Virus record (IMG/VR): IMGVR_UViG_3300037422_000298
Direction: 5' to 3' (one strand)
DNA from: a virus
Lineage: Duplodnaviria > Caudoviricetes
Length of the DNA: 64,000 nt
Shown: positions 1-64,000 of the stretch, piece by piece
Numbering within the stretch: position 1 is the first letter of the stretch
How the letters are laid out: each line of letters begins with the position of its first letter
Translations under genes and position numbers: made by a program
The notes under the pieces: generated by a model
Databases searched by the model: none
The model's input: the letters and a program-made list of their open reading frames with translations, nothing else
What the model was told of the DNA's origin: nothing

Positions 1-1
1 C

Positions 2-79
2 TTCGATCTGTTTACGTTCGATGCCGCGGGCACGACAGCAGCCGATCTAGACTGGTCGTTCGTCGCCGTTCAGAGCTAG
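2..79 (+). CDS. 3' end of a gene entering from the left (..FDLFTFDAAGTTAADLDWSFVAVQS*), beta-rich, fibre/spike-like C-terminus
   Basis: Open frame to TAG at 77-79; product call is a guess from composition. Confidence 0.5.
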   Translation, partial: FDLFTFDAAGTTAADLDWSFVAVQS

Positions 80-540
80 CGCTGGTACGTGTGCTTGAAC
101 GTCAGCTCGATGTAGCACGCGAGGTTCACGATGTTCGGCCCGGTGATGAGGATGGCAGGTCGACCTGCTGATGCCGGATCGACACTGGCGCCGTCGACGG
201 CGAGTGCTGACCAGTACACACCGCCTGCTGCAACGGCGCTGTTCCGCGGTACGACCTTGATCTCACCGCGTGCTGTTGAAAGGCTCGCGATGCTCGTTAG
301 CCCATCGCCACTGAAAACGCGTTGAGCTGCTGCGTCACTGGCGACGGGCGTATTCACGAGCTGTGCGATCGGCTGACCCTTGACGGCATCAGCGGCACGG
401 GCGAGATCGGTGTTTTCCGTGCCGCCCGTCGGTTTGTTGGTGAGGGCTGTTTGCGCAAGACCGCCGCCCACGCCGTCGGAAACAGCGAGCCAACGAAGAC
501 GGTGAGGCGTGCGTTCGACGAGTGTGAGTGCGATTGCCAT
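76..540 (-). CDS. Putative virion protein, paralog family A (MAIALTLVERTPHRLRWLAVSDG...IELTFKHTYQR)
   Basis: ATG at 540 lies 6 nt after -10 TATCAT next to palindrome 556-571; N-terminus resembles 62568-63011, 63021-63374 and 63383-63841. Confidence 0.7.
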   Translation of the reverse strand: MAIALTLVERTPHRLRWLAVSDGVGGGLAQTALTNKPTGGTENTDLARAADAVKGQPIAQLVNTPVASDAAAQRVFSGDGLTSIASLSTARGEIKVVPRNSAVAAGGVYWSALAVDGASVDPASAGRPAILITGPNIVNLACYIELTFKHTYQR

Positions 541-555
541 GCCAGGATGATACCT

Positions 556-571
556 GATCGCTCGCGCGATC
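556..571. promoter_or_regulatory. GATCGC-N4-GCGATC palindrome, bidirectional promoter
   Basis: Plus: GTGG-TACCGT-5nt-GTG(587); minus: AGG-TATCAT-6nt-ATG(540). Confidence 0.8.
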
Positions 572-586
572 GTGGTACCGTAGGGC

Positions 587-904
587 GTGCTCGCGATCGA
601 GAACATCTTCGGCCTCGGCCAGGACGCGACACCCGCGCCGACGCCGACAGTGACAGCCGACAACCGCCGCAACGTGACGCTGCCTGCGGTACCGGATAAC
701 ACCATCGTTCGTTGCAAGTTCGATCCGGTGATCAACGGCATGCGTTGCGAGCCGGTTCAGCTGCTGGAGCCCCCGATCGTATTTATGCTCGCGGCGGGTG
801 GCCTCGCGTCGCTGCTTCTTGGCTATGCGCTCGGTCGCGCGCAGTTCTTCTCGCGATTCGCCAAGCACGTCGCAGAAGATCCGTTACACGTTCGTCGGCG
901 CTAG
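587..904 (+). CDS. Small membrane protein with N-terminal FGLG motif, TM helix and RRR tail
   Basis: ORF track; hydrophobic IVFMLAAGGLASLLLGYALG. Confidence 0.7.
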   Translation: MLAIENIFGLGQDATPAPTPTVTADNRRNVTLPAVPDNTIVRCKFDPVINGMRCEPVQLLEPPIVFMLAAGGLASLLLGYALGRAQFFSRFAKHVAEDPLHVRRR

Positions 905-1260
905 TTCTGACAGCTCGGGCAAAGGTCTTCAGGGCTGTCGCTCGATGATCGCCGCCAACGTTTCTCAACACCGAGCGCGTCGAGCTTTGCGATTGCGTCT
1001 TCGCGGTTTTGGCCGCGCGTCGTGATCGCGACGCCACAACGATCGCAGATGAGGTCGGCTTCGGAGTAGCGATCGCCGAGCTTCGAGAGGTCCGGCGGCG
1101 TGTCCATGTGATCGAGGCAGAAAAACGGACCATCGGGAAGTCGTGGGTCGTCCTTCGCGACGAAGAGATGTGTTGGGCAGTTCGCGCACGACACGGTCAC
1201 ATGCGGGACGCTCGGATCGTCTGGGTCGGCGCCTTCAAGCGGCCAAAGCAGCTTCTTCAA
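901..1260 (-). CDS. Cys-rich (Zn-finger-like) hypothetical protein
   Basis: CANC, CDRC and CPSC motifs; TTG start overlapping the upstream stop is inferred. Confidence 0.55.
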   Translation of the reverse strand: MKKLLWPLEGADPDDPSVPHVTVSCANCPTHLFVAKDDPRLPDGPFFCLDHMDTPPDLSKLGDRYSEADLICDRCGVAITTRGQNREDAIAKLDALGVEKRWRRSSSDSPEDLCPSCQN

Positions 1261-1580
1261 GCGCTCACCGGAGTCGACCACAACGACTGTTTGAAGCCGA
1301 CGCTCTTGGGCTGTGTTCGCACGAGCGCGATCGGCGGACGCTTCTGCTTGGCGTCGTCGGCGGTCTCCCAAACAGCAAGAACGATCGCACCGATGTCGTC
1401 ACCATCTTTTTGGGTGTACGGCATGCACGCGGCGACCGGCCAACGACGAAATACGGAGCGCGCGATCTGCTTCTCGCGCTCAGCGCTGTCGATCAGATCG
1501 GCCTGCGTGACGTCTTCAGGCTTCAAGAGGTAGAGGCGATACGTCGACACGCGCCCGAACCTAACGCTTGACGCTTCCAC
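1257..1580 (-). CDS. Hypothetical protein
   Basis: ORF track; coupled to the downstream ORF. Confidence 0.5.
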   Translation of the reverse strand: MEASSVRFGRVSTYRLYLLKPEDVTQADLIDSAEREKQIARSVFRRWPVAACMPYTQKDGDDIGAIVLAVWETADDAKQKRPPIALVRTQPKSVGFKQSLWSTPVSA

Positions 1581-1661
1581 CGTCGACCGCTACAGTCGTC
1601 GTCGTGAAGTTCTCGCGCCGGTCATCTCGCTCGTCTAGTAGCAGTCGCTAAAGCGACTCCT

Positions 1662-1747
1662 GGAAGGTGAGGTCCGCATGGCGTGGACGCCCGTCTCGAA
1701 AACGGGAAGCCCTTAACTGTGGCCGGGTTCGATTCCCAAACCTTCCG
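1662..1747 (+). tRNA. tRNA-Ser(CGA), non-canonical (8/4-like)
   Basis: Acceptor GGAAGGT/ACCTTCC, anticodon arm CCCGT-CTCGAAA-ACGGG, long variable arm, GGGTTCGATTCCC T-arm, G discriminator, no encoded CCA. Confidence 0.8.
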
Positions 1748-1752
1748 CTGCT

Positions 1753-1837
1753 GGAAAGAAAGCTCAGGCGGGTGCAGAGGCCCGGTTGCTAACCGGGTAG
1801 GCGCGTCAGCGTCCGGGTTCGAGTCCCATTCTTTCCG
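1753..1837 (+). tRNA. tRNA-Ser(GCT), non-canonical (8/4-like)
   Basis: Acceptor GGAAAGAA/TTCTTTCC (8 bp), anticodon arm CCCGG-TTGCTAA-CCGGG, variable arm GCGC-GTCA-GCGT, GGGTTCGAGTCCC T-arm. Confidence 0.8.
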
Positions 1838-1858
1838 CGAAAAAAGTTGCGATCGCTG

Positions 1859-1887
1859 TTGACGGCTGCGATCCGTTCGGGCATCGT
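1859..1887 (+). promoter_or_regulatory. Sigma70-like promoter for the putative ncRNA
   Basis: TTGACG-17 nt-CATCGT. Confidence 0.5.
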
Positions 1888-2021
1888 GCGTCCACCTTGA
1901 ACCCCGGATGTGTCGTCGCGAGACGCCACAGCGTTCACTCCGAGTCGACCGGGCACCGACGTAGGACGTCACGACCTGACGTGGAAGACTCTAGCTGGGT
2001 GGGGACTAAGGTCGAACCAGC

Positions 2022-2108
2022 GACAGCGACGGAGAGACGACGCGGACAGTTCGGAAAGACGAGCGAGACGGTCTGGAGAGACAGGCAGGACGGCCCGGAG
2101 AGACGGGC
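2022..2108 (+). repeat. 4 x 22-23 nt unit GAC(A/G)G-NNN-GGA(G/A)AGAC-complement
   Basis: Stems CGAC/GACG, GTTC/GAGC, GTCT/AGGC and GCCC/GGGC around a conserved loop. Confidence 0.8.
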
Positions 2109-2113
2109 AAAAG

Positions 2114-2147
2114 GAGGGCTCGACGCAAGTCGGGCTCTTCGTTTTTT
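2114..2147 (+). terminator. Intrinsic terminator
   Basis: GAGGGCTCGAC-GCAA-GTCGGGCTCTT followed by CGTTTTTT. Confidence 0.75.
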
Positions 2148-2150
2148 CGG

Positions 2151-2435
2151 CTACCGCACAAGCGGCAGCGATCGTCGTCGCAGTGACGCCGCCCAACGCT
2201 TCGCCGCAGCAAGCCCGGCGCGATACGAACAGGTGTCGCAGAACGCGACCCATACCCACTCCACGGCATCCTCTGGATCAAGTAACGCTGTTCCACAACC
2301 GCAACAGACGTTGAGCGTGTACTTCACGCGCAGGTCATTGGCGAACGCGTAGTGCTCGGCAGCACCGGCCGCGCTGATCGCATCGAGCACGTCGCCGAGC
2401 TTCACACCATCAGGAAACACGTGCTCGCGATTCAT
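2151..2435 (-). CDS. Small Cys-containing hypothetical protein
   Basis: ORF track; CCGC/CDTC; overlaps upstream stop. Confidence 0.55.
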   Translation of the reverse strand: MNREHVFPDGVKLGDVLDAISAAGAAEHYAFANDLRVKYTLNVCCGCGTALLDPEDAVEWVWVAFCDTCSYRAGLAAAKRWAASLRRRSLPLVR

Positions 2436-2833
2436 CGTCGAACGATCGACCAGTCGAGCACTGTGGAGCGGGTGTCACCGATAGCGTGCGCGATCGAACG
2501 GACGACCGCCTTGCGCAGCTCTTTTCCAGCCCGTTCAACGATCCACGACCACTTCGCACCGAGTACCTGTGTGTTGTCTTCAGCTAGCCCACGCCACTCT
2601 TTGAGCGTCATCGTCGATGCAATCGCGGCGATCGCATCTTGACCGCTTGGTTGATCGAGGTCGCGTAGTCGAACTCGGAGCGTCTTCAAACGCAGCGCGA
2701 GGCCGCGCAACCACAACAGGCGCGTTCCGACCATCGGCAGTTGCATGTCGCGTACGACGTTCGCGAGCATCGTCGCGACGTGTGTCGAAGCGATACGTTC
2801 CGAACGACGCGTAGGTGGTTGACGTCTCGACAT
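2432..2833 (-). CDS. Hypothetical protein
   Basis: ATG at 2833 overlaps the upstream stop. Confidence 0.55.
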   Translation of the reverse strand: MSRRQPPTRRSERIASTHVATMLANVVRDMQLPMVGTRLLWLRGLALRLKTLRVRLRDLDQPSGQDAIAAIASTMTLKEWRGLAEDNTQVLGAKWSWIVERAGKELRKAVVRSIAHAIGDTRSTVLDWSIVRR

Positions 2834-3060
2834 CACTTCACTCGCAAGATCAGAAACTGTTCGGACCAGTTCGTGTCGGGCTCGACGAGATCGCACGCGT
2901 AGAGCGCGCTGATCGCGTCGTCGACCGTGTCGAACCATTGCGCCTGTTCGACGTCCGGTGACCACGTTCCACCGACGCCCGTGTCCACCAACCAGTATCG
3001 ATTCTCGACGTCAGCCTCGACGTGTCGATAGACGGCGTACTTCGACGTGTCAACGTTCAT
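2833..3060 (-). CDS. Hypothetical protein
   Basis: ORF track; coupled operon. Confidence 0.55.
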   Translation of the reverse strand: MNVDTSKYAVYRHVEADVENRYWLVDTGVGGTWSPDVEQAQWFDTVDDAISALYACDLVEPDTNWSEQFLILRVK

Positions 3061-3736
3061 GATCGTCGGGCTCGGGTTCTTCAGCAGGTCGATCGATCGC
3101 AGCGGAACCGCGGCGCAGCTGACGACGAACGGGCGCCGTCACGATCGATCCGCCGTCGTCGAACGGCATGGGAGCGCCGGTTGTCATCGGCAATGCAGAA
3201 GACGGAGCAACCGGCGTGCTCGCACTCGCGCGCTTCCACGCAGCCATCTCGACATCACTGAGGCCCTGTCCCTGTCGGAGCTTGTCGACGAACGGTGCGT
3301 CGACCACCTGTGCAGCCTGGGCACGTTCGGCGATCGCGTTGACGGCCGCACTCTGGTCACCTCCCGCGCGCGCGATGAAGAACGCGTCGTAGGCACGCGC
3401 AGCCTCCTCGGGCGTGTCGTACACGCCGATCCGTTCCTGGTGCCCTTCGCGTGAGACCACCGCCGCCCAGCGCTTGCCGTAAGGATGGACCCCCCGATAG
3501 CCACTCCGAGTCGCGTGTAATGATTTCGGCGTTTTATGTGTGCTGCTCACGAGCGGCAAAACCTGCTTCGCCGAGCGACGTGGAAAGGCATGAACGCTCT
3601 GCGCGTTTGCGTACAGCTCGATGATAAGCCCGCGAATATGTTCGGGCGTAGGCGTGAACCGTTTGTCGGCACCGTCTTGAAGCCATTTCAGGACCGGTGT
3701 CGGCAGGGAGATCGTGATCCGCTCGTTCTTACTCAT
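3050..3736 (-). CDS. Ribbon-helix-helix + AP2-domain DNA-binding protein
   Basis: N-term RITISLPTPVLKWLQDGA (RHH/CopG-like); SGYRGV..KRWAAVV..RIGVYDTPEEAARAYD (AP2 signature). Confidence 0.75.
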   Translation of the reverse strand: MSKNERITISLPTPVLKWLQDGADKRFTPTPEHIRGLIIELYANAQSVHAFPRRSAKQVLPLVSSTHKTPKSLHATRSGYRGVHPYGKRWAAVVSREGHQERIGVYDTPEEAARAYDAFFIARAGGDQSAAVNAIAERAQAAQVVDAPFVDKLRQGQGLSDVEMAAWKRASASTPVAPSSALPMTTGAPMPFDDGGSIVTAPVRRQLRRGSAAIDRPAEEPEPDDHER

Positions 3737-3923
3737 GCAGAATTGCTAGCTTTCATGTTTCGTACATGAGTTATTCATGCGAGTCAACGAAAGTGCGGTT
3801 TTGCAGCTCTAGAGCTGCAAATCGACCACGACATAAAACGTTGATCTCCCGTCGCCGAGATCGCTCCAAACGAGCTTCATTGGTCAAACCAATTGATTTT
3901 TCGTCTAAGCCCTTGAAATATGA

Positions 3924-4053
3924 CAGTTGCTGTGGTTGCATTGAGTAGTCTCTACTTTCTGATCTAGAGGAAAAAAATAAATGAAATAAATGGAGTTGAT
4001 ATAAATAGGAGATCAGGGGATTAGACCCCTTCCCAACGCAACCACAGCAACTG
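3924..4053. other. AT-rich element flanked by a 20-bp inverted repeat; candidate replication origin
   Basis: CAGTTGCTGTGGTTGCATTG (3924-3943) / CAACGCAACCACAGCAACTG (4034-4053), 1 mismatch; inner IR CTGATCT/AGATCAG; A-rich core. Confidence 0.55.
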
Positions 4054-4155
4054 GTTTGGTTAGGTCAACGACACTCTGCATACGCAGTCACGCGAATTGA
4101 TTACGATCACGCGCGACTGTTCGTACCGGGCCCGAGCTGCTGTAACTTGCGTCAG

Positions 4156-4911
4156 CTACGGCGTTTCAGTCGAATTACCTTGTCCCCACCCGTGCTTAGC
4201 TAGATGCGCCGCGAAGTCGTTCTCACCGGCCATGATCGCCGCCTCGAACGCGGCTAGCAGGTCATCATCGGTGCCTGGGATCGGCATTCGTCCAGCTGCG
4301 ACGACAAAACGCCAGATCCGTTCGACGCCTGCACTGGTTTCTAGTGGAATTCCAGCTTCTTGTAGCTCGGATTTCGCACCCATCACGGCGTCGTGCGCGT
4401 AGCTTCGATCGTCCATCTCGATGCCGTTGGCGGCAGCCTTCTCGGTGAGCGCTGCAGCCCACCAGGCGAGCCGCGCAGCGCGTACCGCAAGCGGTACAGT
4501 GCCCTCGACCTGCGCCATCGCACGCGCTTCTACGAACTCCAGGTCCCATTGCGCGCGTGCCTCGTCGTCATCGTGGATCGCCTTGCGCCAGTCGGCCCAC
4601 CACTGGTGGTGCTGCAGGAACCGGTCGCTGTCGACAAGCGGCGTGAGCCGCGCTTTGGCGTCTTTCGCCTGCCAATACGCGTCGGAGATGCGTCGACCTT
4701 CGATCTCGCCGGTACGAACGATCTTGGGAATCCCTGCGAACGAACCTGCCGCTTCCGTCGCAAGAGCGATCGCGGCGTCGTGCCCGTCAGGCGGTTTTCG
4801 TCGAGGACGCTTCTCATTCAGGTAGTTCGCAAGTCCGGCAAGCGTCCCGATCGCTGGGCGGACATCCGGCCAAACATCGCCGGTCAACGGTGAGCAGTAC
4901 GCACGAGGCAT
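4156..4911 (-). CDS. Hypothetical protein
   Basis: ORF track, 251 aa. Confidence 0.6.
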   Translation of the reverse strand: MPRAYCSPLTGDVWPDVRPAIGTLAGLANYLNEKRPRRKPPDGHDAAIALATEAAGSFAGIPKIVRTGEIEGRRISDAYWQAKDAKARLTPLVDSDRFLQHHQWWADWRKAIHDDDEARAQWDLEFVEARAMAQVEGTVPLAVRAARLAWWAAALTEKAAANGIEMDDRSYAHDAVMGAKSELQEAGIPLETSAGVERIWRFVVAAGRMPIPGTDDDLLAAFEAAIMAGENDFAAHLAKHGWGQGNSTETP

Positions 4912-4951
4912 GTTCGCATCGTGCGCGCGGCGCGCGGCGTTGTCGAGCGCA

Positions 4952-5281
4952 CTACTGGACGTCGCGGTGAAGCAGTCCGTGCATGTAGCTCTTCATGTCG
5001 CTGAACTTGGGCTGCAGCTCTTCTTCGCAGGCCTTGCAGACTGGGACCTCTTCCCAGATCTCTTCGTCGTGAACGCGGTTCTGGAACACGGCGATACGTC
5101 CCGCCACCAGCTCGACTGCACACTTGCGACAGATGTTGTCCCAGCCGTAGCGCTCTGCGATCTCGTTCGCGAGGCGGTAGTCGTTCGCGAGCGCGGCGGC
5201 CTGGATCGCGTCCCGGATGGCGTCGCCCGTGACACCGCCCTCGTAGATCTCGCGCCCGTACGCATCGTAGAGCAGCGCCAC
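4952..5281 (-). CDS. Paralog family C Zn-binding protein (IRDAIQAA...ICRKC...VCKAC)
   Basis: Motif shared with 16342-16845, 16842-17204 and 52571-52840. Confidence 0.65.
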   Translation of the reverse strand: MALLYDAYGREIYEGGVTGDAIRDAIQAAALANDYRLANEIAERYGWDNICRKCAVELVAGRIAVFQNRVHDEEIWEEVPVCKACEEELQPKFSDMKSYMHGLLHRDVQ

Positions 5282-5290
5282 GCGCTGATA

Positions 5291-5734
5291 CTACTCGTCG
5301 GACGGCTTCTCGGGTAGCGGCCGATCGACGGGCGTATCTTCCTCGTCGGGATCCGCGTCGTCGTTCTCGATGTCGGCTTGCTCGACCTTCACGACGTCGC
5401 GCGTGGACGTGCGACCGTACGGCAGCTCTTCGAGCGGGACGCGTACGAGCGGTACCATCTCACCTGTGGGGACGCGAACCGGCGTGATGTCGTCGTCGTT
5501 CACGAACGGCGGCATGACCAGATGCAACATTCGCTCGGGGTGATCGACGGCATCGACGAGAATGAACAGGTCACGGCCTGCATTCACACGAAGACCCGGC
5601 AAGCGCCCGAGCCTTCGCAGCTCATGCACGTTGTTCCAGATCTGCGCGAGCGTCTCGCCCTCGACGCGTGCTTCGGCGTACGCCAGGAACTTTCCGGTGA
5701 TCCGGAAGTACGTGAGCTGGACTCTGTACGCCAT
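5291..5734 (-). CDS. Hypothetical protein with acidic tail
   Basis: ORF track. Confidence 0.6.
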   Translation of the reverse strand: MAYRVQLTYFRITGKFLAYAEARVEGETLAQIWNNVHELRRLGRLPGLRVNAGRDLFILVDAVDHPERMLHLVMPPFVNDDDITPVRVPTGEMVPLVRVPLEELPYGRTSTRDVVKVEQADIENDDADPDEEDTPVDRPLPEKPSDE

Positions 5735-5768
5735 GACCTGAATGTAGCGGCGGCTTCGCCGCGAAGCT

Positions 5769-6341
5769 CTAACGCTTCTTCTGCTTCTTTTTGGTCTTCG
5801 TCGTCGGCGAAGAACCGGGCGCCTCCGGCGGCGGCGTCGCTTCGACTTCGTCGAACGAAATCGAAATCTCCTCGTCGAGCGTCGGGCTGGAGTCGCGCGA
5901 CGCCACGACGAGATCGGTCAGCTGCTCCTTGGGCATCACTGCTGTCGGCTCCGGTGCCGTGATCGGTGCAGGTGTTGGTGGCGGCGGCAACGGCGCAGGC
6001 GGCGTAGGCGGTTCCGGCGGCGCGGGAGGGGGCGGCAGCGGTTCCGGCGGTGCGGGAGGGGGCGGCAGCGGCGCCGGAGGAGGGAGCGGCTTCGCGACAG
6101 CTGCAGGTTTCGCGGACGGTGCTGCCGGAGCCATTTGCGCGACCGCGGCAGCCAGATCCTCGACGGAGAGTTTGAAGTAGCGCGCGACCTGCTCCAGCGC
6201 CTCGTCTGGGACGAGATCCGGATCGATGGTCAGGTTCCACATCTGACCGAGACGCCGTAACGTGACCGGCGAACCGGCGAACGTCCTCTTGCGGCTCTCG
6301 ACGTACGCAGCGAGGGCTTGGGTCTTCACGGAGTGCGCCAT
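5769..6341 (-). CDS. Proline-rich protein with Lys-rich tail
   Basis: ATG 6341 is 6 nt after -10 TACCGT; PPPPAPPEP repeats. Confidence 0.7.
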   Translation of the reverse strand: MAHSVKTQALAAYVESRKRTFAGSPVTLRRLGQMWNLTIDPDLVPDEALEQVARYFKLSVEDLAAAVAQMAPAAPSAKPAAVAKPLPPPAPLPPPPAPPEPLPPPPAPPEPPTPPAPLPPPPTPAPITAPEPTAVMPKEQLTDLVVASRDSSPTLDEEISISFDEVEATPPPEAPGSSPTTKTKKKQKKR

Positions 6342-6358
6342 ACCCCAACGGTACACCC

Positions 6359-6374
6359 GATCGCTCGCGCGATC
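6359..6374 (-). promoter_or_regulatory. GATCGC-N4-GCGATC promoter palindrome
   Basis: Minus: GGGTG-TACCGT-6nt-ATG(6341). Confidence 0.8.
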
Positions 6375-6377
6375 GAG

Positions 6378-7040
6378 TTACCGCGAACGGCGGTCATACC
6401 GCGAGATCACGAACACGGCGACACCAGCCAGCGCGAGACCGCCGATGACCGCTCCCACGATCTTGGCGCGATTTGAAATGCCGACGGGCTCTACCGACGT
6501 CACCTCCAACTGGATCTGTACCGCTTGCAGATTCTTGAGCGCGTCCTGTGCAGCCGCTGCCGTCGGACGTATCGACGGCGGCCCCAGTTGATCGATCAAG
6601 GCCTTGAGCAGCAACAAGGCGCGCTGTCGAACCTCTGGCTGCGTCGTCCTCGAAAAATTGTCGACGATGCCTTGAATCGCCTGACCGTAGAACCCGGCGG
6701 TTCCTGTATCAGGGATCTGGCCGCCGCGTACCGCAGCGTCAACCGACGCCGTCAGCGTACTGACTGCCAGATCAGGATTCGTCCTGGCGTGCTCGCGAAG
6801 CGCGAGCACCAGACCGGTAGGGATCTCTGCTAGCGGCGAAAACGGTGCGGGTAGCAACGCGTCGACAACCACACGCAGTGTCCGCTCGTTCGGTGGCGTC
6901 ACGAATAGCAGCGCATCGACGAGCTTCTTCGTGTCGTTGATGGTGGTGCCGCACTTCGGCGGAAACTGCGGGATCGCGTTCTTACCGAATTCACGCGTCT
7001 GCGTCAGGCACGCTACAAAGTTATCGACCGCGTCCGCCAC
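6378..7040 (-). CDS. Paralog family B membrane-anchored protein
   Basis: LREHARTNPDLA motif; C-terminal TM + YDRRSR; GTG start 6 nt after -10. Confidence 0.7.
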   Translation of the reverse strand: MADAVDNFVACLTQTREFGKNAIPQFPPKCGTTINDTKKLVDALLFVTPPNERTLRVVVDALLPAPFSPLAEIPTGLVLALREHARTNPDLAVSTLTASVDAAVRGGQIPDTGTAGFYGQAIQGIVDNFSRTTQPEVRQRALLLLKALIDQLGPPSIRPTAAAAQDALKNLQAVQIQLEVTSVEPVGISNRAKIVGAVIGGLALAGVAVFVISRYDRRSR

Positions 7041-7057
7041 GTTGATAAAGTACACCC

Positions 7058-7073
7058 GATCGCGTCCGCGATC
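7058..7073 (-). promoter_or_regulatory. GATCGC-N4-GCGATC promoter palindrome
   Basis: Minus: GGGTG-TACTTT-6nt-GTG(7040). Confidence 0.8.
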
Positions 7074-7091
7074 GACGTGCCTTCGTGACAG

Positions 7092-7862
7092 CTATCGGGA
7101 TCGCCGTACTCGGCCTTGTCGGATTTGGTCTTCTACTCGGCGCCGCAAGGGCCCTGCGCTGAGCGCGTATGCGCGCCGCGGCGTCCTTCGTGCGAAGTAC
7201 CAAATCAACAACGCACTACTACTGACGAGCGCGACACCCGTCAACGCAAGCACGACGGTTCGAGCGCGCGACATACGCGCTTCGGGCGATCCCGGTGCGG
7301 GCGTCGGCTCTGGGATCGGCGTCGGCGTCGGCGTCGGCGTGGGCGTCGGTGTCGGCGTTGACTCTGCAAGTTTGGGAAGTGCTTCTCGCGCGATCTTTGC
7401 GGTGTCCGGCAGTGTCCCCGACAGATCTGCGAGCGACTTGACGAACAGTCGTGCCTTCGTCTTGATGTCCGCGCCGACAGCCTTTGGAAAGTTCTCGACG
7501 ACGCCTGCGATCGGCTCGGCGAAAAACCCGTCGATGACGAAGCCCGTCGTATCACGGAGGTACAGCTCCATGATGTTCAAGAGGTGCTGGATCGCGACGT
7601 CAGGATTCGCCGCTGCATGGCGCCGCAACGCGCCGATGAATGAACTTGGGTAGAACTGATTCTGCGCACCGCGCGGCCCCGACGGTCCTTGCAGAATCCC
7701 TTCAGCCATGAGGTTCAATGCGCGAAGGTTCGGTGGAGTGATCTGCTCGACCGCTTCCGGGGTAATGCCCGCACAACCGGTGATGCCTGATCCAGAAAAG
7801 CCGATTTTCACGCACTCTTCGAGTGCGTTCAGTGTATCGGTCGTGGCGTCACCGAAACGCAT
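7092..7862 (-). CDS. Paralog family B membrane-anchored protein with Pro-Thr linker
   Basis: Starts MRFGD; LRRHAAANPDVA; (PT)n; C-terminal TM + Arg tail. Confidence 0.7.
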   Translation of the reverse strand: MRFGDATTDTLNALEECVKIGFSGSGITGCAGITPEAVEQITPPNLRALNLMAEGILQGPSGPRGAQNQFYPSSFIGALRRHAAANPDVAIQHLLNIMELYLRDTTGFVIDGFFAEPIAGVVENFPKAVGADIKTKARLFVKSLADLSGTLPDTAKIAREALPKLAESTPTPTPTPTPTPTPIPEPTPAPGSPEARMSRARTVVLALTGVALVSSSALLIWYFARRTPRRAYALSAGPLRRRVEDQIRQGRVRRSR

Positions 7863-7865
7863 CGT

Positions 7866-8810
7866 TCAGAAGCTGGACTTGGAACGCGCTGTCGCCTTCG
7901 GCAACGACGACCGCGACTGCTTGTAGCGATAGAGCATGTAGCCGCCGACGCCAACCGCAGCGACCGTCGCGACGATCCCGATGATCCCGAAGAATCCGAG
8001 TCCAGCGCCCGGTTTTGATGGATCGATGGCAGTGCCCGCGACGCCCTTGAGCACGGCGACTGCCGCAGCGTTCGCTTCCGCAGTGCACTTTGAATGCACC
8101 GCAGGATCTGTCGAAGTGCCGACACACTTGGCGACCAGCGTAGTCAGCGCCTCGAACGCCTTCAAGTTGATCGCGGCGAGCGCCTGCTGGCGTTCGGCGT
8201 CGGCGCGCGCGACTTCAACCTTGCCGCGCTCCTTGGTCACGGCGACCGTCACGAGAACGACCGTGGCGGCCGTGAGCGCCAGACCGATCAGGAAGGCTAC
8301 GACCGGCGCGAGTCCGAGCCCCGACGGCGCGCTCCACATCCAGTCGTTGATGTCGCCATCGTGGAGTGCGCCTTCGAGCGTGCCGACCTTCTCGTGACCC
8401 ACGGGACCGTACTTCACGGTGATCTGCGACAGTCGAACCGGCTGCGTCGGTGTCGTCAAGACGGCGCCCCAACCACCCCAACCGGTCGTCGGCGTCGCCA
8501 CGCCGATTTCTGGCGGGAACACCGGCACGGCGTTCGCGTCGAAGCGATCTGCGGCAGGCGTTTCTTCGTAGGCTTTCTTCCACACTTCAGCAGCTGCCAC
8601 GAAGCCGTTACGGGCATCCGTGTAGCTCTGAATCAGCTCCGGCGCGATCGTTTGGTTCGGCGCGATTGCACTGAGCTGCGCGAGCTTGCTGAATGCGAGC
8701 TTGAGCTTGGCTTCTGCATCAGCGAGAACGTCAGCCAGGGCCGCTGTTTGCGGGTCGAGAGGGGTAGGCGTGGTCTGACCAAGGCCGTACGCGAGCTGGG
8801 AGACGAACAT
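7866..8810 (-). CDS. Two-TM putative virion membrane protein with several GLG motifs
   Basis: YGLGQ, SGLGL and AGLGF; two hydrophobic helices; basic tail. Confidence 0.7.
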   Translation of the reverse strand: MFVSQLAYGLGQTTPTPLDPQTAALADVLADAEAKLKLAFSKLAQLSAIAPNQTIAPELIQSYTDARNGFVAAAEVWKKAYEETPAADRFDANAVPVFPPEIGVATPTTGWGGWGAVLTTPTQPVRLSQITVKYGPVGHEKVGTLEGALHDGDINDWMWSAPSGLGLAPVVAFLIGLALTAATVVLVTVAVTKERGKVEVARADAERQQALAAINLKAFEALTTLVAKCVGTSTDPAVHSKCTAEANAAAVAVLKGVAGTAIDPSKPGAGLGFFGIIGIVATVAAVGVGGYMLYRYKQSRSSLPKATARSKSSF

Positions 8811-8827
8811 GCCGCCAAACTATCATG

Positions 8828-8843
8828 GATCGCTCGCGCGATC
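8828..8843 (-). promoter_or_regulatory. GATCGC-N4-GCGATC promoter palindrome
   Basis: Minus: CATGA-TAGTTT-6nt-ATG(8810). Confidence 0.8.
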
Positions 8844-8847
8844 GAGG

Positions 8848-9576
8848 TCAGCGCCGACGTCGACGAGCCAACGCGGGCGCCGCACGGGGCGCGGATAGCC
8901 CCGCAGCGAGCAGTCCAATCGCGGCAGTTCCCACGACGAGTCCGAGCCCGACCGCGACCGCGAACGTCTTTTGTCGTTTCGTTTGATCATCAGTCGTCGC
9001 AGACACGAACGGCGTGGTCGTATCGGGTGTCGGTTGTTGTGGCGCCGCGATCGGCTCGCCGAGGTCCGTCAGAATTTTCGCCGCGCGTTGTGCGGGATCT
9101 GTCAAGTCGGTCGCCGCGGCAACGCGCTGAAGTGCCGCCACGATGCGTGCGCGCAGATCCGCTGACGGTGGCGGCGTAACACGTATCGCGACACGCGCAT
9201 CGAGACCGTCGACGGCGTGCGACAAGAAACCGTCCGGGCCTGCGTTCGCCCGTGCGAGCGTGCCTTCGTTCAGTAGCAGATCGATGCCTTGCAGAAGCAG
9301 CTCGGCCGCGAGGTCGGGGTCTGCGTCGGCGTGAATGCGAATGACATCCGGGGCGAACGACGTCTCCAAGAATGGATTCGGCCCGGCAGGACCGCGCGCG
9401 AACGCTTGGCCGATCAACTCCAGCACGCGGCGGTCTGCCGTCAACGTCGACGGCGTCAGGTCGACCATGACTTTCGAGAACGTTGGACGGCATGCGATGG
9501 GATCCGCTACGCACGCCGTGAGCGCCGTAACGACCGTGTTGACGTCGAAAGCCTGGCCGAATTGCGCGAAGATCAC
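8848..9576 (-). CDS. Paralog family B membrane-anchored protein
   Basis: Starts MIFAQFGQ; IRIHADADPDLA; C-terminal TM + RRRRR. Confidence 0.7.
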   Translation of the reverse strand: MIFAQFGQAFDVNTVVTALTACVADPIACRPTFSKVMVDLTPSTLTADRRVLELIGQAFARGPAGPNPFLETSFAPDVIRIHADADPDLAAELLLQGIDLLLNEGTLARANAGPDGFLSHAVDGLDARVAIRVTPPPSADLRARIVAALQRVAAATDLTDPAQRAAKILTDLGEPIAAPQQPTPDTTTPFVSATTDDQTKRQKTFAVAVGLGLVVGTAAIGLLAAGLSAPRAAPALARRRRR

Positions 9577-9591
9577 GTCGCAATCCTACAC

Positions 9592-9607
9592 GATCGCGCG
9601 AGCGATC
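9592..9607 (-). promoter_or_regulatory. GATCGC-N4-GCGATC promoter palindrome
   Basis: Minus: GTG-TAGGAT-6nt-GTG(9576). Confidence 0.8.
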
Positions 9608-9646
9608 GGCTTCTATCACGCCTCCGGCGATGGCATACTGCCCGGT

Positions 9647-9988
9647 ATGGCTCGACGCCGCAAAGCCGATGTGAAGAAGACCTTGCTATGTGCGACGCGG
9701 TTCTGGTCGATCGGTTGGCGCGAACACGACAACCGAACCGCGACCTCGTCGAGCGGTGTACGGCATGTCGTGCGGAAGCAGGGCTTCACGACTGGTGAGA
9801 TCAATCGCGCCGAGCGTGAACTGATCCGCGAGGGCAAGCTCGAAGTCAGCGGCAAGAAACACGGCAAGACGCTGCGCTTGACGGATGCGGGCAACCGTGT
9901 GAGTTGTTCGAGCGTTCGACTCGCGCCGTGGACAGACGATCAGTATCCTGGTGCGGCGTTGACATCCCGTCGACGCAAACGGCGTTAA
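9647..9988 (+). CDS. Basic winged-helix-like protein with Arg tracts at both ends
   Basis: MARRRK...EINRAERELIREGKLEV...LRLTDAG...SRRRKRR. Confidence 0.6.
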   Translation: MARRRKADVKKTLLCATRFWSIGWREHDNRTATSSSGVRHVVRKQGFTTGEINRAERELIREGKLEVSGKKHGKTLRLTDAGNRVSCSSVRLAPWTDDQYPGAALTSRRRKRR

Positions 9989-9991
9989 CAC

Positions 9992-10007
9992 GATCGCTCG
10001 CGCGATC
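9992..10007 (+). promoter_or_regulatory. GATCGC-N4-GCGATC promoter palindrome
   Basis: GTGG-TATCGT-6nt-ATG(10024). Confidence 0.8.
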
Positions 10008-10023
10008 GTGGTATCGTCGAGCC

Positions 10024-10419
10024 ATGAAGCGCTTGTTCCTGTTCGTCGCCTTCGCGATCGGCCTCGGCACCACCAACGCGAGCTGTCCCGGACCCGGACC
10101 TGGACCAGTTCCCGTCGTCGTCAACGCGATCGTCGACTGCACGCTACAGAACCAGTCGCAGATCACGGCGTTGATCGGCGAGTTCAAGACGCTCCTCGTC
10201 GGACAGCTTCCCGACTGGAAGGCGATCTACCAACGCGCCAAGAACGCGGGCAAGGCAATCGGCGGCTGCGCGCTCGCCGAGCTGGTGCAGGACTACCTCG
10301 GCAACAAGAGCGCACCACCACCGCAAGCCGACAGTTGGAACGCGTTCCAGGCGCTCGAACGGTTCCGCCGTGAAGAGGCAGGCAACGCGACGTTCAAGAC
10401 GGCGAAGGGCGACTTGTGA
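10024..10419 (+). CDS. Secreted/lipoprotein-like protein
   Basis: MKRLFLFVAFAIGLGTTNASC signal with lipobox-like Cys, PG linker. Confidence 0.65.
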   Translation: MKRLFLFVAFAIGLGTTNASCPGPGPGPVPVVVNAIVDCTLQNQSQITALIGEFKTLLVGQLPDWKAIYQRAKNAGKAIGGCALAELVQDYLGNKSAPPPQADSWNAFQALERFRREEAGNATFKTAKGDL

Positions 10420-10976
10420 AACGTCGCCGCCGTCGTCAGCTCGGCGATCAGATCGTCAACGGTACGGCGTATCGCGACGAGACCGACCCGCGTGTGATCA
10501 ACATCCTCGAAGCAGCGCGTAGCGGGCCTGACTTCGCGATTCGCAGTACGGACGTCGCGCGCGGCGAGCGCATCTGTGTTCGCTACGGCGATACAGAAAC
10601 CGGTCGTGACTGGGGCGACCCGCCGATGTGCGGCAGGATCGGTCGTAGTCAAGGCACGCCAGGTCGGGACTACACAAACAGGATTCCGTTGCTCATCAAG
10701 AGCAAGCGCAGCATGGGCGGCGAAGCGATCCTCGATCACAAGATCATTCGCATCACACGCAGCGCCAAACCCAAGCATAAGCACGGCGTAAAGTACGTCC
10801 TGTTCGAGCACCCGAAGTATCACTATTCAGAGGGCGAACATGCCGAGCAGATCGAACAGATCGCGAAGGACGTCGACAAGGAGGCCCGCGACGCCGCCCG
10901 TCGCGGCGATAGGCCGCGCGCTGAGGAGCTGCGTGTGAAAGCGCGCGAGATCCGGCGGCAGAAGTGGAACCCATGA
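10416..10976 (+). CDS. Conserved-phage-type hypothetical domain with N-terminal KRRRRRQLG tag
   Basis: NGTAY..ETD..V..ILE; YGDTETGRDW; GRIGRS; GGEAILD pattern recalled from phage hypotheticals. Confidence 0.7.
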   Translation: MKRRRRRQLGDQIVNGTAYRDETDPRVINILEAARSGPDFAIRSTDVARGERICVRYGDTETGRDWGDPPMCGRIGRSQGTPGRDYTNRIPLLIKSKRSMGGEAILDHKIIRITRSAKPKHKHGVKYVLFEHPKYHYSEGEHAEQIEQIAKDVDKEARDAARRGDRPRAEELRVKAREIRRQKWNP

Positions 10977-11230
10977 AGAAACGACAGCTCGGCGAGAAAG
11001 TTCACTGGCGAGCGGTCCGCGGCGGCCAGGACGCAGCACGCGCCTTCACCAAGGTCGGTCGCTGCATGGTGGTCTCCGAGGTCAATCCCAACCCACCCGA
11101 GACGTCCAAGCCGTATCGCTGGTACATCGTCGAGCGCGGCACGAATCGCGTGCTGGATGCTGGTTCGACGAACACCATGCAGGCCAACCGCGCGACGGCC
11201 GTCTCGCGTGCACGTGGACGTTGCCGATAG
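10973..11230 (+). CDS. Small basic protein (MKKRQLGE...)
   Basis: ATGA overlap with the upstream stop. Confidence 0.6.
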   Translation: MKKRQLGEKVHWRAVRGGQDAARAFTKVGRCMVVSEVNPNPPETSKPYRWYIVERGTNRVLDAGSTNTMQANRATAVSRARGRCR

Positions 11231-11242
11231 GCACGCACGCAG

Positions 11243-12094
11243 ATGTTCGCGTTCGGGCTACCCACCACGCACGTTCTCCGTGATCTCACGAACGAGGTCT
11301 GGATACAGGACAACTGGGACACGCGACTCATTCTTGCAGACGCTTACGAAGAGCTGGGACGCCCTGACATTGCAGCGCTGTGGCGCGACGAGCTACCGCG
11401 TTACCGTCGACGAAAGCGCATCGACAAGCTCTCCGACGACGAATTCGAGCAGATCGCCAGGAACATGAAGTGGTACGTGCAAAACGTCCAGCTTCGAACC
11501 GGACCGAGCGACGAACAACTCGCGCTCGCGGCGATCGGTTGCCTGTACCGTGCGGCGGCACGGCGTCAAGGCGAGAACGTCATCTATCCGCGCGTCGTAT
11601 GGTTTCCGGCTCCGAACGTTGTCCGTCACAACCTCGTCGACGCTAACGGGGAGCGCCGTGTCGATCTCGGTGACACGATCTGGTACGCGAGCCGCACGTG
11701 GGATCGCAACCTCTCGGAGCGCACCGAGCGCCTGATCTACAACGACTATCAACGGTTCAGTCGACGATACAGTGATGCTACGTACGCCGCAGGCAACGAC
11801 GAAAACATGAACTTGAGCGGCGGCCTCAGTGGTGGGCAATTCAACTGGCAGCTCCTCACGACCGCGTCGACCATCGACGTGTTCCGGCTCTATCAAGGCA
11901 CTGAGGGGGACGGCGACAACAACGAGCTGAGCCTGCGCGCGAGCTTGACATTGATCCGTTGCACGCCGTTCTACTACGCGTTCGAGCGCGCCTGCGTCTT
12001 GTCGCAGCACCCGACGATCATCGATGCCGACCAGCCACGATGGGCGTGGCTCGATGGCGCCAACAACCCTCACCAGTGGCCAACAACACGATGA
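11243..12094 (+). CDS. TIGR02996-like N-terminal domain protein (C-part DUF6745-like)
   Basis: DTRLILADAYEELG resembles the RLVYADWLEE.G motif. Confidence 0.55.
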   Translation: MFAFGLPTTHVLRDLTNEVWIQDNWDTRLILADAYEELGRPDIAALWRDELPRYRRRKRIDKLSDDEFEQIARNMKWYVQNVQLRTGPSDEQLALAAIGCLYRAAARRQGENVIYPRVVWFPAPNVVRHNLVDANGERRVDLGDTIWYASRTWDRNLSERTERLIYNDYQRFSRRYSDATYAAGNDENMNLSGGLSGGQFNWQLLTTASTIDVFRLYQGTEGDGDNNELSLRASLTLIRCTPFYYAFERACVLSQHPTIIDADQPRWAWLDGANNPHQWPTTR

Positions 12095-12501
12095 GTCGCC
12101 CGTACATCTGCAAGATCCGCACAGATCGGCTACGCAAGCTGAGCATTCAACGCTTGCGAAGGACGCAGGCCGTTATCTCGCACCTGTCTGAAGACGCTTG
12201 GGAGACAGGCGCGGATCTGGCGTCGAGGCTCGTGACGGAACTCGAACAGGAAAAACTTTGGCGATTCAACGCCGAGAGGGCGACCAGCCCAGGTGACCGT
12301 CAGGCATATCAACGGTTCGCTGACCAAGCATCTGCCGACGCCAAGAAGCTCGAACATAAAATCTGGAACAGGCAGATGACGACAGGCTGCAAGATCCCAG
12401 AGTACGAACAGGTCGCACGCGACGCTGATCGCGAAGGTCAGCACATCACCGCCGAAGTAATTCGCAAACAGCGCAGCTTCGGTCGCCGGAGGCGAACATG
12501 A
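12091..12501 (+). CDS. Helical protein ending in SFGRRRRT
   Basis: ATGA-coupled on both sides. Confidence 0.6.
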   Translation: MSRPYICKIRTDRLRKLSIQRLRRTQAVISHLSEDAWETGADLASRLVTELEQEKLWRFNAERATSPGDRQAYQRFADQASADAKKLEHKIWNRQMTTGCKIPEYEQVARDADREGQHITAEVIRKQRSFGRRRRT

Positions 12502-13259
12502 TCGGCAAGCTCGGTCGTTCAGAAACTTCACGGCGCGATCTGCGCACGCTGTGGTACGGACGCTACGCATCTGGACCTGGCTACACAGCGCCGCCGCCGC
12601 TCGACGACTGGACGGGCCCTACGGGCGACTACAGTTGGCTGGGCAACGATCGCGTCGGCTGCTGTACGCGTGCTTGCTATGGCCACATCGTGCAGCAACG
12701 CTGCGCGCGGCTCGACGTCCCGTGCACGTTGACCGAAGATGATGTCCTCAAAGCCTACAAGGACGGCACCGGCTGGGATGGCGTACCAGGCTCGTTCTCC
12801 GATCGCGGTGACATGATCATCAACGCGCTCGTGCAGATGAAGAACGTCGGGCTCGGCGACTACAAGATCTCGCAGTTCGGTCGCGTCAACCACAACGACA
12901 CCATCGAGATGCGCGCCGCGCTACACCTGTTCGGGTCGCTGATCATCGGCGCGAGCTTACCAGAGGCAATCCGCCGTCAGGGCAACGCGTGGGACGTCGG
13001 CGAACCCGGTCAGCGCCAGCCCGACGACGCACCCGGCTCGGCAGGCGGCCACGCGTTCATCCTGACGGGTCACCAGCGTGGCAAGTGGTGGTCGATGCCG
13101 TGGATCACGAAGACGACGATCACGTACGCGTGGGACGACCTCTACATCGACGAAGCGTGGTTCGTCGTCGATGATCTGTGGGTGACACAGAATCGTGCCG
13201 CGCCGAACGGTTTCGACCTAGCGCGGCTACAAGCTGACGCGGCAGCAATCGCGGCCTGA
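12498..13259 (+). CDS. Papain-like (C1-type) cysteine protease
   Basis: LGNDRVGCCT (catalytic Cys) and GGHAFILTG (catalytic His); W-rich strand after His. Confidence 0.7.
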   Translation: MIGKLGRSETSRRDLRTLWYGRYASGPGYTAPPPLDDWTGPTGDYSWLGNDRVGCCTRACYGHIVQQRCARLDVPCTLTEDDVLKAYKDGTGWDGVPGSFSDRGDMIINALVQMKNVGLGDYKISQFGRVNHNDTIEMRAALHLFGSLIIGASLPEAIRRQGNAWDVGEPGQRQPDDAPGSAGGHAFILTGHQRGKWWSMPWITKTTITYAWDDLYIDEAWFVVDDLWVTQNRAAPNGFDLARLQADAAAIAA

Positions 13260-13260
13260 C

Positions 13261-13803
13261 ATGCGTGAATGGTGGCTATGGCGTACCAAACCGGCGCCGA
13301 AAGGTGTCGCGAAAGTCGTCGAGACGTTCAATCTGCCGATGGCTTATCAGCATGGTGCGTACCGCTTCGAGAACAGCCTTGTCGAGGTCGTGTTACCGGC
13401 AATCCACAGCGATGATCGAAGCGACGTGTACACCCATCGACCGGTCGGCGGCATGTTGACGATCGACATCTATCAGCAGCCTCGCGTGCTCCATCGACGC
13501 CGTCGCAACGTCTCCAGTCGAAGGTTTCTACTGACGCCGTCGTTGTACATCTTCGTCGACCTGCGCGAGTTCTACCCGGACTTCAGACTACAACACGGCC
13601 ATCCGCTACTTTGGATCCAACCGGAGATCTTCAACCTGACGGGTGAGATCTACCAAGGTAACGCAGTGGATAAGCTACTGCCGATCAGCTTCCAAGAGCT
13701 GCAAGACTTCGCGCAGACAAACGAAGCTGGCGGTTTCATCTTGGCGGCGTTGGACTCTTTCATGCAGTCCGGCCAACGCGTCGACGCGCGATTCCGACCT
13801 TGA
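13261..13803 (+). CDS. Hypothetical protein
   Basis: ORF track, directly after the protease. Confidence 0.55.
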   Translation: MREWWLWRTKPAPKGVAKVVETFNLPMAYQHGAYRFENSLVEVVLPAIHSDDRSDVYTHRPVGGMLTIDIYQQPRVLHRRRRNVSSRRFLLTPSLYIFVDLREFYPDFRLQHGHPLLWIQPEIFNLTGEIYQGNAVDKLLPISFQELQDFAQTNEAGGFILAALDSFMQSGQRVDARFRP

Positions 13804-13821
13804 GCTACTCGACCCGCTTGG

Positions 13822-14451
13822 TTAGGGGTAACTGGCGATCGCGCTCCAGTCGCTGACGCCGTCCGAGACGAGAAAGTTGACCGCATAGGAGGTGTCTGAG
13901 ACGTTGATGACGAGATCGGTCCCGCCGTTCAAGGTGTCGCCGCCTCCTGGGGTGACTAGATAGCCGAACGATCCGCCGCCGATCTTCGCGATGTAGACGC
14001 CGACCCAGCCGCCGTTCGGGACGGAGTTGGCGGGAGGTAGCGTCACGGTGGGTTGTGTAAACGGGACGTCTTGGACCTGATTGATCATGAAGGCCGTCGC
14101 CGTGAAGTCGCCGAGGATGTTCGCAGTCCGCGGAAACAGGACGGCTCCACCACCGCCACCGCTCGCGATCACGAACGGTACGAGCCCGACGAGGTTACTG
14201 GGCGGCGTGACGCTTTCGATCGTGTGCCAGTGCTCGACGTAGACGTTGACGGCACCGCTCGCTGCGTCCGCAGTGCGTGTCGCCGTCACGTTCACGGCAT
14301 CGGCCGTGACCGTGAAGCCTGATGCGTTTGCAGCCACGAGCTGCGGGATCACTGGTTGACCGTTGACGTTCAGACCGTGTGCCAGGCTTACCGGAACGCC
14401 GACGGCAAGCCCGGCAAACGCGACAACATTCTTGAGTGTGGTGCGCGGCAT
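13822..14451 (-). CDS. Beta-rich putative virion/spike protein
   Basis: LAHGLN..P, VNVYVEHWHTIE, VTLPPA..., LVSDGVSDW (fibre-like). Confidence 0.65.
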   Translation of the reverse strand: MPRTTLKNVVAFAGLAVGVPVSLAHGLNVNGQPVIPQLVAANASGFTVTADAVNVTATRTADAASGAVNVYVEHWHTIESVTPPSNLVGLVPFVIASGGGGGAVLFPRTANILGDFTATAFMINQVQDVPFTQPTVTLPPANSVPNGGWVGVYIAKIGGGSFGYLVTPGGGDTLNGGTDLVINVSDTSYAVNFLVSDGVSDWSAIASYP

Positions 14452-14467
14452 ATATACATTCTACGTC

Positions 14468-14483
14468 GATCGCAGCAGCGATC
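14468..14483 (-). promoter_or_regulatory. GATCGC-N4-GCGATC promoter palindrome
   Basis: Minus: GACG-TAGAAT-6nt-ATG(14451). Confidence 0.8.
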
Positions 14484-14484
14484 G

Positions 14485-14751
14485 CTACTCGACGCGTTTG
14501 AAGCGCGGCACGAGTGTATCGTTCTGCGCAGCCTGTCCACAGAAGACATCGAGGTGTCGCGTCCAGACAAGCGCGTATTCATCTTCGGCGTCGCGGTAGT
14601 GCACCATCGGTTCGAGGTCGGCTTCGAAGAGGCTGACGGCGATCACGAGGTAGACGTTCTGTGTCTTGTAGTGCCGATAGCGTTGACCGGGCAACACACC
14701 GCTCGCAGCGATCCTCGCGATCGACGCATCCTTCGCAGTGTCGTCGTGCAT
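14485..14751 (-). CDS. DUF1653-like protein
   Basis: GQRYRHYK..YLVIAV..E...MVHY...WTR...F...RF pattern. Confidence 0.75.
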   Translation of the reverse strand: MHDDTAKDASIARIAASGVLPGQRYRHYKTQNVYLVIAVSLFEADLEPMVHYRDAEDEYALVWTRHLDVFCGQAAQNDTLVPRFKRVE

Positions 14752-15053
14752 CAGAGATCCTCCCCGAGCTTGCGCATCTCGTCGATCAACCATTGTCCGC
14801 AGGCTTCTTCGCTCGGCGGCTCGGCGTTCCGACGAAACCTCGACAGCGGTTGGCCGTGCGCCGCGAGCCACATCTCGCTGGGGCACAAACCGCCACGTTG
14901 CGCGAGCCGTTCGAGCGTTTGACTGTGGTTGGCTTCCGCCTGTTCGCGAAACGTTTCGACGAACGACCACGGCACGTCGCGCGGCCACTTCTCACGCAGC
15001 TCGCGCGCGGCCCGACTTTGGCCTCTGATCACCGGAAATCGCGCTGCGCTCAC
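14751..15053 (-). CDS. Phage hypothetical protein
   Basis: QAEANHSQTLERLAQRGGLCPSE. Confidence 0.6.
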   Translation of the reverse strand: MSAARFPVIRGQSRAARELREKWPRDVPWSFVETFREQAEANHSQTLERLAQRGGLCPSEMWLAAHGQPLSRFRRNAEPPSEEACGQWLIDEMRKLGEDL

Positions 15054-15904
15054 AGCCCCGCTAGTGTATCGAGGTCCGCGAGAAGCGAATACGCGAATTC
15101 GTACTCGGCAGCTGCCCATGCCGCTTCGAACGCAGGTCGTAGGTTCGCGTCCAGCTCGGGTGACAGCTCCTTGCCCTTGAGCGCGTCCTTCACGCGCCAG
15201 TGGAACATCCGTCCGGTGATCTCTTCTGTCGGCTTACCCGCGTTCGCGAGCGCGATGCTGATACGGTGCAGGACGCCGCCGCCCGCGCCGTCGAGCATGC
15301 CGACCGTCGGGTTGCTTGTTGCGTGCTTGCGCAAAAACTCGCAGGCTTCTCGCGCGGCGAGACCGACGGGGTCCCAACGCGCGCATTCATCAGAAGACAG
15401 CTTCGTAGTTACACGAAGAGCTGCTGCAGCGCGGTTCGTGCTCGCGACCGCACGCTTGCCGACCTCGGTCGCGTACCAGTACAGCCGCGTCATCGGATGA
15501 TCGTTGTACGTACCGAAGTCCTTCGGAACGTCGATCGGTTCATCGTTGACGTACGACTGGACAAGCCCGACGACGTGATTGATCTCGAAGCGTGCTTCAG
15601 TGACTTCCGGCGGGTCGATCAGCACGCGCGTATCGCCGAGCACGCGATACGAATCGCCGTCGACGGGGACCTCGGCTCTGTTGTGCTTGTCGAGAGCGTC
15701 GACGCGGGGATCGTCTGAGTTGACCCATACAGGCGCGGGCGTCGCCCACCGAATCAGCTCGCACGCGAGCGCGGCGGCGTTCTTGGCTTCATGCCACGGC
15801 CAACCGAGCGAGAACTTTTCGAGCGAGATCAGCTGGACGCGATTGAGCCGCGGCGCATCTTCGTCGGTCGCTACAGACAACCGCGGACGCCGAATTCGCG
15901 CCAC
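15050..15904 (-). CDS. Hypothetical protein
   Basis: ORF track; coupled operon. Confidence 0.65.
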   Translation of the reverse strand: MARIRRPRLSVATDEDAPRLNRVQLISLEKFSLGWPWHEAKNAAALACELIRWATPAPVWVNSDDPRVDALDKHNRAEVPVDGDSYRVLGDTRVLIDPPEVTEARFEINHVVGLVQSYVNDEPIDVPKDFGTYNDHPMTRLYWYATEVGKRAVASTNRAAAALRVTTKLSSDECARWDPVGLAAREACEFLRKHATSNPTVGMLDGAGGGVLHRISIALANAGKPTEEITGRMFHWRVKDALKGKELSPELDANLRPAFEAAWAAAEYEFAYSLLADLDTLAGL

Positions 15905-16305
15905 TACTCGTTCGCTTTCTCGGCCTCGATCGCACGCATCGCGTAGTCCATCGCCTCGCGTGCATCACCGCCGGGCGGTACGAGACAGATGAAGTCGTCG
16001 AAGAAATCGACGTCGTTGACCTCGCCGAGTTCGTCCGCGACCATCGGGCGCGTCGCACGCAATGGTGGCCCCTGGACGTCTTGAATCACTTCGACGAGCG
16101 CGAAGCACGCGAGCCCGAGCGTGCGCGTCGCTGCGTTGCTGTTGACCGTTGGGTCGCGGAACACGGCGCGCCAGCCATCGGCAGGTGTGATTTGGAGAAT
16201 GACGAACGGCGGGATTTCATCATCCGCGTCGGCCGCGTCTGCGCTTGCGTTCGGGTTGCCGTCATCGTCACCGATGCCGAACATGTCTTTGTCTTTCTTT
16301 GCCAT
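15904..16305 (-). CDS. Acidic hypothetical protein; resembles 30169-30438
   Basis: PADGWRAVF..LACFALV vs QPGWLAVF..IACWVLM. Confidence 0.6.
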   Translation of the reverse strand: MAKKDKDMFGIGDDDGNPNASADAADADDEIPPFVILQITPADGWRAVFRDPTVNSNAATRTLGLACFALVEVIQDVQGPPLRATRPMVADELGEVNDVDFFDDFICLVPPGGDAREAMDYAMRAIEAEKANE

Positions 16306-16341
16306 CGTAGTCTCGCTTTCTAGCGCGTCCGCCTGGCGATC

Positions 16342-16845
16342 TCAACCATTTAGCCACTGAGGATCGCGCAGGTTGCGGTACGCCGACACCGTTTGAAGTG
16401 CTTGTAGCGTTCGGGGCCCGACTTGACCGTCGACTTCGAGATTGCGGATGATGGATCCTCCGAGTTTGGCGCGTGCGACCGCACCCCGATTTGCGATCCA
16501 GTCGAGCGACGCGTTGAGACGCCTCTGCAGATTTTCGACGCCTGTCCGCAGCGCGCCTTCTGACAACCAACGCTGCAACTTGCCGAGTGCTACCCAGCGT
16601 GCAAACGCTTCGGTGCAGTCCTCGCACGTCGAGATCTTCACGGAGCCGTCGACGGCCTCGAAGACAACATCGGGACGGCGCCACGGCATCGGCCCGTCGT
16701 AGACGTCGTCCCACGATGCTGCGCAACCGATGCAGATCTGGTCGAGCAGCCCCACGCGCTGCGCGATCTCGATCGCGACTTCGTAGTGGCCTGCCAGGCT
16801 GGCCGCTTGAATCGCGGCGCGCACGTTCTCGCGTTCGCCGTTCAC
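16342..16845 (-). CDS. Paralog family C protein with C-terminal peptidoglycan-binding-like motif
   Basis: VRAAIQAA..ICIGC..TCEDC; LEVDGQVGPRTLQAL. Confidence 0.65.
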   Translation of the reverse strand: MNGERENVRAAIQAASLAGHYEVAIEIAQRVGLLDQICIGCAASWDDVYDGPMPWRRPDVVFEAVDGSVKISTCEDCTEAFARWVALGKLQRWLSEGALRTGVENLQRRLNASLDWIANRGAVARAKLGGSIIRNLEVDGQVGPRTLQALQTVSAYRNLRDPQWLNG

Positions 16846-17204
16846 TCGACGTCTCCCTGTGCTTCGCACTGGACCCACATCGAGCCGAAATCGCCGTAGC
16901 GCTCTCGAATCGACGCACCTACGGTGATCGCAGGGCCTGCACGCCAGTCGGGATTGTCTGTCGCACGCCAGCATTCATCGCACAGACGCACAACGCCATC
17001 GGAGTGGTAACGAAATTCGTAGAGCCCGAGCGAGCGAAACGACTGCACGCAGCGAAAGCAGATGTGGTGTGGCGCCGCCGCGTCGAGGTACTTCTCGATC
17101 AGCTCGCGTACGAACGTGTAGTCTCGCGCGAGCCAAGCCGCCTGCACGGCAGCACGAACGTCGTCGACCGTCGTGTCGTCAGGGAGTGGTTCACGTCCGG
17201 GCAC
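16842..17204 (-). CDS. Paralog family C protein
   Basis: VRAAVQAA..ICFRC..LCDEC. Confidence 0.65.
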   Translation of the reverse strand: MPGREPLPDDTTVDDVRAAVQAAWLARDYTFVRELIEKYLDAAAPHHICFRCVQSFRSLGLYEFRYHSDGVVRLCDECWRATDNPDWRAGPAITVGASIRERYGDFGSMWVQCEAQGDVE

Positions 17205-17547
17205 GGTACTGCTCCCAGTTTACGGGAAGCTCGCAGTTCGCGGGAGCCTCCGCGAACATCGGGCCGATCTGATCGTCACGATAACCTGCGAGTCCGCAGC
17301 CGACGCGCGTAACTTGGTAGATCGTCTCCGGCGTATCGCGCGCAAACTCGATGAACTTGTCGACGGACGCTTTGATCTCGTCGAGCGTTCGCGGCTTCAG
17401 CTCACGGTCTTTTGTCGGGATGCCGTACGAGTAGCCCTGCAAACCTTCGCCGCAGCCATAGATCGCGCCGTACTTGCGGCGCGCTTCGAGGGCGGCGCCC
17501 GCCCCATGGCGACCGGCGAGGTTCGAGCCGAAAACAAAAATCTTCAC
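17191..17547 (-). CDS. A1S_2505-like phage protein (macro-domain-like)
   Basis: IFVFGSNLAGRHGAGAA...SYGIPTK...VTRVGCGLAG. Confidence 0.8.
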   Translation of the reverse strand: MKIFVFGSNLAGRHGAGAALEARRKYGAIYGCGEGLQGYSYGIPTKDRELKPRTLDEIKASVDKFIEFARDTPETIYQVTRVGCGLAGYRDDQIGPMFAEAPANCELPVNWEQYRART

Positions 17548-17864
17548 GGCTTCGCGCGTTCCGCGGCATGTTTTGCGTGCAGCGTCGACAACTTCGTCAC
17601 GAGCGCCGTTGTTTCTTCGACGTGATGTGCGCGCAGGTCTTTGTACGCGAGCCGAAGCTCGTCGATCGTCGCAAGCTCAACGGCATCGTCGCCCATCTCG
17701 TGAAAGCGCTTGAGCTGCGCCGGACGATAGCCGTCGCAGCCGTGACAGTTCAACTTGCCCGCAACGCACGGACCGCCACGATGCGCGTGCTTCTGGCAGC
17801 CACACGCACACGTTGGATGCTCGGGACAGTAATCGCCCTCTTGGAAGCAGGTGCAGTTAGTCAT
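17544..17864 (-). CDS. Cys/His-rich hypothetical protein
   Basis: ORF track. Confidence 0.55.
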   Translation of the reverse strand: MTNCTCFQEGDYCPEHPTCACGCQKHAHRGGPCVAGKLNCHGCDGYRPAQLKRFHEMGDDAVELATIDELRLAYKDLRAHHVEETTALVTKLSTLHAKHAAERAKP

Positions 17865-18999
17865 TTAGCCTCGGTGGCGGTATCGTCGGTCGGTAAGGGT
17901 TCACGGAAGTCATGGACAAACGTTCTTCAGCGATCAGTGCAATCATAGTTCGTCGGAGCGAGCCGCGTAGAAACCTTATTGCGAGTCCAGCTTCGGCATG
18001 ATTCTTCTCAACCCATGCAAGCAGTCGCTCCGCGCCATAGGCGACTACAAGTACTTCGGGTCCCGGTTTTTTCGGAAACTGTGTACGAACATCGTACAGT
18101 GTGTCTAGCGGGATAGCTAAAAGCCGACTCCACTGCGGTAAGGAAAATGTGTATGCACCATTATGGGCATACTTACAACGAGACGGAACATTCAGTTTTA
18201 TTAGCGGTATTGCTGTACTGCGTCGAGCTTTGGGCGTCTGCCAAACGCAATTGGTTAATTCGAAGTCGCGATCCTGATCAATACGGCCGAGGGTACATCC
18301 CTTGGGACGCTCACCCATGTCTCTGTAGAAATTCTCAAACCGCCTCCAGCGCGTACAAATATCGATTCCACGCGCACCTAAACGTCCCCATAGAGGAGAA
18401 GAAATGGTCGTACAGCCACGGAACACATTCTGCCACTCTCGATAGCTGGCTGCCTTAGGCGCGAAGTGGATATCACAACTGGTCGCCTCCTTAATCAGTT
18501 TTAGGCCGTGGATTACAGGGAACGCCTCAAAGAATTCACAGCATCCCATAAAACGGTATGAACTATCTATCTGTACTCTGTGATTGGTGAAGGCATGATG
18601 AAGTGCGCTTTCAGAAAATCTGCCGCCACGAAAAATGGCCAATAACACGCCGGACGTAACAACCGTTGGAGCAATGCCAGGTAGCTTGAAATTTCTCTTG
18701 CGCGATGAATAAGCCTTTCCGTGAAGAGCCGCACGATTTAAGTCGTACATGAGCCTCAAACAACGCGCAGTAGGATCTGGTGAGTGTCCGATCTTCGCCA
18801 ACCACTGACCGTTTACCCACACCAGAAATAGGTAGCAGTACCAGGACTTCTTAGACGATTTGTTGACTAACGGTTTGAATACCTTTTTACCTATGGTCGA
18901 TTCATACGTTGTGAACTTTGCTTGTAGGCTGACTGGTGGAAGATTGACCCTGTTCTCTAACACCCTACGTACGGAACGGGCATCAAAATCATCGTTCAT
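17857..18999 (-). CDS. Putative homing-endonuclease-like protein (T5orf172/GIY-YIG-like + HNH-like), low GC
   Basis: YCYLF..AKIGHS..ESALH..EFF; GARGIDICTRWRRFENFYRDMGERP..LGRID..NCVW; visibly AT-richer than flanks. Confidence 0.65.
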   Translation of the reverse strand: MNDDFDARSVRRVLENRVNLPPVSLQAKFTTYESTIGKKVFKPLVNKSSKKSWYCYLFLVWVNGQWLAKIGHSPDPTARCLRLMYDLNRAALHGKAYSSRKRNFKLPGIAPTVVTSGVLLAIFRGGRFSESALHHAFTNHRVQIDSSYRFMGCCEFFEAFPVIHGLKLIKEATSCDIHFAPKAASYREWQNVFRGCTTISSPLWGRLGARGIDICTRWRRFENFYRDMGERPKGCTLGRIDQDRDFELTNCVWQTPKARRSTAIPLIKLNVPSRCKYAHNGAYTFSLPQWSRLLAIPLDTLYDVRTQFPKKPGPEVLVVAYGAERLLAWVEKNHAEAGLAIRFLRGSLRRTMIALIAEERLSMTSVNPYRPTIPPPRLND

Positions 19000-19529
19000 G
19001 AAACTCCCATCAGCTCGGCGTACGAGAAACGATCCCCGAGCGCCTCCTGCACCGTCGTCATCTCTTCGGACAAGCGCAGGAGCAGCTGGTTGTACAGATA
19101 CACGTAGCGCGGGACGGCGATCTTGCCCTCGACGAACTGCTTGCCGACTTCCGTGATCCGGTAGCGCCCGACACGATCAGATCCGTCATCGCGTTCGCCC
19201 GGTGCGCGTTCGAGCAGTCCCCAATAGCGTAGCTTCACGACGTCACCACCCGCGATCGAGCTATCACGCTTGACCTTCACCAAGAACGCTGCGACGTGCA
19301 GCCACGTGTGGTGCGGGTTCTGCTTGAAGTGCTGGTAGATCATCACGAGCGCGAGAGCCATCGTGCTGTTCAACTTGCGCTTGTAGACCTTGCAGAGCTG
19401 ACCGCATGCCGGGCACGTGACACCGTCGCGCAGGTTCTGCTGCACGAAGGCCTTCGCGTCTTCGAGGCTGGTGCCTGCGAAGACGGGAGCGTGTTCGTGA
19501 AGCTCTTCGTCGGTGTCCGTGTCCATCAA
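18996..19529 (-). CDS. Zn-ribbon/wHTH phage protein
   Basis: CPACGQ..YKRKLNS; LRYWGLL..YRITEVG. Confidence 0.65.
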   Translation of the reverse strand: MMDTDTDEELHEHAPVFAGTSLEDAKAFVQQNLRDGVTCPACGQLCKVYKRKLNSTMALALVMIYQHFKQNPHHTWLHVAAFLVKVKRDSSIAGGDVVKLRYWGLLERAPGERDDGSDRVGRYRITEVGKQFVEGKIAVPRYVYLYNQLLLRLSEEMTTVQEALGDRFSYAELMGVS

Positions 19530-20225
19530 TCACCTTACCTGGTAGCACCAACCCTCGACGACCAAGATCGCCAGCGTCGGATCCTCGTCCCTCTGACGAA
19601 ACAACTTCGTGTGTAGTTCAGCGTTCGGCGGCAGCCACCAGAAGCACGGCATCGCTTCGGCAGCCAACGCCCACAACTTGCCCCGATGCACGATGCGATT
19701 TGCATAGACGTCCGTGACCTCGACGTCTGTTGCATGTGGGATTTTTCCAATCGTGCGTCCCCACATCGTCGTGACGAGCCACGCTTGGTCGCCAAGCACG
19801 CGTAACGGCCAGCGGTCGTCCTTGGCGGCGTCGCCTGCTAGCTCGAACGACTTCGTTTCGCTGACCGTCCGCAGCTGATGAATGTCGAACTGGCTTGGGT
19901 TCGGCGCCATCGCACGTAGCAACGCGAACGGGACCGAGAATGGCGTCACGCGCTCGCGTGGTCGTACGCGTTCCAGCTCGCGCGGCAGCGGCTTCTCGCC
20001 GATCAGGTGATGCACGCAGAAGTCGCGCAACGCCTCGACGGATCGCCACGGCCCGACGGCCGACGAGAGCACCGCTTCGGCTGCTTCGAGGAACTTGTGG
20101 TCGTCCATCGTGCGCTTGACGAGCAACGTCGTGTCGAGCTGACCGAAGTCGCGAATGAACTCCAGCAGGTCGACGACAACCTGTCGACGCTCAGTGAGGT
20201 TCATGGGCGACCGATCGATTCTCAC
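19530..20225 (-). CDS. Hypothetical protein
   Basis: ORF track. Confidence 0.6.
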   Translation of the reverse strand: MRIDRSPMNLTERRQVVVDLLEFIRDFGQLDTTLLVKRTMDDHKFLEAAEAVLSSAVGPWRSVEALRDFCVHHLIGEKPLPRELERVRPRERVTPFSVPFALLRAMAPNPSQFDIHQLRTVSETKSFELAGDAAKDDRWPLRVLGDQAWLVTTMWGRTIGKIPHATDVEVTDVYANRIVHRGKLWALAAEAMPCFWWLPPNAELHTKLFRQRDEDPTLAILVVEGWCYQVR

Positions 20226-20605
20226 GGCTCCGCAACCTCTTCGTCTTCGCCCTCGTGCAACATGCCAACCAACGTCTCGATCAGCGTCTCGCGGATCTCG
20301 TGGCTGCAGTCGTCACAGCTTCGCGCGTGATGCCAGTCGACCTTGCCTTCGCTGTTCTCCTCGACCATGTTCCTGAACGGCTCACCGATTGGCGACGCCA
20401 AGAACGCTTCGATGGCCGTATCCGAGTCGTGCTCGTCGCGCGCTACCAGGTGCACACCGAAGCAAACCTCAGCGCAGAACAGGCGACTGCAGATCGGACA
20501 GATGATGCCATCGACGCCTTCGCGGCACATGGCGCAGACGTTCTCCAATACGACACCGCCACCGGGAAGCTCGTAGCGAACACGCTGTGGCTGCTTGATG
20601 CTCAT
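20222..20605 (-). CDS. Cys-rich hypothetical protein
   Basis: ORF track. Confidence 0.55.
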   Translation of the reverse strand: MSIKQPQRVRYELPGGGVVLENVCAMCREGVDGIICPICSRLFCAEVCFGVHLVARDEHDSDTAIEAFLASPIGEPFRNMVEENSEGKVDWHHARSCDDCSHEIRETLIETLVGMLHEGEDEEVAEP

Positions 20606-20832
20606 CGTTGACGCTCCAGGAATGCTTGGCAGGCAGCCACGCGCGCATCAGTCCGCAGGTGGCGAAACTCGGTGATCGCTTTGCGATGGTGATACGGCGC
20701 CTCTTCCGACGAGAGTGCTTCGCACGTCATCGCTTCCGCAAACCGTTTCGCGTTCAGGTAGCCAGGGTCATGCTGGTCGTAGACCCACACGAGCAACGCC
20801 TCCCGGCGCTTCTGTTTCGCGGTCTTTCTCAT
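20602..20832 (-). CDS. Hypothetical protein
   Basis: ORF track; coupled. Confidence 0.5.
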   Translation of the reverse strand: MRKTAKQKRREALLVWVYDQHDPGYLNAKRFAEAMTCEALSSEEAPYHHRKAITEFRHLRTDARVAACQAFLERQR

Positions 20833-21329
20833 CGCATACCCGTTGCTGCGCGAAGCGCGAGGAACTCGTTCGGGTTGATCCGACGCTTCTCGCGCTTGAT
20901 GCGGTCAGCGTAGTTGACGGTGTTCGCTGTGCCGCCAGGCGAGCCGTCGAAGACGGCGATCAGGACGTTGATGTGGTCGACGATCCATTCGTTCCTGGCC
21001 TGCATCTTCCAGTTCTCGTAGATGCCGTCGTTGACGATGACGATCTCGCGCGCCTGTTTGATCAGCCGTTGGTATTTCTCTTGGGATTCGGGCGGCCACG
21101 CCTTGGCCTGTCCCGGAAACGGAACTGCCGCGATGAACGGGATGTTCAGCTCGACGCAGGCTTCTGCAGTCCACTGATCGACGCCGAGCGCCATGCCGGT
21201 GATCAAGTAGAGCGGCTGCAGCTCGCGCAGGACGTTTCGAAGCTCCATCTTGATCCACAGCGCGAGCGGATCCGTACCCTCGTAGTTGCCACACTTCGGC
21301 GGCCGGTGGCCCGTGACTCCGACGATCAT
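20829..21329 (-). CDS. SLOG-superfamily (YspA/DUF1273-like) protein
   Basis: VGVTGHRP; ITGMALGVDQW; RNEWIVD; GGTANTV. Confidence 0.85.
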   Translation of the reverse strand: MIVGVTGHRPPKCGNYEGTDPLALWIKMELRNVLRELQPLYLITGMALGVDQWTAEACVELNIPFIAAVPFPGQAKAWPPESQEKYQRLIKQAREIVIVNDGIYENWKMQARNEWIVDHINVLIAVFDGSPGGTANTVNYADRIKREKRRINPNEFLALRAATGMR

Positions 21330-21658
21330 TCGGGTCTCCCGCTCTTCGTGATGCAGTTCGCGAGGTCATCGCGTCCGATCGCGCGCAGCAGTAGCTCCGT
21401 CGCGAAGTCGGCGTGCTCGCCGGTTTCGTAGACGGCTTCGAACGCCAGCTTGACGTTGTCGTCGCCGGGGATGTCCTCGAACTTGATCACTTGATGGCTC
21501 GGTGGATGGTTGAACTGGATCTGCGCTTCACGGCGATGCAGGTCGACAGCGACGGCGAACTTTCCCCACTCGGTGTGAACGAACCTGCGTTTGCCGTCAA
21601 CGTGCCACCAGTTCGTGATGTCGCCGTTGGCTTCGAGCCAGCAGAAGCGAATGCTCAC
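21326..21658 (-). CDS. Hypothetical protein
   Basis: GTG start overlapping the upstream stop. Confidence 0.5.
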   Translation of the reverse strand: MSIRFCWLEANGDITNWWHVDGKRRFVHTEWGKFAVAVDLHRREAQIQFNHPPSHQVIKFEDIPGDDNVKLAFEAVYETGEHADFATELLLRAIGRDDLANCITKSGRPE

Positions 21659-22023
21659 GGAGCGACTCCCTGACGTCGCCATGCGACAAGCACGGCTTCG
21701 ATCGCAGCAAGAATGTTGTCGGCACCTGCGCCGTGGGCTGCGCCCTCGATCAGTTCGTAGACCTTGTCGAGCGTATGCACGTCGAACGTGCTCGCAGCCT
21801 TCCTGCGGCCGATCTGATCGGGATACCCCCACGTGCCGGTCTTGGGCCTGCACGCTGTCGAGCAGTAGACGATCGTCGTCGCGCGCCCACGTGCGTAAAG
21901 TAACCAGTCCTTGGGCAGGTCCCACCACAACTCGACACCGTCGCGCGCAGACACCTCTGCCGACGCGTTTGCGGTCTTGCCACAACCGTCGCAGACGACG
22001 AAGCCTCGCACGAACGCGGGCAC
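21655..22023 (-). CDS. Hypothetical protein (CDGC...CSTAC)
   Basis: Start inferred from coupling. Confidence 0.5.
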   Translation of the reverse strand: MPAFVRGFVVCDGCGKTANASAEVSARDGVELWWDLPKDWLLYARGRATTIVYCSTACRPKTGTWGYPDQIGRRKAASTFDVHTLDKVYELIEGAAHGAGADNILAAIEAVLVAWRRQGVAP

Positions 22024-22388
22024 TAGCGACGCTTCCTCCGCCGACCGACGCGGCGGTGAACACGGTCGATCTTCCGGCCGCGAGCCTGACGCTTCCGAAC
22101 GACCGTCGCGCTTACATAACCCTCGTCTGGCGCCTTCGCGAGTGCTCTCGCGAGAGGGCACTTGCGATACTCCTTGCACTGACAGTACGCGACCCAGACC
22201 GTCGCAGAGATCGCGTCTCGTTCACCGGCCGCGATACCGATGAACGCGAGCCCCGGGTCGCCGTTGTCCTTGGCCCAACGACCGTTGCGACGCAGCTGCA
22301 GCGCTTTCGTTCCGACGGACGTCTTGCCGGGACGGCACCGCGGATGTGCCGCATGCTGCGGCCGTGGATGCCGACAAGCGTCCTTCAT
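22023..22388 (-). CDS. Basic hypothetical protein
   Basis: ATGA coupling. Confidence 0.45.
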   Translation of the reverse strand: MKDACRHPRPQHAAHPRCRPGKTSVGTKALQLRRNGRWAKDNGDPGLAFIGIAAGERDAISATVWVAYCQCKEYRKCPLARALAKAPDEGYVSATVVRKRQARGRKIDRVHRRVGRRRKRR

Positions 22389-22918
22389 GACTTCACCGTC
22401 GGTACAGGAATCATCGCGCGGATCGCAGCAGCACGTCCCAACTCGCGCGCAGCGGCTTCCATGTGCTGATTGGCTGCATACTCCGTTTCCGCGTAGAGCT
22501 TTTCGAGCTGCTCTGGCGATAGCCGTTGCAGCATCTCTTCGAACACCAGTACAGGCCGCTCGTTTTGCCACACCGCGAAATTGCGCCCAACTTCGAAACC
22601 GTTCGAATCGAGTGTTATGGCGGATCGCATGATCACCTCGGCAGTGAAGCGTCGTCCGAGCAGCACCTCTCGATGAAAGTTGCCGTGATCGTCCAGCTCA
22701 ACGCCCGTCGCCATGACCAATTGCTTGAGCCGCACGCGTGCACCAACAGACGACGCGTTCAGTACGTACCCGCCGAACATGGTGCGACCGGACATTGCTC
22801 CTTCGGAGATCACGCGACCGAGAACTCGCAGCGTCGGGTTCCCTGCGCGGGATTGACCAAATTCGGCACGATCGATTTCGAAGTCGTACGTTCCCGGCTC
22901 TGGTAGCTCGAACGCCAT
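22385..22918 (-). CDS. DUF669-like ssDNA-binding protein, paralog of 37891-38484
   Basis: PGTYDFEI..SRAGNPTL..GRTM. Confidence 0.7.
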   Translation of the reverse strand: MAFELPEPGTYDFEIDRAEFGQSRAGNPTLRVLGRVISEGAMSGRTMFGGYVLNASSVGARVRLKQLVMATGVELDDHGNFHREVLLGRRFTAEVIMRSAITLDSNGFEVGRNFAVWQNERPVLVFEEMLQRLSPEQLEKLYAETEYAANQHMEAAARELGRAAAIRAMIPVPTVKS

Positions 22919-22920
22919 GA

Positions 22921-23610
22921 CTAGCCCTTCCCTGGCTGCGCCGGAAGCATGCTTTCCAGCTCGGCGATACGTGCTTTGAGCGTCCCGACCTCAGCCAGGA
23001 GCGCACCACGCTGATTCAGCGCCTCGGCGACTTCAGAGTCGAGCGGTACCGTCTGCGAAAGTTGGGCGACCATCGCGAGCAGCTCGTCGCGACGGGTATG
23101 CAGTTGAGCGTTCTCCGTGAGCGCCTCGTGCAGCTCCTTCCCGAGCTTCTTGTTCTCCTCGATCTCGGTCTGCCACGCTGACCGAATCCACGTGACGTCG
23201 GCCTCCGCTCGCGCGATCCGTTCTTGGCATCCAACGTGGAAGTCGACGCCTGTCGTTGTGACGACGTACGGCTGCCAGACGTGTCCACAGCCGTGACAAA
23301 GATGCTTGCGGTGCAGGCGCGTCGTCGCCCACTCGTCTTGATCGACGTGGAGCTTGCCGCACTCGGGACAGAGAATCTCCGTCGGGACCTGCGCGTTGTG
23401 CGCTTTCTCCAAGTCGCCGACGAAGCCGTCGAGCGTCATCGCCGTCTGCTTCTCCTGTTCGCGTGACTGTTCGAGGTTGACTTTGAGCTTCGCGTTCTCG
23501 GCTTGTAGCTCGGCGATGCGGTCCTCGAACCATGGCGTCGCTCCGTTCTCGTACGGACACCCGGGATCGTGACCCTCCAACCAACCAGGACGTTCACAAC
23601 GACAGCTCAT
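22921..23610 (-). CDS. Coiled-coil protein with Zn-ribbon
   Basis: CPECGKLHVD..HRKHLCHGCGHVW. Confidence 0.65.
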   Translation of the reverse strand: MSCRCERPGWLEGHDPGCPYENGATPWFEDRIAELQAENAKLKVNLEQSREQEKQTAMTLDGFVGDLEKAHNAQVPTEILCPECGKLHVDQDEWATTRLHRKHLCHGCGHVWQPYVVTTTGVDFHVGCQERIARAEADVTWIRSAWQTEIEENKKLGKELHEALTENAQLHTRRDELLAMVAQLSQTVPLDSEVAEALNQRGALLAEVGTLKARIAELESMLPAQPGKG

Positions 23611-23885
23611 GGCACCCTCACGACTTCGCGTTGAGTCGCCTGGTACTTGTACCGGCGCGCACTACCGCGTTTGTACTCGACGATGTAGTAGCCCTTGTAG
23701 AACCGCGGCCCGACGGCGTCGTAGAACGCATCTGTACGCGTCTTGTGAACGTCGAACAGCTTGCCTTTGGCGTCGAGCAAGTAGAAGACGCTCGACGGCG
23801 CGCCTTTAGGCGCGTTGCGAACGGTACGACTGCGCCGCGAAGTTGCCTTCTTCACCTTCTTCGTCTTCTTCGTCTTCTGCGTCAT
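23607..23885 (-). CDS. Small basic protein
   Basis: MTQKTKKTKKVKK; coupled. Confidence 0.5.
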   Translation of the reverse strand: MTQKTKKTKKVKKATSRRSRTVRNAPKGAPSSVFYLLDAKGKLFDVHKTRTDAFYDAVGPRFYKGYYIVEYKRGSARRYKYQATQREVVRVP

Positions 23886-24562
23886 CCTGCTAGCTCCTGG
23901 ATCTTGGTCAGCGTTTCTTCGATCCATGGCATGCCGTTGTACCAACCGTCGAGCACGGTACCGTCCTTGTCGGTCAAGACGACTGCCGCGACCCGACCGA
24001 CGTTGTAGATCTCGCGGATAGTCATCGCCTTGAGCCGCTTGGTTTGGTCGTTCTCGTCTGCGACCCACGTCGCGATGCCGCGATCCTTGAGCTTGCCGAC
24101 GAACGTATTGATTTCGCCGGTCACGCCCGTCTCATCGCTACTGAGCGGTGGAAACACGATCACGAACACCTGACGCTTCGACGGCACCTCCGGTTCGTCT
24201 TCGTACCCGCCGTCTTCATCGATGCAGAAGTCTTCCTCGGCTTCGGCGATCGCGTCGTTGCACTCTTCGACCAGCACTGCGTATCCAGCAACGCGCTCCT
24301 CGACGATTTCTGTCATTTGACGGAGCCGCCGACACAACGCAGCGATCTGTTCTGTTGCGTGAACGCGCAGTTCCTGAAGCCGCACCGTCTCGGGCGGCGG
24401 CTCTAGGCATACTTCGACCGTGAAACTGTTCGCGACGATCGCTCCCGCGAGACGCGCTTCGCGCGGTCCGTACAGGTTCTGCTTGATCTGCTCCTGTGCC
24501 GGTCGCGAATAGAACGCGAGAACTTCTTTCGCCTCGCGCAGGATGTTTGGGTCGAGCGGCAT
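23882..24562 (-). CDS. Hypothetical protein
   Basis: ORF track. Confidence 0.6.
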   Translation of the reverse strand: MPLDPNILREAKEVLAFYSRPAQEQIKQNLYGPREARLAGAIVANSFTVEVCLEPPPETVRLQELRVHATEQIAALCRRLRQMTEIVEERVAGYAVLVEECNDAIAEAEEDFCIDEDGGYEDEPEVPSKRQVFVIVFPPLSSDETGVTGEINTFVGKLKDRGIATWVADENDQTKRLKAMTIREIYNVGRVAAVVLTDKDGTVLDGWYNGMPWIEETLTKIQELAG

Positions 24563-24568
24563 GACGTC

Positions 24569-24952
24569 TCAGGCGCAGAGCGCCAGCACCTTCTCGGGGA
24601 TTTCAATGGGCGGTTCCTCGCCGAGCCACGTCAAGTCGAAGATACGAAGTTGCGCCTCGATGGCTGTAATCGACTCGCCTTGCATGCCGTTGGACACACG
24701 ACCGCCGACCATCCAGAATTCGCGAGGCCCGCCACTCCTGATGATCGCCTTGTTCATCTCCATGCCGTGCGCGCGATGCTCTGGGTTGAAGTCGTCGAGG
24801 ACGTCGCAGGTGATCAACCAGTCAGCGATCACGGCGACGTTCGGAAAGTTGTCGTAGACCCAACGAATCCAACGTCGGGCTCGTGCCTTGTTGGCTTCGA
24901 CGCCCTCCGGCGTTGGACTGCCCAAAGGGTGGGCGAGATAAATCACGCGCAT
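24569..24952 (-). CDS. Nucleoside 2-deoxyribosyltransferase-like (DUF4406-like) protein
   Basis: VIYLAHPL..N..RA; GRVSNGMQGE. Confidence 0.6.
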   Translation of the reverse strand: MRVIYLAHPLGSPTPEGVEANKARARRWIRWVYDNFPNVAVIADWLITCDVLDDFNPEHRAHGMEMNKAIIRSGGPREFWMVGGRVSNGMQGESITAIEAQLRIFDLTWLGEEPPIEIPEKVLALCA

Positions 24953-26154
24953 TGAAGTTCCTCCTCATCCTCGTCGTCTTGATCGTTTGGTTCTGGAAGC
25001 GCAACGGTCTGCGACTCCGTCGGCGAAGCGTACGGGCGCGGCTTCCAAAGCATCTCGGCCTTCGAGGGCACTTTGGGCGCCAGCCGCCGCAGCTCCGTGG
25101 CGACGATCGCGTCCGTTACCGGCACTGGCAGGTTGAGCACCTGGATCCGGTCACCAATCGTCGGCTCCGGTTTGGGCATCTGTAGCGCTATGTTCGCGTC
25201 CGGCGAGGTGTCGAATGACAGGTTCGCGCGACCGGCTACGAGCAGGCGGTAGCCCCACGGGATGTTCACGCGCAGCTCGGCGTCCTCGATCTTGTGCATC
25301 AACTCCCAGTCGGCCCACGCGGGTTGACAGACCGGGTTGTAGACAGACCACAAGAGATCGAACGCGTCGTTCGTCGGGATCACGTAGCCGCGGATGATCA
25401 AGATCGCCGCACGCAAGCATGCCGTCGAGCCGTTCTGGCCTTGAATCGCGGGCTCGGCCTGTTCGAGTGCGCGTCGCGCCAGACGCAGACGATTCTCCAG
25501 CGGGGGTAGGTCTTCCTCTTTGGGGCGTTCGCCGCTCGTCGAGAACTCCTTCTGTTTCTCGCGCGCCGAGATCGCGAACTTGAAGGCCCACTCGGGCAGC
25601 TCGGCGATCGGCAGCTCGTTACGCCATTGATAGCGCGCGCCACTGGAGTGTAGCGACGGCGCGCCGACGATCAGGCCGCCCTCTGAACGAATATCGATGC
25701 CCGGTGCGAGCCGTGCGCGGTTCTTGATCCAGTCGCTGTAGAGCGGATCGACGTGGAAGATACGGTGCTCGCCGCCACCTTCGCGTCCCGTCGACTGCAT
25801 CAGCGTCGGCGGCAAAGGACTGTACGCCTCTTCGAGTTGCTTGAGCGATTCACGGCCCTCGTCACCGTCGATGTCGATGCAGATCAGACACGCCTGGCCG
25901 CCCATCAAGATGCCGATGTTGGCGCGTGGCCAGCGACGCCACCAAGCGCGAAGTTTATCGACGTCCGTGGTTGCGACCTCGCGCCACTTGCCGAACACCG
26001 GATGCTTACCTGCAGCACCGCAGTCCACGCGCTTCTTGCACGAGCAGCCCTGAACGCCGTCGTACTGATTCAGGTAATGCAACGCGATGATGCGCCAGCC
26101 GCGCTGTGCGTACTCGACAGCGGCGTCGGCGAGTATGTTGCGTTGCGGCGGCAC
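24943..26154 (-). CDS. Bifunctional DNA primase/polymerase (Prim-Pol)
   Basis: YAQRGWRIIAL; CSC..C..GKHP; ANIGI; IDIDG; GIDIRSEGGLIVGAPSLHSSG; SD GAGGA before GTG 26154. Confidence 0.85.
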   Translation of the reverse strand: MPPQRNILADAAVEYAQRGWRIIALHYLNQYDGVQGCSCKKRVDCGAAGKHPVFGKWREVATTDVDKLRAWWRRWPRANIGILMGGQACLICIDIDGDEGRESLKQLEEAYSPLPPTLMQSTGREGGGEHRIFHVDPLYSDWIKNRARLAPGIDIRSEGGLIVGAPSLHSSGARYQWRNELPIAELPEWAFKFAISAREKQKEFSTSGERPKEEDLPPLENRLRLARRALEQAEPAIQGQNGSTACLRAAILIIRGYVIPTNDAFDLLWSVYNPVCQPAWADWELMHKIEDAELRVNIPWGYRLLVAGRANLSFDTSPDANIALQMPKPEPTIGDRIQVLNLPVPVTDAIVATELRRLAPKVPSKAEMLWKPRPYASPTESQTVALPEPNDQDDEDEEELQCA

Positions 26155-26460
26155 TACCGTTGTTCCTCGAAGTGTTGCAGGCTGCGACGATTGCAGTCTC
26201 GTACCATCGTGAAGACCGCGAGCACGCACGCCACGACGAGGATCGCGCCCATGAGCAGGGCGAACAGATCGACGTCACCGCGGCGGTGCCGCATCAGGGC
26301 TTCTCCACCTCGACGCCGAGTGTCTCGGCCACGCGCGCCGCAATTCGCGCAGCATCAGCAGGTGTGTAGGCATCGAACGTTAACGTTGCGTACTCGACCT
26401 GCAGGCAGACCGTCGCGTGATCGCGGATGAACACACGAACGACGTTTTTCAAATCGCGCG

Positions 26461-27840
26461 TCACGTCTTCTCCGTGATCGTCTGCTCGCCGCGACGGACG
26501 TCCCAGTCGTCGGGGTCCATGTCGACGTGGAGCGCGATCTGATCGTGGGGGTGGTTCTTCTGGAAGATCTTGATCATCCCGTGGACCTGTTTACGCAGCG
26601 TTGGATGGACCGTCTTGCCCGAACGCAGCTCGAAGAAGTAGAGCAGCGCCGGTAGTCCCATCATGACCTCGCAGGGCACGCGGAAGCCGAGCGCGCAGTA
26701 GTACTGCCGCGCGACTGGATCATCAGGCAGTGCACGGATGCGGGCCTTCTGAGCGTCGATCAGCGCGTCGGCCTCCTGCCACAGGTCACCTAGCTCGGTG
26801 ACGTACCAGCGCTCGAAGCCCCAATCGACGTTGAGTAGCGGCATGCGGATCACGCCGTTGCGGTGGCGTTGCAGGTCGCGGAACGAACCGAAGTCGAGCA
26901 GGAACTGGAAGCTGTACTGACCGAGGTCGGTCATGAAGTGCGGCAACACGCAGCCCTTCGGACGTGTGGCCAGTATCTCGGCGTAGCGCCGAAGGCCGAG
27001 GTTGCGCGCACCGACGAGCAGCTCGATGGGTCGGCCGTGCACCTGTGACACCATGATCTGATCGTGTGCGGGATCGAGCGTCGTCGAGTACGTGAACTCG
27101 CGTGCGACCTTCGCTTCCCACTGTGCGCGGGCGACGTTGACGGCCTCGTCCTTGTTGCTGACGCCGCTGACCATCGCCATGTGTCGCCCGAAGCCGCTCG
27201 ACGGATAGCGTGCATCGAGCAGCTCGGTCAGCGACCGTGCGATGCCGCTGATCTCACGCGCCGGATGAACGTTGAGGCCGATCAGGTGATCGACTGCTTG
27301 GCGCAGGTTTGTGTGCCACGACAGCTGCGTCGCGATACCGGCGGGTAGGAAGCCGCGCATGACGTCGAACGAACGTGCCTTGATCGCACGGTCGTACGTC
27401 TCTTGCTTCTCTCCGTCGCGCTTCGGGTAGCGCTGTCGAATGATCTCGCCGATGACGTCCTGCTTGCTCACGTAGAACGCCATCCATGCGTCGAGGATCG
27501 CTTTCGACGTGGGCGTCCCGAACGGATCGATGATCGGCTGCTTGCTCATGTCGATGTAGCGCGTGCTGGTTTCTTGCCCCGAGTAGAGCGGCCAGTCCTG
27601 CACCGCCTTGGCAGCCAGCAGGCTCACGTTCTCGATGAACATCGTCGTCGAGCCACAGTCGGCGATCGACTTGTGTCCGAATCCGACGTAGTAGTTCGAC
27701 ATGAACTTGCCCGAGCCGGACTGCTTGACCTTTTCGAGGTGCACTTCGACGCTCTCGGCCGAGCGCGAGTAGAGCGCCTGCAGCATAGCGATGTCTTCAG
27801 GGGTGAGATCGTCGACGACCAAGAGCTTCTGTTGCTTCAC
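26461..27840 (-). CDS. thyX: FAD-dependent thymidylate synthase (long/tandem ThyX type)
   Basis: GFGHKSIAD; QETSTRYID; FRDLQRHR; ELRS..VHP. Confidence 0.85.
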   Translation of the reverse strand: MKQQKLLVVDDLTPEDIAMLQALYSRSAESVEVHLEKVKQSGSGKFMSNYYVGFGHKSIADCGSTTMFIENVSLLAAKAVQDWPLYSGQETSTRYIDMSKQPIIDPFGTPTSKAILDAWMAFYVSKQDVIGEIIRQRYPKRDGEKQETYDRAIKARSFDVMRGFLPAGIATQLSWHTNLRQAVDHLIGLNVHPAREISGIARSLTELLDARYPSSGFGRHMAMVSGVSNKDEAVNVARAQWEAKVAREFTYSTTLDPAHDQIMVSQVHGRPIELLVGARNLGLRRYAEILATRPKGCVLPHFMTDLGQYSFQFLLDFGSFRDLQRHRNGVIRMPLLNVDWGFERWYVTELGDLWQEADALIDAQKARIRALPDDPVARQYYCALGFRVPCEVMMGLPALLYFFELRSGKTVHPTLRKQVHGMIKIFQKNHPHDQIALHVDMDPDDWDVRRGEQTITEKT

Positions 27841-28409
27841 GGTTGGTGTTCCTCAGGTTGCGTTTGTGGCGGGTTGTAGTAGGGCGCCGGGTATGGCAAT
27901 AGGCCATTTTTGTGGAAGTCGTTCTCAGGCAACTCGGCACGATAACGAAGATCCAAACGACGCAAGAGGCGGAACAACGTGGGCGCCTCGTCCTGAAGCG
28001 TCACCTCACGATCGAGAACGACGACCGTCAGCGTTCCTTCCCACTTGATGGCGGTCGCATCGTAGCGAACGTCGAACCGCGCGCCGTCTGGCAATCGATT
28101 TCGCTGTCGTTCAAGCTCACGGCGCGCCTCGCCGCGAGCCTTATCCGCGGCAATTTTGGCTGCTGCGCACGTTGCCGTGAAGTCCCACTCGACGCCGCTG
28201 AACTTCTTGAGGCGCTCAGCGCGATCGTTGCCGATGTCGAGCTTCCACTTGGCGTACTCGCCCGCGTGCTTGACGGGATCGAATTCGAACCAGACGAGGT
28301 GTCCAAACTCGGGCGGCGGCGTCCAGTTTTTGGACACGAAGCGGTACTCCATCAAACCCTTGACGTCGGCGAGCTTGGCCGTGCGTCCGGTCTTGCCAGT
28401 CGCAGCCAT
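27837..28409 (-). CDS. Hypothetical protein
   Basis: ATG 28409 overlaps the dUTPase stop. Confidence 0.55.
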   Translation of the reverse strand: MAATGKTGRTAKLADVKGLMEYRFVSKNWTPPPEFGHLVWFEFDPVKHAGEYAKWKLDIGNDRAERLKKFSGVEWDFTATCAAAKIAADKARGEARRELERQRNRLPDGARFDVRYDATAIKWEGTLTVVVLDREVTLQDEAPTLFRLLRRLDLRYRAELPENDFHKNGLLPYPAPYYNPPQTQPEEHQP

Positions 28410-28873
28410 CAGCTCTTCCCCGTCGAGCCGAAGCCGTGTGGCCCGCGCTCCGTCGTCGGTAGCTCGTGCACGATCTCGATGCCCGTGTACACGACTGGCG
28501 CGATCACGAGCTGCGCGATGCGCTCGCCGTGCTTGACCGTGTACGAACGCGAGCCCGATGGACTGTGGTTGATGACGATGATGCCCAGCTCGCCAACGTA
28601 GTCTTCGTCGATCACGCCCGGCGAATTCAACACCGTGAGGCCGTGGTGCCGTGCCAGCCCGCTTCGCGGGCAGCACAAGCCCACGTGGCCTTCCGGGATG
28701 ACGACTGCGATCCCCGTCGGGATCACCGTTCGCGAGTTGCTGGGGATGTCGAGCGTCAGCGTCAGATCCGTGCCGTCGCCGAGGCACGCGTACAGATCGA
28801 CACCGGCTGAACGCGCGGTCGCTCGCGTCGGCGCCTTGGCACCTGCGCGCAAGAGCTTCACTCGTAGAGTCAT
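28409..28873 (-). CDS. dut: Trimeric dUTPase
   Basis: SAGVDL; PRSGLA; NSPGVIDEDYVGE; RIAQLV; RGPHGFGSTG. Confidence 0.95.
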   Translation of the reverse strand: MTLRVKLLRAGAKAPTRATARSAGVDLYACLGDGTDLTLTLDIPSNSRTVIPTGIAVVIPEGHVGLCCPRSGLARHHGLTVLNSPGVIDEDYVGELGIIVINHSPSGSRSYTVKHGERIAQLVIAPVVYTGIEIVHELPTTERGPHGFGSTGKS

Positions 28874-29130
28874 TTGCGCTTCACCTTCCGGCACTGACAG
28901 TTCCACATCGACTCCCGGCAGTTGGGGCAAGTGTGGTAGCAGAAGATGAGCGATCGATCGCCTTTCTCCAGTGCGGTCAGAACCTTGATGTAGTCGGGGT
29001 GTTGATCGTCAATGCAATGCAGCTTCTGACAAGGCGCCACGCAGGTGGTTTCCAACACCTCGGTGGCGCCATTCCAGTCCGGGGAATCCTCGGCGATGAC
29101 CGAGTACCCTGCGTACTCTCGACGTTCCAT
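28870..29130 (-). CDS. Cys-rich hypothetical protein
   Basis: ORF track. Confidence 0.5.
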   Translation of the reverse strand: MERREYAGYSVIAEDSPDWNGATEVLETTCVAPCQKLHCIDDQHPDYIKVLTALEKGDRSLIFCYHTCPNCRESMWNCQCRKVKRK

Positions 29131-29187
29131 TGACTCTCTCCTTGCCCGCACGCTTTCGCGTCCCTACGCGGGCGATCTAACTAGTAA

Positions 29188-29394
29188 CTACTTGGTGAGC
29201 AGCTCGGCTCCCGTGAGCTTGATGGGTCCGCCGCTCAGCTCGGTGATCTTGGTTGCGACGGCGATCTGTTGCTTGCGCAAGTTGTTCGCGAGATCGAGGT
29301 CGCCATGGCTCGCAGCGAGCGCGAACGCGTGATGGAGCGCCTTCGATGCAGCCGACAACTCGCGGTTGATTTGTGCTTTCTGTGCAGTGTTCAT
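29188..29394 (-). CDS. Hypothetical protein
   Basis: ORF with AGGAG SD. Confidence 0.55.
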   Translation of the reverse strand: MNTAQKAQINRELSAASKALHHAFALAASHGDLDLANNLRKQQIAVATKITELSGGPIKLTGAELLTK

Positions 29395-29403
29395 GATGAT
29401 CTC

Positions 29404-29658
29404 CTAACTACGCGGCGGCCACGACCAGCCGGGAACAGTTGGGTTGGACGGATTGAACGGCCGAACGAAGCCTTGGTTCGACGCGAACGGATTATCGCGA
29501 AGGTCTTCCGGCTCGAAGAACACGAACAGGTTGACGACATCGTCGCTTGCGCCAATCGACGTCACCATCGCCGGTCGTGAGCGCTGCTCGTGCACGCCTT
29601 CGGGCGCGTTGTAGACAGTGAAGTGGTACAGCACGATGCGACACGGTGTCGGGTTCAC
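29404..29658 (-). CDS. Phage hypothetical protein
   Basis: P..RIVLY..RPAMVT..VNLFVF..WSWPPR pattern. Confidence 0.65.
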   Translation of the reverse strand: MNPTPCRIVLYHFTVYNAPEGVHEQRSRPAMVTSIGASDDVVNLFVFFEPEDLRDNPFASNQGFVRPFNPSNPTVPGWSWPPRS

Positions 29659-29981
29659 GGCTTGACGCTCCAGTCCGTCGGCTTCACGGCGTCACGCAAC
29701 GCGTAGTAGTTATCGATGTACTCGGCGATGATCATGCCGTGGCAAAGCAGAGGGCTACACCAACACCCTAACTTCAGACCGCGTAACGCCAGTACCTTGC
29801 GACGGAACTCGGCGTCTTCGTCGACGCGCTTGTAGAAGTACGTTCGATATTTCGCGAGCACCTCGGCGCGTCCGCCGTCCTTGCCGAGATAGAACGGGTT
29901 CCCGAACGGCGACGAACGATCGATCGCGACGTCGTACGTCGACATCCGCATGTTGACGACCGTGGTCTCGACGATCGCCAC
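29655..29981 (-). CDS. DUF4326-like protein
   Basis: YDVAIDRSSPFGNPF..LRGLKLGCWCSPLLCHG. Confidence 0.8.
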   Translation of the reverse strand: MAIVETTVVNMRMSTYDVAIDRSSPFGNPFYLGKDGGRAEVLAKYRTYFYKRVDEDAEFRRKVLALRGLKLGCWCSPLLCHGMIIAEYIDNYYALRDAVKPTDWSVKP

Positions 29982-29983
29982 GC

Positions 29984-30172
29984 CTACTTCGATTCTGCCA
30001 GCTCGTCTTCCCGCGCAACGCAGTAGGCGACCTGACCGTTGATGTCGAGCGTGAGCATCGACCACGAGTGTTTGCTGGTTTCCCCGTAGTGCACCGGACC
30101 GATCCTGCGGATCTTGGCGTCGCCCGCCTTCGTCGCGATGACGTCGTCTACTTTGAGCGCCTTCAGCATCAC
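29984..30172 (-). CDS. Hypothetical protein
   Basis: ORF track. Confidence 0.45.
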   Translation of the reverse strand: MMLKALKVDDVIATKAGDAKIRRIGPVHYGETSKHSWSMLTLDINGQVAYCVAREDELAESK

Positions 30173-30438
30173 GCGCTCCGTTTATCTTCGTCGCGCGACG
30201 TGCGCCATGCTTCGTAGAGTCGTTTGGGATCGCCGCCTGGGCCGACGACGCCGACGTAGTTCTCGGCACGCGTTACATCGCAGACATCGCTACCGAGCGC
30301 ACAGACTGGATGAACGACAGGTTCGCCGATCGTCGTCATCAGCACCCAGCACGCAATCGGCTCCGTCGAGAAACCGTTGCCGTCGACAGCTTCGAACACC
30401 GCTAGCCAGCCTGGCTGGCACGTTACCAAGTCGCTCAT
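30169..30438 (-). CDS. Hypothetical protein
   Basis: ORF track; resembles 15904-16305. Confidence 0.55.
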   Translation of the reverse strand: MSDLVTCQPGWLAVFEAVDGNGFSTEPIACWVLMTTIGEPVVHPVCALGSDVCDVTRAENYVGVVGPGGDPKRLYEAWRTSRDEDKRSA

Positions 30439-30467
30439 GAAGTTTTGCCCCTAGCTCTGCAAGAAAG

Positions 30468-32135
30468 TTACGCGCGTCGGAAGGTGTACATCGTGACGCC
30501 ACCCGTTCCCGTTCGACGGGAGATCTCGAAGTGTTCGCGCAACGCGGCGCTCGCTTCGCGAAGGCGCGAGGAAAGCGCCTTGGGTGACTTGAAGAACGTC
30601 GTGCTACCGCCTGCACGCGCGATGTTTGACAGCTCGCGATGCAGATCGGCGACACGGACTTCGCGACCCTGATTCGACTCGGTGTTGAGCCAACGATCGA
30701 TCAGATCGATCAGAGGATCGCCTTCGATCACGAGCACGTTGCGCTCGTGCTGCATGCATTCGAGCATCTCGTCGATCGCTTCAGGCGACCAATTGCCTAC
30801 CGGGCCACCCGGCCTGGCGAGCACGCGACCGATGATGTGTGCGATGTGCGCGAAGTCGGCCATGCGCGATTTCGTCGGGCGCGGTCGAGGATGCTTGCGC
30901 AGCTCGTTGACGATCTCGTTGAGCCACGAGAGCCACTCACCGAAGATCTCGTCGCGATCCGCCAAGGTCCGCTCGAACAACGTGTTCGCACCGATGTAGC
31001 CGTTGCGCTCCTCGCGACGTTCGAGGCGCAAGATCAAGCAGCGATCGGCCACCTGCGACTGACGAAACGTCTGCGGGTTGTTCGTCGTGATCGTCAGAAA
31101 GCTCTCGGGCTTGATCGTGTGCTCCGCGTCGTTCGTGAACAGCGCGCGGCGCGTCCAGCCGCCACCCGTGGCGTAGGTACAGAGGCAGTCGCGCAGCCAG
31201 TCGACCGGCTCGTTGATGTCGTCGAGAATCGCGATCGGCGAGCGCAGGATCTTCACGCCGAAGTCCTTGTCCTCCATCTTGGGGACCTGAATCGGCATGT
31301 GCTTGCCATGCAGCGCGAGGGCGATGCGCTGCATCGCGAGCGTCTTGCCCGACCCGCGATCACCTTCGATCAGCAGGATCGGTTTCGTTGGCATCAAGTC
31401 CGGGAACGCGATCGCGAAGATCCAGATCCCGAGGCACGTCTTTTGGATCTCGGGCGACATGCCGCCCTCCGACGCAGGGACGTACTGCAGGTCGTCGATC
31501 AGCGTCTTGAACAGCATCCGGTTGTTGCCGAGTAGCGGTTCACGCGGCGTCGAGCCGCGATCGTCGTCGAGAAACATCGAGGAGCCCGTGCCGTTCGGTA
31601 CCGCCGTCACGCCGACGGTGTCCGGGATAGCGCCCGTGATCTGGTAGCAGTAGCCGTCGTACGTCGAGATGTAGAGCGTCTGCTCGTGGCGATCCCAGTA
31701 CGAAAAACGACGGACGTCTCGTCGGAGTCCCTTCGACACGGCGCCGTTCTGCAGCATCGCGATCAGCGCTCGCGTGAGCGGCTCGCCATGGCTGAGGCCG
31801 TAGGTGTCGAACAGGTAGCCTGTGAACTCGCGGTTGGTGATTTCGACTTCGAGCAGTCGTGGCCCGCGTTGCAGGTTGTACTCGTAGAGGTAGGGGCGGC
31901 CGTTCTCGCCGACACGAAGCCACGCCTGTTTCATCGAGGTTTTCGAACTCTCGTACCCCCAGATGAAATTGTAGAGAATTCGCGACTTTTGGTCCTGGTT
32001 GAACGTCTTGTCGTACCGGATGTTCCACACCCGTCGCGCAACCCAGTTCGGATCCGGATCGCTGTTGGGACTGTTGGAAGTTGCCCCCGTCGACGACGGC
32101 ACGGAGGATCCTGGGAACGGGATGACGTTCGACAT
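30468..32135 (-). CDS. Primase-associated P-loop helicase/ATPase (SF3-like)
   Basis: Walker A GDRGSGKT; ILDD; RRALFTN; RMADF; C-terminal wHTH-like region. Confidence 0.8.
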   Translation of the reverse strand: MSNVIPFPGSSVPSSTGATSNSPNSDPDPNWVARRVWNIRYDKTFNQDQKSRILYNFIWGYESSKTSMKQAWLRVGENGRPYLYEYNLQRGPRLLEVEITNREFTGYLFDTYGLSHGEPLTRALIAMLQNGAVSKGLRRDVRRFSYWDRHEQTLYISTYDGYCYQITGAIPDTVGVTAVPNGTGSSMFLDDDRGSTPREPLLGNNRMLFKTLIDDLQYVPASEGGMSPEIQKTCLGIWIFAIAFPDLMPTKPILLIEGDRGSGKTLAMQRIALALHGKHMPIQVPKMEDKDFGVKILRSPIAILDDINEPVDWLRDCLCTYATGGGWTRRALFTNDAEHTIKPESFLTITTNNPQTFRQSQVADRCLILRLERREERNGYIGANTLFERTLADRDEIFGEWLSWLNEIVNELRKHPRPRPTKSRMADFAHIAHIIGRVLARPGGPVGNWSPEAIDEMLECMQHERNVLVIEGDPLIDLIDRWLNTESNQGREVRVADLHRELSNIARAGGSTTFFKSPKALSSRLREASAALREHFEISRRTGTGGVTMYTFRRA

Positions 32136-32195
32136 GATCCTCTAGAGGCTCGTGGCCCTGTGCGAGTTGTGAGCGTTCGCGATCGGCTTCATGTT

Positions 32196-32438
32196 CTATC
32201 CCGCCGCCGCCTGTCGACGCTTGCGTTGCGTCGCCTCCACCTCGAACCGATCAAAGACGGTCCGTCCAAGAACACGACGGCCTGTCAAGAGGCCTTCGCT
32301 TCGCATCCGCCAGACGGTCGCGACCGAGACGGCAAGTGCAGTAGCCACCTGTTCGGCCGTCATCAGGTTGTCGATGTTCTTCGTGCGACTGATGTGTCTC
32401 ATGGGCTTCATCGCACGCTGAGCGTGTTCGCGCATCAC
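32196..32438 (-). CDS. HTH_17/excisionase-like DNA-binding protein
   Basis: LMTAEQVATALAVSVATVWRMRSEGLL. Confidence 0.8.
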   Translation of the reverse strand: MMREHAQRAMKPMRHISRTKNIDNLMTAEQVATALAVSVATVWRMRSEGLLTGRRVLGRTVFDRFEVEATQRKRRQAAAG

Positions 32439-32541
32439 TACACGTCCACATGTCGCTCGTCAAGTTCTTGCCGGATGCCGCGCCGGGATCTCTCGTCGAG
32501 AAATGAGGAGGATCGGGAGGATCGCGATCGAAGATCAGAGC

Positions 32542-32562
32542 TTATTCACAGGCTGTGGATTT
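32542..32562. promoter_or_regulatory. DnaA-box pair in the divergent control region
   Basis: TTATTCACA (matches TTATNCACA) then GGC then inverted TGTGGATTT. Confidence 0.4.
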
Positions 32563-32622
32563 GCGTGCTCGACGGGAGCGATCTCAACGCACGATCGCGT
32601 GTGACGTTGGCGCGTGATTGAC

Positions 32623-32651
32623 TTGACAGATTCGCAGCGGCCACCTAGCGT
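32623..32651 (+). promoter_or_regulatory. Sigma70-like promoter of the replication operon
   Basis: TTGACA-17 nt-TAGCGT. Confidence 0.6.
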
Positions 32652-32678
32652 GCCAGGTGCAGAGCTAGGGGTTTGACA

Positions 32679-34472
32679 ATGAGAGCACGGGCAGCGGCCC
32701 AGGCGGCGGAGAGCGCCGTCGTCCTGACCGCGCATCCAAAACGACGCGACTGGTACGCGATTCCGACGGCATGGGCCCCGGAAATCGCGGTTGCGCCGTC
32801 GATCGGCTACGACCCGAAGTTCGGGGCGCTTGCCCACCGATCGCATCTGCCGTTGCTCGCGAAGAACCACCCCGAGGTCGAAAATTTTTTGGCCGAGTGC
32901 GGATCGCGTGAGCGACTGGAAAGTAATCGCAGCAGCGATCGCGCCAATTTCGACGCGACAACGGAACCTAACGGTTGGAAATTACGTAACTATCAGCACG
33001 AGGGCCGTGAATTCATCCGCGCCCGGCGCGGCACGCTACTCGCGGACGCGATGCGTGTCGGCAAGACCGGTCAGGCGATCAGCTCACACGATCCCGAGCT
33101 GGGTCCGATGCTCGTCGTCGCACCGCTCGCGACACGTGAGGTCTGGCTGTCGTGGTTTCGTCGACGCTGGCCTGATGTTCGTCCAGTCGTTCTGAACGGT
33201 CGGACGATCAACAAGACCGATCCCAAGAAACCGGCCCGCCCTCGTCGAGACCGCGGTTTCGATCTTCTCGAAGGTGCGCGATTCGATCCGACGGTGCTCG
33301 CCGACGCGAAGTTGATCTTCTGCAACTACGACATCGTCGGTGCATGGAAGGATCTCAACGGTCGACGTATCGGCACGCTCGTGTTCGACGAGATCCATCT
33401 CGTCTCGGAGCGCGTCTCGCGCCGCGCGGAAGCCGTCACGTTTATCTCGAACATCGCCGAGCGCGTGATCGCCGCGACGGGAACGCCGATCTGGAATAAG
33501 CCGTCGGGGTTGTTCACGACGTTGTCGTGCATCGCGCCTGCGGCCTTCGGCAAGTTCTTCGACTACGCCGTGCGCTACTGCAACGCGCATCCCGGTTCAC
33601 ACGGCTACATCTACGACGGTTCCTCGAACGAAGAGGAATTCAAGCAACGCATGTCGGAAGTCATGATCCGACGTACGTGGCAGGACGTCTCCGGCGAGCT
33701 GCCCGCGATCGAACGCTCCGTCGAAGCAGTTGTCCTCAGCGAGACCCAGCAATTCGAGATCGAGAAGGAAGCCGAGCGTCTTCGCGATCACAAAAAGCGC
33801 GCGACCGCGATCGGTGTCATGGCGCGGTTTCGACGTCTGTTGGCGAGGCACAAGGTTCCTGTCGCCGTCGACGCCGCACGTCGGATTCTTCAGAGCGGCG
33901 AAAAGGTCGTCATCTGGTCGTGGCACCGCGACGTCGCGCTGACGATCGAAGAGAAGCTCGCCAAGGAAGGGTTTCCAGGCGTCGTCGTCTCCGGCTCGAC
34001 GCCAATGAGCACGCGCGAGGACATCTTTGATCATTGGCGGAGATACCCAGAACCCGCACCACTCTGCGTCACGCTGTCGGTTGGTCAGGTCGGCATCGAT
34101 CTCAGCGCTGCACGGCACACTGTATTCGCCGAGCTGGACTTCACACCGTCGGTGGTCGCGCAGGCAGAGATGCGCACGTTCTCGCCGCTGCGCCCGATGG
34201 CCGCGACGTACATCATCATCGACGACGACATCGATCGGAGCATCCTCGCCGCACTTCAAGACAAGTGCGACGTCGCCTTCCGTATGGGTGTTCCTGCGGC
34301 CGAGTCAACGATCGGTGTGCTCGCAGCTGCGTTCGCACGGATCACCGACGGCCCCGACGATTTCGAGGCGCTTGCCAAGGCGATCATGATGGATCACCCC
34401 GACCTCGATGGCGACGGCGACGATGACTACCACGGCGCGCTGTGGGACTACGACTGGGAGAAGGGCACGTGA
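32679..34472 (+). CDS. SNF2-family (HARP-like) helicase with divergent motifs
   Basis: LRNYQHEG; LADAMRVGKT; FDEIH; ATGTPIWN; GIDLSAA; QAEMR. Confidence 0.85.
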   Translation: MRARAAAQAAESAVVLTAHPKRRDWYAIPTAWAPEIAVAPSIGYDPKFGALAHRSHLPLLAKNHPEVENFLAECGSRERLESNRSSDRANFDATTEPNGWKLRNYQHEGREFIRARRGTLLADAMRVGKTGQAISSHDPELGPMLVVAPLATREVWLSWFRRRWPDVRPVVLNGRTINKTDPKKPARPRRDRGFDLLEGARFDPTVLADAKLIFCNYDIVGAWKDLNGRRIGTLVFDEIHLVSERVSRRAEAVTFISNIAERVIAATGTPIWNKPSGLFTTLSCIAPAAFGKFFDYAVRYCNAHPGSHGYIYDGSSNEEEFKQRMSEVMIRRTWQDVSGELPAIERSVEAVVLSETQQFEIEKEAERLRDHKKRATAIGVMARFRRLLARHKVPVAVDAARRILQSGEKVVIWSWHRDVALTIEEKLAKEGFPGVVVSGSTPMSTREDIFDHWRRYPEPAPLCVTLSVGQVGIDLSAARHTVFAELDFTPSVVAQAEMRTFSPLRPMAATYIIIDDDIDRSILAALQDKCDVAFRMGVPAAESTIGVLAAAFARITDGPDDFEALAKAIMMDHPDLDGDGDDDYHGALWDYDWEKGT

Positions 34473-34666
34473 ACAAAAAAGAAATCCATCGTGGTTGTGG
34501 CGGCGACGTCGAGACGATCTATCGCAAACAAGATCTCGACGGCGATGGTGTACGCCGCATGCACCCCGAGTACGAGTGCGATTGTTGTGGATGGATCGCG
34601 CCTAGCGAGGTGCAGATCGTCGACGGCGAATCGAAATACCCCAAGGCCAGGATGATCCATCCATGA
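34469..34666 (+). CDS. Small Zn-ribbon protein
   Basis: HRGCGG..CDCCG; coupled on both sides. Confidence 0.5.
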   Translation: MNKKEIHRGCGGDVETIYRKQDLDGDGVRRMHPEYECDCCGWIAPSEVQIVDGESKYPKARMIHP

Positions 34667-36942
34667 ATCTCAACGGCGGTAACGATCTGATCAGCCTCAT
34701 GCCGCGCGAAGACATCCGCGGCGTCGACGACGCGTTCAACGAGATCTTCGATCGCCACAAGATGGATCGTCTTGGCGGCGCCTCCGGTCGCGGCTGGTCG
34801 TCGTACGCGACGTTCCAACGTTGCCCGTATCTCTACAAGGTGACGTACATCGACGGTCAGCGCGGAACGGCCGCGCCTGCACTCGAAACTGGATCGATCT
34901 TCCACACGTTCATGGCACTCCACTATTTGTGGATGCTCGACGAGAACCTCTCGCTCACGCCTGACGTGTGCCGCGAAGAGCTGATGGTCAGCGGCGTTCG
35001 CGTCGAGTCGATCATCGCTGGCTGGCGTTGCTACGACTCGTACCGTATGCACTACGAAGCCGACTATCTGTACCCACTCGCGATCGAGGCGTGGGCTCAA
35101 GGCGATCGCGGCAACACATGCCGCTACGACTTGATCGCGCACATCGAGGAGCCCCAGCCCGGCATCGTGCCCGGCACCTGGATCATCGAGCACAAGTGCC
35201 TCCACGCCGACGAGAAGATCTTCGACTACACGACGGGCGAGCTGCTGACGATCGCCGAGCTGGCCGCACGCAAGCAGGAACCTGTCGTGCTCGCGTACGA
35301 TGAGACGACACGGCGTATGGTCAAGACGCGCGCGGGCGCGCCCACACCGACGACGGTCCGTGACGTCTATGAAGTCGTGCTCGAATCCGGTCGCCGTCTA
35401 CGCACGTCCGATAACCATCCGTTCCTGACCGCGCGTGGCTGGGTACCAGCTGCAGCGCTCACGCGTGAGGACTGGGTCGCGCTCGCGCCATCGACGCGCG
35501 GATGGGAGCAGCTCGGCAAGTACACCGACGCGCAAGTCGAGTTCGTCGGGTTCATGCTCGGCGACGGCTGCATGACCAACGGCAAGTTCACGAACACGAA
35601 CGAGGCGATCCTCGAACGCTTCAAGGACGTCGCGACTACCATCGGCGCCAAGCCGACGCTTCTACGGAGCGAAGATCGCGCTCCGACGGTGACCACTTCG
35701 ACGGCTACCGACGGTCCGGCGCGAGCACTTCTCGACGAGCTTGGGCTGTCAGAGTGTCTCGCCGCGACGAAGTTCGTTCCTGATCAACTCTTGGAGTGTC
35801 CGGATCGCCAAGTCGAGATCCTGCTCGGCGCGCTCTGGAACACGGATGGTTGCGTCGACACGTTCGACGAAATCAAGCTAGGCAGCGACGGGCAGCAACC
35901 GCGCCAAAACAAAATCCGCATCGCGTACGTCTCGCGGAGCCGCGCGCTCTGCGACGGCGTACAGACACTCCTACAGCGTTGCGGCATCCCGTCGACAGTC
36001 ACCGAGTCCTCGGTGGAATACGACGGTGAACGTCGTGACGTCTATACGACGAAGGTCGTGACGCGCGAAGGCAAGCGCCGTTTCCTCAAGGCAATTGTCG
36101 ACGGGCGCATCCCGTTCCTCAAGTACGACATCAAGCCCGCCATCGACATGATCAAGCCCGGCGACGATGCATACGTACCGTCGGCGTACATCAAGCATCA
36201 CGTCCCCATCGAGGACCAGCCTGGTGCGCTGCGGCAGCAACTCAAGAACCGCGCCGTCGAGCGCGAAACGCTCAAGAAGTACTACGACAAGAAGCCGAGC
36301 GAAGCGCTCAAGCGCGTCATCGACGCCGACCTTGCCTGGGACCGCGTGAGTCACGTCGTCGTTAGCGATCGCGCGATGATGTACGACATCACGGTCCCGC
36401 GGGCGCACAACTTCGTCAGCAACGGGATCATCACGCACAACACGGCCTCGCGTTTCACCGCCGACCTCCTCGAAGGCTGGCACAACGACGGCGAAATCTT
36501 GGGCCAGATCATGGTCTGGAAGCAGGCCAAGCTCGACAAGAAGTACGGCAAGCTACGCGGCACGATCGTCAACATCGTCGGCAAGCAGAAGATCCCACAG
36601 TTCCAACGCGTGATCGTCCCGGCGCAACGTTGGCACGTCAGCGGCCACGACGAAGACCTCAAGGTCTGGGCGGCGCTCCAAGAGATGTATCGCGCGACGA
36701 ACACGTGGCCCAAGGCGCGTAACAACTGCGTGCATCGCTACGGGCTGTGTCAACTCTTTCAGCACTGCTCGTCGAATGAAAAACTCACGCCGCTTCGGCA
36801 ACTCGAAAAGGCCGTGAAGTCCGCAAGGTCTGAGCAGTCAGCGATCGCAGCAGCGACTGAGTCGCCGTTGGGACTTGCATCTGTATCGACTCCGAGTGAT
36901 ATGGCAAACGGCGCAGCAGCTGCCGTGACCGAGAGCGAATAA
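34663..36942 (+). CDS. Cas4/RecB-like PD-(D/E)XK exonuclease with intein
   Basis: SSYATFQRCP..GSIFH; RYDLI; IIEHK|T after splicing; C-terminal C..C..C. Confidence 0.8.
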   Translation: MNLNGGNDLISLMPREDIRGVDDAFNEIFDRHKMDRLGGASGRGWSSYATFQRCPYLYKVTYIDGQRGTAAPALETGSIFHTFMALHYLWMLDENLSLTPDVCREELMVSGVRVESIIAGWRCYDSYRMHYEADYLYPLAIEAWAQGDRGNTCRYDLIAHIEEPQPGIVPGTWIIEHKCLHADEKIFDYTTGELLTIAELAARKQEPVVLAYDETTRRMVKTRAGAPTPTTVRDVYEVVLESGRRLRTSDNHPFLTARGWVPAAALTREDWVALAPSTRGWEQLGKYTDAQVEFVGFMLGDGCMTNGKFTNTNEAILERFKDVATTIGAKPTLLRSEDRAPTVTTSTATDGPARALLDELGLSECLAATKFVPDQLLECPDRQVEILLGALWNTDGCVDTFDEIKLGSDGQQPRQNKIRIAYVSRSRALCDGVQTLLQRCGIPSTVTESSVEYDGERRDVYTTKVVTREGKRRFLKAIVDGRIPFLKYDIKPAIDMIKPGDDAYVPSAYIKHHVPIEDQPGALRQQLKNRAVERETLKKYYDKKPSEALKRVIDADLAWDRVSHVVVSDRAMMYDITVPRAHNFVSNGIITHNTASRFTADLLEGWHNDGEILGQIMVWKQAKLDKKYGKLRGTIVNIVGKQKIPQFQRVIVPAQRWHVSGHDEDLKVWAALQEMYRATNTWPKARNNCVHRYGLCQLFQHCSSNEKLTPLRQLEKAVKSARSEQSAIAAATESPLGLASVSTPSDMANGAAAAVTESE
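35197..36441 (+). mobile_element. Intein (415 aa) with LAGLIDADG homing endonuclease
   Basis: Starts CLHAD; TSDNHPFLT; GFMLGDG; GALWNTDG; ends ITHN followed by Thr. Confidence 0.9.
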
Positions 36943-36968
36943 CAAACCAAAGAGCAGGGAGAGCAAGC

Positions 36969-37856
36969 ATGCGCGTCATAGATGTATCAAAACCGGAGAA
37001 GCTGCAGCGGATCACCGCGCTGTCTTACGGCGCATCCCGCAGTGGCAAAACGCGCTTCGCGGGCAGTTGGCCACGGCCGCTGTTTCTCGCCGACGCGACC
37101 GAATCCGGCTGGACCACGCTGAGCAACATGGATCCAGCGATCCTGTTCGAGGCAGGTCGCGCACCGACTGTGTGGGCGATCGAGAAGGTCCAAGACATGT
37201 TTCAGGCGATCAAGGACAGCGAGCCGCTACTCAAACGCGGCGACGTCCACACGATCGTCATCGACTCGCTCACGTTCTACTCGGATCTGTTCTTCAACTA
37301 CGCCGAGCGCGTCGGCGGCGTGAAAGATCCGCGACAGCTCTACCAGAAGCTCGCCGCGCACCTCAAGGAGCTGCGCGAGCAGGTTCACCTACTCGGCTGC
37401 AACGTCGTGTGGCTCTGCCTCGCCAAGGATCCGGGCGAAGAGCAGCCGGTCGGCGGTCCGATGCTGTCGGGGCAGAACGCGGCGAAGTTCGCCGCGGGAT
37501 GCGACTACGTGCTCTACCACCGGAGCCACCAACAGACGTCGACGTCGCCGCTGCAGTGGGAAATCCGTACGAGGAAGTACCAGAACTACGCGGCGGGCGG
37601 TCGCGATGAAGGACGCCTTCCCGATCCGCTCGGCTACGTCACGAGCACCGACGAAGGGAAAGAACTGTTCGTTCCCGACTGCACGTACCGCACGCTCGCC
37701 GAGTCGCTCGGCATTATTCAGCCAGTCGCTGTTGCGACTGCACCAGTCGAAACAGTCGCTCCAGCGACTGCGTCGGCTCCCAACGGTAAGGGCACGACCT
37801 CATCGCGCCCGACACCGTCATCCGCTGCTCAACCGGGGCGATCCACGCCCCGGTAG
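36969..37856 (+). CDS. AAA_24/Sak4-like ATPase (ssDNA annealing/recombination)
   Basis: YGASRSGKT; TIVIDSLT; between exonuclease and SSB. Confidence 0.8.
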   Translation: MRVIDVSKPEKLQRITALSYGASRSGKTRFAGSWPRPLFLADATESGWTTLSNMDPAILFEAGRAPTVWAIEKVQDMFQAIKDSEPLLKRGDVHTIVIDSLTFYSDLFFNYAERVGGVKDPRQLYQKLAAHLKELREQVHLLGCNVVWLCLAKDPGEEQPVGGPMLSGQNAAKFAAGCDYVLYHRSHQQTSTSPLQWEIRTRKYQNYAAGGRDEGRLPDPLGYVTSTDEGKELFVPDCTYRTLAESLGIIQPVAVATAPVETVAPATASAPNGKGTTSSRPTPSSAAQPGRSTPR

Positions 37857-37890
37857 CTGTAACCGCAACCAAAGCTAGGGAGAGAGTCAA

Positions 37891-38484
37891 ATGGCAGAGT
37901 ACGTCGATCTCATCAGCATGAACCTGAACGACCCGAACCTCCGTCCGAACGACGGCGGGTTCCAGGCTGTCGAGCCCGGAACCTACGAGTTCGAGATCGA
38001 GAAGCAGGCGACCGGCACCAGCAACGCTGGCAACAACGTCCTGAAGATCACCGGTCGCGTCGTCGGCCCCGAGGGCAACCCGATGATGGGTCGCACGATG
38101 GTGAACCCGTACACCATCCAAGACACCGACTTCGCGCGCGGTCGCATGTTGTCGTTCCTCAATGGCTGCGGCGCACCGATCGATCAGAACGGCTCGTTCT
38201 CGCGCGACGCGCTCGTCGGACTTCGCTTCGAGGCGGATGTCGAGAAGCGCGCGGGCACGACCGTCGACAAGATGGGCAACGAGGTGAGCCGCGACTTCAC
38301 ATCGTGGGTTCGCGAGCGCCCGGTGGGCAGTGGCCCCGCTGTCGTCGTGCCGCAGCAAACGCAGCAGCAGCAGACGCAGCAGGCCGCACCGCCGAAGGCG
38401 CCCGCGAACACCTCGACGGGCAACGCTCCGCGTCGTCCGCAGGCGCCGCCCAACGGCAACGGTCAGCGTCGTCCGCAGCAGTAG
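37891..38484 (+). CDS. DUF669-like ssDNA-binding protein
   Basis: EPGTYEFEI..SNAGN; Q/P-rich tail; SD GGGAG. Confidence 0.75.
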   Translation: MAEYVDLISMNLNDPNLRPNDGGFQAVEPGTYEFEIEKQATGTSNAGNNVLKITGRVVGPEGNPMMGRTMVNPYTIQDTDFARGRMLSFLNGCGAPIDQNGSFSRDALVGLRFEADVEKRAGTTVDKMGNEVSRDFTSWVRERPVGSGPAVVVPQQTQQQQTQQAAPPKAPANTSTGNAPRRPQAPPNGNGQRRPQQ

Positions 38485-38629
38485 TTCAGGCTCACGCCGC
38501 AATCAAACCGATCATGCGCACACGTGTGGTCGGCCCGCGGGCTCGTAAGAGTGCAACGTAGGTTCGAACCTGCGCCGCGGACTTCGTCGTCTCAAGACCA
38601 AAACCAACCGCACCAGGAGTGCAGTTCCG

Positions 38630-41600
38630 ATGATCGAACCCTCACTGACCGAGATCTCGCAGAGCATCCTCGCCAAGCGGTATCTGATCCGCAACGCACA
38701 GAAGGAAGTCGTCGAGACCCCGAAGGGTCTTTTTCAACGTGTCGCCAGGGCTATCGCATCCGTCGAGCAGGGTCCTGCCGAGCGCGAGAAGTGGGAATCG
38801 ATCTACTACACGATGATGGCCTCGTGCGACTTCGAGCCGAACACGCCGTGCCTCGTCAACGCGGGTCGTCCTGACGGCACCGGCCAGCTCAGCGCGTGTT
38901 TCGTGATCCCGGTGCACGACTCGATGGACGGCATCTTCACCGCACTGCACCACGCCGCGATGATCTTCAAGAGCGGCGGCGGCGTCGGCTACTCGTTCTC
39001 GCGCCTTCGCCCCGAGGGCGACTTCGTCGCCAGCACCTCTGGCATCGCGTCGGGACCGTGCTCGTTCATGGAAGTCTTCGACTTCGCCACCGAGCGCATC
39101 AAGCAAGGTGGTGTGCGCCGCGGCGCGAACATGGGCATCCTGCGCATCGATCACCCCGACATCCTGCGGTTCATTCGACTCAAGCAGGATTCTGCGAAGA
39201 TGCAGAACTTCAACGTGTCGGTCGCGATCACCGACGCGTTCATGCTCGCGCTCGAAGCGGGCAAGGACTACGACCTCGTGCATCCGACGAGTGGCAACGT
39301 CGTCGGGCAGCTGAACGCGCCGACCGTGTGGCGCGAGATCGTTCACTGTGCACACGTGATCGGCGACCCGGGGCTGTTCTTCATCGATCGCGTGAACGCT
39401 GCCGATCCATTGAGCGCTGCGCTCGGTCCGATCGAAGCAACTAACCCTTGCGGCGAGGTGCCGCTTCGTCCCTTCGACGCGTGCTGCCTCGGTTCGATCA
39501 ACCTCGCGAAGTTCTACGTCGAGAAGCAGAACGGCAACGCGCGACACAGCAACGTGACGCTGCGCCACGGGTCGATCGATTTCGATCGGCTGCAGAAGAC
39601 CGTCACGAACAGCGTGCGCTTCCTCGACAACATGCTGTCGATCAACAGGTACCCGATCCCCGAGATCGCAGATGTCACTTCGAAGTGTCGCAAGATCGGC
39701 CTCGGTGCGATGGGCTGGGCCGATCTTCTGATCCAGCTCGGCATTCCGTACGGTTCACCCGAAGCGCGTGAGCTGGGCGGTCACGTACAGAAGCTCGTCA
39801 ACGGTTGGGCCGTCGATGCGAGCGAAGGCCTCGCCGAGGAGCGCGGCCCGTTCCACTACTGGGACGTCTCCACGTGGAAGAAGAATGGCGACAAGCCGCG
39901 CCGTCACTCAACGGTCTCCGTGATCGCGCCAACTGGAACGATCAGCATGATCGCCGGTTGTTCGTCGGGCATCGAGCCGCTGTATGCGCTTTCGATGACG
40001 CGCGAGCAAGCAGGACTGTCACTTCAAGAAGTCAGCCCGCTCGTCGAGAAGATCGCCAAGCGCGAAGGTTTCTGGTCGGATCAGCTCGCCGAGAGCGTTC
40101 GCCAAACGGGCTCGCTCAAGACCGCCCCCGGCGTCCCGGATCACTGGCGCGCAGTGTTCGCGACCGCGAACGAGCTGGACATGGAAGCCCACGTCGGCAT
40201 GCAGGCCGCGTTTCAAGCACACGTCGAGGACGGTGTCAGCAAGTGCCTCGCGGCAGGTACGCTGCTGCCGACATCGCGTGGCCTCATGCGCATCGAGGAC
40301 TTCTCGACCGTCGAAAGCGACGACACGTTTGTCGCACTCGATGGCAGCATCACGACCGGAGGTCATCGCATCGTGCAGCACTACCGTGCGGGGCTCAAAC
40401 CGTCGACGCGTGTCGTGTTCGACAGCGGCGCGCAGCTCGTCGGAGCGACAGCCTCACATCGCGTGATGACGATCGACGGCTGGAAGCTCATGAGTGAGCT
40501 ACGTCCCGGCGACAAGGTCATTGGACGGTTCGAGGAGTCACACAGCGCGGGCAGCGAGCCGCTCGACGGTGACGACACGTGGCGCACCAACGCCAAACAG
40601 ATTCCGTTCCCGAAATACATGAGTCCGAGCCTTGCCGAGTGGCTCGGCATGTTGTGCGCCGACGGACACATCATCGAGTCGACAGGTAACGTCGGTCTCA
40701 CGTGCGCAAACGATATCGTCGAACAACGCTTCATCGATCTGTCGCAGCTTCTCTTCGACATCACGCCGCGCGTGACGCGCGACGACCGTACCGAGAACGT
40801 TCGCTACGTCTCAATCACGTCTCGCAATCTCGTTCGGCGCGTGCATAGCCTCATCGGTTCTGGCGCGTACGGCAAGCACGCGCCAGACGCGATCCTTCGC
40901 GGCAGCTCGATCGAGAAGCGCGCGTTCCTTCGTGGCATCACGCTCGATGGATTCATCACGGACGATCACGGCCTCTGTGTCTATGGCGGCATGTCTGAGA
41001 CGCTTGCGTACCACGTCGCGGAGATCTGTCGTAGCTTCGGCTTGCCGAAGGTCTACCAAGGTTCGAAGACGGTCGTTGGCGCATCGTTGCCAGGGGCACG
41101 CTGCTACAACGTCTACGTCAGCGGTCTAATGCAGGCGCAGATCGACTGCGTCGAGCCACACAAGAACCGCGCGCCAGCCGACGTCTCGTGGTCAGTGCAC
41201 GTCGATCGCGAGATGGTCGAACGTACGACGGTTCCCGTCGACCACCCCAACTACGGCGCGCTGCGCAGCCTCAAGCAGGACACCTCACGGCGGTACTGCA
41301 CAAGCCGTGTCGCTGAAGTGTTCAGCTGGCCGACTGATCGGATCGTTCTGACGGCTCGGTCTGTCGAAGACGCCGGGCTGGTCGAGCTATACGACGTCGA
41401 GGTCGAGCATTCACACGAGTACGTCGTCAACGGTGTGGTCTCGCACAACACTGTCAACCTGCGTAACGCGGCAACCGAGACGGACGTCGAACAGGCGTAT
41501 CTCGCGGCATGGCAGAAAGGCTGCAAGGGCATCACCGTCTATCGCGACGGTTGTCGAAGCGGTCAAGTGCTCACGGCCGGTGTTGCTGTCAAGCCTGCCG

Positions 41601-42235
41601 AAGTGAACACACCGAGTGCAGTTCCTGTCGGCACGCCGCTCTTTCCTGCCGTCAAGCGTCGCGTTCCCGCCAGCGGCATTCGAGGCGGTGTGACGCTCAC
41701 CAAGTCCACGCCGTACGGTTCTGTTCACATGACACTCAACAACCACCCCGACGACGGCAAGCCGTTCGAGCTGTTCGTGCGCGTCGGCAAGAGTGGCTCG
41801 GAAGTCATGGCGTGGGCTGAAGCGTTCGGACGCGTCGTCAGCTACACGCTGTCGATTCCGTCGCCGTTCTCGCCGCAAGCACGCCTCGAAGAGATCGCGC
41901 GTCAGCTGGAGAACATCGGCGGCGGCGACGTCTGGGTCGCTGGCCAAGAACGCGTCGTATCGGCGCCCGACGCGATCGCGAAAATGCTGTTGCACTACCT
42001 CCAACACGGAGTCCAGCCCGTCGTGGTGTTGCCGCCGAGTGCGCCGTCGATTCCGGTCGTCGTGTCGACACCCGTAGCAGCGCTCGCTGCAGGTAGTGAC
42101 GTCGTTCCTGTGCAGGCGACGGGACGCGCAAAGTCGAGATCGCTGAGCGACCTGTGCCCAGCCTGCGGCAAGGCAACGTTCACGTACCAACAACGCTGCG
42201 GGCTCTGCACCAACTGTGGGCACTCCAAGTGCTGA
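38630..42235 (+). CDS. nrdJ: Class II (B12-dependent) ribonucleotide reductase with intein and C-terminal Zn-ribbon
   Basis: PNTPCLVNAG; QLSACFV; RRGANMG; TNPCGE; IAPTGTIS; SK|TVNL; KGITVYRDG. Confidence 0.95.
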   Translation: MIEPSLTEISQSILAKRYLIRNAQKEVVETPKGLFQRVARAIASVEQGPAEREKWESIYYTMMASCDFEPNTPCLVNAGRPDGTGQLSACFVIPVHDSMDGIFTALHHAAMIFKSGGGVGYSFSRLRPEGDFVASTSGIASGPCSFMEVFDFATERIKQGGVRRGANMGILRIDHPDILRFIRLKQDSAKMQNFNVSVAITDAFMLALEAGKDYDLVHPTSGNVVGQLNAPTVWREIVHCAHVIGDPGLFFIDRVNAADPLSAALGPIEATNPCGEVPLRPFDACCLGSINLAKFYVEKQNGNARHSNVTLRHGSIDFDRLQKTVTNSVRFLDNMLSINRYPIPEIADVTSKCRKIGLGAMGWADLLIQLGIPYGSPEARELGGHVQKLVNGWAVDASEGLAEERGPFHYWDVSTWKKNGDKPRRHSTVSVIAPTGTISMIAGCSSGIEPLYALSMTREQAGLSLQEVSPLVEKIAKREGFWSDQLAESVRQTGSLKTAPGVPDHWRAVFATANELDMEAHVGMQAAFQAHVEDGVSKCLAAGTLLPTSRGLMRIEDFSTVESDDTFVALDGSITTGGHRIVQHYRAGLKPSTRVVFDSGAQLVGATASHRVMTIDGWKLMSELRPGDKVIGRFEESHSAGSEPLDGDDTWRTNAKQIPFPKYMSPSLAEWLGMLCADGHIIESTGNVGLTCANDIVEQRFIDLSQLLFDITPRVTRDDRTENVRYVSITSRNLVRRVHSLIGSGAYGKHAPDAILRGSSIEKRAFLRGITLDGFITDDHGLCVYGGMSETLAYHVAEICRSFGLPKVYQGSKTVVGASLPGARCYNVYVSGLMQAQIDCVEPHKNRAPADVSWSVHVDREMVERTTVPVDHPNYGALRSLKQDTSRRYCTSRVAEVFSWPTDRIVLTARSVEDAGLVELYDVEVEHSHEYVVNGVVSHNTVNLRNAATETDVEQAYLAAWQKGCKGITVYRDGCRSGQVLTAGVAVKPAEVNTPSAVPVGTPLFPAVKRRVPASGIRGGVTLTKSTPYGSVHMTLNNHPDDGKPFELFVRVGKSGSEVMAWAEAFGRVVSYTLSIPSPFSPQARLEEIARQLENIGGGDVWVAGQERVVSAPDAIAKMLLHYLQHGVQPVVVLPPSAPSIPVVVSTPVAALAAGSDVVPVQATGRAKSRSLSDLCPACGKATFTYQQRCGLCTNCGHSKC
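40244..41449 (+). mobile_element. Intein (402 aa) with LAGLIDADG-like endonuclease
   Basis: Starts CLAAG; ATASHRV; GMLCADG; GITLDG; ends VSHN followed by Thr. Confidence 0.9.
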
Positions 42236-42254
42236 GCTGAAAGGATCGAAGACC

Positions 42255-42797
42255 ATGCAGAACGGAAAGCATCACGTGATCGCTCGCGAGCCCTTCTCGC
42301 GTAGCGGTGAAGTCGTCGTCCGTGCGCCGCGCAAGGACGACGGCATCCCCAACAAGGGCTACGTCATCCCCGACAAAGCCAGCACGCACAGCATGGATCG
42401 GGACTTCGAAGTCACGCACCTCACGTTCAAGCTCACTGCGCTCGCTGAAGGTGCGGTGACCGATCCGCAACCGACCGTGCTCGATCGGCTGATCCAGATC
42501 CATCTGCTGAGCAATCACAACATGCAGATCATCGGCAACGCCGTGCCGTTGCAGGCTGTCGACGGCGGGAGCGTCTTCTGCTGGGCACCCGAGAAGCCCG
42601 TAACGATGCGGCGAGGCGACGCGTGGACGGTCTCGATCGACGGTCGCGAGTCGTTCGACATCGCGTTCGATGGTCAGCGCAAGCGCATCGACGCGATTCG
42701 TGTCGAGGTCACGTTCGAGGGTGAGCTGCTCACGTACGGCACGCCCGAACACGTCGTCGAACCAGCACGCGACGGCGTTGAATCCCCACTGGGGTAG
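42255..42797 (+). CDS. Beta-rich hypothetical protein (possible jelly-roll fold)
   Basis: Alternating strands FEVTHLTF, PVTMRRGDAWTVSI, IRVEVTFEGEL. Confidence 0.6.
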   Translation: MQNGKHHVIAREPFSRSGEVVVRAPRKDDGIPNKGYVIPDKASTHSMDRDFEVTHLTFKLTALAEGAVTDPQPTVLDRLIQIHLLSNHNMQIIGNAVPLQAVDGGSVFCWAPEKPVTMRRGDAWTVSIDGRESFDIAFDGQRKRIDAIRVEVTFEGELLTYGTPEHVVEPARDGVESPLG

Positions 42798-42848
42798 CAC
42801 AACCGCGCCGTGAGTTACGGCGCATAACCTCGTCATTAGGGAGACGAG

Positions 42849-44612
42849 ATGCCGCGACAGAATCCGTCATTAGGAACCGACTGCCCGATCGATGTCGATA
42901 AGCTGATCGAGTCGAAGCTCTTGATCCAAGCCAACAGTGGTGCGGGCAAGAGCTGGGCGATTCGGCGTCTCGCCGAACAAACGTATGGGCACGCGCAGCA
43001 GATCATCATCGACCCCGACGGCGAGTACTACACGCTGCGCGAGAAGTTCGACTTCGTGCTCGCTCGTAAGGGCGGCGAAGCGCCCGTCGACATCAAGAGT
43101 GCTGCGTTGCTCGCGCGGCGGCTCCTAGAGCTGAACGTCTCGGCGGTCGTCGACATCTACGAGTTGGGTACTCAGCGCGCCGAATTCGTCAAGCGCTTCC
43201 TCGACGCGCTAGTGAACGCACCCCGCGATCTCTGGCACTCGTGTCTCGTCATTCTCGACGAGGCGCACATGTTCTGTCCCGAGGTCGGCAGCGCCGTCAG
43301 CTCCGACGCCGTCAAGAATCTGATGGCGCTCGGGCGCAAGCGCGGCTTTGCTGGCGTGCTCGCGACGCAGCGAATCGCGAAGCTGTCCAAGGATGCAGCA
43401 GCAGAAACCAACAACAAGCTGATCGGCCGATCAGCGCTCGATGTCGACATGAAGCGCGCCGCCGACGAGTTGGGGTTTGCTGCGAAAGAAGATCGTCAAG
43501 GACTGCGCAAGCTGCAATCGGGACAGTTCTATGCGTTCGGCCCGGCGATCTCCGACGAGGTTCGCTTGATCAAAGTCGGCCCGGTGCAGACAACGCACCT
43601 GCGTGCCGGTCAGCGAACGGCGCCCGCAACGCCACCGCGCGAGCGCGTCAAGAAAGTCCTCGCGCAGCTCGCGGACCTGCCGCACGAGGCCGACGAAGAA
43701 GCGAAGTCGATCAACGAGCTGCGCACGCAGGTCAAGCAGCTCAAGGGCGAGCTGACGCGCGCCAAAGCTGCGCAACCGAAGACCGAGACCAAGATCGAGA
43801 CGAAGATCGTCGAGAAGCCGATGGTCAAAGCTGCTGACCTGAAGCGTCTCGAAGCACTGCTCAAGCGCGCGGAGACAGCTGGCGGCGGCTTTCTCGCGCT
43901 CGACAAGAAGTTCTACACGATGCTGGAGAGCTTTGGGAGGACCGTCGGCGATTGGCACAGCGCGCTCACAACGCTCAACCTTGCCGTCAACATCGTACGC
44001 AATCCGACGCCGTCGAAGGCAAACCCGATCGTCCTGCCTGTGAAACAGCCGACGAAGCCACCGAAGGGCTTCATGCTCAAGCATCTGCCCCAACCGCTGC
44101 CCAAGACGACACCGCCGAAGCCGACAAATGGCCACACCAACGGCGAGATCAAGATCCCGAAAGGCGAAGCGGCCGTGCTACGTGCCGCGATCCAGTTCAC
44201 TGACGGTCTCTACAAGAAGCAGCTGACCGTGCTCACGAGCTACAAACGCTCGACGCGCGACGCGTACATCCAGCGACTGCGCGAGAAGGGCTTGGTCGTC
44301 GAACAAGGCGACAAGATCTTCGCGACCGACGAAGGTCGCGCAGCGATGCCGAATGCCGAGCCACTGCCAACCGGCGAGGCGCTGCGAGAATTCTGGTATC
44401 GCGAGCTGCCGAGTGGCGAGTGTCAGATCCTGAAGATGCTCGTCGATGTCTATCCCGAGGGCGTTCTGAAGCCGACGATCGACGAGGTGACGGGCTTCAA
44501 ACGCTCGACGCGCGATGCGTACCTACTGCGTCTCGGCGCGAAAGAGCTGGTCGTTGAATGCGGCGTGGCGGAGGTGACTGCAAGTCCGACGCTGTTCGAG
44601 GTCGATGCGTGA
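42849..44612 (+). CDS. HerA/FtsK-like ATPase (DUF87) with coiled coil and tandem C-terminal wHTH
   Basis: QANSGAGKS; IDPDGEY; LDEAH; GRKRG..ATQR; KRSTRDAY occurs twice. Confidence 0.85.
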   Translation: MPRQNPSLGTDCPIDVDKLIESKLLIQANSGAGKSWAIRRLAEQTYGHAQQIIIDPDGEYYTLREKFDFVLARKGGEAPVDIKSAALLARRLLELNVSAVVDIYELGTQRAEFVKRFLDALVNAPRDLWHSCLVILDEAHMFCPEVGSAVSSDAVKNLMALGRKRGFAGVLATQRIAKLSKDAAAETNNKLIGRSALDVDMKRAADELGFAAKEDRQGLRKLQSGQFYAFGPAISDEVRLIKVGPVQTTHLRAGQRTAPATPPRERVKKVLAQLADLPHEADEEAKSINELRTQVKQLKGELTRAKAAQPKTETKIETKIVEKPMVKAADLKRLEALLKRAETAGGGFLALDKKFYTMLESFGRTVGDWHSALTTLNLAVNIVRNPTPSKANPIVLPVKQPTKPPKGFMLKHLPQPLPKTTPPKPTNGHTNGEIKIPKGEAAVLRAAIQFTDGLYKKQLTVLTSYKRSTRDAYIQRLREKGLVVEQGDKIFATDEGRAAMPNAEPLPTGEALREFWYRELPSGECQILKMLVDVYPEGVLKPTIDEVTGFKRSTRDAYLLRLGAKELVVECGVAEVTASPTLFEVDA

Positions 44613-45220
44613 CACTGACGTCGCCCACTGGAAGCGACATCGAGGTTAGCGATATCAGCCACCGGTTGATGAACGTTCCCCTCGGGACGACACTACGCGT
44701 GCCCGATCGCCACGAGTGGTACATCACGGGCGTTGCTATTATGCCGACGCGCGGATACACGCCGCCGCTCGGCGCTGGTGAAACACGCGATGCACGCGCG
44801 TGGGGCGACTTGCAGATCCGCGTGAACGATCAGCCCGACGCGCATTTTCGCGCCAACGTTCTGACGTTGATCGATCGGTACTGGGGGCGTTTCAACCTGA
44901 ACCCGTCGCTGCCAGAGTTGGTCGCGAAGCTGACCGAAGCACAGCAGGTGATGTTTACCGCACCGAAGCTCTCCGAGTTGTACACGCTGATGGACCATCT
45001 CGTGATCAAGCACATGGAGTACATCGACGCCGCGGCACCGCGACTCGATAAGCCAGTAGTGCTGCAGGGCGGCGTGCAGTGCATGATCGAGCACGTTCCA
45101 TCCGACGGTCCAGCGGTCGCTGAGGTCATGACCGATACACAGCTCGGAAATTTCGACATCAAGATCCTACGCGCTCTCGACGTCGAGCTGTCGGTGATCG
45201 TCAAGAGGCCTGTCTCGTGA
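44609..45220 (+). CDS. Hypothetical protein
   Basis: GTGA-coupled on both sides. Confidence 0.6.
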   Translation: MTLTSPTGSDIEVSDISHRLMNVPLGTTLRVPDRHEWYITGVAIMPTRGYTPPLGAGETRDARAWGDLQIRVNDQPDAHFRANVLTLIDRYWGRFNLNPSLPELVAKLTEAQQVMFTAPKLSELYTLMDHLVIKHMEYIDAAAPRLDKPVVLQGGVQCMIEHVPSDGPAVAEVMTDTQLGNFDIKILRALDVELSVIVKRPVS

Positions 45221-47841
45221 CCCTAACCGTCGCTGATATGCCCGCGCTCGATCGCGAGATCGCGGAGGACGCGCCCAAAACGATTCGAGGCAATGCGCAC
45301 GGCGCGGACTGTGCGAACTGTCCATTCGGTCGACTGGGTCGACCGAACCAGCCCGTGTTCGGCGAAGGATGGGAACGCCCCAACTGGATCGTCGTCGGTG
45401 AGGGTCCGGGGCAGAACGAGGTGATCCAACAACGTCCGTTCGTCGGCAGCTCAGGACGTCTCGTCAACGAAGCGCTCTCGAAACTCGGCGTCGCCCGCGA
45501 GTCGCTGTTCGTCACGAACAGCATGCTCTGTCAGCCGCCGCACGGCACAACCGATCACGTCAAGAAGCTCGCACGTCAGGCGTGCGGCCCACGGCTGAAA
45601 CAGGAGCTAGCTAAATTTCCCGGCGTCCCCGTTCTCGCACTCGGCGCCCACGCAGCACAGCAGCTCACGGGCAACGAGAAGTTCTCGATCACGCAGATGG
45701 CGGGCGCGTACTACGAGGTCGACGTCGACGACAGCGGTACCAAGCGCTCCGTGATCCCGAGTATTCACCCCGCAGCCATTCTCCGTGGCGGTTCCGGTGG
45801 CGGTGGTGGCGGTAGCCATACCGTGGATCTCGCGTTCTGGAATCTGCTCTACGACGCACAGAAGGTGAATCTTCTCTCGCAAGGGCGCGACATCAAGTTC
45901 ACCGACGATATCGACGTTGAACAGGAGAGCGTCGATCGTGCTCGGCAGCTGATCGCCGACTTCGTTGCCGACGCCCGTTGTTTGAAGCGGTTCGCGTGTG
46001 ACACCGAAACGTACGTTCCGAATCCCAAAGCGCAAACAGCACTGTCGCCCGTGAACGCGCATATGTCGGCGCTCGGGCTCGCGACCGTCGAACGCGCGGT
46101 CAGCATCGCGTGGGACTTGTGTATCCCCGACGTTATCGCACCGCTCGATGCACTGTTTGCCGACCCCGAGATCGTCAAGGTGTTTCACAACCGGATCTAC
46201 GACGTACCCGTGCTCGAACGGCACGGCTTCGTGATCAATGGCGAGATCCACTGCACGATGCTCATGCATCACAACGCATTTCCGGGTCTTGCTCACAACC
46301 TGCAGCGCGTGCTGACGCAGTTCTTCGCTGCGCCGCCGTGGAAAGCCGAATACCGCCACGGTCAGGGCACGCTGACCGAGCTACTGCCGTACAACGCGCG
46401 CGACACACTCGCGACCGCGCGGATCGAGGAGCCGATCCACAAGGTCATGATCAACACGCGCGCCGACCAGACGTACAAGGTCGATCTGGCGATGGCGCAC
46501 GCGGCCAGCGTGATGCACGTGAAGGGCGTCCCGATCGACCGCGAGATCAACGAACAGCTCCGCGTCGGCTTCCGTACGAACATCGACAAGGCGCGGCAGG
46601 AACTCGACGACAAGATCCGCGACCCCGGCATCTTCGCGCGATTCAAGGAGCGTCTCGCGTTCGAACAGGCCCGACGTACGCGCAAGCACGACCCGGTCGA
46701 TCCCGACGAGCGTATCTCTGCACGATTGAGTGAGATCGAATCCAAGAGTCACTTCAACTTCATGGTCGACTCCGGCGATCACATCGTCGCGTTCCTGAAG
46801 GCGTGTGGCGTCCCGTTGAGCCTTCAGACGCCGAGTGGACGCATCTCGACGAAGAAAGATGTTCTCGAAGCGTTCGTCGACTATCCCGAAATCCGTGCGC
46901 TGCTTTCGTACCGCGAGAACGCCAAGCTGCTCAGCACCTTCTGCGAGCGCATGTTCACGCGTCAGATCGGCAATCGGATCTACTTCGGATTCGCCGACGA
47001 GAACGGCCGCGTCCATCCGCGCTGGAGTGTTCACGCGATCACCGGACGCTGGCGTTCTGAGGGTCCTCAAGCGCAGAACTGGCCCAAAGCTGACAAGAAG
47101 AAGGGACGCCCCAACCTCCGCAGTCAAGTTGTCGCGCCCTACGGGCGTGCCTTCGTGGCGTTCGACGCGAAGCAGCTCGAAGCGCGTCTCATCGCGCTCA
47201 TGTCGGGCGACCCGTTCCTGCTCGACATCTTCTACAACGACCGCGACATCCACACCGAGTTTGCGAAGATCGTCTGGCCAGAGTGGGACACCGTTCCCGT
47301 CGACGAGCGCAAGGTCCGTCGCGACCTGATCAAGCGTCCTGAATACGGCGCGTTCTACGCAGGCTCGATCGAGACGCTGTGGAAGTCCGTCGTGCGCGAC
47401 TACCCGAGCGTCACGATCGGCATGATCGGCAAGATGGTGCAGGTGATGAAGACCCGGATGCCGGGCGTCACCGCGTGGCACCAGAACATGATGCGGACGG
47501 CGGATCAGCAAGGCGAGATCCGCAGCATGATTCTCGGCCGTCGGCGCTGCTTCCCGATCAAGCAGTTTGACCTGTCCGAGGTCGTCAATTTCCCGATTCA
47601 GTCGTCGGGTGCCGACCTGATCAACCTCGGGCTCATGGAGATCATGCTGCTACTGCCCGAGGACGCCTTCCCGATTCTTCAGATCCATGACGCCGTCGTC
47701 TTCGAATGCGACGAGGACGATCAGGATCTCATGAAGCAGCTCGTCGTGAAGAGCTTCACGCGAGACGTCACGTACAACGGCCACACGATGCACTTCCCGG
47801 TCGACGCCAAGTCGGGCAAATCGTGGGCGGAAGTCAACTAG
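45217..47841 (+). CDS. polA: Family A DNA polymerase with N-terminal family-4 uracil-DNA glycosylase and 3'-5' exonuclease domains
   Basis: CANCP, VGEGPG..E..PFVG, HPAAILR (UDG); DTET, HNRIYD, YNARD (exo); DAKQLEAR, KRPEYG..Y, QIHDA (pol). Confidence 0.92.
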   Translation: MTLTVADMPALDREIAEDAPKTIRGNAHGADCANCPFGRLGRPNQPVFGEGWERPNWIVVGEGPGQNEVIQQRPFVGSSGRLVNEALSKLGVARESLFVTNSMLCQPPHGTTDHVKKLARQACGPRLKQELAKFPGVPVLALGAHAAQQLTGNEKFSITQMAGAYYEVDVDDSGTKRSVIPSIHPAAILRGGSGGGGGGSHTVDLAFWNLLYDAQKVNLLSQGRDIKFTDDIDVEQESVDRARQLIADFVADARCLKRFACDTETYVPNPKAQTALSPVNAHMSALGLATVERAVSIAWDLCIPDVIAPLDALFADPEIVKVFHNRIYDVPVLERHGFVINGEIHCTMLMHHNAFPGLAHNLQRVLTQFFAAPPWKAEYRHGQGTLTELLPYNARDTLATARIEEPIHKVMINTRADQTYKVDLAMAHAASVMHVKGVPIDREINEQLRVGFRTNIDKARQELDDKIRDPGIFARFKERLAFEQARRTRKHDPVDPDERISARLSEIESKSHFNFMVDSGDHIVAFLKACGVPLSLQTPSGRISTKKDVLEAFVDYPEIRALLSYRENAKLLSTFCERMFTRQIGNRIYFGFADENGRVHPRWSVHAITGRWRSEGPQAQNWPKADKKKGRPNLRSQVVAPYGRAFVAFDAKQLEARLIALMSGDPFLLDIFYNDRDIHTEFAKIVWPEWDTVPVDERKVRRDLIKRPEYGAFYAGSIETLWKSVVRDYPSVTIGMIGKMVQVMKTRMPGVTAWHQNMMRTADQQGEIRSMILGRRRCFPIKQFDLSEVVNFPIQSSGADLINLGLMEIMLLLPEDAFPILQIHDAVVFECDEDDQDLMKQLVVKSFTRDVTYNGHTMHFPVDAKSGKSWAEVN

Positions 47842-47850
47842 GGGGACACG

Positions 47851-49929
47851 ATGAAGAGCGACTACATCAACGACATGTTCGACGATCACACGGGCGCGCT
47901 CGCGACGGTGATTCCCGGCTACGCCCAGCGCGATGGTCAAGTGCAGCTTGCACGTGCCGTCGACGACGCGATCGAGGAGCGGCTCGTCTTGCTCGGCGAG
48001 GCGCCAACCGGAACCGGCAAGACGATGGCGTACCTCGTACCGGCGATCCGTCACGCGGTTCGCGACGGACGAAACGTCCTCGTCGTAACGGCCAACAAGG
48101 CGTTGCAGGAGCAGCTGATCGAGAAAGATCTGCCGCTGCTCACCAAGGCCTTTCAAGTCAAGGAAGGCCTCTCGTTCAGCTACGCGCTCCTCAAGGGCCG
48201 CGCGAACTATCTCTGTCGGCGCGAACTCGACATGTTCGACGCAGGCGCGCCTGTTCCCGGACTCGGTCTCGACGAGCTGAACGAAGCACAAGCGCTCAGC
48301 GCATGGGCCGTCACGACATTCACGGGTGACCAGTCGGACGCACCTGCGGCCGTCTCACAGAAAACGTGGAACGCGTTCTCGGTTTCCGGCGAGCGGTGTG
48401 GACGGCGCGCGTGTCCGTACTTCGAGTCGTGCTTCGCCGAGCGTGCGCTCGACGAAGCAACCGGCGCGCATGTCGTGGTGGTCAACTACGACTTGTTCTT
48501 CTCGAAGCTGATCCACGCCAACGAACCCATGTGGACCAAGTTCGGCACGATCATCTTCGACGAAGCGCACGAAGCGGCCAACGTTGCGCGTCGTTGCTTC
48601 GGCCGCGAGCTGGGACTGACACACTTCAACCAACTCGCGAGCGACTTCTCGAAGTACATCGGCGATTCAGGGCTCGCCAAGGCTCTGCGCGGTGTCGCCG
48701 CGGCTTTCTTCGAGGACGTCGCGCGATACGCCCTCAACATGGAGACGCCTCGCGTCTGTGAACACGACTGCGTCGCGACGATCGAAATCGTCGACGTGCT
48801 CGACGACGTTGCCCGCGCCGCGAAGGGCTTGTGCGGCTGCGGTACACCCGCGCTCTGCGGCACGTGCACCATGCGCGTTCGCATCAACGAGCGCGCGACG
48901 ACCTTCATCGAACAGATCAAGGAATTCTCGGGACAGCTCAACGACGCGACGGCGTACTGGATCGACAAGCCCGCCGATGACAATCGTGTGACGCCTGCAA
49001 CCGTTCGCCTGCGCGCGGTGCCGTATCGCGTCGGTCAGCATCTCTCGGAGCGCGTGTTCCTGCGTTACCCGGCAGTCATCTGTGTTTCTGCCACGCTGAC
49101 TTCGGGCGGCTCGTTCGATTTCATCCGCGACGAGCTTGGTCTCGTCCATCAACCGATCGCTCCGGCGCTCCCTGTCGACGGCGACTTCGAACAGATCGAA
49201 GGCGCCAAGACGAGCAGCTGGAAGTTCGGCCTGCACGGTGCCAAGACCAACACGCACGACACGAACGTCCTCGGACTTCGCGTGCCGAGCCCGTTCGACT
49301 TCGCCAAGCAGGCCAAGTTCATCGTGCCACTCGGCATCCCGTTCCCGATCCCTGAGAACGACGCGATCTACAACCAAGCCGCCGCCAACGCACTCAAGAC
49401 GCTGATCCACGACTGTCGTGGACGGACACTCGCGCTGTTCACCTCGTGGCGCCGTCTCAAGTACGTCGCCGAACAGCTTGCAGGCAAGATCGACTACCCG
49501 CTGCTTGTACAGGGCGACGCGCCGAACAAACTGCTCGCGCAAATGTTCCGCGAGCAGACCGACTCGGTGCTGCTCGCGACGAAGAGCTTCTGGGTCGGTC
49601 TCGATGTCCAAGGCGAATCACTGTCGTGCCTCGTGATCGACAAGCTCCCGTTGGAATCGTTCGGCGATCCGCTGATCGACATGATGAAGCAGCGCCACCC
49701 GGAGACGTTCTGGGACGACTTCTACTTCCCGCGCGCCGCCATCGAGCTGGCGCAGGGCGCCGGACGCCTGATCCGGAGTACGCACGACCGGGGCGTGTTC
49801 GTTCTGCTTGACGCGCGAATCCTCGCCAAGGCATACGGCGGCATGATGCGTCGATCGTTGCCTTTCGTCGGCTTCTCGAAGAGCCTCGCCGACGCAGGCA
49901 AGTTCCTCGCAGCAGGAGGCGCGCGGTGA
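47851..49929 (+). CDS. DinG/YoaA-family helicase
   Basis: EAPTGTGKT; KGRANYLC; DEAH; SATL; QGAGRLIRS. Confidence 0.92.
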   Translation: MKSDYINDMFDDHTGALATVIPGYAQRDGQVQLARAVDDAIEERLVLLGEAPTGTGKTMAYLVPAIRHAVRDGRNVLVVTANKALQEQLIEKDLPLLTKAFQVKEGLSFSYALLKGRANYLCRRELDMFDAGAPVPGLGLDELNEAQALSAWAVTTFTGDQSDAPAAVSQKTWNAFSVSGERCGRRACPYFESCFAERALDEATGAHVVVVNYDLFFSKLIHANEPMWTKFGTIIFDEAHEAANVARRCFGRELGLTHFNQLASDFSKYIGDSGLAKALRGVAAAFFEDVARYALNMETPRVCEHDCVATIEIVDVLDDVARAAKGLCGCGTPALCGTCTMRVRINERATTFIEQIKEFSGQLNDATAYWIDKPADDNRVTPATVRLRAVPYRVGQHLSERVFLRYPAVICVSATLTSGGSFDFIRDELGLVHQPIAPALPVDGDFEQIEGAKTSSWKFGLHGAKTNTHDTNVLGLRVPSPFDFAKQAKFIVPLGIPFPIPENDAIYNQAAANALKTLIHDCRGRTLALFTSWRRLKYVAEQLAGKIDYPLLVQGDAPNKLLAQMFREQTDSVLLATKSFWVGLDVQGESLSCLVIDKLPLESFGDPLIDMMKQRHPETFWDDFYFPRAAIELAQGAGRLIRSTHDRGVFVLLDARILAKAYGGMMRRSLPFVGFSKSLADAGKFLAAGGAR

Positions 49930-50525
49930 TCCGACTCGGCCCGTACGAAGGTCGACTGACGGACGCTGAGGGTCGCGAAGCGTGGCGCTTCACGAATTAC
50001 ATGAAGCGTAAGCCGAACGTCGCCGCGTACGAGGCGCGCCGTGTCGTGCCGTTCAGTGGCATTGCACGCGATCGGACGCGTGCACGCGCCAAGATGTCGG
50101 AGATCTTCATCCGGGAGCTATTCGGCGTTCCAATCGACATGGAGATCCACGACCGGGACGATTGCGGTGTCGACACGATCTGGAACGGCTACTGGGTGCA
50201 GATCAAGCGCTTTGGTACGCAGACCATGAAGCGCGGTAACGTTTGTTTCGTGATGGAGACCAACGATCCGTACGCGGGCAAGCCGCCATGGGACTTGGGC
50301 TTCGTCGTCGAAGATGACGCGCGCGATCCTCGCATCTGGCGCCTGGCGGGCTTCGTCACGCGAAAGAAGTGGCTGCTCGAAAGCCGCCTTCTCGAACATC
50401 TGCCAGTACCTTGTTGGGGCGTCACGAAGCCCTACCCACCAGCATTGCTGGACATCATCAAACTGCCGTACGGACGTCCGCGTAATCCCCCGCGGCCATG
50501 GCCACCGACGCGCGACAACATCTAG
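49926..50525 (+). CDS. Hypothetical protein (possible nuclease fold)
   Basis: D.GVD...VQIK pattern. Confidence 0.55.
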   Translation: MIRLGPYEGRLTDAEGREAWRFTNYMKRKPNVAAYEARRVVPFSGIARDRTRARAKMSEIFIRELFGVPIDMEIHDRDDCGVDTIWNGYWVQIKRFGTQTMKRGNVCFVMETNDPYAGKPPWDLGFVVEDDARDPRIWRLAGFVTRKKWLLESRLLEHLPVPCWGVTKPYPPALLDIIKLPYGRPRNPPRPWPPTRDNI

Positions 50526-50533
50526 AGGAATTC

Positions 50534-51154
50534 ATGAGAGGCAAGTACGTTCTATTCGAAGGTCCCGACGGTTCTGGCAAGAGCACGCTCGCCGAAGCGT
50601 TCGGCACCGCGCTTCAGCACGCACGGCAGAGCGTACGGCGCTTGGCGTTCCCGAGCCACGAGTCGGCTGTCGGTCGACTGATCCGCGACACGTTCGAGGG
50701 TCGTGCCACGGTCAACCCAGAAGCGATGATGTGGCTGTTCGCAGCCGAGGGCAAAGATCTCGAACCGCAAATCCGGCGACACGTGTCTGAGGGCGACTGG
50801 ATCGTCTGCGATCGTCACTTCATGGCTTCTGGGCTTGTCTACCAAGGCGAAGTCCACGGTCCAGATCGCGTCGCGGCCGTCACGCAGCCTGCGAACTTCA
50901 TCGTTCCCGATCGGATCTACCTCGTCGACGTTCCGGCCAAGGTAGCGATGGAGCGTCGAATGGCGCGGGGCGGATCGCGCAACGTCCTCTACGAACCCGA
51001 GAAGCTCGAACGACTCGACGCGATGTGCAAGGCGTATCGCGCACTGTGCGAACGGTTCCCCTCCAGCGTGATCCTCGACGGCACCAGGCCGATCATCGAG
51101 AACGTGAAGTGGATCTGGAGCAATCTCGGCCTAGAAGGTGCGCCGCCGTCGTGA
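50534..51154 (+). CDS. tmk: Thymidylate kinase
   Basis: FEGPDGSGKST; FP; CDRHFMASGLVYQG; PD. Confidence 0.9.
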   Translation: MRGKYVLFEGPDGSGKSTLAEAFGTALQHARQSVRRLAFPSHESAVGRLIRDTFEGRATVNPEAMMWLFAAEGKDLEPQIRRHVSEGDWIVCDRHFMASGLVYQGEVHGPDRVAAVTQPANFIVPDRIYLVDVPAKVAMERRMARGGSRNVLYEPEKLERLDAMCKAYRALCERFPSSVILDGTRPIIENVKWIWSNLGLEGAPPS

Positions 51155-51420
51155 GCGATCTCGTCGAGCAGGCGCACGCCGAACAGCTCATGGCCGCGTT
51201 CGCGGTGGTGCTCACGCATCCCGCTGGCTTTGGCATCGAGCTATTTGCCGATCTATGGATCGACCGTCTCGAAGACGGTCGGTTCCGTGTTGCGCGCTAC
51301 GACACCGCAGGGAAGTCCACGCACGAGGAGCTGTTCGACGATGTTCGGTCTGCGGTTGGGTACTACCTCGATCTGCGCGACAACTTGAAGCTGGGCGCCG
51401 ATTACGAGGTCGTCGTATGA
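51151..51420 (+). CDS. Hypothetical protein
   Basis: GTGA-coupled. Confidence 0.55.
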   Translation: MSDLVEQAHAEQLMAAFAVVLTHPAGFGIELFADLWIDRLEDGRFRVARYDTAGKSTHEELFDDVRSAVGYYLDLRDNLKLGADYEVVV

Positions 51421-51584
51421 AGCTCAGCCGTGTGACACGCGATCGATTGTTGCGGGAGCTACTCGTACGGAGCGCTGCTCCGCGCGAGCCGCGCGAACAA
51501 CGTGACCGTGTGTCATCGGTTCTTACCGCAGCAGCGAGCTTGCTGCTGACGATCCTCGCGCTGTATCTGTTCGCGAGGCTCTAG
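51417..51584 (+). CDS. Small membrane protein
   Basis: C-terminal hydrophobic helix. Confidence 0.45.
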   Translation: MKLSRVTRDRLLRELLVRSAAPREPREQRDRVSSVLTAAASLLLTILALYLFARL

Positions 51585-51591
51585 GGGGATT

Positions 51592-52569
51592 ATGGAGATC
51601 ACAGAAGATCAACTGGTTGATGTGATGCTGCCTGCACATGCTGAGACAGAAAAACGGCACAGCGATCAGGTTGTTATGTCGAAGGAAGTCATCGTTCCAT
51701 CGCAGCTGAACGTGCCGAGTACGGCACCACTGCTTCCACCGCGCGCAGGCTGCACGCCTCCGCTCAAGTGGGTCGGCAGCAAGCGTTGGCTCGTGCCGAT
51801 GCTCGCACCGGCCATCTATGAACGCCTCGCCGTCACGCGCGGACGCTACATCGAACCGTTTCTCGGCGGTGGCGCGATCGCGCTCGATCTCGGGTTGCCC
51901 GGTATGATCCTCGGCGACACCTGCAAGCCGTTGATCACGACGTACCAGGCGATTCGGAAGAGCCCCGCGGCCGTGGCATGGGCGCTCAAGGCGCTCGTCG
52001 ACAAGGGCACCGACAAGGAAAGCTACCTGCGCGTGCGCGCGTCCGAGTCATCGAGCCCCGTACTCGCGGCTGCACGGTTTCTCTACCTGAACCGGTTCGG
52101 GTTCAACGGTCTCTATCGCGAGAACAGTAAGGGCAAGTTCAACGTCCCTCACGGCGGCGATCGCTCGAATGCGAGCGTGCCCGGCGTCGAGATGCTCGAA
52201 GCCGTTGCGCAAGCGCTCAAGGGCGCTGACCTGCGTGTCGCCGACTTTCGTGAAACGATCGCGAAGGCTACACAGGGCGACGTTGTCTACGCCGACTCGC
52301 CGTACTACGAGACATTCAGCGACTACACCGCCGGGGGCTTCGGTGAAGACGAACACTTCGCGCTCGCAACGGCGCTATTTGACGCCTGCGAACGCGGCGC
52401 CGTCGTGATCGCATCCAACAGCGACCACGAGCGCATCCGTGAGTTCTACGCATGGGCTTTTGTCACGCCGGTTCATGAACGACACGCCGTGGGCGCAACG
52501 GCGGAGCGGCGCGGACTCCGCGACGCCGTCTTGATCGTCTCTGACGAAACCATTCTACGAGGAGCGTGA
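51592..52569 (+). CDS. Dam-like (D12 class) N6-adenine DNA methyltransferase
   Basis: PLKWVGSK; YIEPFLGGGA; FLYLNRFGFNGLYRENSKGKFNVP; motif IV reads DSPY. Confidence 0.85.
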   Translation: MEITEDQLVDVMLPAHAETEKRHSDQVVMSKEVIVPSQLNVPSTAPLLPPRAGCTPPLKWVGSKRWLVPMLAPAIYERLAVTRGRYIEPFLGGGAIALDLGLPGMILGDTCKPLITTYQAIRKSPAAVAWALKALVDKGTDKESYLRVRASESSSPVLAAARFLYLNRFGFNGLYRENSKGKFNVPHGGDRSNASVPGVEMLEAVAQALKGADLRVADFRETIAKATQGDVVYADSPYYETFSDYTAGGFGEDEHFALATALFDACERGAVVIASNSDHERIREFYAWAFVTPVHERHAVGATAERRGLRDAVLIVSDETILRGA

Positions 52570-52570
52570 G

Positions 52571-52840
52571 ATGCCGGTTCGCACGGTTTATCCCGACGGT
52601 CATGTCTTTAGAGACGGCATGACGTTTCAAAATGTCCGCGACGCAATCGTCGCGGCGGGCAAAGCGAACATGTGGCACATCGCGCACGAGATGGCGCAAC
52701 GCTACCGTGTGCAAGACATGATCTGCCTCAAGTGCGGCGTACCGAACTTGGTCTCGTCGCAGCACACCTACTTCACGTATCGCGACAAGGCGATTCGCAT
52801 CTGTCTCAAGTGCAACGGTGGCAACATCACGCTGCGCTAG
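52571..52840 (+). CDS. Paralog family C Zn-binding protein
   Basis: VRDAIVAA..EMAQRY..ICLKC..ICLKC. Confidence 0.65.
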   Translation: MPVRTVYPDGHVFRDGMTFQNVRDAIVAAGKANMWHIAHEMAQRYRVQDMICLKCGVPNLVSSQHTYFTYRDKAIRICLKCNGGNITLR

Positions 52841-53547
52841 CGACGCCGATCCTGACGAAGCCACCAGAAGCTCGTGATGCTATCGAGCGACGCCGGATTG
52901 AGTTGCCCGCGCGACGCCGCTTGGCGTGTTCCGTCTTCAGACAGTCCAAACAGATCGGACAGCTCGCGGTAACCATACGACCATCGATTTCGTCGCGACG
53001 ATCGAACGTGAACGTCGGCAGGGATCACTAGGTTGTCTGGGTGGTTGTTCCACGAGTTGCGATCGATGTGCTCGACCGCGCCTGAACCGATAACGCCGAA
53101 CACCACGCAGCAGATCGGCGTGTACTCGCGTCCGGTCCAGACCATGAAGTGATCGCCGTTGATCTTCGCGAACGGCTGCAGCGGACCGCCGTGCTGATCG
53201 CAGAGACTCGGTTCGAGGAGCGCCGTCTCGCAGCCTGGGAAACCGCACCGATAGAGATCGAAGCGTGGCCATCGTTCACGCCACTCCTTCAACGTCGCTT
53301 CGCCGCGAAGCGCCTGTACGACTTCCTCGTCGGTCAGCTTCATCGACCGTCGTGTGAGTGCTTCGACAACATAGAGCGCGGCCGTTCGTGCGTCGGTCGT
53401 CGTGCGAAGTTTCTTGCGCGTTGTCGACGGTGCTTCGTCAGCCGCGGCGGCGAGATCATCGAACGTGAAAAGTCGACAAGGTCCGCGTTCGCGATGCCGT
53501 TGTCCGAACGTCTTTCGCGGATTCTCGTTGGGTTTGAGAGTTGGCAT
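52837..53547 (-). CDS. HTH - Zn-finger - HNH-like - HTH protein; candidate regulator
   Basis: FTFDDLAAAADEAPSTTRK; CGFPGC..LCDQH; VEHIDRNSWNNHPDNL; YGYRELSDLFGLS. Confidence 0.65.
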   Translation of the reverse strand: MPTLKPNENPRKTFGQRHRERGPCRLFTFDDLAAAADEAPSTTRKKLRTTTDARTAALYVVEALTRRSMKLTDEEVVQALRGEATLKEWRERWPRFDLYRCGFPGCETALLEPSLCDQHGGPLQPFAKINGDHFMVWTGREYTPICCVVFGVIGSGAVEHIDRNSWNNHPDNLVIPADVHVRSSRRNRWSYGYRELSDLFGLSEDGTRQAASRGQLNPASLDSITSFWWLRQDRRR

Positions 53548-53607
53548 CGCGTGTCGGTCGCGAGTGTACTTCAAACGTGACCGGGCGCGACGTGAAAGCA
53601 TGACGTC

Positions 53608-53653
53608 GATCGCGCCAGCGATCATCTTGACGACGTGGATCGCTCATGGGATC
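53608..53653. promoter_or_regulatory. Tandem palindromes: perfect copy 53608-53623 and 1-mismatch copy 53638-53653
   Basis: GATCGCGCCAGCGATC and GATCGCTCATGGGATC between divergent genes. Confidence 0.7.
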
Positions 53654-53723
53654 GTCTTTACGTCACACCCGATAGAAGGCCGTCGCCGACTTGAGGGACA
53701 ACCCGCAACAAGAGGAAATGATC

Positions 53724-53921
53724 ATGATCGCAGCAAACCTGGGTGACGGTCTCGGCCGTCGTCGTCGTCGCCGTCGCTCTCGCGGCATGGGCGCGCTCCC
53801 CACCCTCGTCGGCCGTCGCCGCCGGGGCAAGGGCAAGCGCCGCGGTCGCAAGATCTGCATCCGCACGGCCGCGGGCAACAAGGTCTGCGGCACCCGGTGG
53901 CGCCGCCGTCGCCGGAAGTAG
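53724..53921 (+). CDS. Protamine-like Arg-rich putative core protein
   Basis: MIAANLGDGLGRRRRRRRSRGMG..LVGRRRRG..WRRRRRK; SD AGAGGA; own terminator. Confidence 0.75.
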   Translation: MIAANLGDGLGRRRRRRRSRGMGALPTLVGRRRRGKGKRRGRKICIRTAAGNKVCGTRWRRRRRK

Positions 53922-53949
53922 GCCCAGCGTTCCGGCGCTAGCCTGAGAG

Positions 53950-53985
53950 AGGGCCGCGTGCGATACGTCGTACGCGGCCCTTTTT
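53950..53985 (+). terminator. Intrinsic terminator
   Basis: AGGGCCGCGTGCGA-TACG-TCGTACGCGGCCCT followed by TTTT. Confidence 0.85.
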
Positions 53986-54016
53986 CGTCGATCCACCTTC
54001 CCGCGCGGGAGATCTG

Positions 54017-54307
54017 ATGCCCACCAAGAAAGTGTCCGCAGCCGACCGGCGACACGCCGACTTCATGATCAAGACGCTCGCGCCTGATTTGAAGGCGAGC
54101 GGGCGCACGCACACCGCCAAGGATGTCGCACGCTGCGGGCGCCTCATGAAGTCGGGTGGCCGCGATCGCGGCTACGCCAACTGGCTCAAGCGCACGTTGA
54201 TCCCAGATCTGCGGGCTTCGGGACAGAAGTACACCGCGAACGATCTCGCACGCTGCGCGCGTACGATCTCGAATCAGCGCAAGCGCCGGAAGCGAAGGGC
54301 GCGCTAA
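54017..54307 (+). CDS. Basic protein with internal duplication and Arg tail
   Basis: TL.PDL.ASG...TA.D.ARC.R occurs twice. Confidence 0.7.
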   Translation: MPTKKVSAADRRHADFMIKTLAPDLKASGRTHTAKDVARCGRLMKSGGRDRGYANWLKRTLIPDLRASGQKYTANDLARCARTISNQRKRRKRRAR

Positions 54308-54537
54308 TGTCGAAGCGCGTCGAGTTCGCTGACCTGCCTGTCGGCTCCTGCTTCGCGTACGACGCGAGCAGCAAGCACGCCACACGGCGCAAGGTCGACG
54401 AGCGCCACACCGTCGTGATCCCCGGCAGTAAGAAGCCGTTTCGCGTCGACGACGTCGAGACGCGTGTCTTCACGAAGGCCTGTCCCGTCAACTTCGGCCG
54501 TCGTCGCAAGCGGCGCCGCACCAAGAGGAGTCGCTAG
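54307..54537 (+). CDS. Small basic protein ending NFGRRRKRRR
   Basis: ORF track; coupled. Confidence 0.7.
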   Translation: MSKRVEFADLPVGSCFAYDASSKHATRRKVDERHTVVIPGSKKPFRVDDVETRVFTKACPVNFGRRRKRRRTKRSR

Positions 54538-54539
54538 TC

Positions 54540-54818
54540 ATGGCGAAGAGGAAACGGCGCAGGTCTCTGCGCGGCAGCGAAGATCGCTACGTCGTCAGTG
54601 GCCCCGCCACGTGGCGACGCAGCCTCCACGCGTCGAAGAGTGCAGCGATCGATCAGGCGAAGGCCTGCTCGAAGAAGCATCCCAACGCGGTCTGTAAGGT
54701 CACGCAGGGCCTACCCGGCCTGCAGCGCACCGTCGCCGAGTGCAACCGCAACGAGTGCTGGTCCGCTGATGGCGGCGTCGGCAAGCGTCGGCGTCGTCGG
54801 CGCAAGGCGAGGCGCTAG
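54540..54818 (+). CDS. Small basic protein with Arg tracts at both ends
   Basis: MAKRKRRRSLRG...GVGKRRRRRRKARR. Confidence 0.7.
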   Translation: MAKRKRRRSLRGSEDRYVVSGPATWRRSLHASKSAAIDQAKACSKKHPNAVCKVTQGLPGLQRTVAECNRNECWSADGGVGKRRRRRRKARR

Positions 54819-54820
54819 TC

Positions 54821-55153
54821 ATGGCGGGGCGCAAGCGTCGTCGCCGTGGGCTCGGTAGCTCCGAGGCGATCCACACCAAGAAGATGTCCGAAGCGTCGTC
54901 GGAGATCGGACATATGGTCGCGCTCGTCACCAACAAGGCGCGCAACGGCCGGTGTGGTGCCGCGTCGAACGCGTACGGCTCGATGATGACCGCCTATGGC
55001 GAGTACCTCGCACACCAGGGCGCAGGCGGTCGCGCGAGTGCGCCTTCGCATGCTGCATCGATCCGCAAAGCCGCGACCGAGTTCAACAGCGCGTGCCTCG
55101 TCAACCACAGCCACACGATGACCGGACGTCGGCGTCGCAAAGCACGGAGGTAG
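54821..55153 (+). CDS. Small basic protein with Arg tracts at both ends
   Basis: MAGRKRRRRGLGS...MTGRRRRKARR. Confidence 0.7.
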   Translation: MAGRKRRRRGLGSSEAIHTKKMSEASSEIGHMVALVTNKARNGRCGAASNAYGSMMTAYGEYLAHQGAGGRASAPSHAASIRKAATEFNSACLVNHSHTMTGRRRRKARR

Positions 55154-55156
55154 GTC

Positions 55157-55420
55157 ATGAGCCAACTGCCGGGATCACCCACGTACCGTCTGCGCATTCA
55201 CACTGGTCCGGTGAAGGAAGCGCGGCGTGGATTCGCGCGCGCCCTCAAGCGCGCCAAGGTCAAGGTCGTCGATACGGGCACCGAGCACGTGACCGTCGAC
55301 GTCAAAGCGAACAGCTGCGACGACGCACAGTACCGTGTTGCGAAGGCACTACAAACGAAGGGTCTTCGTCGCATGTCGACGATGGCGTGGAGCGCGAGCT
55401 GTCAGCGGAGGAAGTCGTAA
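55157..55420 (+). CDS. Small basic protein
   Basis: SD GGAGG; ORF track. Confidence 0.65.
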   Translation: MSQLPGSPTYRLRIHTGPVKEARRGFARALKRAKVKVVDTGTEHVTVDVKANSCDDAQYRVAKALQTKGLRRMSTMAWSASCQRRKS

Positions 55421-55424
55421 AGCC

Positions 55425-55778
55425 ATGGCCAAGACACTCGTCAGCGTCATCCGCCCCGGTGACAAAGTCACGATCGTCACGCCGCAGGGTCAACAACGTA
55501 CCGGTCGCGCCGTTATGCGTTCATCGCACGGCGGTTGGGTGCTCAACATGGGCGGCAAGCACGGCACGCCCGGCATCGCCGACGACAGCAACATCGTCGC
55601 GGTCCGCGTTCGTGGAAGTTTCGGCGCCGTCACAAAACGCTGCGAGGTCTTTGCGACAGCCAAGCCGCGCGCGAAGCGTATGGAGTACGCAGGCAGCTTC
55701 GAGTCATGCTCGGCCGCCGAAGACTACGCTGAATACCTGCGCAAGGGTGGTCACAGAGCCCGTGTGAAGAGGCGCTAA
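55425..55778 (+). CDS. Small basic two-part protein split by GSFG
   Basis: RPGDKVTI..GWVLNMGG.HGTPG; start at ATG 55425. Confidence 0.65.
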   Translation: MAKTLVSVIRPGDKVTIVTPQGQQRTGRAVMRSSHGGWVLNMGGKHGTPGIADDSNIVAVRVRGSFGAVTKRCEVFATAKPRAKRMEYAGSFESCSAAEDYAEYLRKGGHRARVKRR

Positions 55779-55780
55779 CG

Positions 55781-58231
55781 ATGGCCGCGATCATTCCACA
55801 CCTCGAAGTACCGTCCGATATCACGCCACTCGAACGTGCGTACGACATCTGCGCCGGTTCGATCAACGGCGCGTCGCTCGGCGAAGATTTACCATCCTGC
55901 CCGTCGCCAAACGCGGTCCTCGCGGACGCACATGCTGGCTTGCTCGGCATGGTGTACGTGCGTGAGGCCGTGTTCCAGAGCTTGATGACCAAGCAGTTCG
56001 TCGTGCGTCCCGGCGACATCAAGGGCAAGGACACGCGGAACGTTTACCTCGTGCTCGATCAACCGATCGGTCCCGGCCCAGCGTGGAACCCGGCGACGAA
56101 CCCCAATGTGCAGCAATACCAGCTGCTGTCGTGGACGTCGAAGATGAACACGCCGTCGTGGTCATTGCCTGCAGGCTCGCCGCAGATCGGCGGCGCGTGT
56201 CCTGGCGCCGTTGCTGGACAGAGCATCGTGCCGGAGAGCGCGCTGCGTGCAGCCGCACGCCACGTCAACCGCGGGCTCGGGCGTTCCAGCGAGACACCCG
56301 TCAACCTCGCACAGTGTATCTGCGAATTCTGTGTGACCGGTGACACGAAGGTACTCGTCGAGGGTCGTGGTTGGATTCCGATCGAAGAGCTTGTCGGCGC
56401 CAACGTTCGCGTCTGGTCGGGTATCGGTTGGCGCGACACGCATGCTGTGTTTCGCGGCGTCAAACCTACCGTTCAACTGACGACGTCGTGGGGGCACACG
56501 ATCCGCGCGACGGCAGATCACAAGATCTTGACGGTCGATCGCGGCATGGTGCCGATCGAAGAGCTGAAGGAAGGCGATCGTCTCGTTTTCCAGCCGCCTG
56601 AGGAAGGCCGGTGGCCGACAGTGGCGCCGATCGTTGGTTACACGCCGTCAGGACATCACAACGAGATCGACTACGAGAACATGCCGCGTGAGTGGACATT
56701 CCAAGTCGGGCTGTTTGCGGGCTACGTACTCGGCGATGGGAACATTTACGGAGGCAAACACCCAACGGTCAGTCTCGTAGCGTCCGAAGCCGATCGCGAC
56801 GACCTCGAACGTCTGCGCAACGTCGTGAATCGTTGGTGTGAGACCGACGCTTCGGTTACCGTGCGCGAGCACGCGCCCAACGGATTTACATCCAAGTTGA
56901 CGCGTTCGGCGCATCTCGCCTTCCGTGTAAAGGCCATCGCGCAACTGCTCACGGCGATCGGGCTCGACAAGTCCGTACCGCCGGAGGCGCGCCGCGTCCC
57001 GAACACGTTATGGACGGCGACACAGGAGGGCGTTCGCGGATTCCTCTGCGGGCTCTTCTCGACTGACGGGTCAGTGAGCCTCTCCAGTTCCAAGTTCGAG
57101 CTGTCTCTCGCGTCCGTCTCCGAGACATTGCTGCGCGATGTTCAGCTATTGCTCATGAGCTTCGGTATCCGCTCGACGATCTGCGCCTACGAAACTTCGA
57201 ACAGGCGGCGGGTCGTACAAGGTTACCGCCCGCTCTATAAGCTCTCGATCAGTAGCATCGGACACGTTCGACTGTTCGCAGATCGCATCGGTTTTTGGAA
57301 TGCGCGCAAGCACGCCAAGCTCCTCGAAGGCCTCGAACAGAACGCTGACGTCACAACGCAGCAGAAGTACCCCAAGGTTGAGGCAATCACCTGGCTCGAT
57401 GAAGAAGAGGCCGTCTACGACCTCATCAACGTCGGTGAAGAGCATCACTTCGTCGCCAACGGCATTACCGTGTCGAACTGCTACGCAACAGGCGGCCAGT
57501 ACAGCACCGGCCAAGTTCAGTTCGCGCAGTTGTTGCGCTTTCTGTGGGCACGTCAGGCGATCAACTTTCCGGCGCAGGCACCGGACGGCTCGATGTCGAC
57601 GGCGTTCGTCGAGACGATGGTCTACGCGATCAACAGCGCGGACTACAAGCTCGGTGGTGGCACCGTCAAAGGCGAGGGTGCCGAGGCGACGCAGGATCTG
57701 CCGCCGGAACCGAGCGGGCGACGCTTCTTCCGCATTCACGACTCCGGTGACTTCTTCGAAGAGGAGTATCTTCGGCAGTGGAAGGCCGTCGCCGATCGAC
57801 TGCCCGACATCACATTCTGGGCACCGTCGCGCATCTGGGCCACGAGCTGGGGCACCGACGCCGTCAACCGCTACAACCGTGACCAACGAAACCTGATCAT
57901 TCGACCGAGCGCCTACGAAGTGAACGAGCACGGTCCCGAGAACCTCGGGCCAGGCTGGGCAGGTCCGACGACGGTGATCGCTGTGCAGCAGAACCTCGGC
58001 ATGACGCCGGAGCGCGAACAGTACGTCTACGATCGCGCCGCGCGTTTCCCGCCAAAGATGACCGGTCCGGATCCGCGCTACACCTGGAACTGTCAGGCAT
58101 ACGCAACCGAGGATCAGAAGCACACGTGCCGCAAAGCCGTCGCACCGCCCGGCTTTGGCGGCCCTGACGGCAAAGGCTGTCGTGCGTGTTGGGTCGCGAC
58201 CGACGAAATCGTCAACTACTCACTGCACTGA
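55781..58231 (+). CDS. Gp88-like (radical-SAM-related Fe-S) protein with intein
   Basis: SKMNTPSWSLPAG..ACPGA; spliced CICEF|CYA; FFRIHDSGDFF; C-terminal CRACW. Confidence 0.75.
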   Translation: MAAIIPHLEVPSDITPLERAYDICAGSINGASLGEDLPSCPSPNAVLADAHAGLLGMVYVREAVFQSLMTKQFVVRPGDIKGKDTRNVYLVLDQPIGPGPAWNPATNPNVQQYQLLSWTSKMNTPSWSLPAGSPQIGGACPGAVAGQSIVPESALRAAARHVNRGLGRSSETPVNLAQCICEFCVTGDTKVLVEGRGWIPIEELVGANVRVWSGIGWRDTHAVFRGVKPTVQLTTSWGHTIRATADHKILTVDRGMVPIEELKEGDRLVFQPPEEGRWPTVAPIVGYTPSGHHNEIDYENMPREWTFQVGLFAGYVLGDGNIYGGKHPTVSLVASEADRDDLERLRNVVNRWCETDASVTVREHAPNGFTSKLTRSAHLAFRVKAIAQLLTAIGLDKSVPPEARRVPNTLWTATQEGVRGFLCGLFSTDGSVSLSSSKFELSLASVSETLLRDVQLLLMSFGIRSTICAYETSNRRRVVQGYRPLYKLSISSIGHVRLFADRIGFWNARKHAKLLEGLEQNADVTTQQKYPKVEAITWLDEEEAVYDLINVGEEHHFVANGITVSNCYATGGQYSTGQVQFAQLLRFLWARQAINFPAQAPDGSMSTAFVETMVYAINSADYKLGGGTVKGEGAEATQDLPPEPSGRRFFRIHDSGDFFEEEYLRQWKAVADRLPDITFWAPSRIWATSWGTDAVNRYNRDQRNLIIRPSAYEVNEHGPENLGPGWAGPTTVIAVQQNLGMTPEREQYVYDRAARFPPKMTGPDPRYTWNCQAYATEDQKHTCRKAVAPPGFGGPDGKGCRACWVATDEIVNYSLH
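56330..57478 (+). mobile_element. Intein (383 aa) with LAGLIDADG endonuclease, penultimate Ser
   Basis: Starts CVTGD; ATADHKILT; GYVLGDG; GLFSTDG; ends TVSN followed by Cys. Confidence 0.9.
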
Positions 58232-58236
58232 TCATC

Positions 58237-58731
58237 ATGCCGAAGAAGAAATCAACCAAGCCGACCGTGAAGCCTGCAAAGCCTGCGAAGGCTGCGAAGG
58301 TGCCAAAGGCGCCGAAGTCCAATGCGACTGACGTTCCGTGCCTTCGCGTCGTCGTTGGTGGTCGACAAGGCAAGACCGGCCAGACCGACGCGAATACGTG
58401 CGCGATCGTCGGTGAGAGTCGCGGAAGCGTCACGAAGTTCGATCTCAGACGCGAATACGGCTCGACCAGCAAGACTGTCGCGACGCCGAAGAAGAACAAG
58501 CCGTGCTTGAACGCGCTCAAGCGTAAGGGTTGTCCGGTACAGCTCGCGTTCGACGACGGTCAGCCATTTCTGCGCTTCTGTCGCGCGAACGGCGAAGCGG
58601 GCTACCGTGTCGACGTCAACTCGCCTGCGGAAGCCGTCGAGAAAGCCAATGCAGCCTGTGGTACTTGGACGGCCACCGGCAAGTTCGATTTCCCGCCCGA
58701 GACGCCGTTGCGGGGACGGCGACGTAAGTAA
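58237..58731 (+). CDS. Lys-rich basic protein ending LRGRRRK
   Basis: KPAKPAKAAK histone-H1-like N-terminus. Confidence 0.7.
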   Translation: MPKKKSTKPTVKPAKPAKAAKVPKAPKSNATDVPCLRVVVGGRQGKTGQTDANTCAIVGESRGSVTKFDLRREYGSTSKTVATPKKNKPCLNALKRKGCPVQLAFDDGQPFLRFCRANGEAGYRVDVNSPAEAVEKANAACGTWTATGKFDFPPETPLRGRRRK

Positions 58732-58732
58732 C

Positions 58733-58748
58733 GATCGCGTGCGCGATC
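58733..58748 (+). promoter_or_regulatory. GATCGC-N4-GCGATC promoter palindrome
   Basis: GTGG-TACGTT; leadered, with AAGGAG SD before GTG 58783. Confidence 0.8.
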
Positions 58749-58782
58749 GTGGTACGTTGTAGCTACCGAAGGAGCTGACCCA

Positions 58783-59238
58783 GTGCCACACGTGTTCACC
58801 CTAGAAGGCGCCAACCTCGGTGCAGAGCCCGTGAACTTTCCCGAGGCCGGTCAGCCCATCGCACCACATCAGGCGATCGTCGGTCCGACGCGCGTCGCGC
58901 CCATGGTCTACGGCCCCGGCGGTACACCGATCATGTATCGGCGTCGCTATCCAGCACGCGGTCCCGTCTGCGACTACTGCGACCCCGACTACTTCACCGT
59001 CATGAACGGAGGACAGACCGTGATTCCATACCGTCAACAGCAGCTCGGTGACAGCGTCGAGGCCTTTCTGGAGCGTCAGTCCGATACCAGCCGGACTGTC
59101 ATGGTCGTAGGCGGCGCACTTGGCGTTGGTGCAGCTCTCGCGACGCTCGGCGTGTGGCTGTACTACAAGATCGGCTACAAGCCGAAGCGCAGCGCAAGCG
59201 GCTGGGGCGATAGTGGTTGGGGCGGATGGAAGTGGTGA
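58783..59238 (+). CDS. Membrane protein with NLG/QLG motifs
   Basis: ANLGAE, QQLGDS; TM; GWG repeats at the C-terminus. Confidence 0.7.
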   Translation: MPHVFTLEGANLGAEPVNFPEAGQPIAPHQAIVGPTRVAPMVYGPGGTPIMYRRRYPARGPVCDYCDPDYFTVMNGGQTVIPYRQQQLGDSVEAFLERQSDTSRTVMVVGGALGVGAALATLGVWLYYKIGYKPKRSASGWGDSGWGGWKW

Positions 59239-59239
59239 C

Positions 59240-59557
59240 GTGCCACAGCGCATTTCACTGATCGTCAAGGGTCCGCTCAAGAGCGCGCGTCGTGCGGCGC
59301 AACGTCACGGCGTAACGGTAGAGTCGTGCCGTGTCGTCGGCTCTGGCGCCGCGCTTCCCAAGCTCGCAGGCGATGTGCAGTGCTACGCGAAGTGCAGTAC
59401 GTCGATGAACCGTAAAGTCGTCGACTGGTTCAGTGATCGCGCACGCGCCAAGGCAGGTCGCGGCCACCCACCAGGGACGTTGCTGTATCACGGCAGCCTC
59501 TGCGAAGAGGATTTCGGTCGCCGCAAGAAGTCGCGCAAACGTCGCCGCCGTCGTTGA
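59240..59557 (+). CDS. Small basic protein ending DFGRRKKSRKRRRRR
   Basis: GTG start just after the upstream stop. Confidence 0.65.
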   Translation: MPQRISLIVKGPLKSARRAAQRHGVTVESCRVVGSGAALPKLAGDVQCYAKCSTSMNRKVVDWFSDRARAKAGRGHPPGTLLYHGSLCEEDFGRRKKSRKRRRRR

Positions 59558-59561
59558 TCGC

Positions 59562-60089
59562 GTGCTGCAGCGTTTGACACTTGCACTTCCCGAACGCGAG
59601 CGCGTCGCGCTCCGTGACGAAATTCTTCGTCGGTCCCAGCACGTCCCCAGCTACACACGCACGCACGCGACCAATGCTTGGCGTTCCGCGAGCGATTTGC
59701 ACACGTGGCCCACAGCAGCCGTCTTCTGCAACAGTCTCATTCAACTCCTGCAGGCGAGCGCGAGGCTCCCCATTGAACCGAAGACTCTTCGTGCATGGGC
59801 CATCGTTAGTCGTCGAGGTTCAGCACACGGTCGGCACATTCATCCTCAGCGCTTTGCGTGGTCCGGTGTCTACTATCTCGAACCCGGCGGTGCTGACAGC
59901 GCGCGGACCGTGTTCGAGACAGCCGAAGGTCTTGTGCCTATTGCACCCGAACGCGATCTCGCGATCGTTTTCCCCGCCGATTTGTGGCATTCAGTAGAGC
60001 CGCATCCCAACGACGACATGCGCGTCACGATCGCCTTCAATATAGAAGCCAAGCCGGGTTGCGTTGATCGCGCGAGCGATCGGGTGTAG
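59562..60089 (+). CDS. 2OG-Fe(II) oxygenase (TIGR02466-like)
   Basis: HIHP..SGVYY; FPADLWHSVEP; RVTIAFN. Confidence 0.8.
   Translation: MLQRLTLALPERERVALRDEILRRSQHVPSYTRTHATNAWRSASDLHTWPTAAVFCNSLIQLLQASARLPIEPKTLRAWAIVSRRGSAHGRHIHPQRFAWSGVYYLEPGGADSARTVFETAEGLVPIAPERDLAIVFPADLWHSVEPHPNDDMRVTIAFNIEAKPGCVDRASDRV
60066..60081 (+). promoter_or_regulatory. GATCGC-N4-GCGATC promoter palindrome
   Basis: GGGTG-TAGGTT; leadered, with AGGAGG SD before ATG 60143. Confidence 0.75.
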
Positions 60090-60142
60090 GTTTTGATCTA
60101 CCTCGTCTCGTCAAGAGACCCCGGCCACGGCTAGGAGGACAC

Positions 60143-60538
60143 ATGGGTACGAAAGCTGGAACACTTCTCTGGAACCGTCAGCGGCTCACGCTGGATGCAG
60201 GCCTCACATCGATCGACACCCGTCTGCAGCAGGTCAACAAGAGCTTCGCCGACATGTCGCCGAACGAGCCGCCGCTCGGTGTGACGATCGCACCGCCAGG
60301 GCCACCCGATGGCACACCGCCAGCGTCCCGTATCCAGGTCATTCCCATGTCGCCGATCCCTCTGTGGACGGACATCACGCACGGTGAACCGTTCGTGAAT
60401 CCTGCGACGGGTACCGTCTGGGTGACGTTCAACAACGGCGGCAAGACGCCAGTCGAAATCAATGTCCTGTTCTGGGATCCGCACTCGGCCATCGGCCCCG
60501 GCCAAGCCAGCACGTACAACGTCCTCATCGAGGGCTGA
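60143..60538 (+). CDS. Beta-rich putative virion protein
   Basis: TVWVTFNN..INVLFWDPHS. Confidence 0.65.
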   Translation: MGTKAGTLLWNRQRLTLDAGLTSIDTRLQQVNKSFADMSPNEPPLGVTIAPPGPPDGTPPASRIQVIPMSPIPLWTDITHGEPFVNPATGTVWVTFNNGGKTPVEINVLFWDPHSAIGPGQASTYNVLIEG

Positions 60539-60541
60539 CCG

Positions 60542-61147
60542 TCAGCTCTGCGGCGCGGGCGGTTTTTTCTTCTCCGTGAACGCCGCAAATTTGACGATGC
60601 GCTCGCGTGCGAGCAGCACCCAGTCGACGTACTTGATCGCGGCGACGTTCGCGACGCCTGCGTTCCCAGCAGCATGTCCTGCGAGCGCGCAGCGCAGCCG
60701 TCCCGTGCCTGTGCGGTCTCGGCAACGCTTGTCGTTGAGCCAAGTCGCCAGCTCCTTCGCGCCCGCGCGATAGCCATACGCGACGTCCGTACGCATCCGC
60801 TGGCATTCCGTCCACGAGACGTAGCCGCCCGCCTGTAGCGGACCACAGTACCAACTGGGCCGCGCCTTCGGCGGCGGCTTCGCTGGCGCCCACACACCGG
60901 TCTTTCGTGTGCAGCTTGCCGGATCATCAGACTCGCATTCGAGACGGCTCAACGCGCGTTGATCGAACCGCGACTCGACGTAGGCGACACCAAGCAGTAG
61001 CGTGACTGGATCATCGACGCCCAACTCGTCGAGTTTGTATTCAGCAGCTGCGGCGATGGCCGCCTCGACGTGAATCCGCGCTTGATCCGACGGTAGTTGG
61101 AACGAGATCGCGATGATTGCGGCGATGAGCGCTTCGAGAGTCATCAT
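60542..61147 (-). CDS. Lytic transglycosylase-like (SLT/lysozyme fold) protein with N-terminal hydrophobic anchor
   Basis: VAYVESRF (catalytic Glu); CGPLQ; ALAGHAAG; KYV. Confidence 0.7.
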   Translation of the reverse strand: MMTLEALIAAIIAISFQLPSDQARIHVEAAIAAAAEYKLDELGVDDPVTLLLGVAYVESRFDQRALSRLECESDDPASCTRKTGVWAPAKPPPKARPSWYCGPLQAGGYVSWTECQRMRTDVAYGYRAGAKELATWLNDKRCRDRTGTGRLRCALAGHAAGNAGVANVAAIKYVDWVLLARERIVKFAAFTEKKKPPAPQS

Positions 61148-61187
61148 GGCCGCGAACCTACTACGAGCGCGTCTGTATGGAAGCGTC

Positions 61188-61203
61188 GATCGCTCGCGCG
61201 ATC
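61188..61203 (+). promoter_or_regulatory. GATCGC-N4-GCGATC promoter palindrome
   Basis: ATGA-TAGGCT-6nt-GTG(61220). Confidence 0.8.
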
Positions 61204-61219
61204 ATGATAGGCTAAGTGC

Positions 61220-61909
61220 GTGTTGACACTCTCGGCGTGGCCCACGGTGGCTTCTCAACAAGCCGAATTCGACCTCCATCAGCGGTTGAATCGGCTCCCG
61301 TGGTACGCACCGTCGGGTGCGAGTCTCGGCGCTGCCTCGTGGCCACGCATCTGGTCGACGGAAGCTGAAGTAGATCTGCAGTCACGCTTGAGCCGTTTGC
61401 CGTTCTACGCGCCGACAGGGCTCGGCGACATCGTTTCCGACGTTCAAAACCTCCTGCAGCAGCTCCAGTCGGGCGCTCTTGGACAGAAAGCAACCGAGGC
61501 GCTCCAAAAGCTCAACGCGATCATCGATCAAGCCGGGCCGCATCTCGACACCGTCATGCAGCTGCTGCAGGACCCGGCACTTCCGCAGGTGGTCGATCGT
61601 CTCAAGACACTGCAAACAATGTCCGCGACGCCGACGACGCCGACGGACACAACGACACCGACGGAGACAACACCGGCAACTCCACAGCCTACTGCCGCAG
61701 CCAAGCTGGTTCCGGTGCTGGATGCGGCGATCTTTGTCGAGCAGCATCCTGCAGCAAAGTTCGCGCTCGAACACCCAATCCTCGTCGGTGTCGGTGCTGC
61801 TGTCGTGTTAACTGGACTCGGTTTTGGTATCGGCTACGGCGTCTCGCGCGCTCGTGCGAAGCGTACGATGACGCCTGCTGCTTTCGGTCGTCGCTATCGA
61901 CGACGTTAA
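61220..61909 (+). CDS. Membrane protein with duplicated LG-terminated N-terminal peptide and FGRRYRRR tail
   Basis: WP...AE.DL..RL.RLP.YAP..LG occurs twice; TM near the C-terminus. Confidence 0.75.
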   Translation: MLTLSAWPTVASQQAEFDLHQRLNRLPWYAPSGASLGAASWPRIWSTEAEVDLQSRLSRLPFYAPTGLGDIVSDVQNLLQQLQSGALGQKATEALQKLNAIIDQAGPHLDTVMQLLQDPALPQVVDRLKTLQTMSATPTTPTDTTTPTETTPATPQPTAAAKLVPVLDAAIFVEQHPAAKFALEHPILVGVGAAVVLTGLGFGIGYGVSRARAKRTMTPAAFGRRYRRR

Positions 61910-62217
61910 GTTCCGCGCGTTCGCGTACGCGGCGGAGGCGGTGGTAGCAGCGCTGCATCAATTGCAGGCGTCGACGTCGACGGCGCGATCGACGGATCAG
62001 CAATCACAGCGACATCGTCGGCCGCCTCGAAGAACTTGATGATCTCGTGCGCCTGTTCGTAAGAGACCTCGACGAACGCACGTTGTTGAACAGCCCAGCG
62101 TTGCGCGAACACGATCCGATACTTCTGCGTCGTGGGGATCCGAACGAGATCGAGGCTGTGGTACGGCGAGAGGTGGATGATCAAGACGTCGGGGCTGGGA
62201 CGTTCGATCTCCGCCAT
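61906..62217 (-). CDS. Hypothetical protein
   Basis: ATG 62217. Confidence 0.55.
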   Translation of the reverse strand: MAEIERPSPDVLIIHLSPYHSLDLVRIPTTQKYRIVFAQRWAVQQRAFVEVSYEQAHEIIKFFEAADDVAVIADPSIAPSTSTPAIDAALLPPPPPRTRTRGT

Positions 62218-62221
62218 GTGC

Positions 62222-62545
62222 TCACAGCAGTGGCGCGATGGTTGCCGTAACAGGTCCCGTGATCGCGACTGGACACACACCCGTGACGATGACTTGTTCA
62301 CCCGTCGGCATCCGGATCGTGAACTGACAGTTGTTGGTCGGCTGCACGACGACGACTTCAGGGCCGTATCCGTAGTAGTTGGGCCACCAACCACCGCCAC
62401 GGCGCCAACCCCCACCACGACGCCAGCCGCCGCCGTGATGATGTCCACCGCCGCCATGGCGCCAACCGCCACCGCGTCCTCCTCCGCCGCCTCCGCCGCG
62501 TCCGCCGCCTCCTCCACGTGGTCCGCTCAATGTCACCGCCAGCAT
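62222..62545 (-). CDS. Gly/Arg/Trp-rich low-complexity protein
   Basis: RGGGG and GGGWRR repeats; SD GAAAGGA. Confidence 0.6.
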   Translation of the reverse strand: MLAVTLSGPRGGGGGRGGGGGGGRGGGWRHGGGGHHHGGGWRRGGGWRRGGGWWPNYYGYGPEVVVVQPTNNCQFTIRMPTGEQVIVTGVCPVAITGPVTATIAPLL

Positions 62546-62567
62546 ATCGTGATCCTTTCGTGGAACG

Positions 62568-63011
62568 TTAGGTGCCGATCGCGCCCGGGACTTCGACGTC
62601 GAGGAAACAGACGCCTGCTACTGCCTGCGACGTGATCTGCAGGATGGCGTTTCCAACGCCGTCTTCGCTGGCGGTAATGACCCACCCAGGAGTCGCGCCC
62701 GAGTTCGGCGTGAGGATACAACGCGCCATCGGCGTCTTCTCGTTGCCGAAGTTCGACGGTGGGAACCACGCGGACAGCCACAGAGCGCGTGCTTGCACGG
62801 CCGTGAGTCCGCCAGGCCCGCACTTGCCGTAGCCGTCTTGACGCGCTCGCGCGATCTTCTTGATCGGTCCGGCAAGCGAGTCGGTCAGGAGATCGGGCGT
62901 GGGCGCGCCTGTCGTGGTGATTGTTGCTGTAGTGCCTGCCAGGCCGTCTTGCGTCAGACGGTAGGTCAAGCGGTTCTTTCCTTGGAACGCCAATACAACC
63001 GCGATCGCCAT
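62568..63011 (-). CDS. Paralog family A putative virion protein
   Basis: NRLTYRLTQDG..PDLLTD. Confidence 0.75.
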   Translation of the reverse strand: MAIAVVLAFQGKNRLTYRLTQDGLAGTTATITTTGAPTPDLLTDSLAGPIKKIARARQDGYGKCGPGGLTAVQARALWLSAWFPPSNFGNEKTPMARCILTPNSGATPGWVITASEDGVGNAILQITSQAVAGVCFLDVEVPGAIGT

Positions 63012-63020
63012 CGAGGGCTC

Positions 63021-63374
63021 CTATGCTGCAAGAGTGTGCCGGAATTCGAGCGCGACGATCGCCGTCGCGCCTGGTTCGGCCATGATTTTGAGCGCGACAG
63101 CCGCGCCTTCGGACTCGGCTCCGACAGCGACACGCTCGAACGACTGCGGCGTGACAAACGCGCGCATTGATGGATTGCACAGCAGGTAGCGGCAAGCCGC
63201 TTCCGCATCGGCGATCCGTACGCCGCGTTCGATGTACTTCCGCAGTGGGCCGTTCACCGTGTCGCGCACGAGATCGTCACGGCTCAACACGATCGCGCCG
63301 CCTTCTCGATCGGCGACCACGCTGTACTTGAGCAAGTTCGGGGTCGCGCCTTCACGATTGATTTTCAGGGCCAT
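63021..63374 (-). CDS. Paralog family A putative virion protein
   Basis: TPNLLKYSVVAD..LEFRHT; SD AGGAG. Confidence 0.7.
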   Translation of the reverse strand: MALKINREGATPNLLKYSVVADREGGAIVLSRDDLVRDTVNGPLRKYIERGVRIADAEAACRYLLCNPSMRAFVTPQSFERVAVGAESEGAAVALKIMAEPGATAIVALEFRHTLAA

Positions 63375-63382
63375 GGTCGCTC

Positions 63383-63841
63383 CTATACTCCGTCCACGCC
63401 GGGCACGAACACGTCGAGGTAGGCCTGCGCCGCGAGCGGCGGACCGACGATCGCAAGCAGCATGTTGCTGCCCGACACGTTGGCGTCGACCAACCAGGGT
63501 GCCCCCTGCCCGACACGATCGGTGACTTCGGCGCGCGCTGTGGGGAAAGCGCCGGAGTTTGCGGGCGTCGAGCCTGACGGCGACGCGCCGGAGTAGTCCG
63601 ATAGCAGAATCGCGCGAGCTTTCGCTTGGGTCATCGGCGTCGCAATCCTGCCGTAGCCGAGCGTGTTGGCCTTGGCGATGTTGCGGAGCGCCCCGACGCG
63701 ACCGGCGGTGTCGGTCAACAGATCCGGCGACGCCGCCCCCGTGGCCGTGATGTTGAGCGTGGTACCTGCAGCGCCGTCCTGGTTCAGGAGGTATGTCAGG
63801 CGATTGCCGGTAGCGCGAACGAGTGTCGCTGTGACAGCCAT
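63383..63841 (-). CDS. Paralog family A putative virion protein
   Basis: NRLTYLLNQDG..PDLLTD. Confidence 0.75.
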   Translation of the reverse strand: MAVTATLVRATGNRLTYLLNQDGAAGTTLNITATGAASPDLLTDTAGRVGALRNIAKANTLGYGRIATPMTQAKARAILLSDYSGASPSGSTPANSGAFPTARAEVTDRVGQGAPWLVDANVSGSNMLLAIVGPPLAAQAYLDVFVPGVDGV

Positions 63842-63908
63842 TTGAATCCCTTCCTTGCCGTAAACCGGACCCGGAATTTCCGAGCGAGGTACTGTAGACG
63901 GTACCCGC

Positions 63909-63924
63909 GATCGCTCGCGCGATC
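63909..63924 (-). promoter_or_regulatory. GATCGC-N4-GCGATC promoter palindrome (plus a half-site facing right at ~63941)
   Basis: Minus: GCGGG-TACCGT, leader, AAGGAAGG SD, ATG 63841. Confidence 0.75.
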
Positions 63925-63984
63925 AACTCGCTTCCCGTGCGCGATCAGTGGTATGGATAGGTCAAGCTCGAAGAAAGGGACGCT

Positions 63985-64000
63985 ATGGCGAAGAGTAGAA
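63985..64000 (+). CDS. Start of a gene running off the window (MAKSR..)
   Basis: SD AAAGGGA then ATG. Confidence 0.5.

Follow-up and report, generated by a model that had tools for sequence, protein, structure and literature searches.

What is a single palindrome, GATCGC-N4-GCGATC, doing beside one gene start after another in the genome of a virus? The window analysed here is a 64-kb stretch, about a quarter of the ~240-kb genome of an uncultured virus, with gene calls from our own codon-score caller. A sequence-only reading of this DNA had proposed that a virus-encoded activator binds the dyad in place of a -35 element and switches late genes on one by one. Our analysis recovers the element and its promoters, and leads us to a different view of the direction of control.

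A palindrome with a fixed half-site spacing

The window contains 12 perfect copies of the palindrome, compared to 0.09-0.27 expected: dinucleotide shuffles held a mean of 0.09 copies and at most 1, and the half-site words GATCGC and GCGATC, each present 132 times, would form 0.27 pairs at N4 if independent. All 12 pairs have the N4 spacing, with none at any other spacing from 0 to 10, and in G001, a complete 221-kb relative, 36 copies have N4 and no other spacing exceeds three. Further palindrome-bearing contigs are fragments, with 10 copies in G002, 2 in G003, 20 in G004, 2 in G005 and 5 within 20 kb of L162, and a reversed-pattern control found zero matches in G001-G005. The operator word is 16-18 bp long, (C)GATCGC-N4-GCGATC(G), with two GATC sites 12 bp apart and a central N4 that occurs in either orientation relative to the gene.

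Our recount placed all 12 perfect copies where the sequence-only reading had them, together with its one-mismatch copy at 53638, and added one-mismatch copies at 2480, 32925 and 49155. The enrichment is specific to N4 and extends to related contigs. That reading had noticed no copies in the 14.5-53.6 kb arms, which stands for perfect copies but not for degenerate ones, because a tandem of 2- and 1-mismatch copies 23 bp apart (32902-32940, unstranded; copies at 32902 and 32925) falls within the 'early arm', in the 5' portion of an SNF2 helicase ORF; the arms are therefore not entirely without the element. In G001 (202384/202407), G002 and G003, both copies of this tandem are perfect.

Extended -10 promoters beside the palindrome

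As had been claimed, 11 of the 12 palindromes have a TAnnnT hexamer at a distance of 3-5 nt. The copy at 556 has one on each side, which makes 12 of 24 sides against a chance rate of 0.0069 per side (binomial tail 3e-20). Extended -10 elements occur beside 9 of the 12 window sites, at a distance of 3-5 nt, and beside 11 of the 36 sites in G001, at 4-5 nt; the background in random non-coding DNA is about 0.00075 per offset. The start codon follows the hexamer after exactly 6 nt at 540, 6341, 7040, 8810, 9576, 10024, 14451 and 61220, and after 5 nt at 587. It coincides there with the expected transcription start, and the mRNAs are predicted to be leaderless, as the earlier reading had it.

The two-way promoter that had been proposed at 540-589 (unstranded; palindrome 556-571) serves two real divergent genes: on the minus strand 3 nt, TATCAT and 6 nt lead to ATG 540, and on the plus strand 4 nt, TACCGT and 5 nt lead to GTG 587. 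Gene 76-540 is a paralogue of 63383-63841, and 587-904 has a 55% identical G001 orthologue that likewise sits behind a palindrome. Minus-strand promoters in which 6 nt separate hexamer and start codon are found at 6339-6374 (palindrome 6359-6374, 5 nt, TG-TACCGT, ATG 6341; predicted leaderless), 7038-7073 (7058-7073, 5 nt, TG-TACTTT, GTG 7040), 8808-8843 (8828-8843, 5 nt, TGaTAGTTT, ATG 8810), 9574-9607 (9592-9607, 3 nt, TG-TAGGAT, GTG 9576) and 14449-14483 (14468-14483, 4 nt, TAGAAT, ATG 14451). Their plus-strand equivalents are 9992-10026 (9992-10007, 4 nt, TGgTATCGT, ATG 10024), which heads a seven-gene plus-strand unit, and 61188-61222 (61188-61203, 4 nt, TGaTAGGCT, GTG 61220). Three palindrome promoters have Shine-Dalgarno leaders: 58733-58785 on the plus strand (58733-58748, 4 nt, TGgTACGTT, GGAG leader, GTG 58783), 60066-60145 on the plus strand (60066-60081, 5 nt, TG-TAGGTT, AGGAGG leader, ATG 60143) and 63839-63924 on the minus strand (63909-63924, 5 nt, TACCGT, a leader with AAGGAAGG, ATG 63841). 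Orthologues of the 63841 gene in contigs L158 and L162 keep both palindrome and -10 box in front. Many single genes own a promoter of this kind, as had been suggested. Site 53608, which has no adjoining -10 box, forms an unstranded tandem operator (53608-53653) in which a one-mismatch copy (53638-53653) follows a perfect copy (53608-53623) at a distance of 30 bp, with TTGACG in between, and this arrangement, TTGACG included, recurs in G001 (179896), L162 (18158) and G004 (86347).

No -35 consensus was found upstream of the palindrome promoters in the window, whereas two palindrome-free plus-strand promoters carry TTGAC(A/G)-17-TAnnnT: 1568-1596 (TTGACG-17-TACAGT), which precedes two tRNA-Ser genes, and 32623-32651 (TTGACA-17-TAGCGT), which heads the plus-strand replication arm and has a G001 orthologue at 202715. 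Two promoter classes, canonical -10/-35 and extended -10, coexist in this genome. By sequence, the palindrome promoters are bacterial promoters of the extended -10 type (TGnTAnnnT) that lack a -35 element, are mostly predicted to be leaderless and carry one operator each; promoters of this type do not depend on a -35 contact (PMC4124052).

Tail-anchored proteins, among them the products of 7040, 8810, 9576, 58783 and 61220, are encoded by 5 of 13 served genes in the window compared to 1 of 80 others (Fisher p = 1.4e-4), and by 6 of 32 compared to 15 of 300 in G001 (p = 0.009). PHROG and Pfam searches returned no matches for the served genes, and no virion gene was recognisable within the window. 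The enrichment is compatible with envelope or virion functions and is silent on timing; 'late' is a putative label for these genes.

The palindrome could instead work at the RNA level, folding into a 6-bp hairpin where the transcript of the upstream gene has its 3' end and serving as terminator, insulator or stabiliser. The copies at 6359, 7058, 8828, 14468 and 58733 do begin 1-18 nt past a same-strand upstream stop codon, and a terminator scan flagged one of them, 7058. However, most copies are without a T tract, terminator-like sites do not exceed shuffle expectation, copies between divergent genes (556, 61188) would escape transcription, and a hairpin explains neither why the -10 box keeps a set distance nor why 12 bases around a free loop are invariant. 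We consider a purely RNA-level role very improbable.

Operator position and the direction of control

Because the palindrome lies just upstream of the -10 box at about a dozen promoters, a common regulator is indicated, and the element is almost certainly the docking site at which one protein would switch many genes together. That regulator is most likely virus-encoded and dimeric; a symmetric dimer fits both the either-way N4 and the service of two directions from 556.

Activation from the dyad, as the sequence-only reading had it, draws on the missing -35 consensus set against the canonical promoters at 1568 and 32623, on the tight gap of the window promoters (3-5 nt in 12 of 13), on the two-sided symmetry of site 556 and on served products that resemble envelope or virion components. 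It also has a phage precedent in the P1 late promoters, whose inverted repeat is the Lpa site, and late genes of well-studied phages are generally under positive control (PMC10695390). Comparison with relatives speaks against it. Although several orthologous promoters in G001 keep the window's gap (5 nt at 6341, 8810 and 60143, 4 nt at 58783), others do not: at 9576, 10024 and 14451, counting two paralogues, a gap of 3 or 4 becomes 8 or 9 (9 at 9576 and 10024, 8 at both G001 paralogues of 14451) while TAnnnT-6-start is kept, a shift of 4-6 bp or about half a helical turn. Across G001 and G004, gaps range from 3 to 26 nt. At two canonical promoters of G001 (64137, 66972) and their G004 orthologues (23155, 22373), the palindrome occupies about +4 to +20, past the start site, in the order TTGACA-18-TAG(C/T)TT, 10-11 nt, palindrome, Shine-Dalgarno, ATG; this layout is found in the relatives only and not in the window. 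An extended -10 core functions without a -35 element, and in distant relatives (43-52% identity) leaderless TAnnnT promoters are retained with no such palindrome beside them. We therefore regard a protein that replaces the -35 element as a possible but rather doubtful explanation.

These same observations, namely half-turn shifts between orthologous promoters, the 3-26 nt spread, downstream copies at canonical promoters, independence from -35 contact and palindrome-free leaderless promoters in distant relatives, favour occlusion over contact activation. We propose, with roughly even confidence, that the operator is bound by an occluding repressor that silences the regulon until release. In this model, a clade of ~220-240-kb uncultured bacterial viruses would have fitted roughly one promoter in every 5 kb with the operator. 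The core promoters belong to the host sigma-70/sigma-A-type extended -10 class and lack a -35 element, with the predicted transcription start mostly on the start codon. The bound protein would occupy DNA needed by RNA polymerase, -17 to -32 at most promoters and elsewhere either further upstream or, at the two promoters of canonical type known from relatives, +4 to +20, and the regulon, including many tail-anchored membrane proteins, would stay silent until the repressor is released.

Occlusion has its own difficulties: the preference for 3-5 nt would also fit a fixed-geometry activator such as Lpa, positive control of phage late genes (PMC10695390) would by analogy point the other way, a palindrome in a 5' leader could work as an RNA hairpin, and sites downstream of the start are known from relatives but none from the window.

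A regulator might also do both, activating -35-less promoters from about -24 and repressing canonical ones at +4 to +20. Phi29 p4 and lambda CI are models for such a dual switch, both layouts occur in G001 and G004, and canonical and extended -10 classes stand side by side. Half-turn shifts, however, speak against contact activation here too, and tail-anchored membrane protein genes lie behind both layouts, which makes one shared direction of control the simpler reading. A dual switch seems improbable to us.

Candidate regulators and a viral methylase

Four genes had been put forward as regulators, and only 32196-32438 emerges as DNA-binding. This minus-strand gene, the first of the leftward arm, encodes an HTH_17 protein (Pfam 31.4 bits, cut-off 27) whose counterparts at the same position in G001, G002 and G003 share 73% identity with it. 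The products of 52837-53547 and 3050-3736 resemble HNH/AP2 homing endonucleases, and 9647-9988 has no G001 counterpart and a poor coding score. The sole candidate within the window, 32196-32438 is a weak one, and proteins of the HTH_17 type usually bind as monomers to repeats, which counts against the occlusion model. The gene set of G001 includes a Cro/CI-type HTH protein, a LuxR/GerE protein, two HTH_17 proteins, a tyrosine recombinase and ParB-like proteins, and with such genes a global repressor in the style of a plasmid or prophage is conceivable.

Some 1 kb away from the 53608 tandem operator, a plus-strand gene (51592-52569) encodes a D12-class (Dam-type) N6-adenine DNA methyltransferase (PF02086, 123.8 bits) whose best solved relatives are DpnM, E. 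coli Dam and T4 Dam. It is kept in G001, G002, G004, G005 and L162, all the palindrome-bearing relatives checked. A virus-encoded Dam-type methylase of probable GATC specificity beside a conserved tandem operator is a new observation. With two GATC sites 12 bp apart in every operator, a host or viral sensor might read the pair, or the methylase might gate the regulator, linking expression to replication or methylation; the kinship with GATC enzymes, the retention of the gene and its place beside the conserved tandem are in keeping with this. Yet GATC is common genome-wide, neither enriched nor avoided beyond trinucleotide content (ratio 1.09), the conserved half-site word is 6 bp rather than 4, the specificity is a prediction, and a bacterial genome scan gave scattered single matches and no host regulon. 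Methylation control is, in our estimate, a remote prospect.

Comparison with known systems

MerR promoters, to which the sequence-only reading had likened these, combine a -35 box with an over-long spacer of 19-20 bp, which the protein untwists. The dyad upstream of the -10 box, overlapping the spacer region, is similar, but the analogy fails on the missing -35 box, and the window's lone MerR-like fold belongs to the HTH_17 protein, which at 80 aa has neither a dimerising nor an effector domain. P1 C1 and RK2 KorA/KorB each act as one regulator on many identical sites across a large replicon, sites that overlap promoters or lie downstream at varying positions; the C1 operator is asymmetric. 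Dispersed sites, and the ParB-like and recombinase genes of G001, recall these systems, whereas most sites here hold one preferred position beside the -10 box.

Phage P1 also has 11 late promoters with a conserved 9-bp inverted repeat as Lpa site; as here, the -10 hexamer adjoins the repeat in place of a -35 element, and the element recurs across a single large phage genome, at many scattered promoters that often serve monocistronic units (PMC10695390). The palindrome described here differs in sequence and length (6-N4-6), in a -10 distance of 3-26 nt with some copies past the start site, and in mRNAs that are mostly predicted to be leaderless.

In Thermus phage P23-45, the host polymerase transcribes the late cluster from an extended -10 promoter (PMC4124052). 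There and at T4 middle promoters, extended -10 promoters without a -35 element occur alongside -10/-35 promoters and serve a later gene class, but the switch is a remodelling of sigma region 4 (gp39, AsiA) and not a palindromic DNA site; our analysis identified no factor of that kind.

Cluster O mycobacteriophages carry a 17-bp dyad, TGTTCGG-N3-CCGAACA, in more than 30 invariant copies per genome with a variable centre, mostly intergenic or near gene starts, together with predicted leaderless SigA-type promoters, and neither dyad has an assigned binding protein (PMC4351075). The two sequences are unrelated. The Cluster O copies have no fixed place beside a -10 box, and ten of them are well within genes, whereas of the copies described here about two thirds belong to a promoter.

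Results

All 12 perfect copies of the palindrome GATCGC-N4-GCGATC that the sequence-only reading had listed were present in the window, compared to 0.09 expected from shuffles and 0.27 expected when the abundant words GATCGC and GCGATC are taken as independent, which bears out an enrichment over background; one-mismatch copies at 2480, 32925 and 49155 had been overlooked. Half-site pairing was restricted to a spacing of 4, both in the window and in G001, a complete related viral contig (221,422 bp, CheckV completeness 100%). As C was the flanking base in 70% of half-sites, the full element reads (C)GATCGC-N4-GCGATC(G); GCGA/TCGC formed the centre of 22 of 53 copies and faced the gene either way round. 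The word marks about one promoter per 5 kb.

Tandem pairs of the palindrome were conserved at three loci. The pair at 53608/53638 carries TTGACG between its copies and adjoins a methylase and an HNH gene. Another lies within the coding 5' part of an SNF2 helicase ORF (32902-32940; G001 202384-202422), with copies 23 bp apart; it is perfect in three relatives, and the window copies at 32902 and 32925 are its decayed form. This SNF2-internal pair sits about 230 nt downstream of a canonical promoter and could serve as a roadblock or binding sink.

Scanning related contigs for the motif yielded 36 perfect copies in G001, spread across 6.6-202 kb, and 10, 2, 20 (in 91 kb) and 2 copies in G002, G003, G004 and G005, respectively, which are IMG/VR fragments whose counts cover those fragments; a reversed-pattern control gave zero matches in G001-G005. 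Five further copies were found in 20 kb of L162/L163 and one in the small contig L158. More distant relatives, in which the orthologue of gene 63383-63841 is 43-52% identical, had no copy in 13-20 kb, and TAnnnT stood 6-7 nt before many of their start codons. We infer from this pattern that the leaderless promoter design is a property of this lineage and of its host, and that the palindrome is a layer added in one sub-clade. In L160, a distant relative, leaderless TAnnnT promoters without the GATCGC palindrome were present (e.g. 2000-2076), some with unrelated palindromes a few nucleotides upstream, such as CTGATCTG-G-CAGATCAG 5 nt before TAGGCT. Another regulator might use these as its operators.

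Broader searches returned little beyond this group. An 18-mer pattern scan of viral contigs gave mostly single chance matches, among them two true relatives recognised via their methylase, and a stricter pattern matched G001 as the only viral contig. Bacterial genomes yielded about 120 scattered single matches across many phyla, none resembling the window's proteins, and provided neither a host regulon nor a host clue. A 2.3-kb contig binned with a Phycisphaeraceae MAG carried three perfect and several degenerate copies 70-105 bp apart and had no protein similarity to the window. Megablast of 20 kb of the window against a phage collection found no match; sequenced phages include no near relative of the window, and a literature search for the motif returned nothing relevant.

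The window (62% GC) covers about one quarter of a very large virus genome, since one of its own proteins is also recorded on a 241,025-bp contig. Its nucleotide identity to G001 is 67-78%, in an alignment that crosses the G001 contig ends. Its genes include a class II ribonucleotide reductase with an intein, three helicases, ThyX, a primase-polymerase, a HerA-like ATPase and thymidylate kinase; no recognisable virion genes were found within the window. The family A DNA polymerase (PolA, 45217-47841), with a fused N-terminal UDG-like domain of the UDG superfamily and a 3'-5' exonuclease, is 82% identical to that of G001 and at most 27% identical to those of known phages, its best known-virus match being a Methanomicrobiales virus at 26%. 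The match in G001 exceeds the window gene in length by about 1 kb, which suggests an insertion there. Inteins interrupt a PD-(D/E)XK nuclease (34663-36942), the ribonucleotide reductase (38630-42235) and a GP88-family protein (55781-58231); two of the three contain LAGLIDADG domains, and the G001 GP88 orthologue is without an intein. A HerA/FtsK-type ATPase (DUF87, 42849-44612) within the replication arm could act in repair or, as in tailless viruses, as a packaging ATPase. Among about 30 larger G001 proteins compared with Pfam or PHROGs there was no terminase, portal or tail match, and no credible member of the HK97 capsid family was found in a search of G001. G001 also carries a tyrosine recombinase, ParB-like proteins, MoxR/vWA and Mg-chelatase-like ATPases and a PEP-utilising-domain protein.

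We next consider the anatomy of the palindrome promoters. Consistent with the sequence-only reading, a TAnnnT hexamer lay 3-5 nt from the palindrome at 11 of 12 window sites, and on both sides of the copy at 556 (binomial tail 3e-20), and in nine genes the start codon followed 5-6 nt past the hexamer. TAnnnT about 12 nt ahead of the start codon, as in these nine genes, is the layout described for leaderless genes of high-GC bacteria (PMC3160421). Six of the start codons of genes with a palindrome promoter are supported by alignments with the G001 orthologue that begin at residue 1, and three window promoters had Shine-Dalgarno leaders in place of the leaderless layout. When 30 promoters with a palindrome-hexamer gap of 3-5 nt (window, G001 and L162) were aligned, the bases ahead of TAnnnT were T in 15 at -3, G in 20 at -2 and G in 25 at -1, giving the consensus g-T-G-G of an extended -10 element; TGn or TG immediately preceded the hexamer at 9 of 12 window sites. 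No -35 consensus emerged among the 30 promoters, and no -35-like hexamer flanked the palindromes. By these sequence features the palindrome promoters are of the bacterial sigma-70/sigma-A extended -10 type, with predicted leaderless mRNA.

Canonical promoters without the palindrome were also present. TTGACG-17-TACAGT, from 1568, precedes two adjacent tRNA-Ser genes (anticodons CGA and GCT; region 1568-1838), and TTGACA-17-TAGCGT heads the plus-strand replication arm of the window. Non-coding DNA of G001 contained nine canonical promoters compared to one with the reversed control, so two promoter classes, canonical -35/-10 and extended -10 with operator, coexist in both genomes. Terminator-like sites were not above shuffle expectation.

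The canonical TTGACA-17-TAnnnT promoters, together with AGGAGG or GGAG in those leaders that exist, indicate a bacterial host. An archaeal (haloarchaeal) host, considered for the inteins and leaderless genes, was rejected on the -10 element at -12 to -7, TTGACA-17-TAnnnT and AGGAGG leaders. Actinobacteria and Deinococcus-Thermus typically have many leaderless TAnnnT starts (PMC3160421); a search for WhiB in G001 gave no credible match, and no other clue to the host emerged.

The genes served by the operator had zero PHROG or Pfam matches, and many of their products end in one hydrophobic helix and a basic tail. Such tail-anchored proteins made up 5 of 13 served genes in the window versus 1 of 80 others (p = 1.4e-4), and 6 of 32 versus 15 of 300 in G001 (p = 0.009). 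Proteins with one C-terminal transmembrane helix and an Arg/Lys tail are encoded at 587-904, 6378-7040, 7866-8810, 8848-9576, 58783-59238 and 61220-61909, several with similar N-termini, and may form part of a membrane, either viral or a remodelled one of the host. The paralogous genes 76-540 and 63383-63841 have a confidently predicted beta-sandwich fold (pLDDT 86.5 for the 63383-63841 family); structure comparison of this family returned generic beta-sandwich matches only (best Z 5.0), which speak neither for nor against a virion role. In G001 a copy is found some 100 nt ahead of a vWA protein shared with Vi1-like phages, which argues that the regulon is not purely structural.

Invariant half-sites, a free centre, a site serving two directions and the tie to the -10 element are together covered only by a symmetric operator, which would be bound by a dimeric regulator. 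With the hexamer at -12 to -7 and a gap of 4 nt, the palindrome falls at -17 to -32, centred near -24.5, a position that is dominant and not obligatory. The gap was 3-5 nt in 12 of 13 window promoters. Three orthologous G001 promoters had gaps of 9, 9 and 8 nt compared to 3, 4 and 4 nt in the window, with the TAnnnT-6-start arrangement kept, and in five further orthologous pairs the gap was unchanged within 1 nt. Extended -10 elements in G001 and G004 occurred at gaps of 3 to 26 nt from the palindrome, far above the random rate in every distance class. At G001 64137 and 66972 and their G004 orthologues 23155 and 22373, the order is canonical TTGACA-18-TAG(C/T)TT promoter, 10-11 nt, palindrome, Shine-Dalgarno and ATG; sites of this downstream type, with predicted occupancy from +4/+5 to +20, were found in G001 and G004, and the window itself has none.

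The sequence-only reading had proposed an activator that binds the palindrome in place of a -35 element. The sharp preference for the main operator position speaks for such activation, as does the general rule that phage late genes are under positive control (PMC10695390). We nevertheless consider pure activation by a palindrome-bound regulator unlikely, given the half-turn shifts between orthologues, the gaps of up to 26 nt and the operators downstream of self-sufficient promoters; a dual switch we hold to be less probable still. Our own leaning, held with roughly even confidence, is towards repressor-type action in which the bound regulator would occlude the polymerase footprint, at -17 to -32 at most promoters and at +4 to +20 in relatives. 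Half-turn shifts would put a contact activator on the other face of the helix, operator positions are widely spread, and the downstream copies have been conserved where the promoter can work unaided. Similar products stand behind both layouts, and the core promoter is self-sufficient, being found without the palindrome in relatives. Each of these argues for occlusion.

Candidates for the regulator are few. The only DNA-binding gene in the window encodes an HTH_17 protein (32196-32438), the first gene of the leftward arm, which is kept in relatives. Outside the homologous region, G001 encodes a Cro/CI-type HTH protein of 104 aa (126642-126956), a LuxR/GerE protein of 301 aa (147818-148723) and another HTH_17 protein (near 70418-70558). 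By family, the Cro/CI and LuxR types would fit a 6-N4-6 palindrome better, as candidate binders only. A G001 protein with a LuxR/GerE C-terminal HTH is labelled 'sigma factor' by a PHROG; a sigma factor search in G001 found nothing for Sigma70_r2 and, for r4, only a 14-bit match that was not credible. The ORF at 9647-9988, basic and winged-helix-like, had been put forward as a regulator and was dropped as a conserved one: its coding score is low, and G001 has a different gene in that place.

Every operator contains two GATC sites, and a D12-class (Dam-type) adenine methylase with intact FxGxG and DSPY motifs is encoded at 51592-52569. Its closest solved relatives, DpnM, E. coli Dam and T4 Dam, are all GATC enzymes. 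The gene closes the replication arm, with roughly 1 kb between it and the conserved tandem operator, in the order methylase, 89-aa ORF, HNH-like gene (opposite strand) and tandem operator, which is the same in L162; the methylase was kept in every palindrome-bearing relative checked. GATC was otherwise unremarkable in the genome (ratio 1.09). The paired GATC sites and the nearby Dam-type methylase make a methylation-sensitive operator possible. A stronger version, which we regard as a long shot, is a methylation-gated timer in which the operator GATCs would be substrates of the viral enzyme: the regulator would tell parental, newly replicated and fully methylated DNA apart, and some 45 leaderless promoters of membrane and virion proteins would be released late, only after genome replication. 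If true, such a timer would be a replication-coupled late switch without a dedicated sigma factor or activator.

Discussion

The element provides a handle on gene control in a group of large uncultured viruses, most of whose genes have no known function. Tail-anchored membrane proteins abound in the regulon that the word defines, and the word can serve as bait for the regulator. Coexisting promoter classes, a flexible operator position and a Dam-type methylase lead to concrete, cheap experiments. A repeated operator at phage promoters is a well-known general principle.

Two coexisting promoter classes are also known in T4 and the Thermus phage P23-45 (PMC4124052). The MerR analogy of the sequence-only reading did not hold: in MerR-type promoters a 19-20 bp spacer between -35 and -10 contains the dyad, whereas here there is no -35 and the TTGAC-N17 promoters of the window have no palindrome. 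P1 Lpa-type promoters carry an inverted repeat at one fixed place for the -35 and serve late genes for morphogenesis and lysis. Here the gap is 3-5 nt in most window promoters, 8-9 nt in some orthologues and up to 26 nt in relatives, and the genes served are enriched in tail-anchored proteins and have no family matches. Dispersed operators of the P1 C1 and RK2 KorB type comprise many near-identical sites across the replicon, as we find here. Those sites overlap the polymerase footprint, as the palindrome would at -17 to -32, and also lie downstream of the start, a placement that here occurs in G001 and G004.

Follow-up and report, generated by a model that had tools for sequence, protein, structure and literature searches.

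Conserved hydrophobic-Gly end-pieces form an address-label system on non-replication proteins of a giant uncultured phage lineage and may be cut off by a putative viral protease

The locus and its end-pieces

The window (the whole stretch of 64,000 nucleotides that was analysed) derives from a giant (to about 221 kb) uncultured phage lineage which is apparently tail-less, and Pfam searches of two near-complete relatives returned zero terminase, HK97-capsid or portal matches. Short end-pieces of two kinds, arginine runs or a short leader, are found on approximately 18 small or membrane proteins that are otherwise unrelated, each joined to its protein by a conserved hydrophobic-Gly pair (Table 1); every tagged protein is an ORFan by Pfam. 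All termini quoted in the preliminary description of this DNA were recovered by sequence check at their positions. The leader of 15904 and the gene 53724 were absent from that description, and the N-tag of 54540 is an addition to the N-terminal tags listed there.

Table 1. Features of the window; a raised point marks the boundary of an end-piece.
Position	Strand	Product	Features
587..904	+	small membrane protein, one helix	leader MLAIENIFGLG·Q; end ...HVRRR
6378..7055	-	tail-anchored membrane protein	basic end RYDRRSR, without hydrophobic-Gly junction
7092..7862	-	tail-anchored membrane protein	start MRFG·D; basic C-terminal region
7866..8810	-	membrane protein	leader MFVSQLAYGLG·Q
8848..9576	-	tail-anchored membrane protein	leader MIFAQFG·Q; end ALA·RRRRR
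10024..10419	+	lipoprotein-like protein	signal peptide ...TNASC; conserved partner of papain-like enzyme
10416..10976	+	phrog_17487 protein	added N-terminal tag M-KRRRRR-QLG·D
10973..11230	+	small basic protein	start MKKRQLG·E
12091..12501	+	136-aa protein	end RSFG·RRRRT; stop overlaps protease start (ATGA)
12498..13259	+	papain-fold cysteine peptidase, C1-like	nearest solved structure xylellain; matches phrog_19005
15904..16305	-	acidic protein	leader MAKKDKDMFGIG·D (MFGIG·D)
16342..16974		PG_binding (peptidoglycan-binding) protein	
42849..44612		DUF87/HerA ATPase	
53724..53921	+	protamine-like 65-aa protein	NLG·DGLG·R7SRGMG·ALPTLVG·RRRR...
54017..54307	+	small basic protein	internal duplication; end ...NQRKRRKRRAR, without Gly junction
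54307..54537	+	76-aa protein	end VNFG·RRRKRRRTKRSR (quoted earlier as NFG·RRRKRRR...)
54540..54818	+	92-aa protein, tagged at both ends	MAKRKRRRSLRG·S ... GGVG·KRRRRRRKARR
54821..55153	+	110-aa protein, tagged at both ends	MAGRKRRRRGLG·S ... HTMTG·RRRRKARR
58237..58731	+	Lys/Pro-rich basic protein	end TPLRG·RRRK
58783..59238	+	membrane protein	conserved start PHVFTLEG; conserved QQ(L/F)G·D directly before membrane helix
59240..59557	+	105-aa protein	end EDFG·RRKKSRKRRRRR
61220..61909	+	membrane protein	ML-type start; internal TGLG·D after duplicated pro-region; end AAFG·RRYRRR

Statistics and distribution of the junction

The motif [LFMIV]G[RK]3 occurs six times in the window against 0.8±0.9 in 200 within-protein shuffles, and 42 times against 10.8±4.0 in shuffled sequences for the pooled set of 1222 proteins (window and eight relatives), where the control motif [LFMIV]A[RK]3 was observed 25 times with 14.5 expected. 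The placement of hydrophobic-Gly beside Arg runs, as first noticed by eye, is thereby approximately 4-fold above composition-preserving shuffles. At non-membrane C-terminal tracts, Gly occupies position -1 in 22 of 68 proteins, or in 12 of 47 when orthologue groups are counted (background 7.5%, p=1.4e-4), and the comparison of C-terminal with internal tracts gave a Fisher p of 0.013; in the relatives the enrichment is real but partial, the motif being present on approximately one quarter to one third of soluble Arg tails. Similarly, hydrophobic-Gly follows the N-tag in 16 of 43 candidates, with approximately 9% expected from our own dipeptide estimate, and ML-type leaders open 22 first starts where seven were expected (p=5e-6). 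The preliminary description had seen no tags on replication enzymes, which is borne out by the replication block (17.0-53.65 kb), where none of 39 genes is tagged, compared to 15 of 44 flank genes (p=2e-5). The polymerase (MILG·RRR) and the HerA-like ATPase (MALG·RKR) also contain the motif internally, and the sequence alone is therefore insufficient to define a cut site.

Conservation of the end-pieces

In orthologue comparisons tails and leaders differ in length and sequence but the junction Gly persists, making this Gly the most constrained position of the end-pieces. At the C-terminus, (N/S)FG·RRRKRR is present in 4/4 orthologues of 54307, and a basic tail follows NLG·, GLG· or LDG(A/T)· in orthologues and paralogues of 59240. 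Homologues of 58237 carry Gly and then a basic tail of 2-12 residues in 68 of 70 cases, with PLRG in 46 and PLQG or PLKG in two more. Orthologues of 54821 read NGLG·R5, AAIG·R4 and SGLA·R6, and the G008 orthologue of 54540 has both an N-tag (AFG·S) and a C-tag (AGLG·KRKRRRKARR). In 53724-53921 a hydrophobic-Gly pair bounds each Arg run (NLG·D, GLG·R7, GMG·A, LVG·R4); three aligned orthologues all retain ENL(M/S)G·DGLG·K/R and two retain TLVG·R. Furthermore, tags occur as additions to genes that are untagged in tailed phages: the tag of 10416 is missing from its homologues in Clostridium, Acinetobacter and Microcystis tailed phages, a comparison suggested when the tag was first noticed. Paralogues both with and without MAKRKR..LAG occur in the 55425 family.

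Among the membrane and leader-bearing proteins, the G001 orthologues of 587 and 8848 retain ...NIFGLG·QDAT and VIFSQFG·Q, respectively, and (M/L)FG(I/M)G·D/E is found in 5/5 orthologues of 15904. A leader ending in hydrophobic-Gly·Q is present in 5/5 close orthologues of 7866 and a hydrophobic-Gly leader is kept in approximately 27 of 36 full-length distant representatives (Q/D/E after Gly in 19), while four distant members of this family independently gained AG·R5- or LG·R5-type C-tails. All six orthologues of 58783 share the PHVFTLEG start and QQ(L/F)G·D, so that of the two sites proposed for this protein QLG·D stands and NLG·A, which orthologues do not conserve, does not. Orthologues of 61220 carry GLG·D or GFG·G in 5/5, and equally the C-terminal junction Gly. 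The proposed RFG·D leader of 7092 has no orthologue support, with one weak paralogue-like match in G001. Basic ends right behind membrane anchors without Gly (6378, 7092 and 8848; GGYVLY·RRKRAA in relatives) look like ordinary stop-transfer or topology signals outside the tag system; several Arg tails are of this ordinary kind. Taken as a whole, the shared terminal grammar described earlier is a conserved, modular signal above composition noise in both shuffles and orthologues, confined to non-replication genes.

Interpretation

The lineage would mark a defined subset of non-replication proteins by short modular end-pieces in three forms: (a) an N-terminal M-A-(K/R)n-x0-3-hydrophobic-Gly; (b) a C-terminal hydrophobic-Gly-(R/K)n on soluble proteins that are small and basic; and (c) on membrane proteins whose membrane helix is C-terminal, a non-basic leader, M-(L/F)-x-...-hydrophobic-Gly, with Q/D/E as the next residue. 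In the explanation which we tentatively prefer, at a little less than an even chance, the Arg runs would bind viral DNA and load cargo, and the hydrophobic-Gly pair would be the recognition site and most likely the cut site of a phage cysteine peptidase. Such binding may neutralise the charge of the DNA and bring the tagged proteins into the particle core along with it, the protamine-like protein 53724-53921 acting as the putative bulk condenser. The cut (P2 hydrophobic, P1 Gly) would fall in disordered termini, the candidate enzymes being 12498-13259 and a C39-type peptidase of the relatives, both with intact catalytic residues. Cutting after Gly at P1 is known for C39 enzymes, adenain, vaccinia I7 (AG·X) and ASFV S273R (GG·X), and the papain family prefers a hydrophobic P2 residue.

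Alternatively, and this is a distinct if doubtful possibility, the end-pieces are never cut: the Arg tails would be lasting DNA-, RNA- or membrane-binding appendages, similar to the hepatitis B core C-terminal domain or the arginine-rich arms of small virus capsid proteins, and hydrophobic-Gly would be a hinge or part of a docking peptide fixing proteins to shell, membrane or nucleoid in the manner of encapsulin cargo-loading peptides. Among the orthologues checked, including the 58237 (70) and 7866 families, none ends at the Gly or begins right after it, which suggests that the tails themselves are required and are possibly permanent; the basic tail is present in all 70 of the 58237 family, where even tails of 2-5 residues stay. 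Similarly, conservation in the 61220 family extends to the tail, which forms a motif of its own (G-R-x-Y-R-R-R, 5/5 orthologues), the M-L/F start of leaders is conserved besides the Gly (in most members of the distant 7866 family), as expected of a binding peptide, and any dedicated maturation protease is putative, the papain-like enzyme appearing lysis-linked. Against permanence, one two-residue junction is common to basic N-tags, basic C-tags, non-basic leaders and the sites separating Arg runs of the protamine-like protein, which is explained more easily by the specificity of a single enzyme than by a hinge. Tandem copies of the unit (e.g. G·QFGQLG·Q and GLG·DAGLG·E) and an additional hydrophobic-Gly site between domain and anchor in three of four copies of the C39-type peptidase likewise speak for cutting.

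It is unlikely that 12498-13259 is the maturation protease which removes the tags, as had been proposed. Its papain fold is well supported (AF2 model pLDDT 88.7; Foldseek hit to 3ois, E=6e-8, TM 0.65) despite no Pfam match, and N50, C56, H185 and E219 are invariant among 49 homologues; it belongs to clan CA (papain), unlike the adenain-like proteases of clan CE. The enzyme is 72-97% identical in all relatives covering the region, is translationally coupled to the FG·RRRR-tailed gene 12091, lies among tagged genes, and itself starts M-I-G-K-L-G·R with Gly6 invariant. However, tailed-phage homologues keep this LG·R/K start too, making it a feature of the enzyme family, and the enzyme is acidic and tag-free. 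These homologues (54% and 36% identity) lie behind tail/baseplate genes on contigs with no Arg tags near them; a homologue of lipoprotein 10024-10419 always precedes them, and peptidoglycan-hydrolase-like genes with weak Amidase_2 or PG_binding_1 matches, at or just below Pfam cut-offs, follow. Homologues of the lipoprotein were found in G001, G002, G003, G006 and G007, and directly upstream of protease homologues in L059, L061 and L063. Additionally, the enzyme resembles phage Peptidase_C1 proteins, one BFVD structural relative is annotated 'Peptidoglycan binding-like', and the PG_binding protein of the window lies 3 kb away. The lipoprotein pairing beside peptidoglycan hydrolases in tailed phages thus weakens the maturation assignment, although the papain fold and the invariant Cys56 and His185 stand, and a lysis role appears at least as likely from these neighbourhoods.

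The C39-type peptidase of the relatives seems at least as good a candidate for cutting the tags as 12498-13259. Encoded outside the window (approximately 2-3 kb past its end by synteny), it retains Q-C-H-D, is anchored by a membrane helix and carries the leader itself; on the other side, C39 enzymes classically require Gly-Gly. Its presence, together with leaders mostly on membrane proteins, also fits the improbable alternative that leaders and tags do their work at the host membrane, not during maturation of the particle, either as export or membrane-insertion signals, like the double-glycine leaders of peptidase-containing ABC exporters, or as positively charged translocation signals for an FtsK/HerA-type ATPase such as that at 42849-44612, like type IV secretion substrates, for which C-terminal positive clusters serve as signals. 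Yet no ABC transporter was seen adjoining the peptidase; the leaders have hydrophobic-Gly in place of Gly-Gly and just 7-20 residues; and nucleic-acid binding accords better with the many tagged proteins that are small, soluble and extremely basic. Finally, high G+C content (62%; Arg 8.5%, Gly 7.4%) or recent duplication of a single tail, as the probably related ...KARR tails of 54540 and 54821 might suggest, was rejected as the cause by the 4-fold shortfall of shuffled sequences, the mixed Arg codons of the tails (CGC, CGT, CGG, AGG, CGA), which also rule out DNA slippage, and the junction's recurrence across 12 or more unrelated orthologue groups over 25-95% identity.

No published description of such a Gly-hinged tag system was found in the literature. 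The hydrophobic-Gly end-pieces are a real, previously undescribed address-label system of this phage lineage, and a putative viral protease may cut them off.

Terminal hydrophobic-Gly junctions

All of the termini that the preliminary description had listed, and had read as cleavable Arg tags and leaders of virion proteins, were found in the sequence of the window, and they take three forms (a vertical bar in a motif denotes the hydrophobic-Gly junction between the end-piece and the protein body). In the first form, a C-terminal tag, hydrophobic-Gly is followed by an Arg/Lys run (genes 12091, 54307, 54540, 54821, 58237, 59240 and 61220, named by start coordinate); in the second, an N-terminal tag, a Met-(Ala)-Arg/Lys run is followed after 0-3 residues by Leu-Gly or Leu-Arg-Gly (10416, 10973, 54540 and 54821); and in the third, a non-basic leader ends in hydrophobic-Gly before Q, D or E (587, 7866, 8848, 15904 and, less surely, 7092). 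Additionally, seven small, very basic genes are clustered at 53.7-55.8 kb, the first being a protamine-like 65-aa gene (53724-53921) in which hydrophobic-Gly sites bracket every Arg run. Pfam searches of 29 tagged or leader-bearing proteins (from the window and the IMG/VR relative G001) yielded nothing except a weak GNAT match for one G001 protein, and PHROGs gave two families only, both of unknown function.

Within-protein shuffles of 1222 proteins, a control suggested when the tags were first proposed, gave 10.8±4.0 occurrences of [LFMIV]G[RK]3 against 42 observed (an approximately 4-fold excess), and an Ala control motif in the same protein set was only 1.7-fold above shuffles. Gly lies directly before 32% of non-membrane C-terminal tracts as compared to a background of 7.5% (p=1.4e-4 by orthologue group), the value for internal tracts being 13%. 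The reported absence of tags from replication genes was borne out, with 0/39 in the replication block versus 15/44 in the flanks (p=2e-5). Furthermore, the Arg codons of the tails are mixed, on which ground DNA slippage was rejected as the origin of the Arg runs. Together, these shuffle, background, block-distribution and codon results rule out a high G+C content, slippage and chance as sources of the pattern. Across whole proteomes, neither G[LMIV]G[QDES] nor [FY]G[QD] was over-represented, the enrichment being limited to the N-terminal position; the loose leader pattern also hits internal start codons (at 0.6%), and lone leader calls lacking orthologue support (e.g. 7092) are therefore unsafe.

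The basic ends of 6378, 7092 and 8848 do not belong to the system; they lack the Gly, sit right behind a C-terminal membrane helix and are the ordinary positive-inside ends of tail-anchored membrane proteins, a type that accounts for part of the original list. Among basic ends located right behind a membrane helix, Gly occupies position -1 in only 3/17, and the relatives share a stereotyped membrane-anchor end, GGYVLY|RRKRAA, which lacks the Gly junction. The NLG|A of 58783, previously marked as a site, proved not to be conserved.

Conservation and modularity of the end-pieces

The IMG/VR relatives are 31-221 kb in length, with ~70-78% nucleotide identity to the window across the syntenic part, and eight of them were retrieved full-length for comparison. 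Across orthologous sequences, what stays constant in the end-pieces is the junction Gly. In the 58237 family, Gly and a variable basic tail of 2-12 residues were present in 68/70 homologues (42-95% identity), the junction reading PLRG in 46 cases, PLQG or PLKG in two and mostly (L/A/K/Q)G in the remainder. Similarly, the 54307 family reads (N/S)FG|RRRKRR (4/4), the 15904 family FG(I/M)G|D/E (5/5) and the 59240 family NLG|, GLG|, DFG| or LDG(A/T)|, and the protamine-like orthologues retain ENL(M/S)G|DGLG|K/R, with TLVG|R also retained in 2/3. The 61220 family (5/5) retains an internal GLG|D as well as (F/V/S/M)G|R-x-Y-R-R-R at the C-terminus. Gene 61220-61909 (+ strand) carries a tandem duplication of ~30 residues ahead of GLG|D, E(F/V)DL(H/Q)(Q/S)RL(N/S)RLP(W/F)YAP.G..LG, of which its orthologues have one copy or none, the 'pro-region' varying from 10 to 67 residues in length.

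An exhaustive search of the 7866 family returned 44 representatives, 36 of which were full-length. Approximately 27 of these 36 start with M-(L/F)-x and reach hydrophobic-Gly within ~20 residues, 19 then continuing with Q, D or E; the leaders differ in both length and sequence, and four distant members have separately gained AG|R5, LG|R5 or MAG|YR6 tails. The tailed-phage homologues of 10416 (phrog_17487; Clostridium, Acinetobacter, Microcystis), which had been singled out for comparison, are without M-KRRRRR-QLG and have the conserved domain at their start, and the 55425-family paralogues include some with MAKRKR..LAG and some without. The small domain of 55425-55778 (+ strand; paralogues in the relatives G001, G002 and G006), …GD(R/K)VTIV..G.(Q/E)RTGRAVM…, is found free, with N-terminal MAKRKR..LAG, or fused to a 59240-type domain (G001 177831-178529). 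Among 43 candidate N-terminal tags of the relatives, hydrophobic-Gly comes next in 16, against ~9% expected from our own dipeptide estimate.

The papain-like enzyme and its lipoprotein partner

The predicted structure of 12498-13259 (AF2, pLDDT 88.7) matched xylellain best in Foldseek (3ois, E=6e-8, TM 0.65), with cathepsins K, L and B and falcipains at E 1e-4 to 1e-3, and its BFVD matches were phage Peptidase_C1 proteins, one of which is annotated as peptidoglycan-binding-like. Its only family match was phrog_19005, of unknown function, Pfam at E<=0.01 (Peptidase_C1 included) and a PDB sequence search both being empty. N50, C56, H185 and E219 are invariant among 49 metagenomic homologues, and C56 (GCC) and H185 (GGHA) are invariant across 19 sequences, down to 35% identity. 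On the strength of the model, 12498-13259 is a papain-clan (clan CA, C1-like) enzyme and not adenain-like; no protease with a fold of clan CE, as in adenain, Ulp1, I7 or S273R, was found in the window, whose sole protease has the clan CA fold. Like xylellain and phage Peptidase_C1, it possesses an N-terminal arm ahead of the papain core, although it differs from these in having Asn50 at the position of the presumed oxyanion Gln and in being linked to a lipoprotein partner gene. The start of the gene overlaps the stop of the FG|RRRRT-tailed 12091-12501 in an ATGA (12498-12501), which suggests translational coupling.

Homologues of this enzyme occur on three contigs, namely L059 (44% identity), a distant member of the window's lineage, and the tailed-phage contigs L061 (54%) and L063 (36%), where they lie just past genes for a Phage-tail_3 giant protein or Baseplate_J. 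Directly upstream of the peptidase homologue in 3/3 contigs is a homologue of the lipoprotein 10024-10419, and in L061 a three-membrane-helix protein is also encoded upstream. The gene that follows the peptidase matches Amidase_2 in L063 (E=7e-5) and PG_binding_1 in L059 (E=1e-4), each at or just under the cut-off, and had no Pfam match in L061. The lipoprotein itself (+ strand) has a signal peptide plus Cys and a conserved C-terminus, ...ERFR.E.AG.ATF.TAKGDL. The pair is kept from the window's lineage to tailed phages, where it adjoins peptidoglycan-hydrolase-like genes, and may possibly constitute a new envelope-disruption (lysis) module. Arg tags were not seen near the peptidase homologues in L061 and L063, and the M..K-L-G|R with which the enzyme begins recurs in the tailed-phage homologues and is therefore a family trait. 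Thus, of the earlier proposal that 12498-13259 is the tag-maturation protease, the papain fold and the Cys and His residues stood, whereas the gene context (the lipoprotein pairing, the tailed-phage homologues and the peptidoglycan-hydrolase-like neighbours) argues against a dedicated maturation role. The PG_binding_3 protein encoded in the window at 16342-16974 and the peptidoglycan-binding-like annotation of the BFVD relative point the same way.

A C39-type peptidase in the relatives

Peptidase_C39 (PF03412) was detected above the cut-off in the relatives G001, G002, G004, G005 and G009 (E 1e-14 to 4e-18); by synteny, the gene would lie ~2-3 kb past the end of the window, not inside it. The protein, of ~200 aa, comprises a leader (MLALQSQGLG|D or MLAAA.(H/Y)LG|D), the C39 domain and a single membrane helix at the C-terminus, and it ends in RRKRAA. 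The Gln-Cys-His-Asp residues are intact (Q..YSCG, QGHF and MDPN conserved), and an (L/F)G|E/G site is present between the C39 domain and the anchor in 3/4 copies. The relative G006 was considered as a complete genome without C39 and rejected, since its ends, despite a terminal-repeat flag, are not identical over at least 50 bases; many core genes are missing from it, so that it is probably partial and not usable as a C39-less complete genome.

C39 enzymes cleave short N-terminal leaders after Gly, classically Gly-Gly. The C39 peptidase LahT150 is described as removing short N-terminal double-glycine leaders after Gly (PMC6363468). Like the enzymes of such systems, the viral C39-type protein is a cysteine peptidase with Q-C-H-D, and it carries a leader itself. 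In contrast to them, the viral leaders end in hydrophobic-Gly and not in Gly-Gly (or Gly-Ala or Gly-Ser), Gly being common at -3 and not at -2, and the viral protein stands alone on its membrane helix, without the fused ABC exporter domain of C39 exporters.

Genome context and candidate particle proteins

The window has a G+C content of 62%, short and densely packed genes and two tRNA-Ser genes, and its centre (~17-53.6 kb) is occupied by a replication and nucleotide block that also encodes SNF2 and DEAD helicases. The DUF87/HerA superfamily, a member of which is encoded here, takes in type IV coupling proteins and the packaging ATPases of membrane-containing viruses. Known phages are all distant from the window, the top polymerase identity being 26%, and among the closest phage relatives of the polymerase, at ~26%, are a Methanomicrobiales virus and the 'Manatee Spring' phages. 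Terminase_6N, HK97 capsid and portal were all unmatched by Pfam in the near-complete G001 (221 kb) and G002 (196 kb).

Two small paralogous proteins, encoded next to each other, have conserved counterparts as far away as a distant member of the lineage (L059:12037-12915) and are predicted to fold as an eight-stranded beta-sandwich (pLDDT 76). A role as small capsid or spike proteins is conceivable; their structural matches (jelly-roll, CBM or cupin-like) are weak, the best Z being 5.2 and Foldseek E>0.1, and no capsid claim is made for this reason.

Coordinates of replication, candidate cell-wall and candidate particle genes in the window
Feature	Coordinates	Strand	Remarks
PD-(D/E)XK protein	34663-36942	+	LAGLIDADG intein inside; replication block
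Ribonucleotide reductase large subunit with C-terminal TSCPD domain	38630-42235	+	LAGLIDADG intein inside; replication block
DUF87/HerA-type ATPase, 587 aa	42849-44612	+	Within replication block
Family A DNA polymerase (PolA)	45217-47841	+	Uracil-DNA glycosylase domain fused at N-terminus
GP88-family (PF17338) protein	55781-58231	+	LAGLIDADG intein inside
PG_binding_3-domain protein	16342-16974	-	Domain at C-terminus; candidate cell-wall enzyme
Candidate cell-wall enzyme	60542-61147	-	N-terminal hydrophobic segment, SLT-like ...VESRF...; no Pfam match
Twin paralogues, 147 and 152 aa	62568-63011, 63383-63841	-	Start MA(I/V)TATLV, end YLD(V/I)E(V/I)PG.IG

Comparison with known systems

It is textbook knowledge that tailed phages (T4), adenoviruses, poxviruses and ASFV use proteolytic maturation and cleavable address labels. 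A literature search identified no such tag system or maturation described for tail-less membrane-containing bacterial viruses, nor for those of ~200 kb. In adenoviruses, adenain (AVP, peptidase C5) cuts the DNA-bound pVII, pX/Mu and pTP at (M/I/L)-X-G-G|X or (M/I/L)-X-G-X|G. The window resembles this system in that hydrophobic-x-Gly sites bound the Arg runs of Arg-rich, here presumably DNA-condensing, proteins (the layout of 53724-53921 recalling pre-Mu) and in that one short site is common to many unrelated, here putative, particle proteins. However, the sites are similar in kind without matching the adenain consensus, being hydrophobic-Gly|X without a second Gly and often G-(L/M/V/I)-G|X or x-F-G|X. 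The window differs further in that its enzyme has a papain (clan CA) fold, no clan CE enzyme being found in it; the host is bacterial and the genome ~5-fold larger.

In poxviruses and ASFV, I7 (AG|X) and S273R (GG|X), respectively, process the precursors of core and membrane proteins, among them the membrane protein A17 of vaccinia. Here too, a two-residue, Gly-ending site is common to the core and membrane proteins of a presumptive membrane-containing virus, and A-G| variants (MAG|, VAG| and IAG|) also occur in this lineage; I7 and S273R belong to clan CE, whereas the candidate enzymes here are papain C1-like and C39-like. In phage T4, a capsid targeting sequence on internal proteins is taken off by the prohead protease gp21. 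Both bacterial viruses have a short N-terminal label on unrelated cargo, that of T4 being removed after loading, although the T4 head is of the HK97 type and its protease is a serine enzyme that cuts after Glu, and the window's relatives are without Pfam HK97 capsid, portal and terminase. Finally, the hepatitis B core C-terminal domain and the arginine-rich arms of small virus capsid proteins bind nucleic acid and are permanent. In those particles the charge of the genome is neutralised by terminal poly-Arg, and the end-pieces described here may act likewise; those tails are part of the capsid protein itself and lack a conserved Gly junction, whereas here the runs are found on many unrelated proteins.

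Interpretation

The same two-residue junction recurs in every form of end-piece, separates Arg runs and precedes the anchor of the C39-type protein. This is most simply explained by a single enzyme that recognises it, which makes it our leading hypothesis that the end-pieces would be cut at the hydrophobic-Gly junction. The main rival is that they stay attached for good and serve in binding or docking, with the Gly as a hinge. Counted against cutting are the tails themselves, which were never dispensable in the comparison of the 58237 family, the presence of the [LFMIV]G[RK]3 motif also within the polymerase and the HerA-like ATPase, and the occurrence of the Gly junction in only a quarter to a third of the relatives' soluble Arg tails. 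'Pre-cut' orthologues, ending in the Gly or starting right behind it, numbered 0/70 in the 58237 family and 0/44 in the 7866 family.

The Arg runs most plausibly bind DNA. The fuller scheme, which we put forward tentatively and consider rather unlikely as a whole, is that poly-Arg runs are cleavable DNA-address tags that load varied cargo onto the genome of a giant membrane-containing phage, and that a viral cysteine peptidase trims tags and leaders. Arg-tagged cargo, horizontally acquired proteins included, would load onto the condensed viral genome, and the peptidase would then trim the Arg tags and the leaders of the particle's membrane proteins. The finding opens the scheme to direct testing, with a defined motif, two candidate peptidases and ~18 candidate substrates. 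If true, it would represent adenovirus- or poxvirus-style maturation in a phage, with papain-clan enzymes replacing those of the adenain clan. A simple, portable tag that directs any protein into the virus core (M-A-K-R-R-R-x-L-G or F-G-R-R-R-R) would offer an off-the-shelf means of packing cargo into particles; it would also account for the filling of such large particles and the neutralisation of the DNA within them, and would tie bacterial and eukaryotic jelly-roll viruses together by assembly logic.

Follow-up and report, generated by a model that had tools for sequence, protein, structure and literature searches.

A phased array of GGARAGAC hairpins in a candidate phage non-coding RNA beside tRNA-Ser genes, and its recurrence in other RNAs

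What is specified by the roughly 300 nucleotides of phage DNA that follow a pair of tRNA-Ser genes, hold no credible open reading frame and end at a strong terminator? The interval lies near the start of a 64,000-nucleotide stretch (64 kb; here referred to as the window) from IMG/VR record IMGVR_UViG_3300037422_000298, assigned to the Caudoviricetes. A first-pass annotation, made from the letters alone, had described positions 1859 to 2147 as a non-coding RNA with four tandem hairpins displaying GGA in their loops, and had suggested a sponge for the host regulator CsrA/RsmA or a decoy. We followed up that description computationally, and as an observation it is confirmed in most of its points; the role proposed for the RNA is a separate matter and is taken up below. 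The contig is phage-like, with a G+C content of 62%, and the genes in the window include those for a ribonucleotide reductase, a family A DNA polymerase, ThyX, a primase-polymerase and helicases, along with three intein-bearing genes. A BLAST search with the locus found nothing among 50,697 phage records, and neither this search nor comparison of the DNA polymerase, which is at most 27% identical to that of any cultured phage, pointed to a close cultured relative. Look-alikes of the ThyX protein in the ESM Atlas were uninformative on the host.

The locus is arranged, in order, as a sigma-70-type site, two tRNA-Ser genes, a stretch of about 300 nt lacking any credible ORF, and an intrinsic terminator. 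The features are as follows, with L258 denoting a metagenomic relative that is described further below.

1568 to 1596, plus strand: promoter-like site of the tRNA-Ser operon (TTGACG, 17 nt, TACAGT), called by a consensus scanner; both hexamers are kept in L258.
1662 to 1748, plus strand: tRNA-Ser(CGA), found by ARAGORN; 65% identity to L258.
1753 to 1838, plus strand: tRNA-Ser(GCU), found by ARAGORN; 88% identity to L258.
1859 to 1887, plus strand: candidate internal promoter (TTGACG, 17 nt, CATCGT) recognized by reading the sequence, with a conserved GCGATCGC palindrome block on its 5' side.
1895 to 2030, plus strand: 5' domain of the non-coding RNA, where conservation is highest within the locus; 91% identity to L258, with frame-breaking indels.
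2113 to 2150, plus strand: intrinsic terminator called by a scanner, with a 12-bp stem (2113 to 2140), a 4-nt loop and a T-run; changes to the stem in L258 preserve pairing.

Within the 5' domain are a hairpin at 1910 to 1929, which carries a GCGA tetraloop, and a helix formed by 1972 to 1977 with 2009 to 2014. The terminator, already described as strong on first reading, abuts the stop codon of a convergent minus-strand ORF (2151 to 2435).

Between the 5' domain and the terminator lies the hairpin array. When both strands of the 64-kb window were searched, the octamer GGARAGAC occurred exactly four times, each time on the plus strand, at 2031, 2053, 2075 and 2097. About 4.8 scattered copies would be expected by chance, so the signal resides in the clustering and phasing of the octamers, which are spaced by exactly 22 nt across 2031 to 2104. 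Each copy sits in the loop of a hairpin unit.

2026 to 2043, plus strand: unit 1, from sequence and folding, with loop GGAGAGAC (2031 to 2038) on an imperfect stem, GCGAC/GACGC, that has one A.A mismatch.
2049 to 2064, plus strand: unit 2, from folding, with stem GTTC/GAGC and loop GGAAAGAC (2053 to 2060); a U.G pair becomes U-A in L258.
2071 to 2086, plus strand: unit 3, from folding, with stem GTCT/AGGC and loop GGAGAGAC (2075 to 2082); this unit is duplicated in L258.
2093 to 2108, plus strand: unit 4, from folding, with stem GCCC/GGGC and loop GGAGAGAC (2097 to 2104); L258 has GCTC/GAGC, both sides having changed.

Four tandem hairpins are thus present in 22-nt phase, three with clean stems and one mismatched, and the covariation of the stems of units 2 to 4 beneath a constant loop, like the single mismatch in the first stem, is as originally described. 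In units 2 to 4, the first G and the last C of the loop form a fifth pair, giving 5-bp hairpins with a GARAGA hexaloop. The fold of the array is much more stable than that of shuffled sequences (z = -4.3), none of 200 shuffles being equally stable. Unit 1 may alternatively join a long-range helix with 1938 to 1948, as it does in the modeled consensus fold.

The evidence for conservation comes from two informative sequences, the window and L258, which aligns to window positions 1251 to 2154 at 80% identity. L258 was the one homologue among 41 loci returned by a loops-only pattern scan of metagenome contigs, the remaining 40 being simple or eukaryote-like tandem repeats. Identity to L258 is uneven along the locus: 78% in the operon leader, 65% and 88% in the first and second tRNA genes, 73% in the spacer with the putative promoter, 91% in the 5' domain of the RNA and 87.5% in the array. 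The whole of 1895 to 2150 is conserved at 88 to 91%, above the level of the first tRNA. The two sequences differ on both sides of a stem, with pairing kept, in unit 4, in the helix 1972 to 1977/2009 to 2014 and in the terminator stem. L258 also carries indels of 1, 1 and 2 nt and has five array units, one having been duplicated, compared with four in the window. We found no conserved ORF, in agreement with the first reading, and the sole ATG-initiated short frame examined reads ATG TGA in L258. Compensatory changes in the stems, frame-breaking indels and this early stop together mark a selected non-coding RNA, and comparison of the two sequences thus shows 1895 to 2150, as judged at the sequence level, to be under purifying selection as an RNA.

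Other searches for relatives gave little to add to this pair. The JGI contig L282, which is near-identical, brought no new information. A search with the upstream gene (587 to 904, plus strand) returned only two contigs, one near-identical and breaking off within the RNA, the other 1.4 kb long and stopping short of it. In IMG/VR, neither a relative of the 177-aa minus-strand ORF nor a match to the tRNA-Ser pattern was found. The sole match of a 16-nt word from the 5' domain (L281) was a chance match in coding sequence and was set aside. BLAST with the array alone yielded a single weak match, which proved to be a real two-unit array in the cultured Vibrio phage 1.250.O.

The promoter proposed on first reading, TTGACG-17-CATCGT, held up in part: its -35 hexamer is conserved in L258 along with the palindrome block upstream of the site, but the scanner does not call the site and the -10 hexamer is CAATGT in L258. 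The only sigma-70-type site called by the scanner in 1400 to 2600 is that at 1568 to 1596. Because the internal promoter is uncalled and only its -35 hexamer is conserved, the RNA may instead be transcribed from 1568 to 1596, as a 3' trailer to the tRNA-Ser genes of that operon. The putative product would then be an RNA of ~255 nt that either has its own weak promoter or is trailed from the phage tRNA-Ser operon, and that would end in either case at the intrinsic terminator.

Is the array peculiar to this phage? The repeated unit can be defined as a stem of 4 to 5 bp with free sequence, an invariant GGARAGAC loop and a purine-rich linker of GAC type, 22 nt in all. IMG/VR and prokaryotic genomes, one for each species, were scanned for the pattern, and the figures on distribution given below are those of samples. 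By a module we mean at least two units at a spacing of 20 to 24 nt, each with the invariant loop, a covarying stem of at least 3 bp and a 5' G[AG]C linker, on the transcribed strand; the window array fits this definition. Many arrays among the matches listed have the identical loop between flanks that differ from array to array and are nonetheless complementary. Pairing holds in 96% of the cells of 37 three-unit arrays, for which the covariation score is 0.76 compared with 0.19 in shuffles and at most 0.11 with slid partners. Since the arrays were chosen for at least three flanking pairs (the inner pairs, alignment A2), this pairing statistic is partly circular; the fourth stem pair, which lay outside the selection, is still mostly paired. 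G[AG]C stands directly 5' of the stem in 148 of 154 distinct units, and loops and linkers are almost pure purine, the pyrimidines all lying inside the stems. A covariance model built from the arrays (R1), one of the checks that had been suggested at the outset, finds one site in the window (2044 to 2110; 67.6 bits; E = 1.5e-19), the window having been in the training alignment, and gives 50 to 68 bits on arrays outside it. Searches of the window and the gut-phage arrays against Rfam 15, at gathering and loose thresholds, matched no family, and a description of the GGARAGAC hairpin was not found in a full-text literature search. On sequence grounds, then, the array, which makes up the 3' half of the window RNA, consists of three clean copies and one imperfect copy of a portable module that is not private to the window phage.

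These statistics also bear on whether the repeats act in RNA at all. Iterons or operator sites in the DNA could account for conserved 8-mers at regular spacing and for the GAC that recurs roughly every 11 bp in the array. The conserved part of the unit is asymmetric, however, and its flanks covary. G.U pairs, which would be A.C mismatches on the opposite strand, make up 15% of the stem pairs in the 154 distinct units, which fixes the strand to the transcribed one, the hairpins of the window forming on that strand alone, and favors RNA over duplex DNA. The orientation of the module is always that of the transcribed strand, tmRNA included. We therefore consider DNA-level repeats barely credible as an explanation.

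The module was found in several kinds of RNA, in phages and beyond. In several gut-phage classes that are unrelated to one another, the array takes up the space between a gene for a Prp-type cysteine protease and a scaffold-like gene (phrog_13908), which is followed by the major head gene. The array ends there 0 to 8 nt ahead of the Shine-Dalgarno sequence, the range for ribosome-binding sites of phage head genes being 0 to 20 nt. The scanner supports a promoter directly upstream in one class (L002) and not in two others (L005 and L007), so we make no claim that the arrays start gut-phage transcripts. In tmRNA, three units occupy the pseudoknot region after the tag in Ilumatobacteraceae, Microthrixaceae, other Acidimicrobiia and one Sumerlaeota genome, and two phage tmRNAs (L028 and L167) also carry three units. 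Strong matches were present in 4 of 151 sampled Actinomycetota genomes, all within tmRNA. In Rhodobacteraceae of the Ruegeria/Phaeobacter type, the module lies in the pre-rRNA leader, ~380 nt upstream of the 16S gene and ~80 nt upstream of a boxA-like TGTTCTTTGACA, one array per operon and in every operon copy of two genomes; strong matches were found in 2 of the 101 Rhodobacteraceae genomes sampled. Each cellular genome has its matches in a single class of stable RNA and does not have them scattered over mRNAs. Among phage tRNA clusters, one array stands beside type II hammerheads (L159) and another upstream of two tRNA genes (L222), and in the cultured Vibrio phage 1.250.O a promoter is followed by a tRNA-like gene, two units and a long hairpin, an arrangement much like that in the window. 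Finally, a complete dicistrovirus genome (L224), with an RdRp, a 3C protease, CrPV-type capsid proteins and a Cripavirus intergenic IRES, has four units in its 5' UTR that end 12 nt before the ATG of ORF1. Placement thus varies, from 5' of ribosome-binding sites or tRNAs to internal in tmRNA and 3'-terminal in the window RNA.

We considered what this distribution means for the proposal of a CsrA/RsmA sponge, or of a sponge for a divergent CsrA-like protein encoded by a phage. As in CsrB and RsmZ, several hairpins exposing GGA stand beside a terminator. The 11 GGA triplets counted in the first-pass annotation are there, but about 8 are expected in 289 nt from base composition, so that there is no enrichment beyond the four octamers. 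The suggested Rfam check went against the likeness, with no match to CsrB, RsmY or RsmZ at the gathering score over the window or at E <= 10 over 1500 to 2300. The GGA lies at the 5' edge of the loop, with pairing predicted for the first G, and the conserved element is the 8-mer together with its GAC linker, which exceeds a CsrA site in length; the accompanying caveat, that an 8-nt loop unlike ANGGA may have a different ligand, was well placed. A six-frame search with PF02599, which detected its positive controls in E. coli, B. subtilis and T. maritima, found no CsrA in five genomes with module-bearing tmRNAs or pre-rRNA leaders. CsrA was likewise absent from the window and from 12 other array-bearing loci (10 viral and 2 metagenomic) in a six-frame search (control, 2e-33) with an HMM built from 30 proteins of sampled Pseudomonadota, in which 56 of 81 genomes have CsrA. 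One copy of the module resides in a eukaryotic virus, the dicistrovirus, and the restriction of matches to one stable-RNA class per cellular genome is unlike what a regulon-wide sponge target would show. The window feature is probably not a CsrA sponge, and we rate a sponge of either kind as very improbable. Of the idea of a multivalent protein-binding RNA, the structured non-coding hairpin repeat stands, while the link to CsrA/RsmA is left unsupported by Rfam, the GGA count and the CsrA searches.

The array could also be a series of boxB-like hairpins in an antitermination or elongation signal, recognized in the nascent transcript either by an N-like phage protein or by RNA polymerase together with Nus factors. 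The boxB of lambda has a 5-bp stem and a GNRA-like purine loop, and the window hairpins are similar in size and in having a purine loop. In Rhodobacteraceae the array takes the place of boxB in the rRNA leader, upstream of the boxA-like element, and phage copies precede long untranslated tRNA or RNA regions and late operons. No boxA-like word (TGYTCTTTRA, one mismatch allowed) occurs in 1500 to 2200 of the window, however, and the strong terminator stands directly 3' of the array, facing convergent minus-strand genes, so that read-through would yield only antisense RNA. Nor does an antitermination signal agree with the copies that lie within mature tmRNA or ahead of an ORF in a eukaryotic virus. 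We regard this explanation as improbable, though not negligible.

A relationship to tmRNA deserves similar scrutiny, since the array is also present in the phage tmRNAs L028 and L167 and in several cellular ones. The window RNA might be a remnant or decoy derived from a phage tmRNA that retained the post-tag pseudoknot and the array, lost the tRNA-like domain and interferes with trans-translation. Phage tmRNA genes often sit in tRNA loci, as the window RNA does, and in a 10-nt stretch and in the pairing of a loop with downstream sequence it is like the pseudoknot that precedes the L028 array. Against such a descent, ARAGORN found only the two tRNA-Ser genes, and Rfam gave no tmRNA even at E <= 10. 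The RNA has no acceptor stem or T-arm, its 3' end being a terminator, and no conserved tag frame, the TAG at 1962 to 1964 of the window being in a GAA context in L258. BLAST of the 5' domain against the collected loci, including those with tmRNA, produced chance-level words only, and alignment with the L028 tmRNA by MAFFT was not credible outside the array. Descent from tmRNA is, in our estimate, quite improbable.

What, then, might the module do? The reading we tentatively favor, at rather less than even confidence, is that the array is a multivalent docking platform for one broadly conserved partner, and that the window RNA works in trans, either as a decoy for that partner or to recruit it. 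A loop that is both asymmetric and invariant, set on a stem of free sequence and repeated in tandem, would be the signature of a recognition site that is used multivalently. Each loop with its linker would be a putative docking site. The hosts of the module are RNAs that are very abundant or act on the ribosome (tmRNAs, pre-rRNA leaders, leaders of phage head genes, tRNA clusters and the dicistrovirus 5' UTR). As the putative partner we rank the small ribosomal subunit, or a protein associated with the ribosome or stable RNA such as S1 or NusA, above CsrA. The window phage would offer the array in trans as the decoy or recruiter, and the highly conserved 5' domain would supply a phage-specific function. 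The presence of the module in Firmicute, vibrio and high-G+C phages, in tmRNA, in rRNA precursors and in an insect virus implies that any partner is widely conserved, or that there is none. The differing placements of the module and its sporadic occurrence in cells count against this reading. The latter means that a universal partner would be using an optional site, and a role confined to the RNA itself fits that pattern equally well.

Such a role would be that of fast-folding, purine-looped insulators or stabilizers that protect neighboring functional RNA (tRNAs, ribosome-binding sites, tmRNA domains or the 5' domain of the window RNA) against mispairing and hold off exonucleases; in the window, array and terminator would shield the 3' end of the tRNA-operon transcript. 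Loops and linkers that are nearly all purine, with pyrimidines locked in stems, suit this function, as does the constant position of the module next to structured RNAs or ribosome-binding sites. A range from Firmicutes to an insect virus, with sporadic presence in cells, is easy to explain without a partner, and the number of units varies by duplication, four in the window versus five in L258. What a purely structural element does not need is an invariant 8-nt loop and a GAC linker across phyla, as any stable tetraloop hairpin would do. We judge it unlikely on balance, though a serious contender.

A bolder form of the docking idea makes the hairpin a universal ribosome-directed module. The loop is identical, letter for letter, to a 23S rRNA segment next to the macrolide/Erm site; two genomes that carry the module have it in their 23S genes as AGAC-GGAAAGAC-CCC. 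The hairpin might mimic part of the peptidyl-transferase center of 23S rRNA, or dock on a component shared from bacteria to insects. One contact would then serve phages, tmRNAs, rRNA leaders and a dicistrovirus alike, with the window RNA as a free-standing decoy or recruiter. We consider this a long shot.

Were the more general docking platform correct, one 22-nt unit would be common to phage late-gene leaders, tRNA operons, tmRNA and pre-rRNA, and a single partner would explain these four kinds of RNA, which biologists treat separately. The cargo beside phage tRNA genes would then include a selected regulatory RNA and not tRNAs alone. The unit is short, modular and defined by sequence, and therefore readily testable; it is present in at least one cultured phage and host, Vibrio phage 1.250.O and V. 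splendidus.

Several known systems resemble the window RNA in part. The 3'ETS-leuZ RNA of E. coli, ~50 nt long, base-pairs with small RNAs and is located between the last tRNA of its operon and the terminator. The window RNA is likewise a candidate functional RNA between a last tRNA and a terminator, but at ~255 nt it is longer, it contains a hairpin array and it has no antisense target of at least 13 nt in the window. We rejected an antisense regulator on the same result, the RNA having no complementarity of 13 nt or more to the remaining window; one 12-mer is complementary to the tRNA leader and is not kept in L258. The units of TIGR arrays measure 36 nt and hold two 9-nt spacers that do not complement each other, and the arrays adjoin a gene for a Nop-domain protein (PMC12045711). 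They share with the window array an alternation of conserved "edge" and "loop" segments with short variable ones, are common in phages and have a terminator at their end (PMC12045711). A TIGR array was excluded here, as the units in the window repeat every 22 nt and their variable segments complement one another. No Pfam match to a Nop domain was found in the ten ORFs of the first 7.9 kb, and the neighboring ORFs had no Pfam or PHROG match to one.

The closest parallels are with the RNAs already weighed as alternatives. The PK2 to PK4 region of tmRNA (RF00023) holds three module hairpins in Acidimicrobiia-type, Sumerlaeota and two phage tmRNAs, whereas the window RNA is without a tRNA-like domain, a tag frame or a match to the model. 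Unlike the boxB of lambda nut sites and rRNA leaders, the window module is a hexaloop of fixed sequence that is repeated 2 to 7 times. With CsrB, RsmZ and RsmY (RF00018, RF00166 and RF00195), the window RNA shares the form of a multi-hairpin small RNA with GGA loops and an intrinsic terminator, and a multivalent logic. It differs from them in its loop, an 8-mer of invariant sequence that has GGA at the edge rather than A(N)GGA, in its conserved linker, and in that the same module occurs in tmRNA, in rRNA leaders, in a eukaryotic virus and in genomes that lack CsrA.

Beyond the window, the tandem-hairpin module was found in the following loci.

L028:607-1002, minus strand: phage-encoded tmRNA (Rfam, 82 bits)
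L159:2700-4705, minus strand: tRNA cluster of a marine phage, 11 or more tRNA genes
L005:11391-12717: head-gene region with the array, gut phage
L007:8208-9599: head-gene region with the array, gut phage
L224:786-868: four GGAAAGAC hairpins with UGAC linkers, dicistrovirus genome

The tmRNA of L028, a 47-kb viral contig of 64% G+C, contains four of the hairpins and was missed by ARAGORN, although Rfam calls it as tmRNA. Its tag appears to be unusually long (~24 residues), with an end that differs from the usual LAA. Two further full-length tmRNA genes, both with a three-hairpin array, occur in one Ilumatobacteraceae MAG (L272 on G001:C16 and L276 on G001:C12); the presence of two copies is due to a genuine duplication or else to an artefact of binning. 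The tRNAs of the marine phage cluster have two hammerhead ribozymes of type II and a single hairpin array scattered among them.

Both gut phages share the gene order portal, Prp cysteine protease, hairpin array and scaffold-like gene. NLR[ML]F, a Prp cleavage motif of the L27 type, stands at the start of the scaffold-like product. Each phage thus has a Prp of its own encoded beside the likely substrate of that protease. The only eukaryotic virus among the pattern matches was L224, a complete dicistrovirus genome with RdRp, 3C protease, CrPV capsid and a Cripavirus intergenic IRES, in which the array ends 12 nt upstream of the ORF1 start codon.

In the window itself, a conserved block precedes the array RNA.

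Window 1846-1882: conserved block, including palindrome GCGATCGC and near-repeat CTGCGATCC

The block brackets the TTGACG hexamer of the candidate internal promoter and is identical at 35 of 37 positions to the metagenomic relative L258 despite the divergent spacer around it; it may be an operator. Neither tRNA-Ser gene (1662-1838) reaches the Rfam gathering threshold for tRNA, and both match the tRNA-Sec model best, also below threshold (36-38 bits). This would fit an atypical acceptor/T-stem geometry. The first of the two genes is only 65% conserved in L258, with its anticodon loop nonetheless kept. Elsewhere in the window, three genes bear inteins, two of which contain LAGLIDADG domains.

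Window 34663-36942, 38630-42235 and 55781-58231: intein-bearing genes (PD-(D/E)XK nuclease, ribonucleotide reductase large subunit and GP88-family gene)

The window's family A DNA polymerase (45217-47841) has a uracil-DNA-glycosylase-like domain at its N-terminus.

Together with the preceding AGAC, the hairpin loop GGAAAGAC is identical to the 23S rRNA stretch AGAC-GGAAAGAC-CCC, located in two module-bearing genomes.

L322:1495-1515: matching segment, 23S gene of G004
G001:C14:100149-100174: matching 23S segment

An 8-mer has a ~7% chance of turning up somewhere in rRNA, and the identity could be coincidence or mimicry of this 23S stretch, which corresponds to the macrolide/Erm region around A2058 in the peptidyl-transferase centre.
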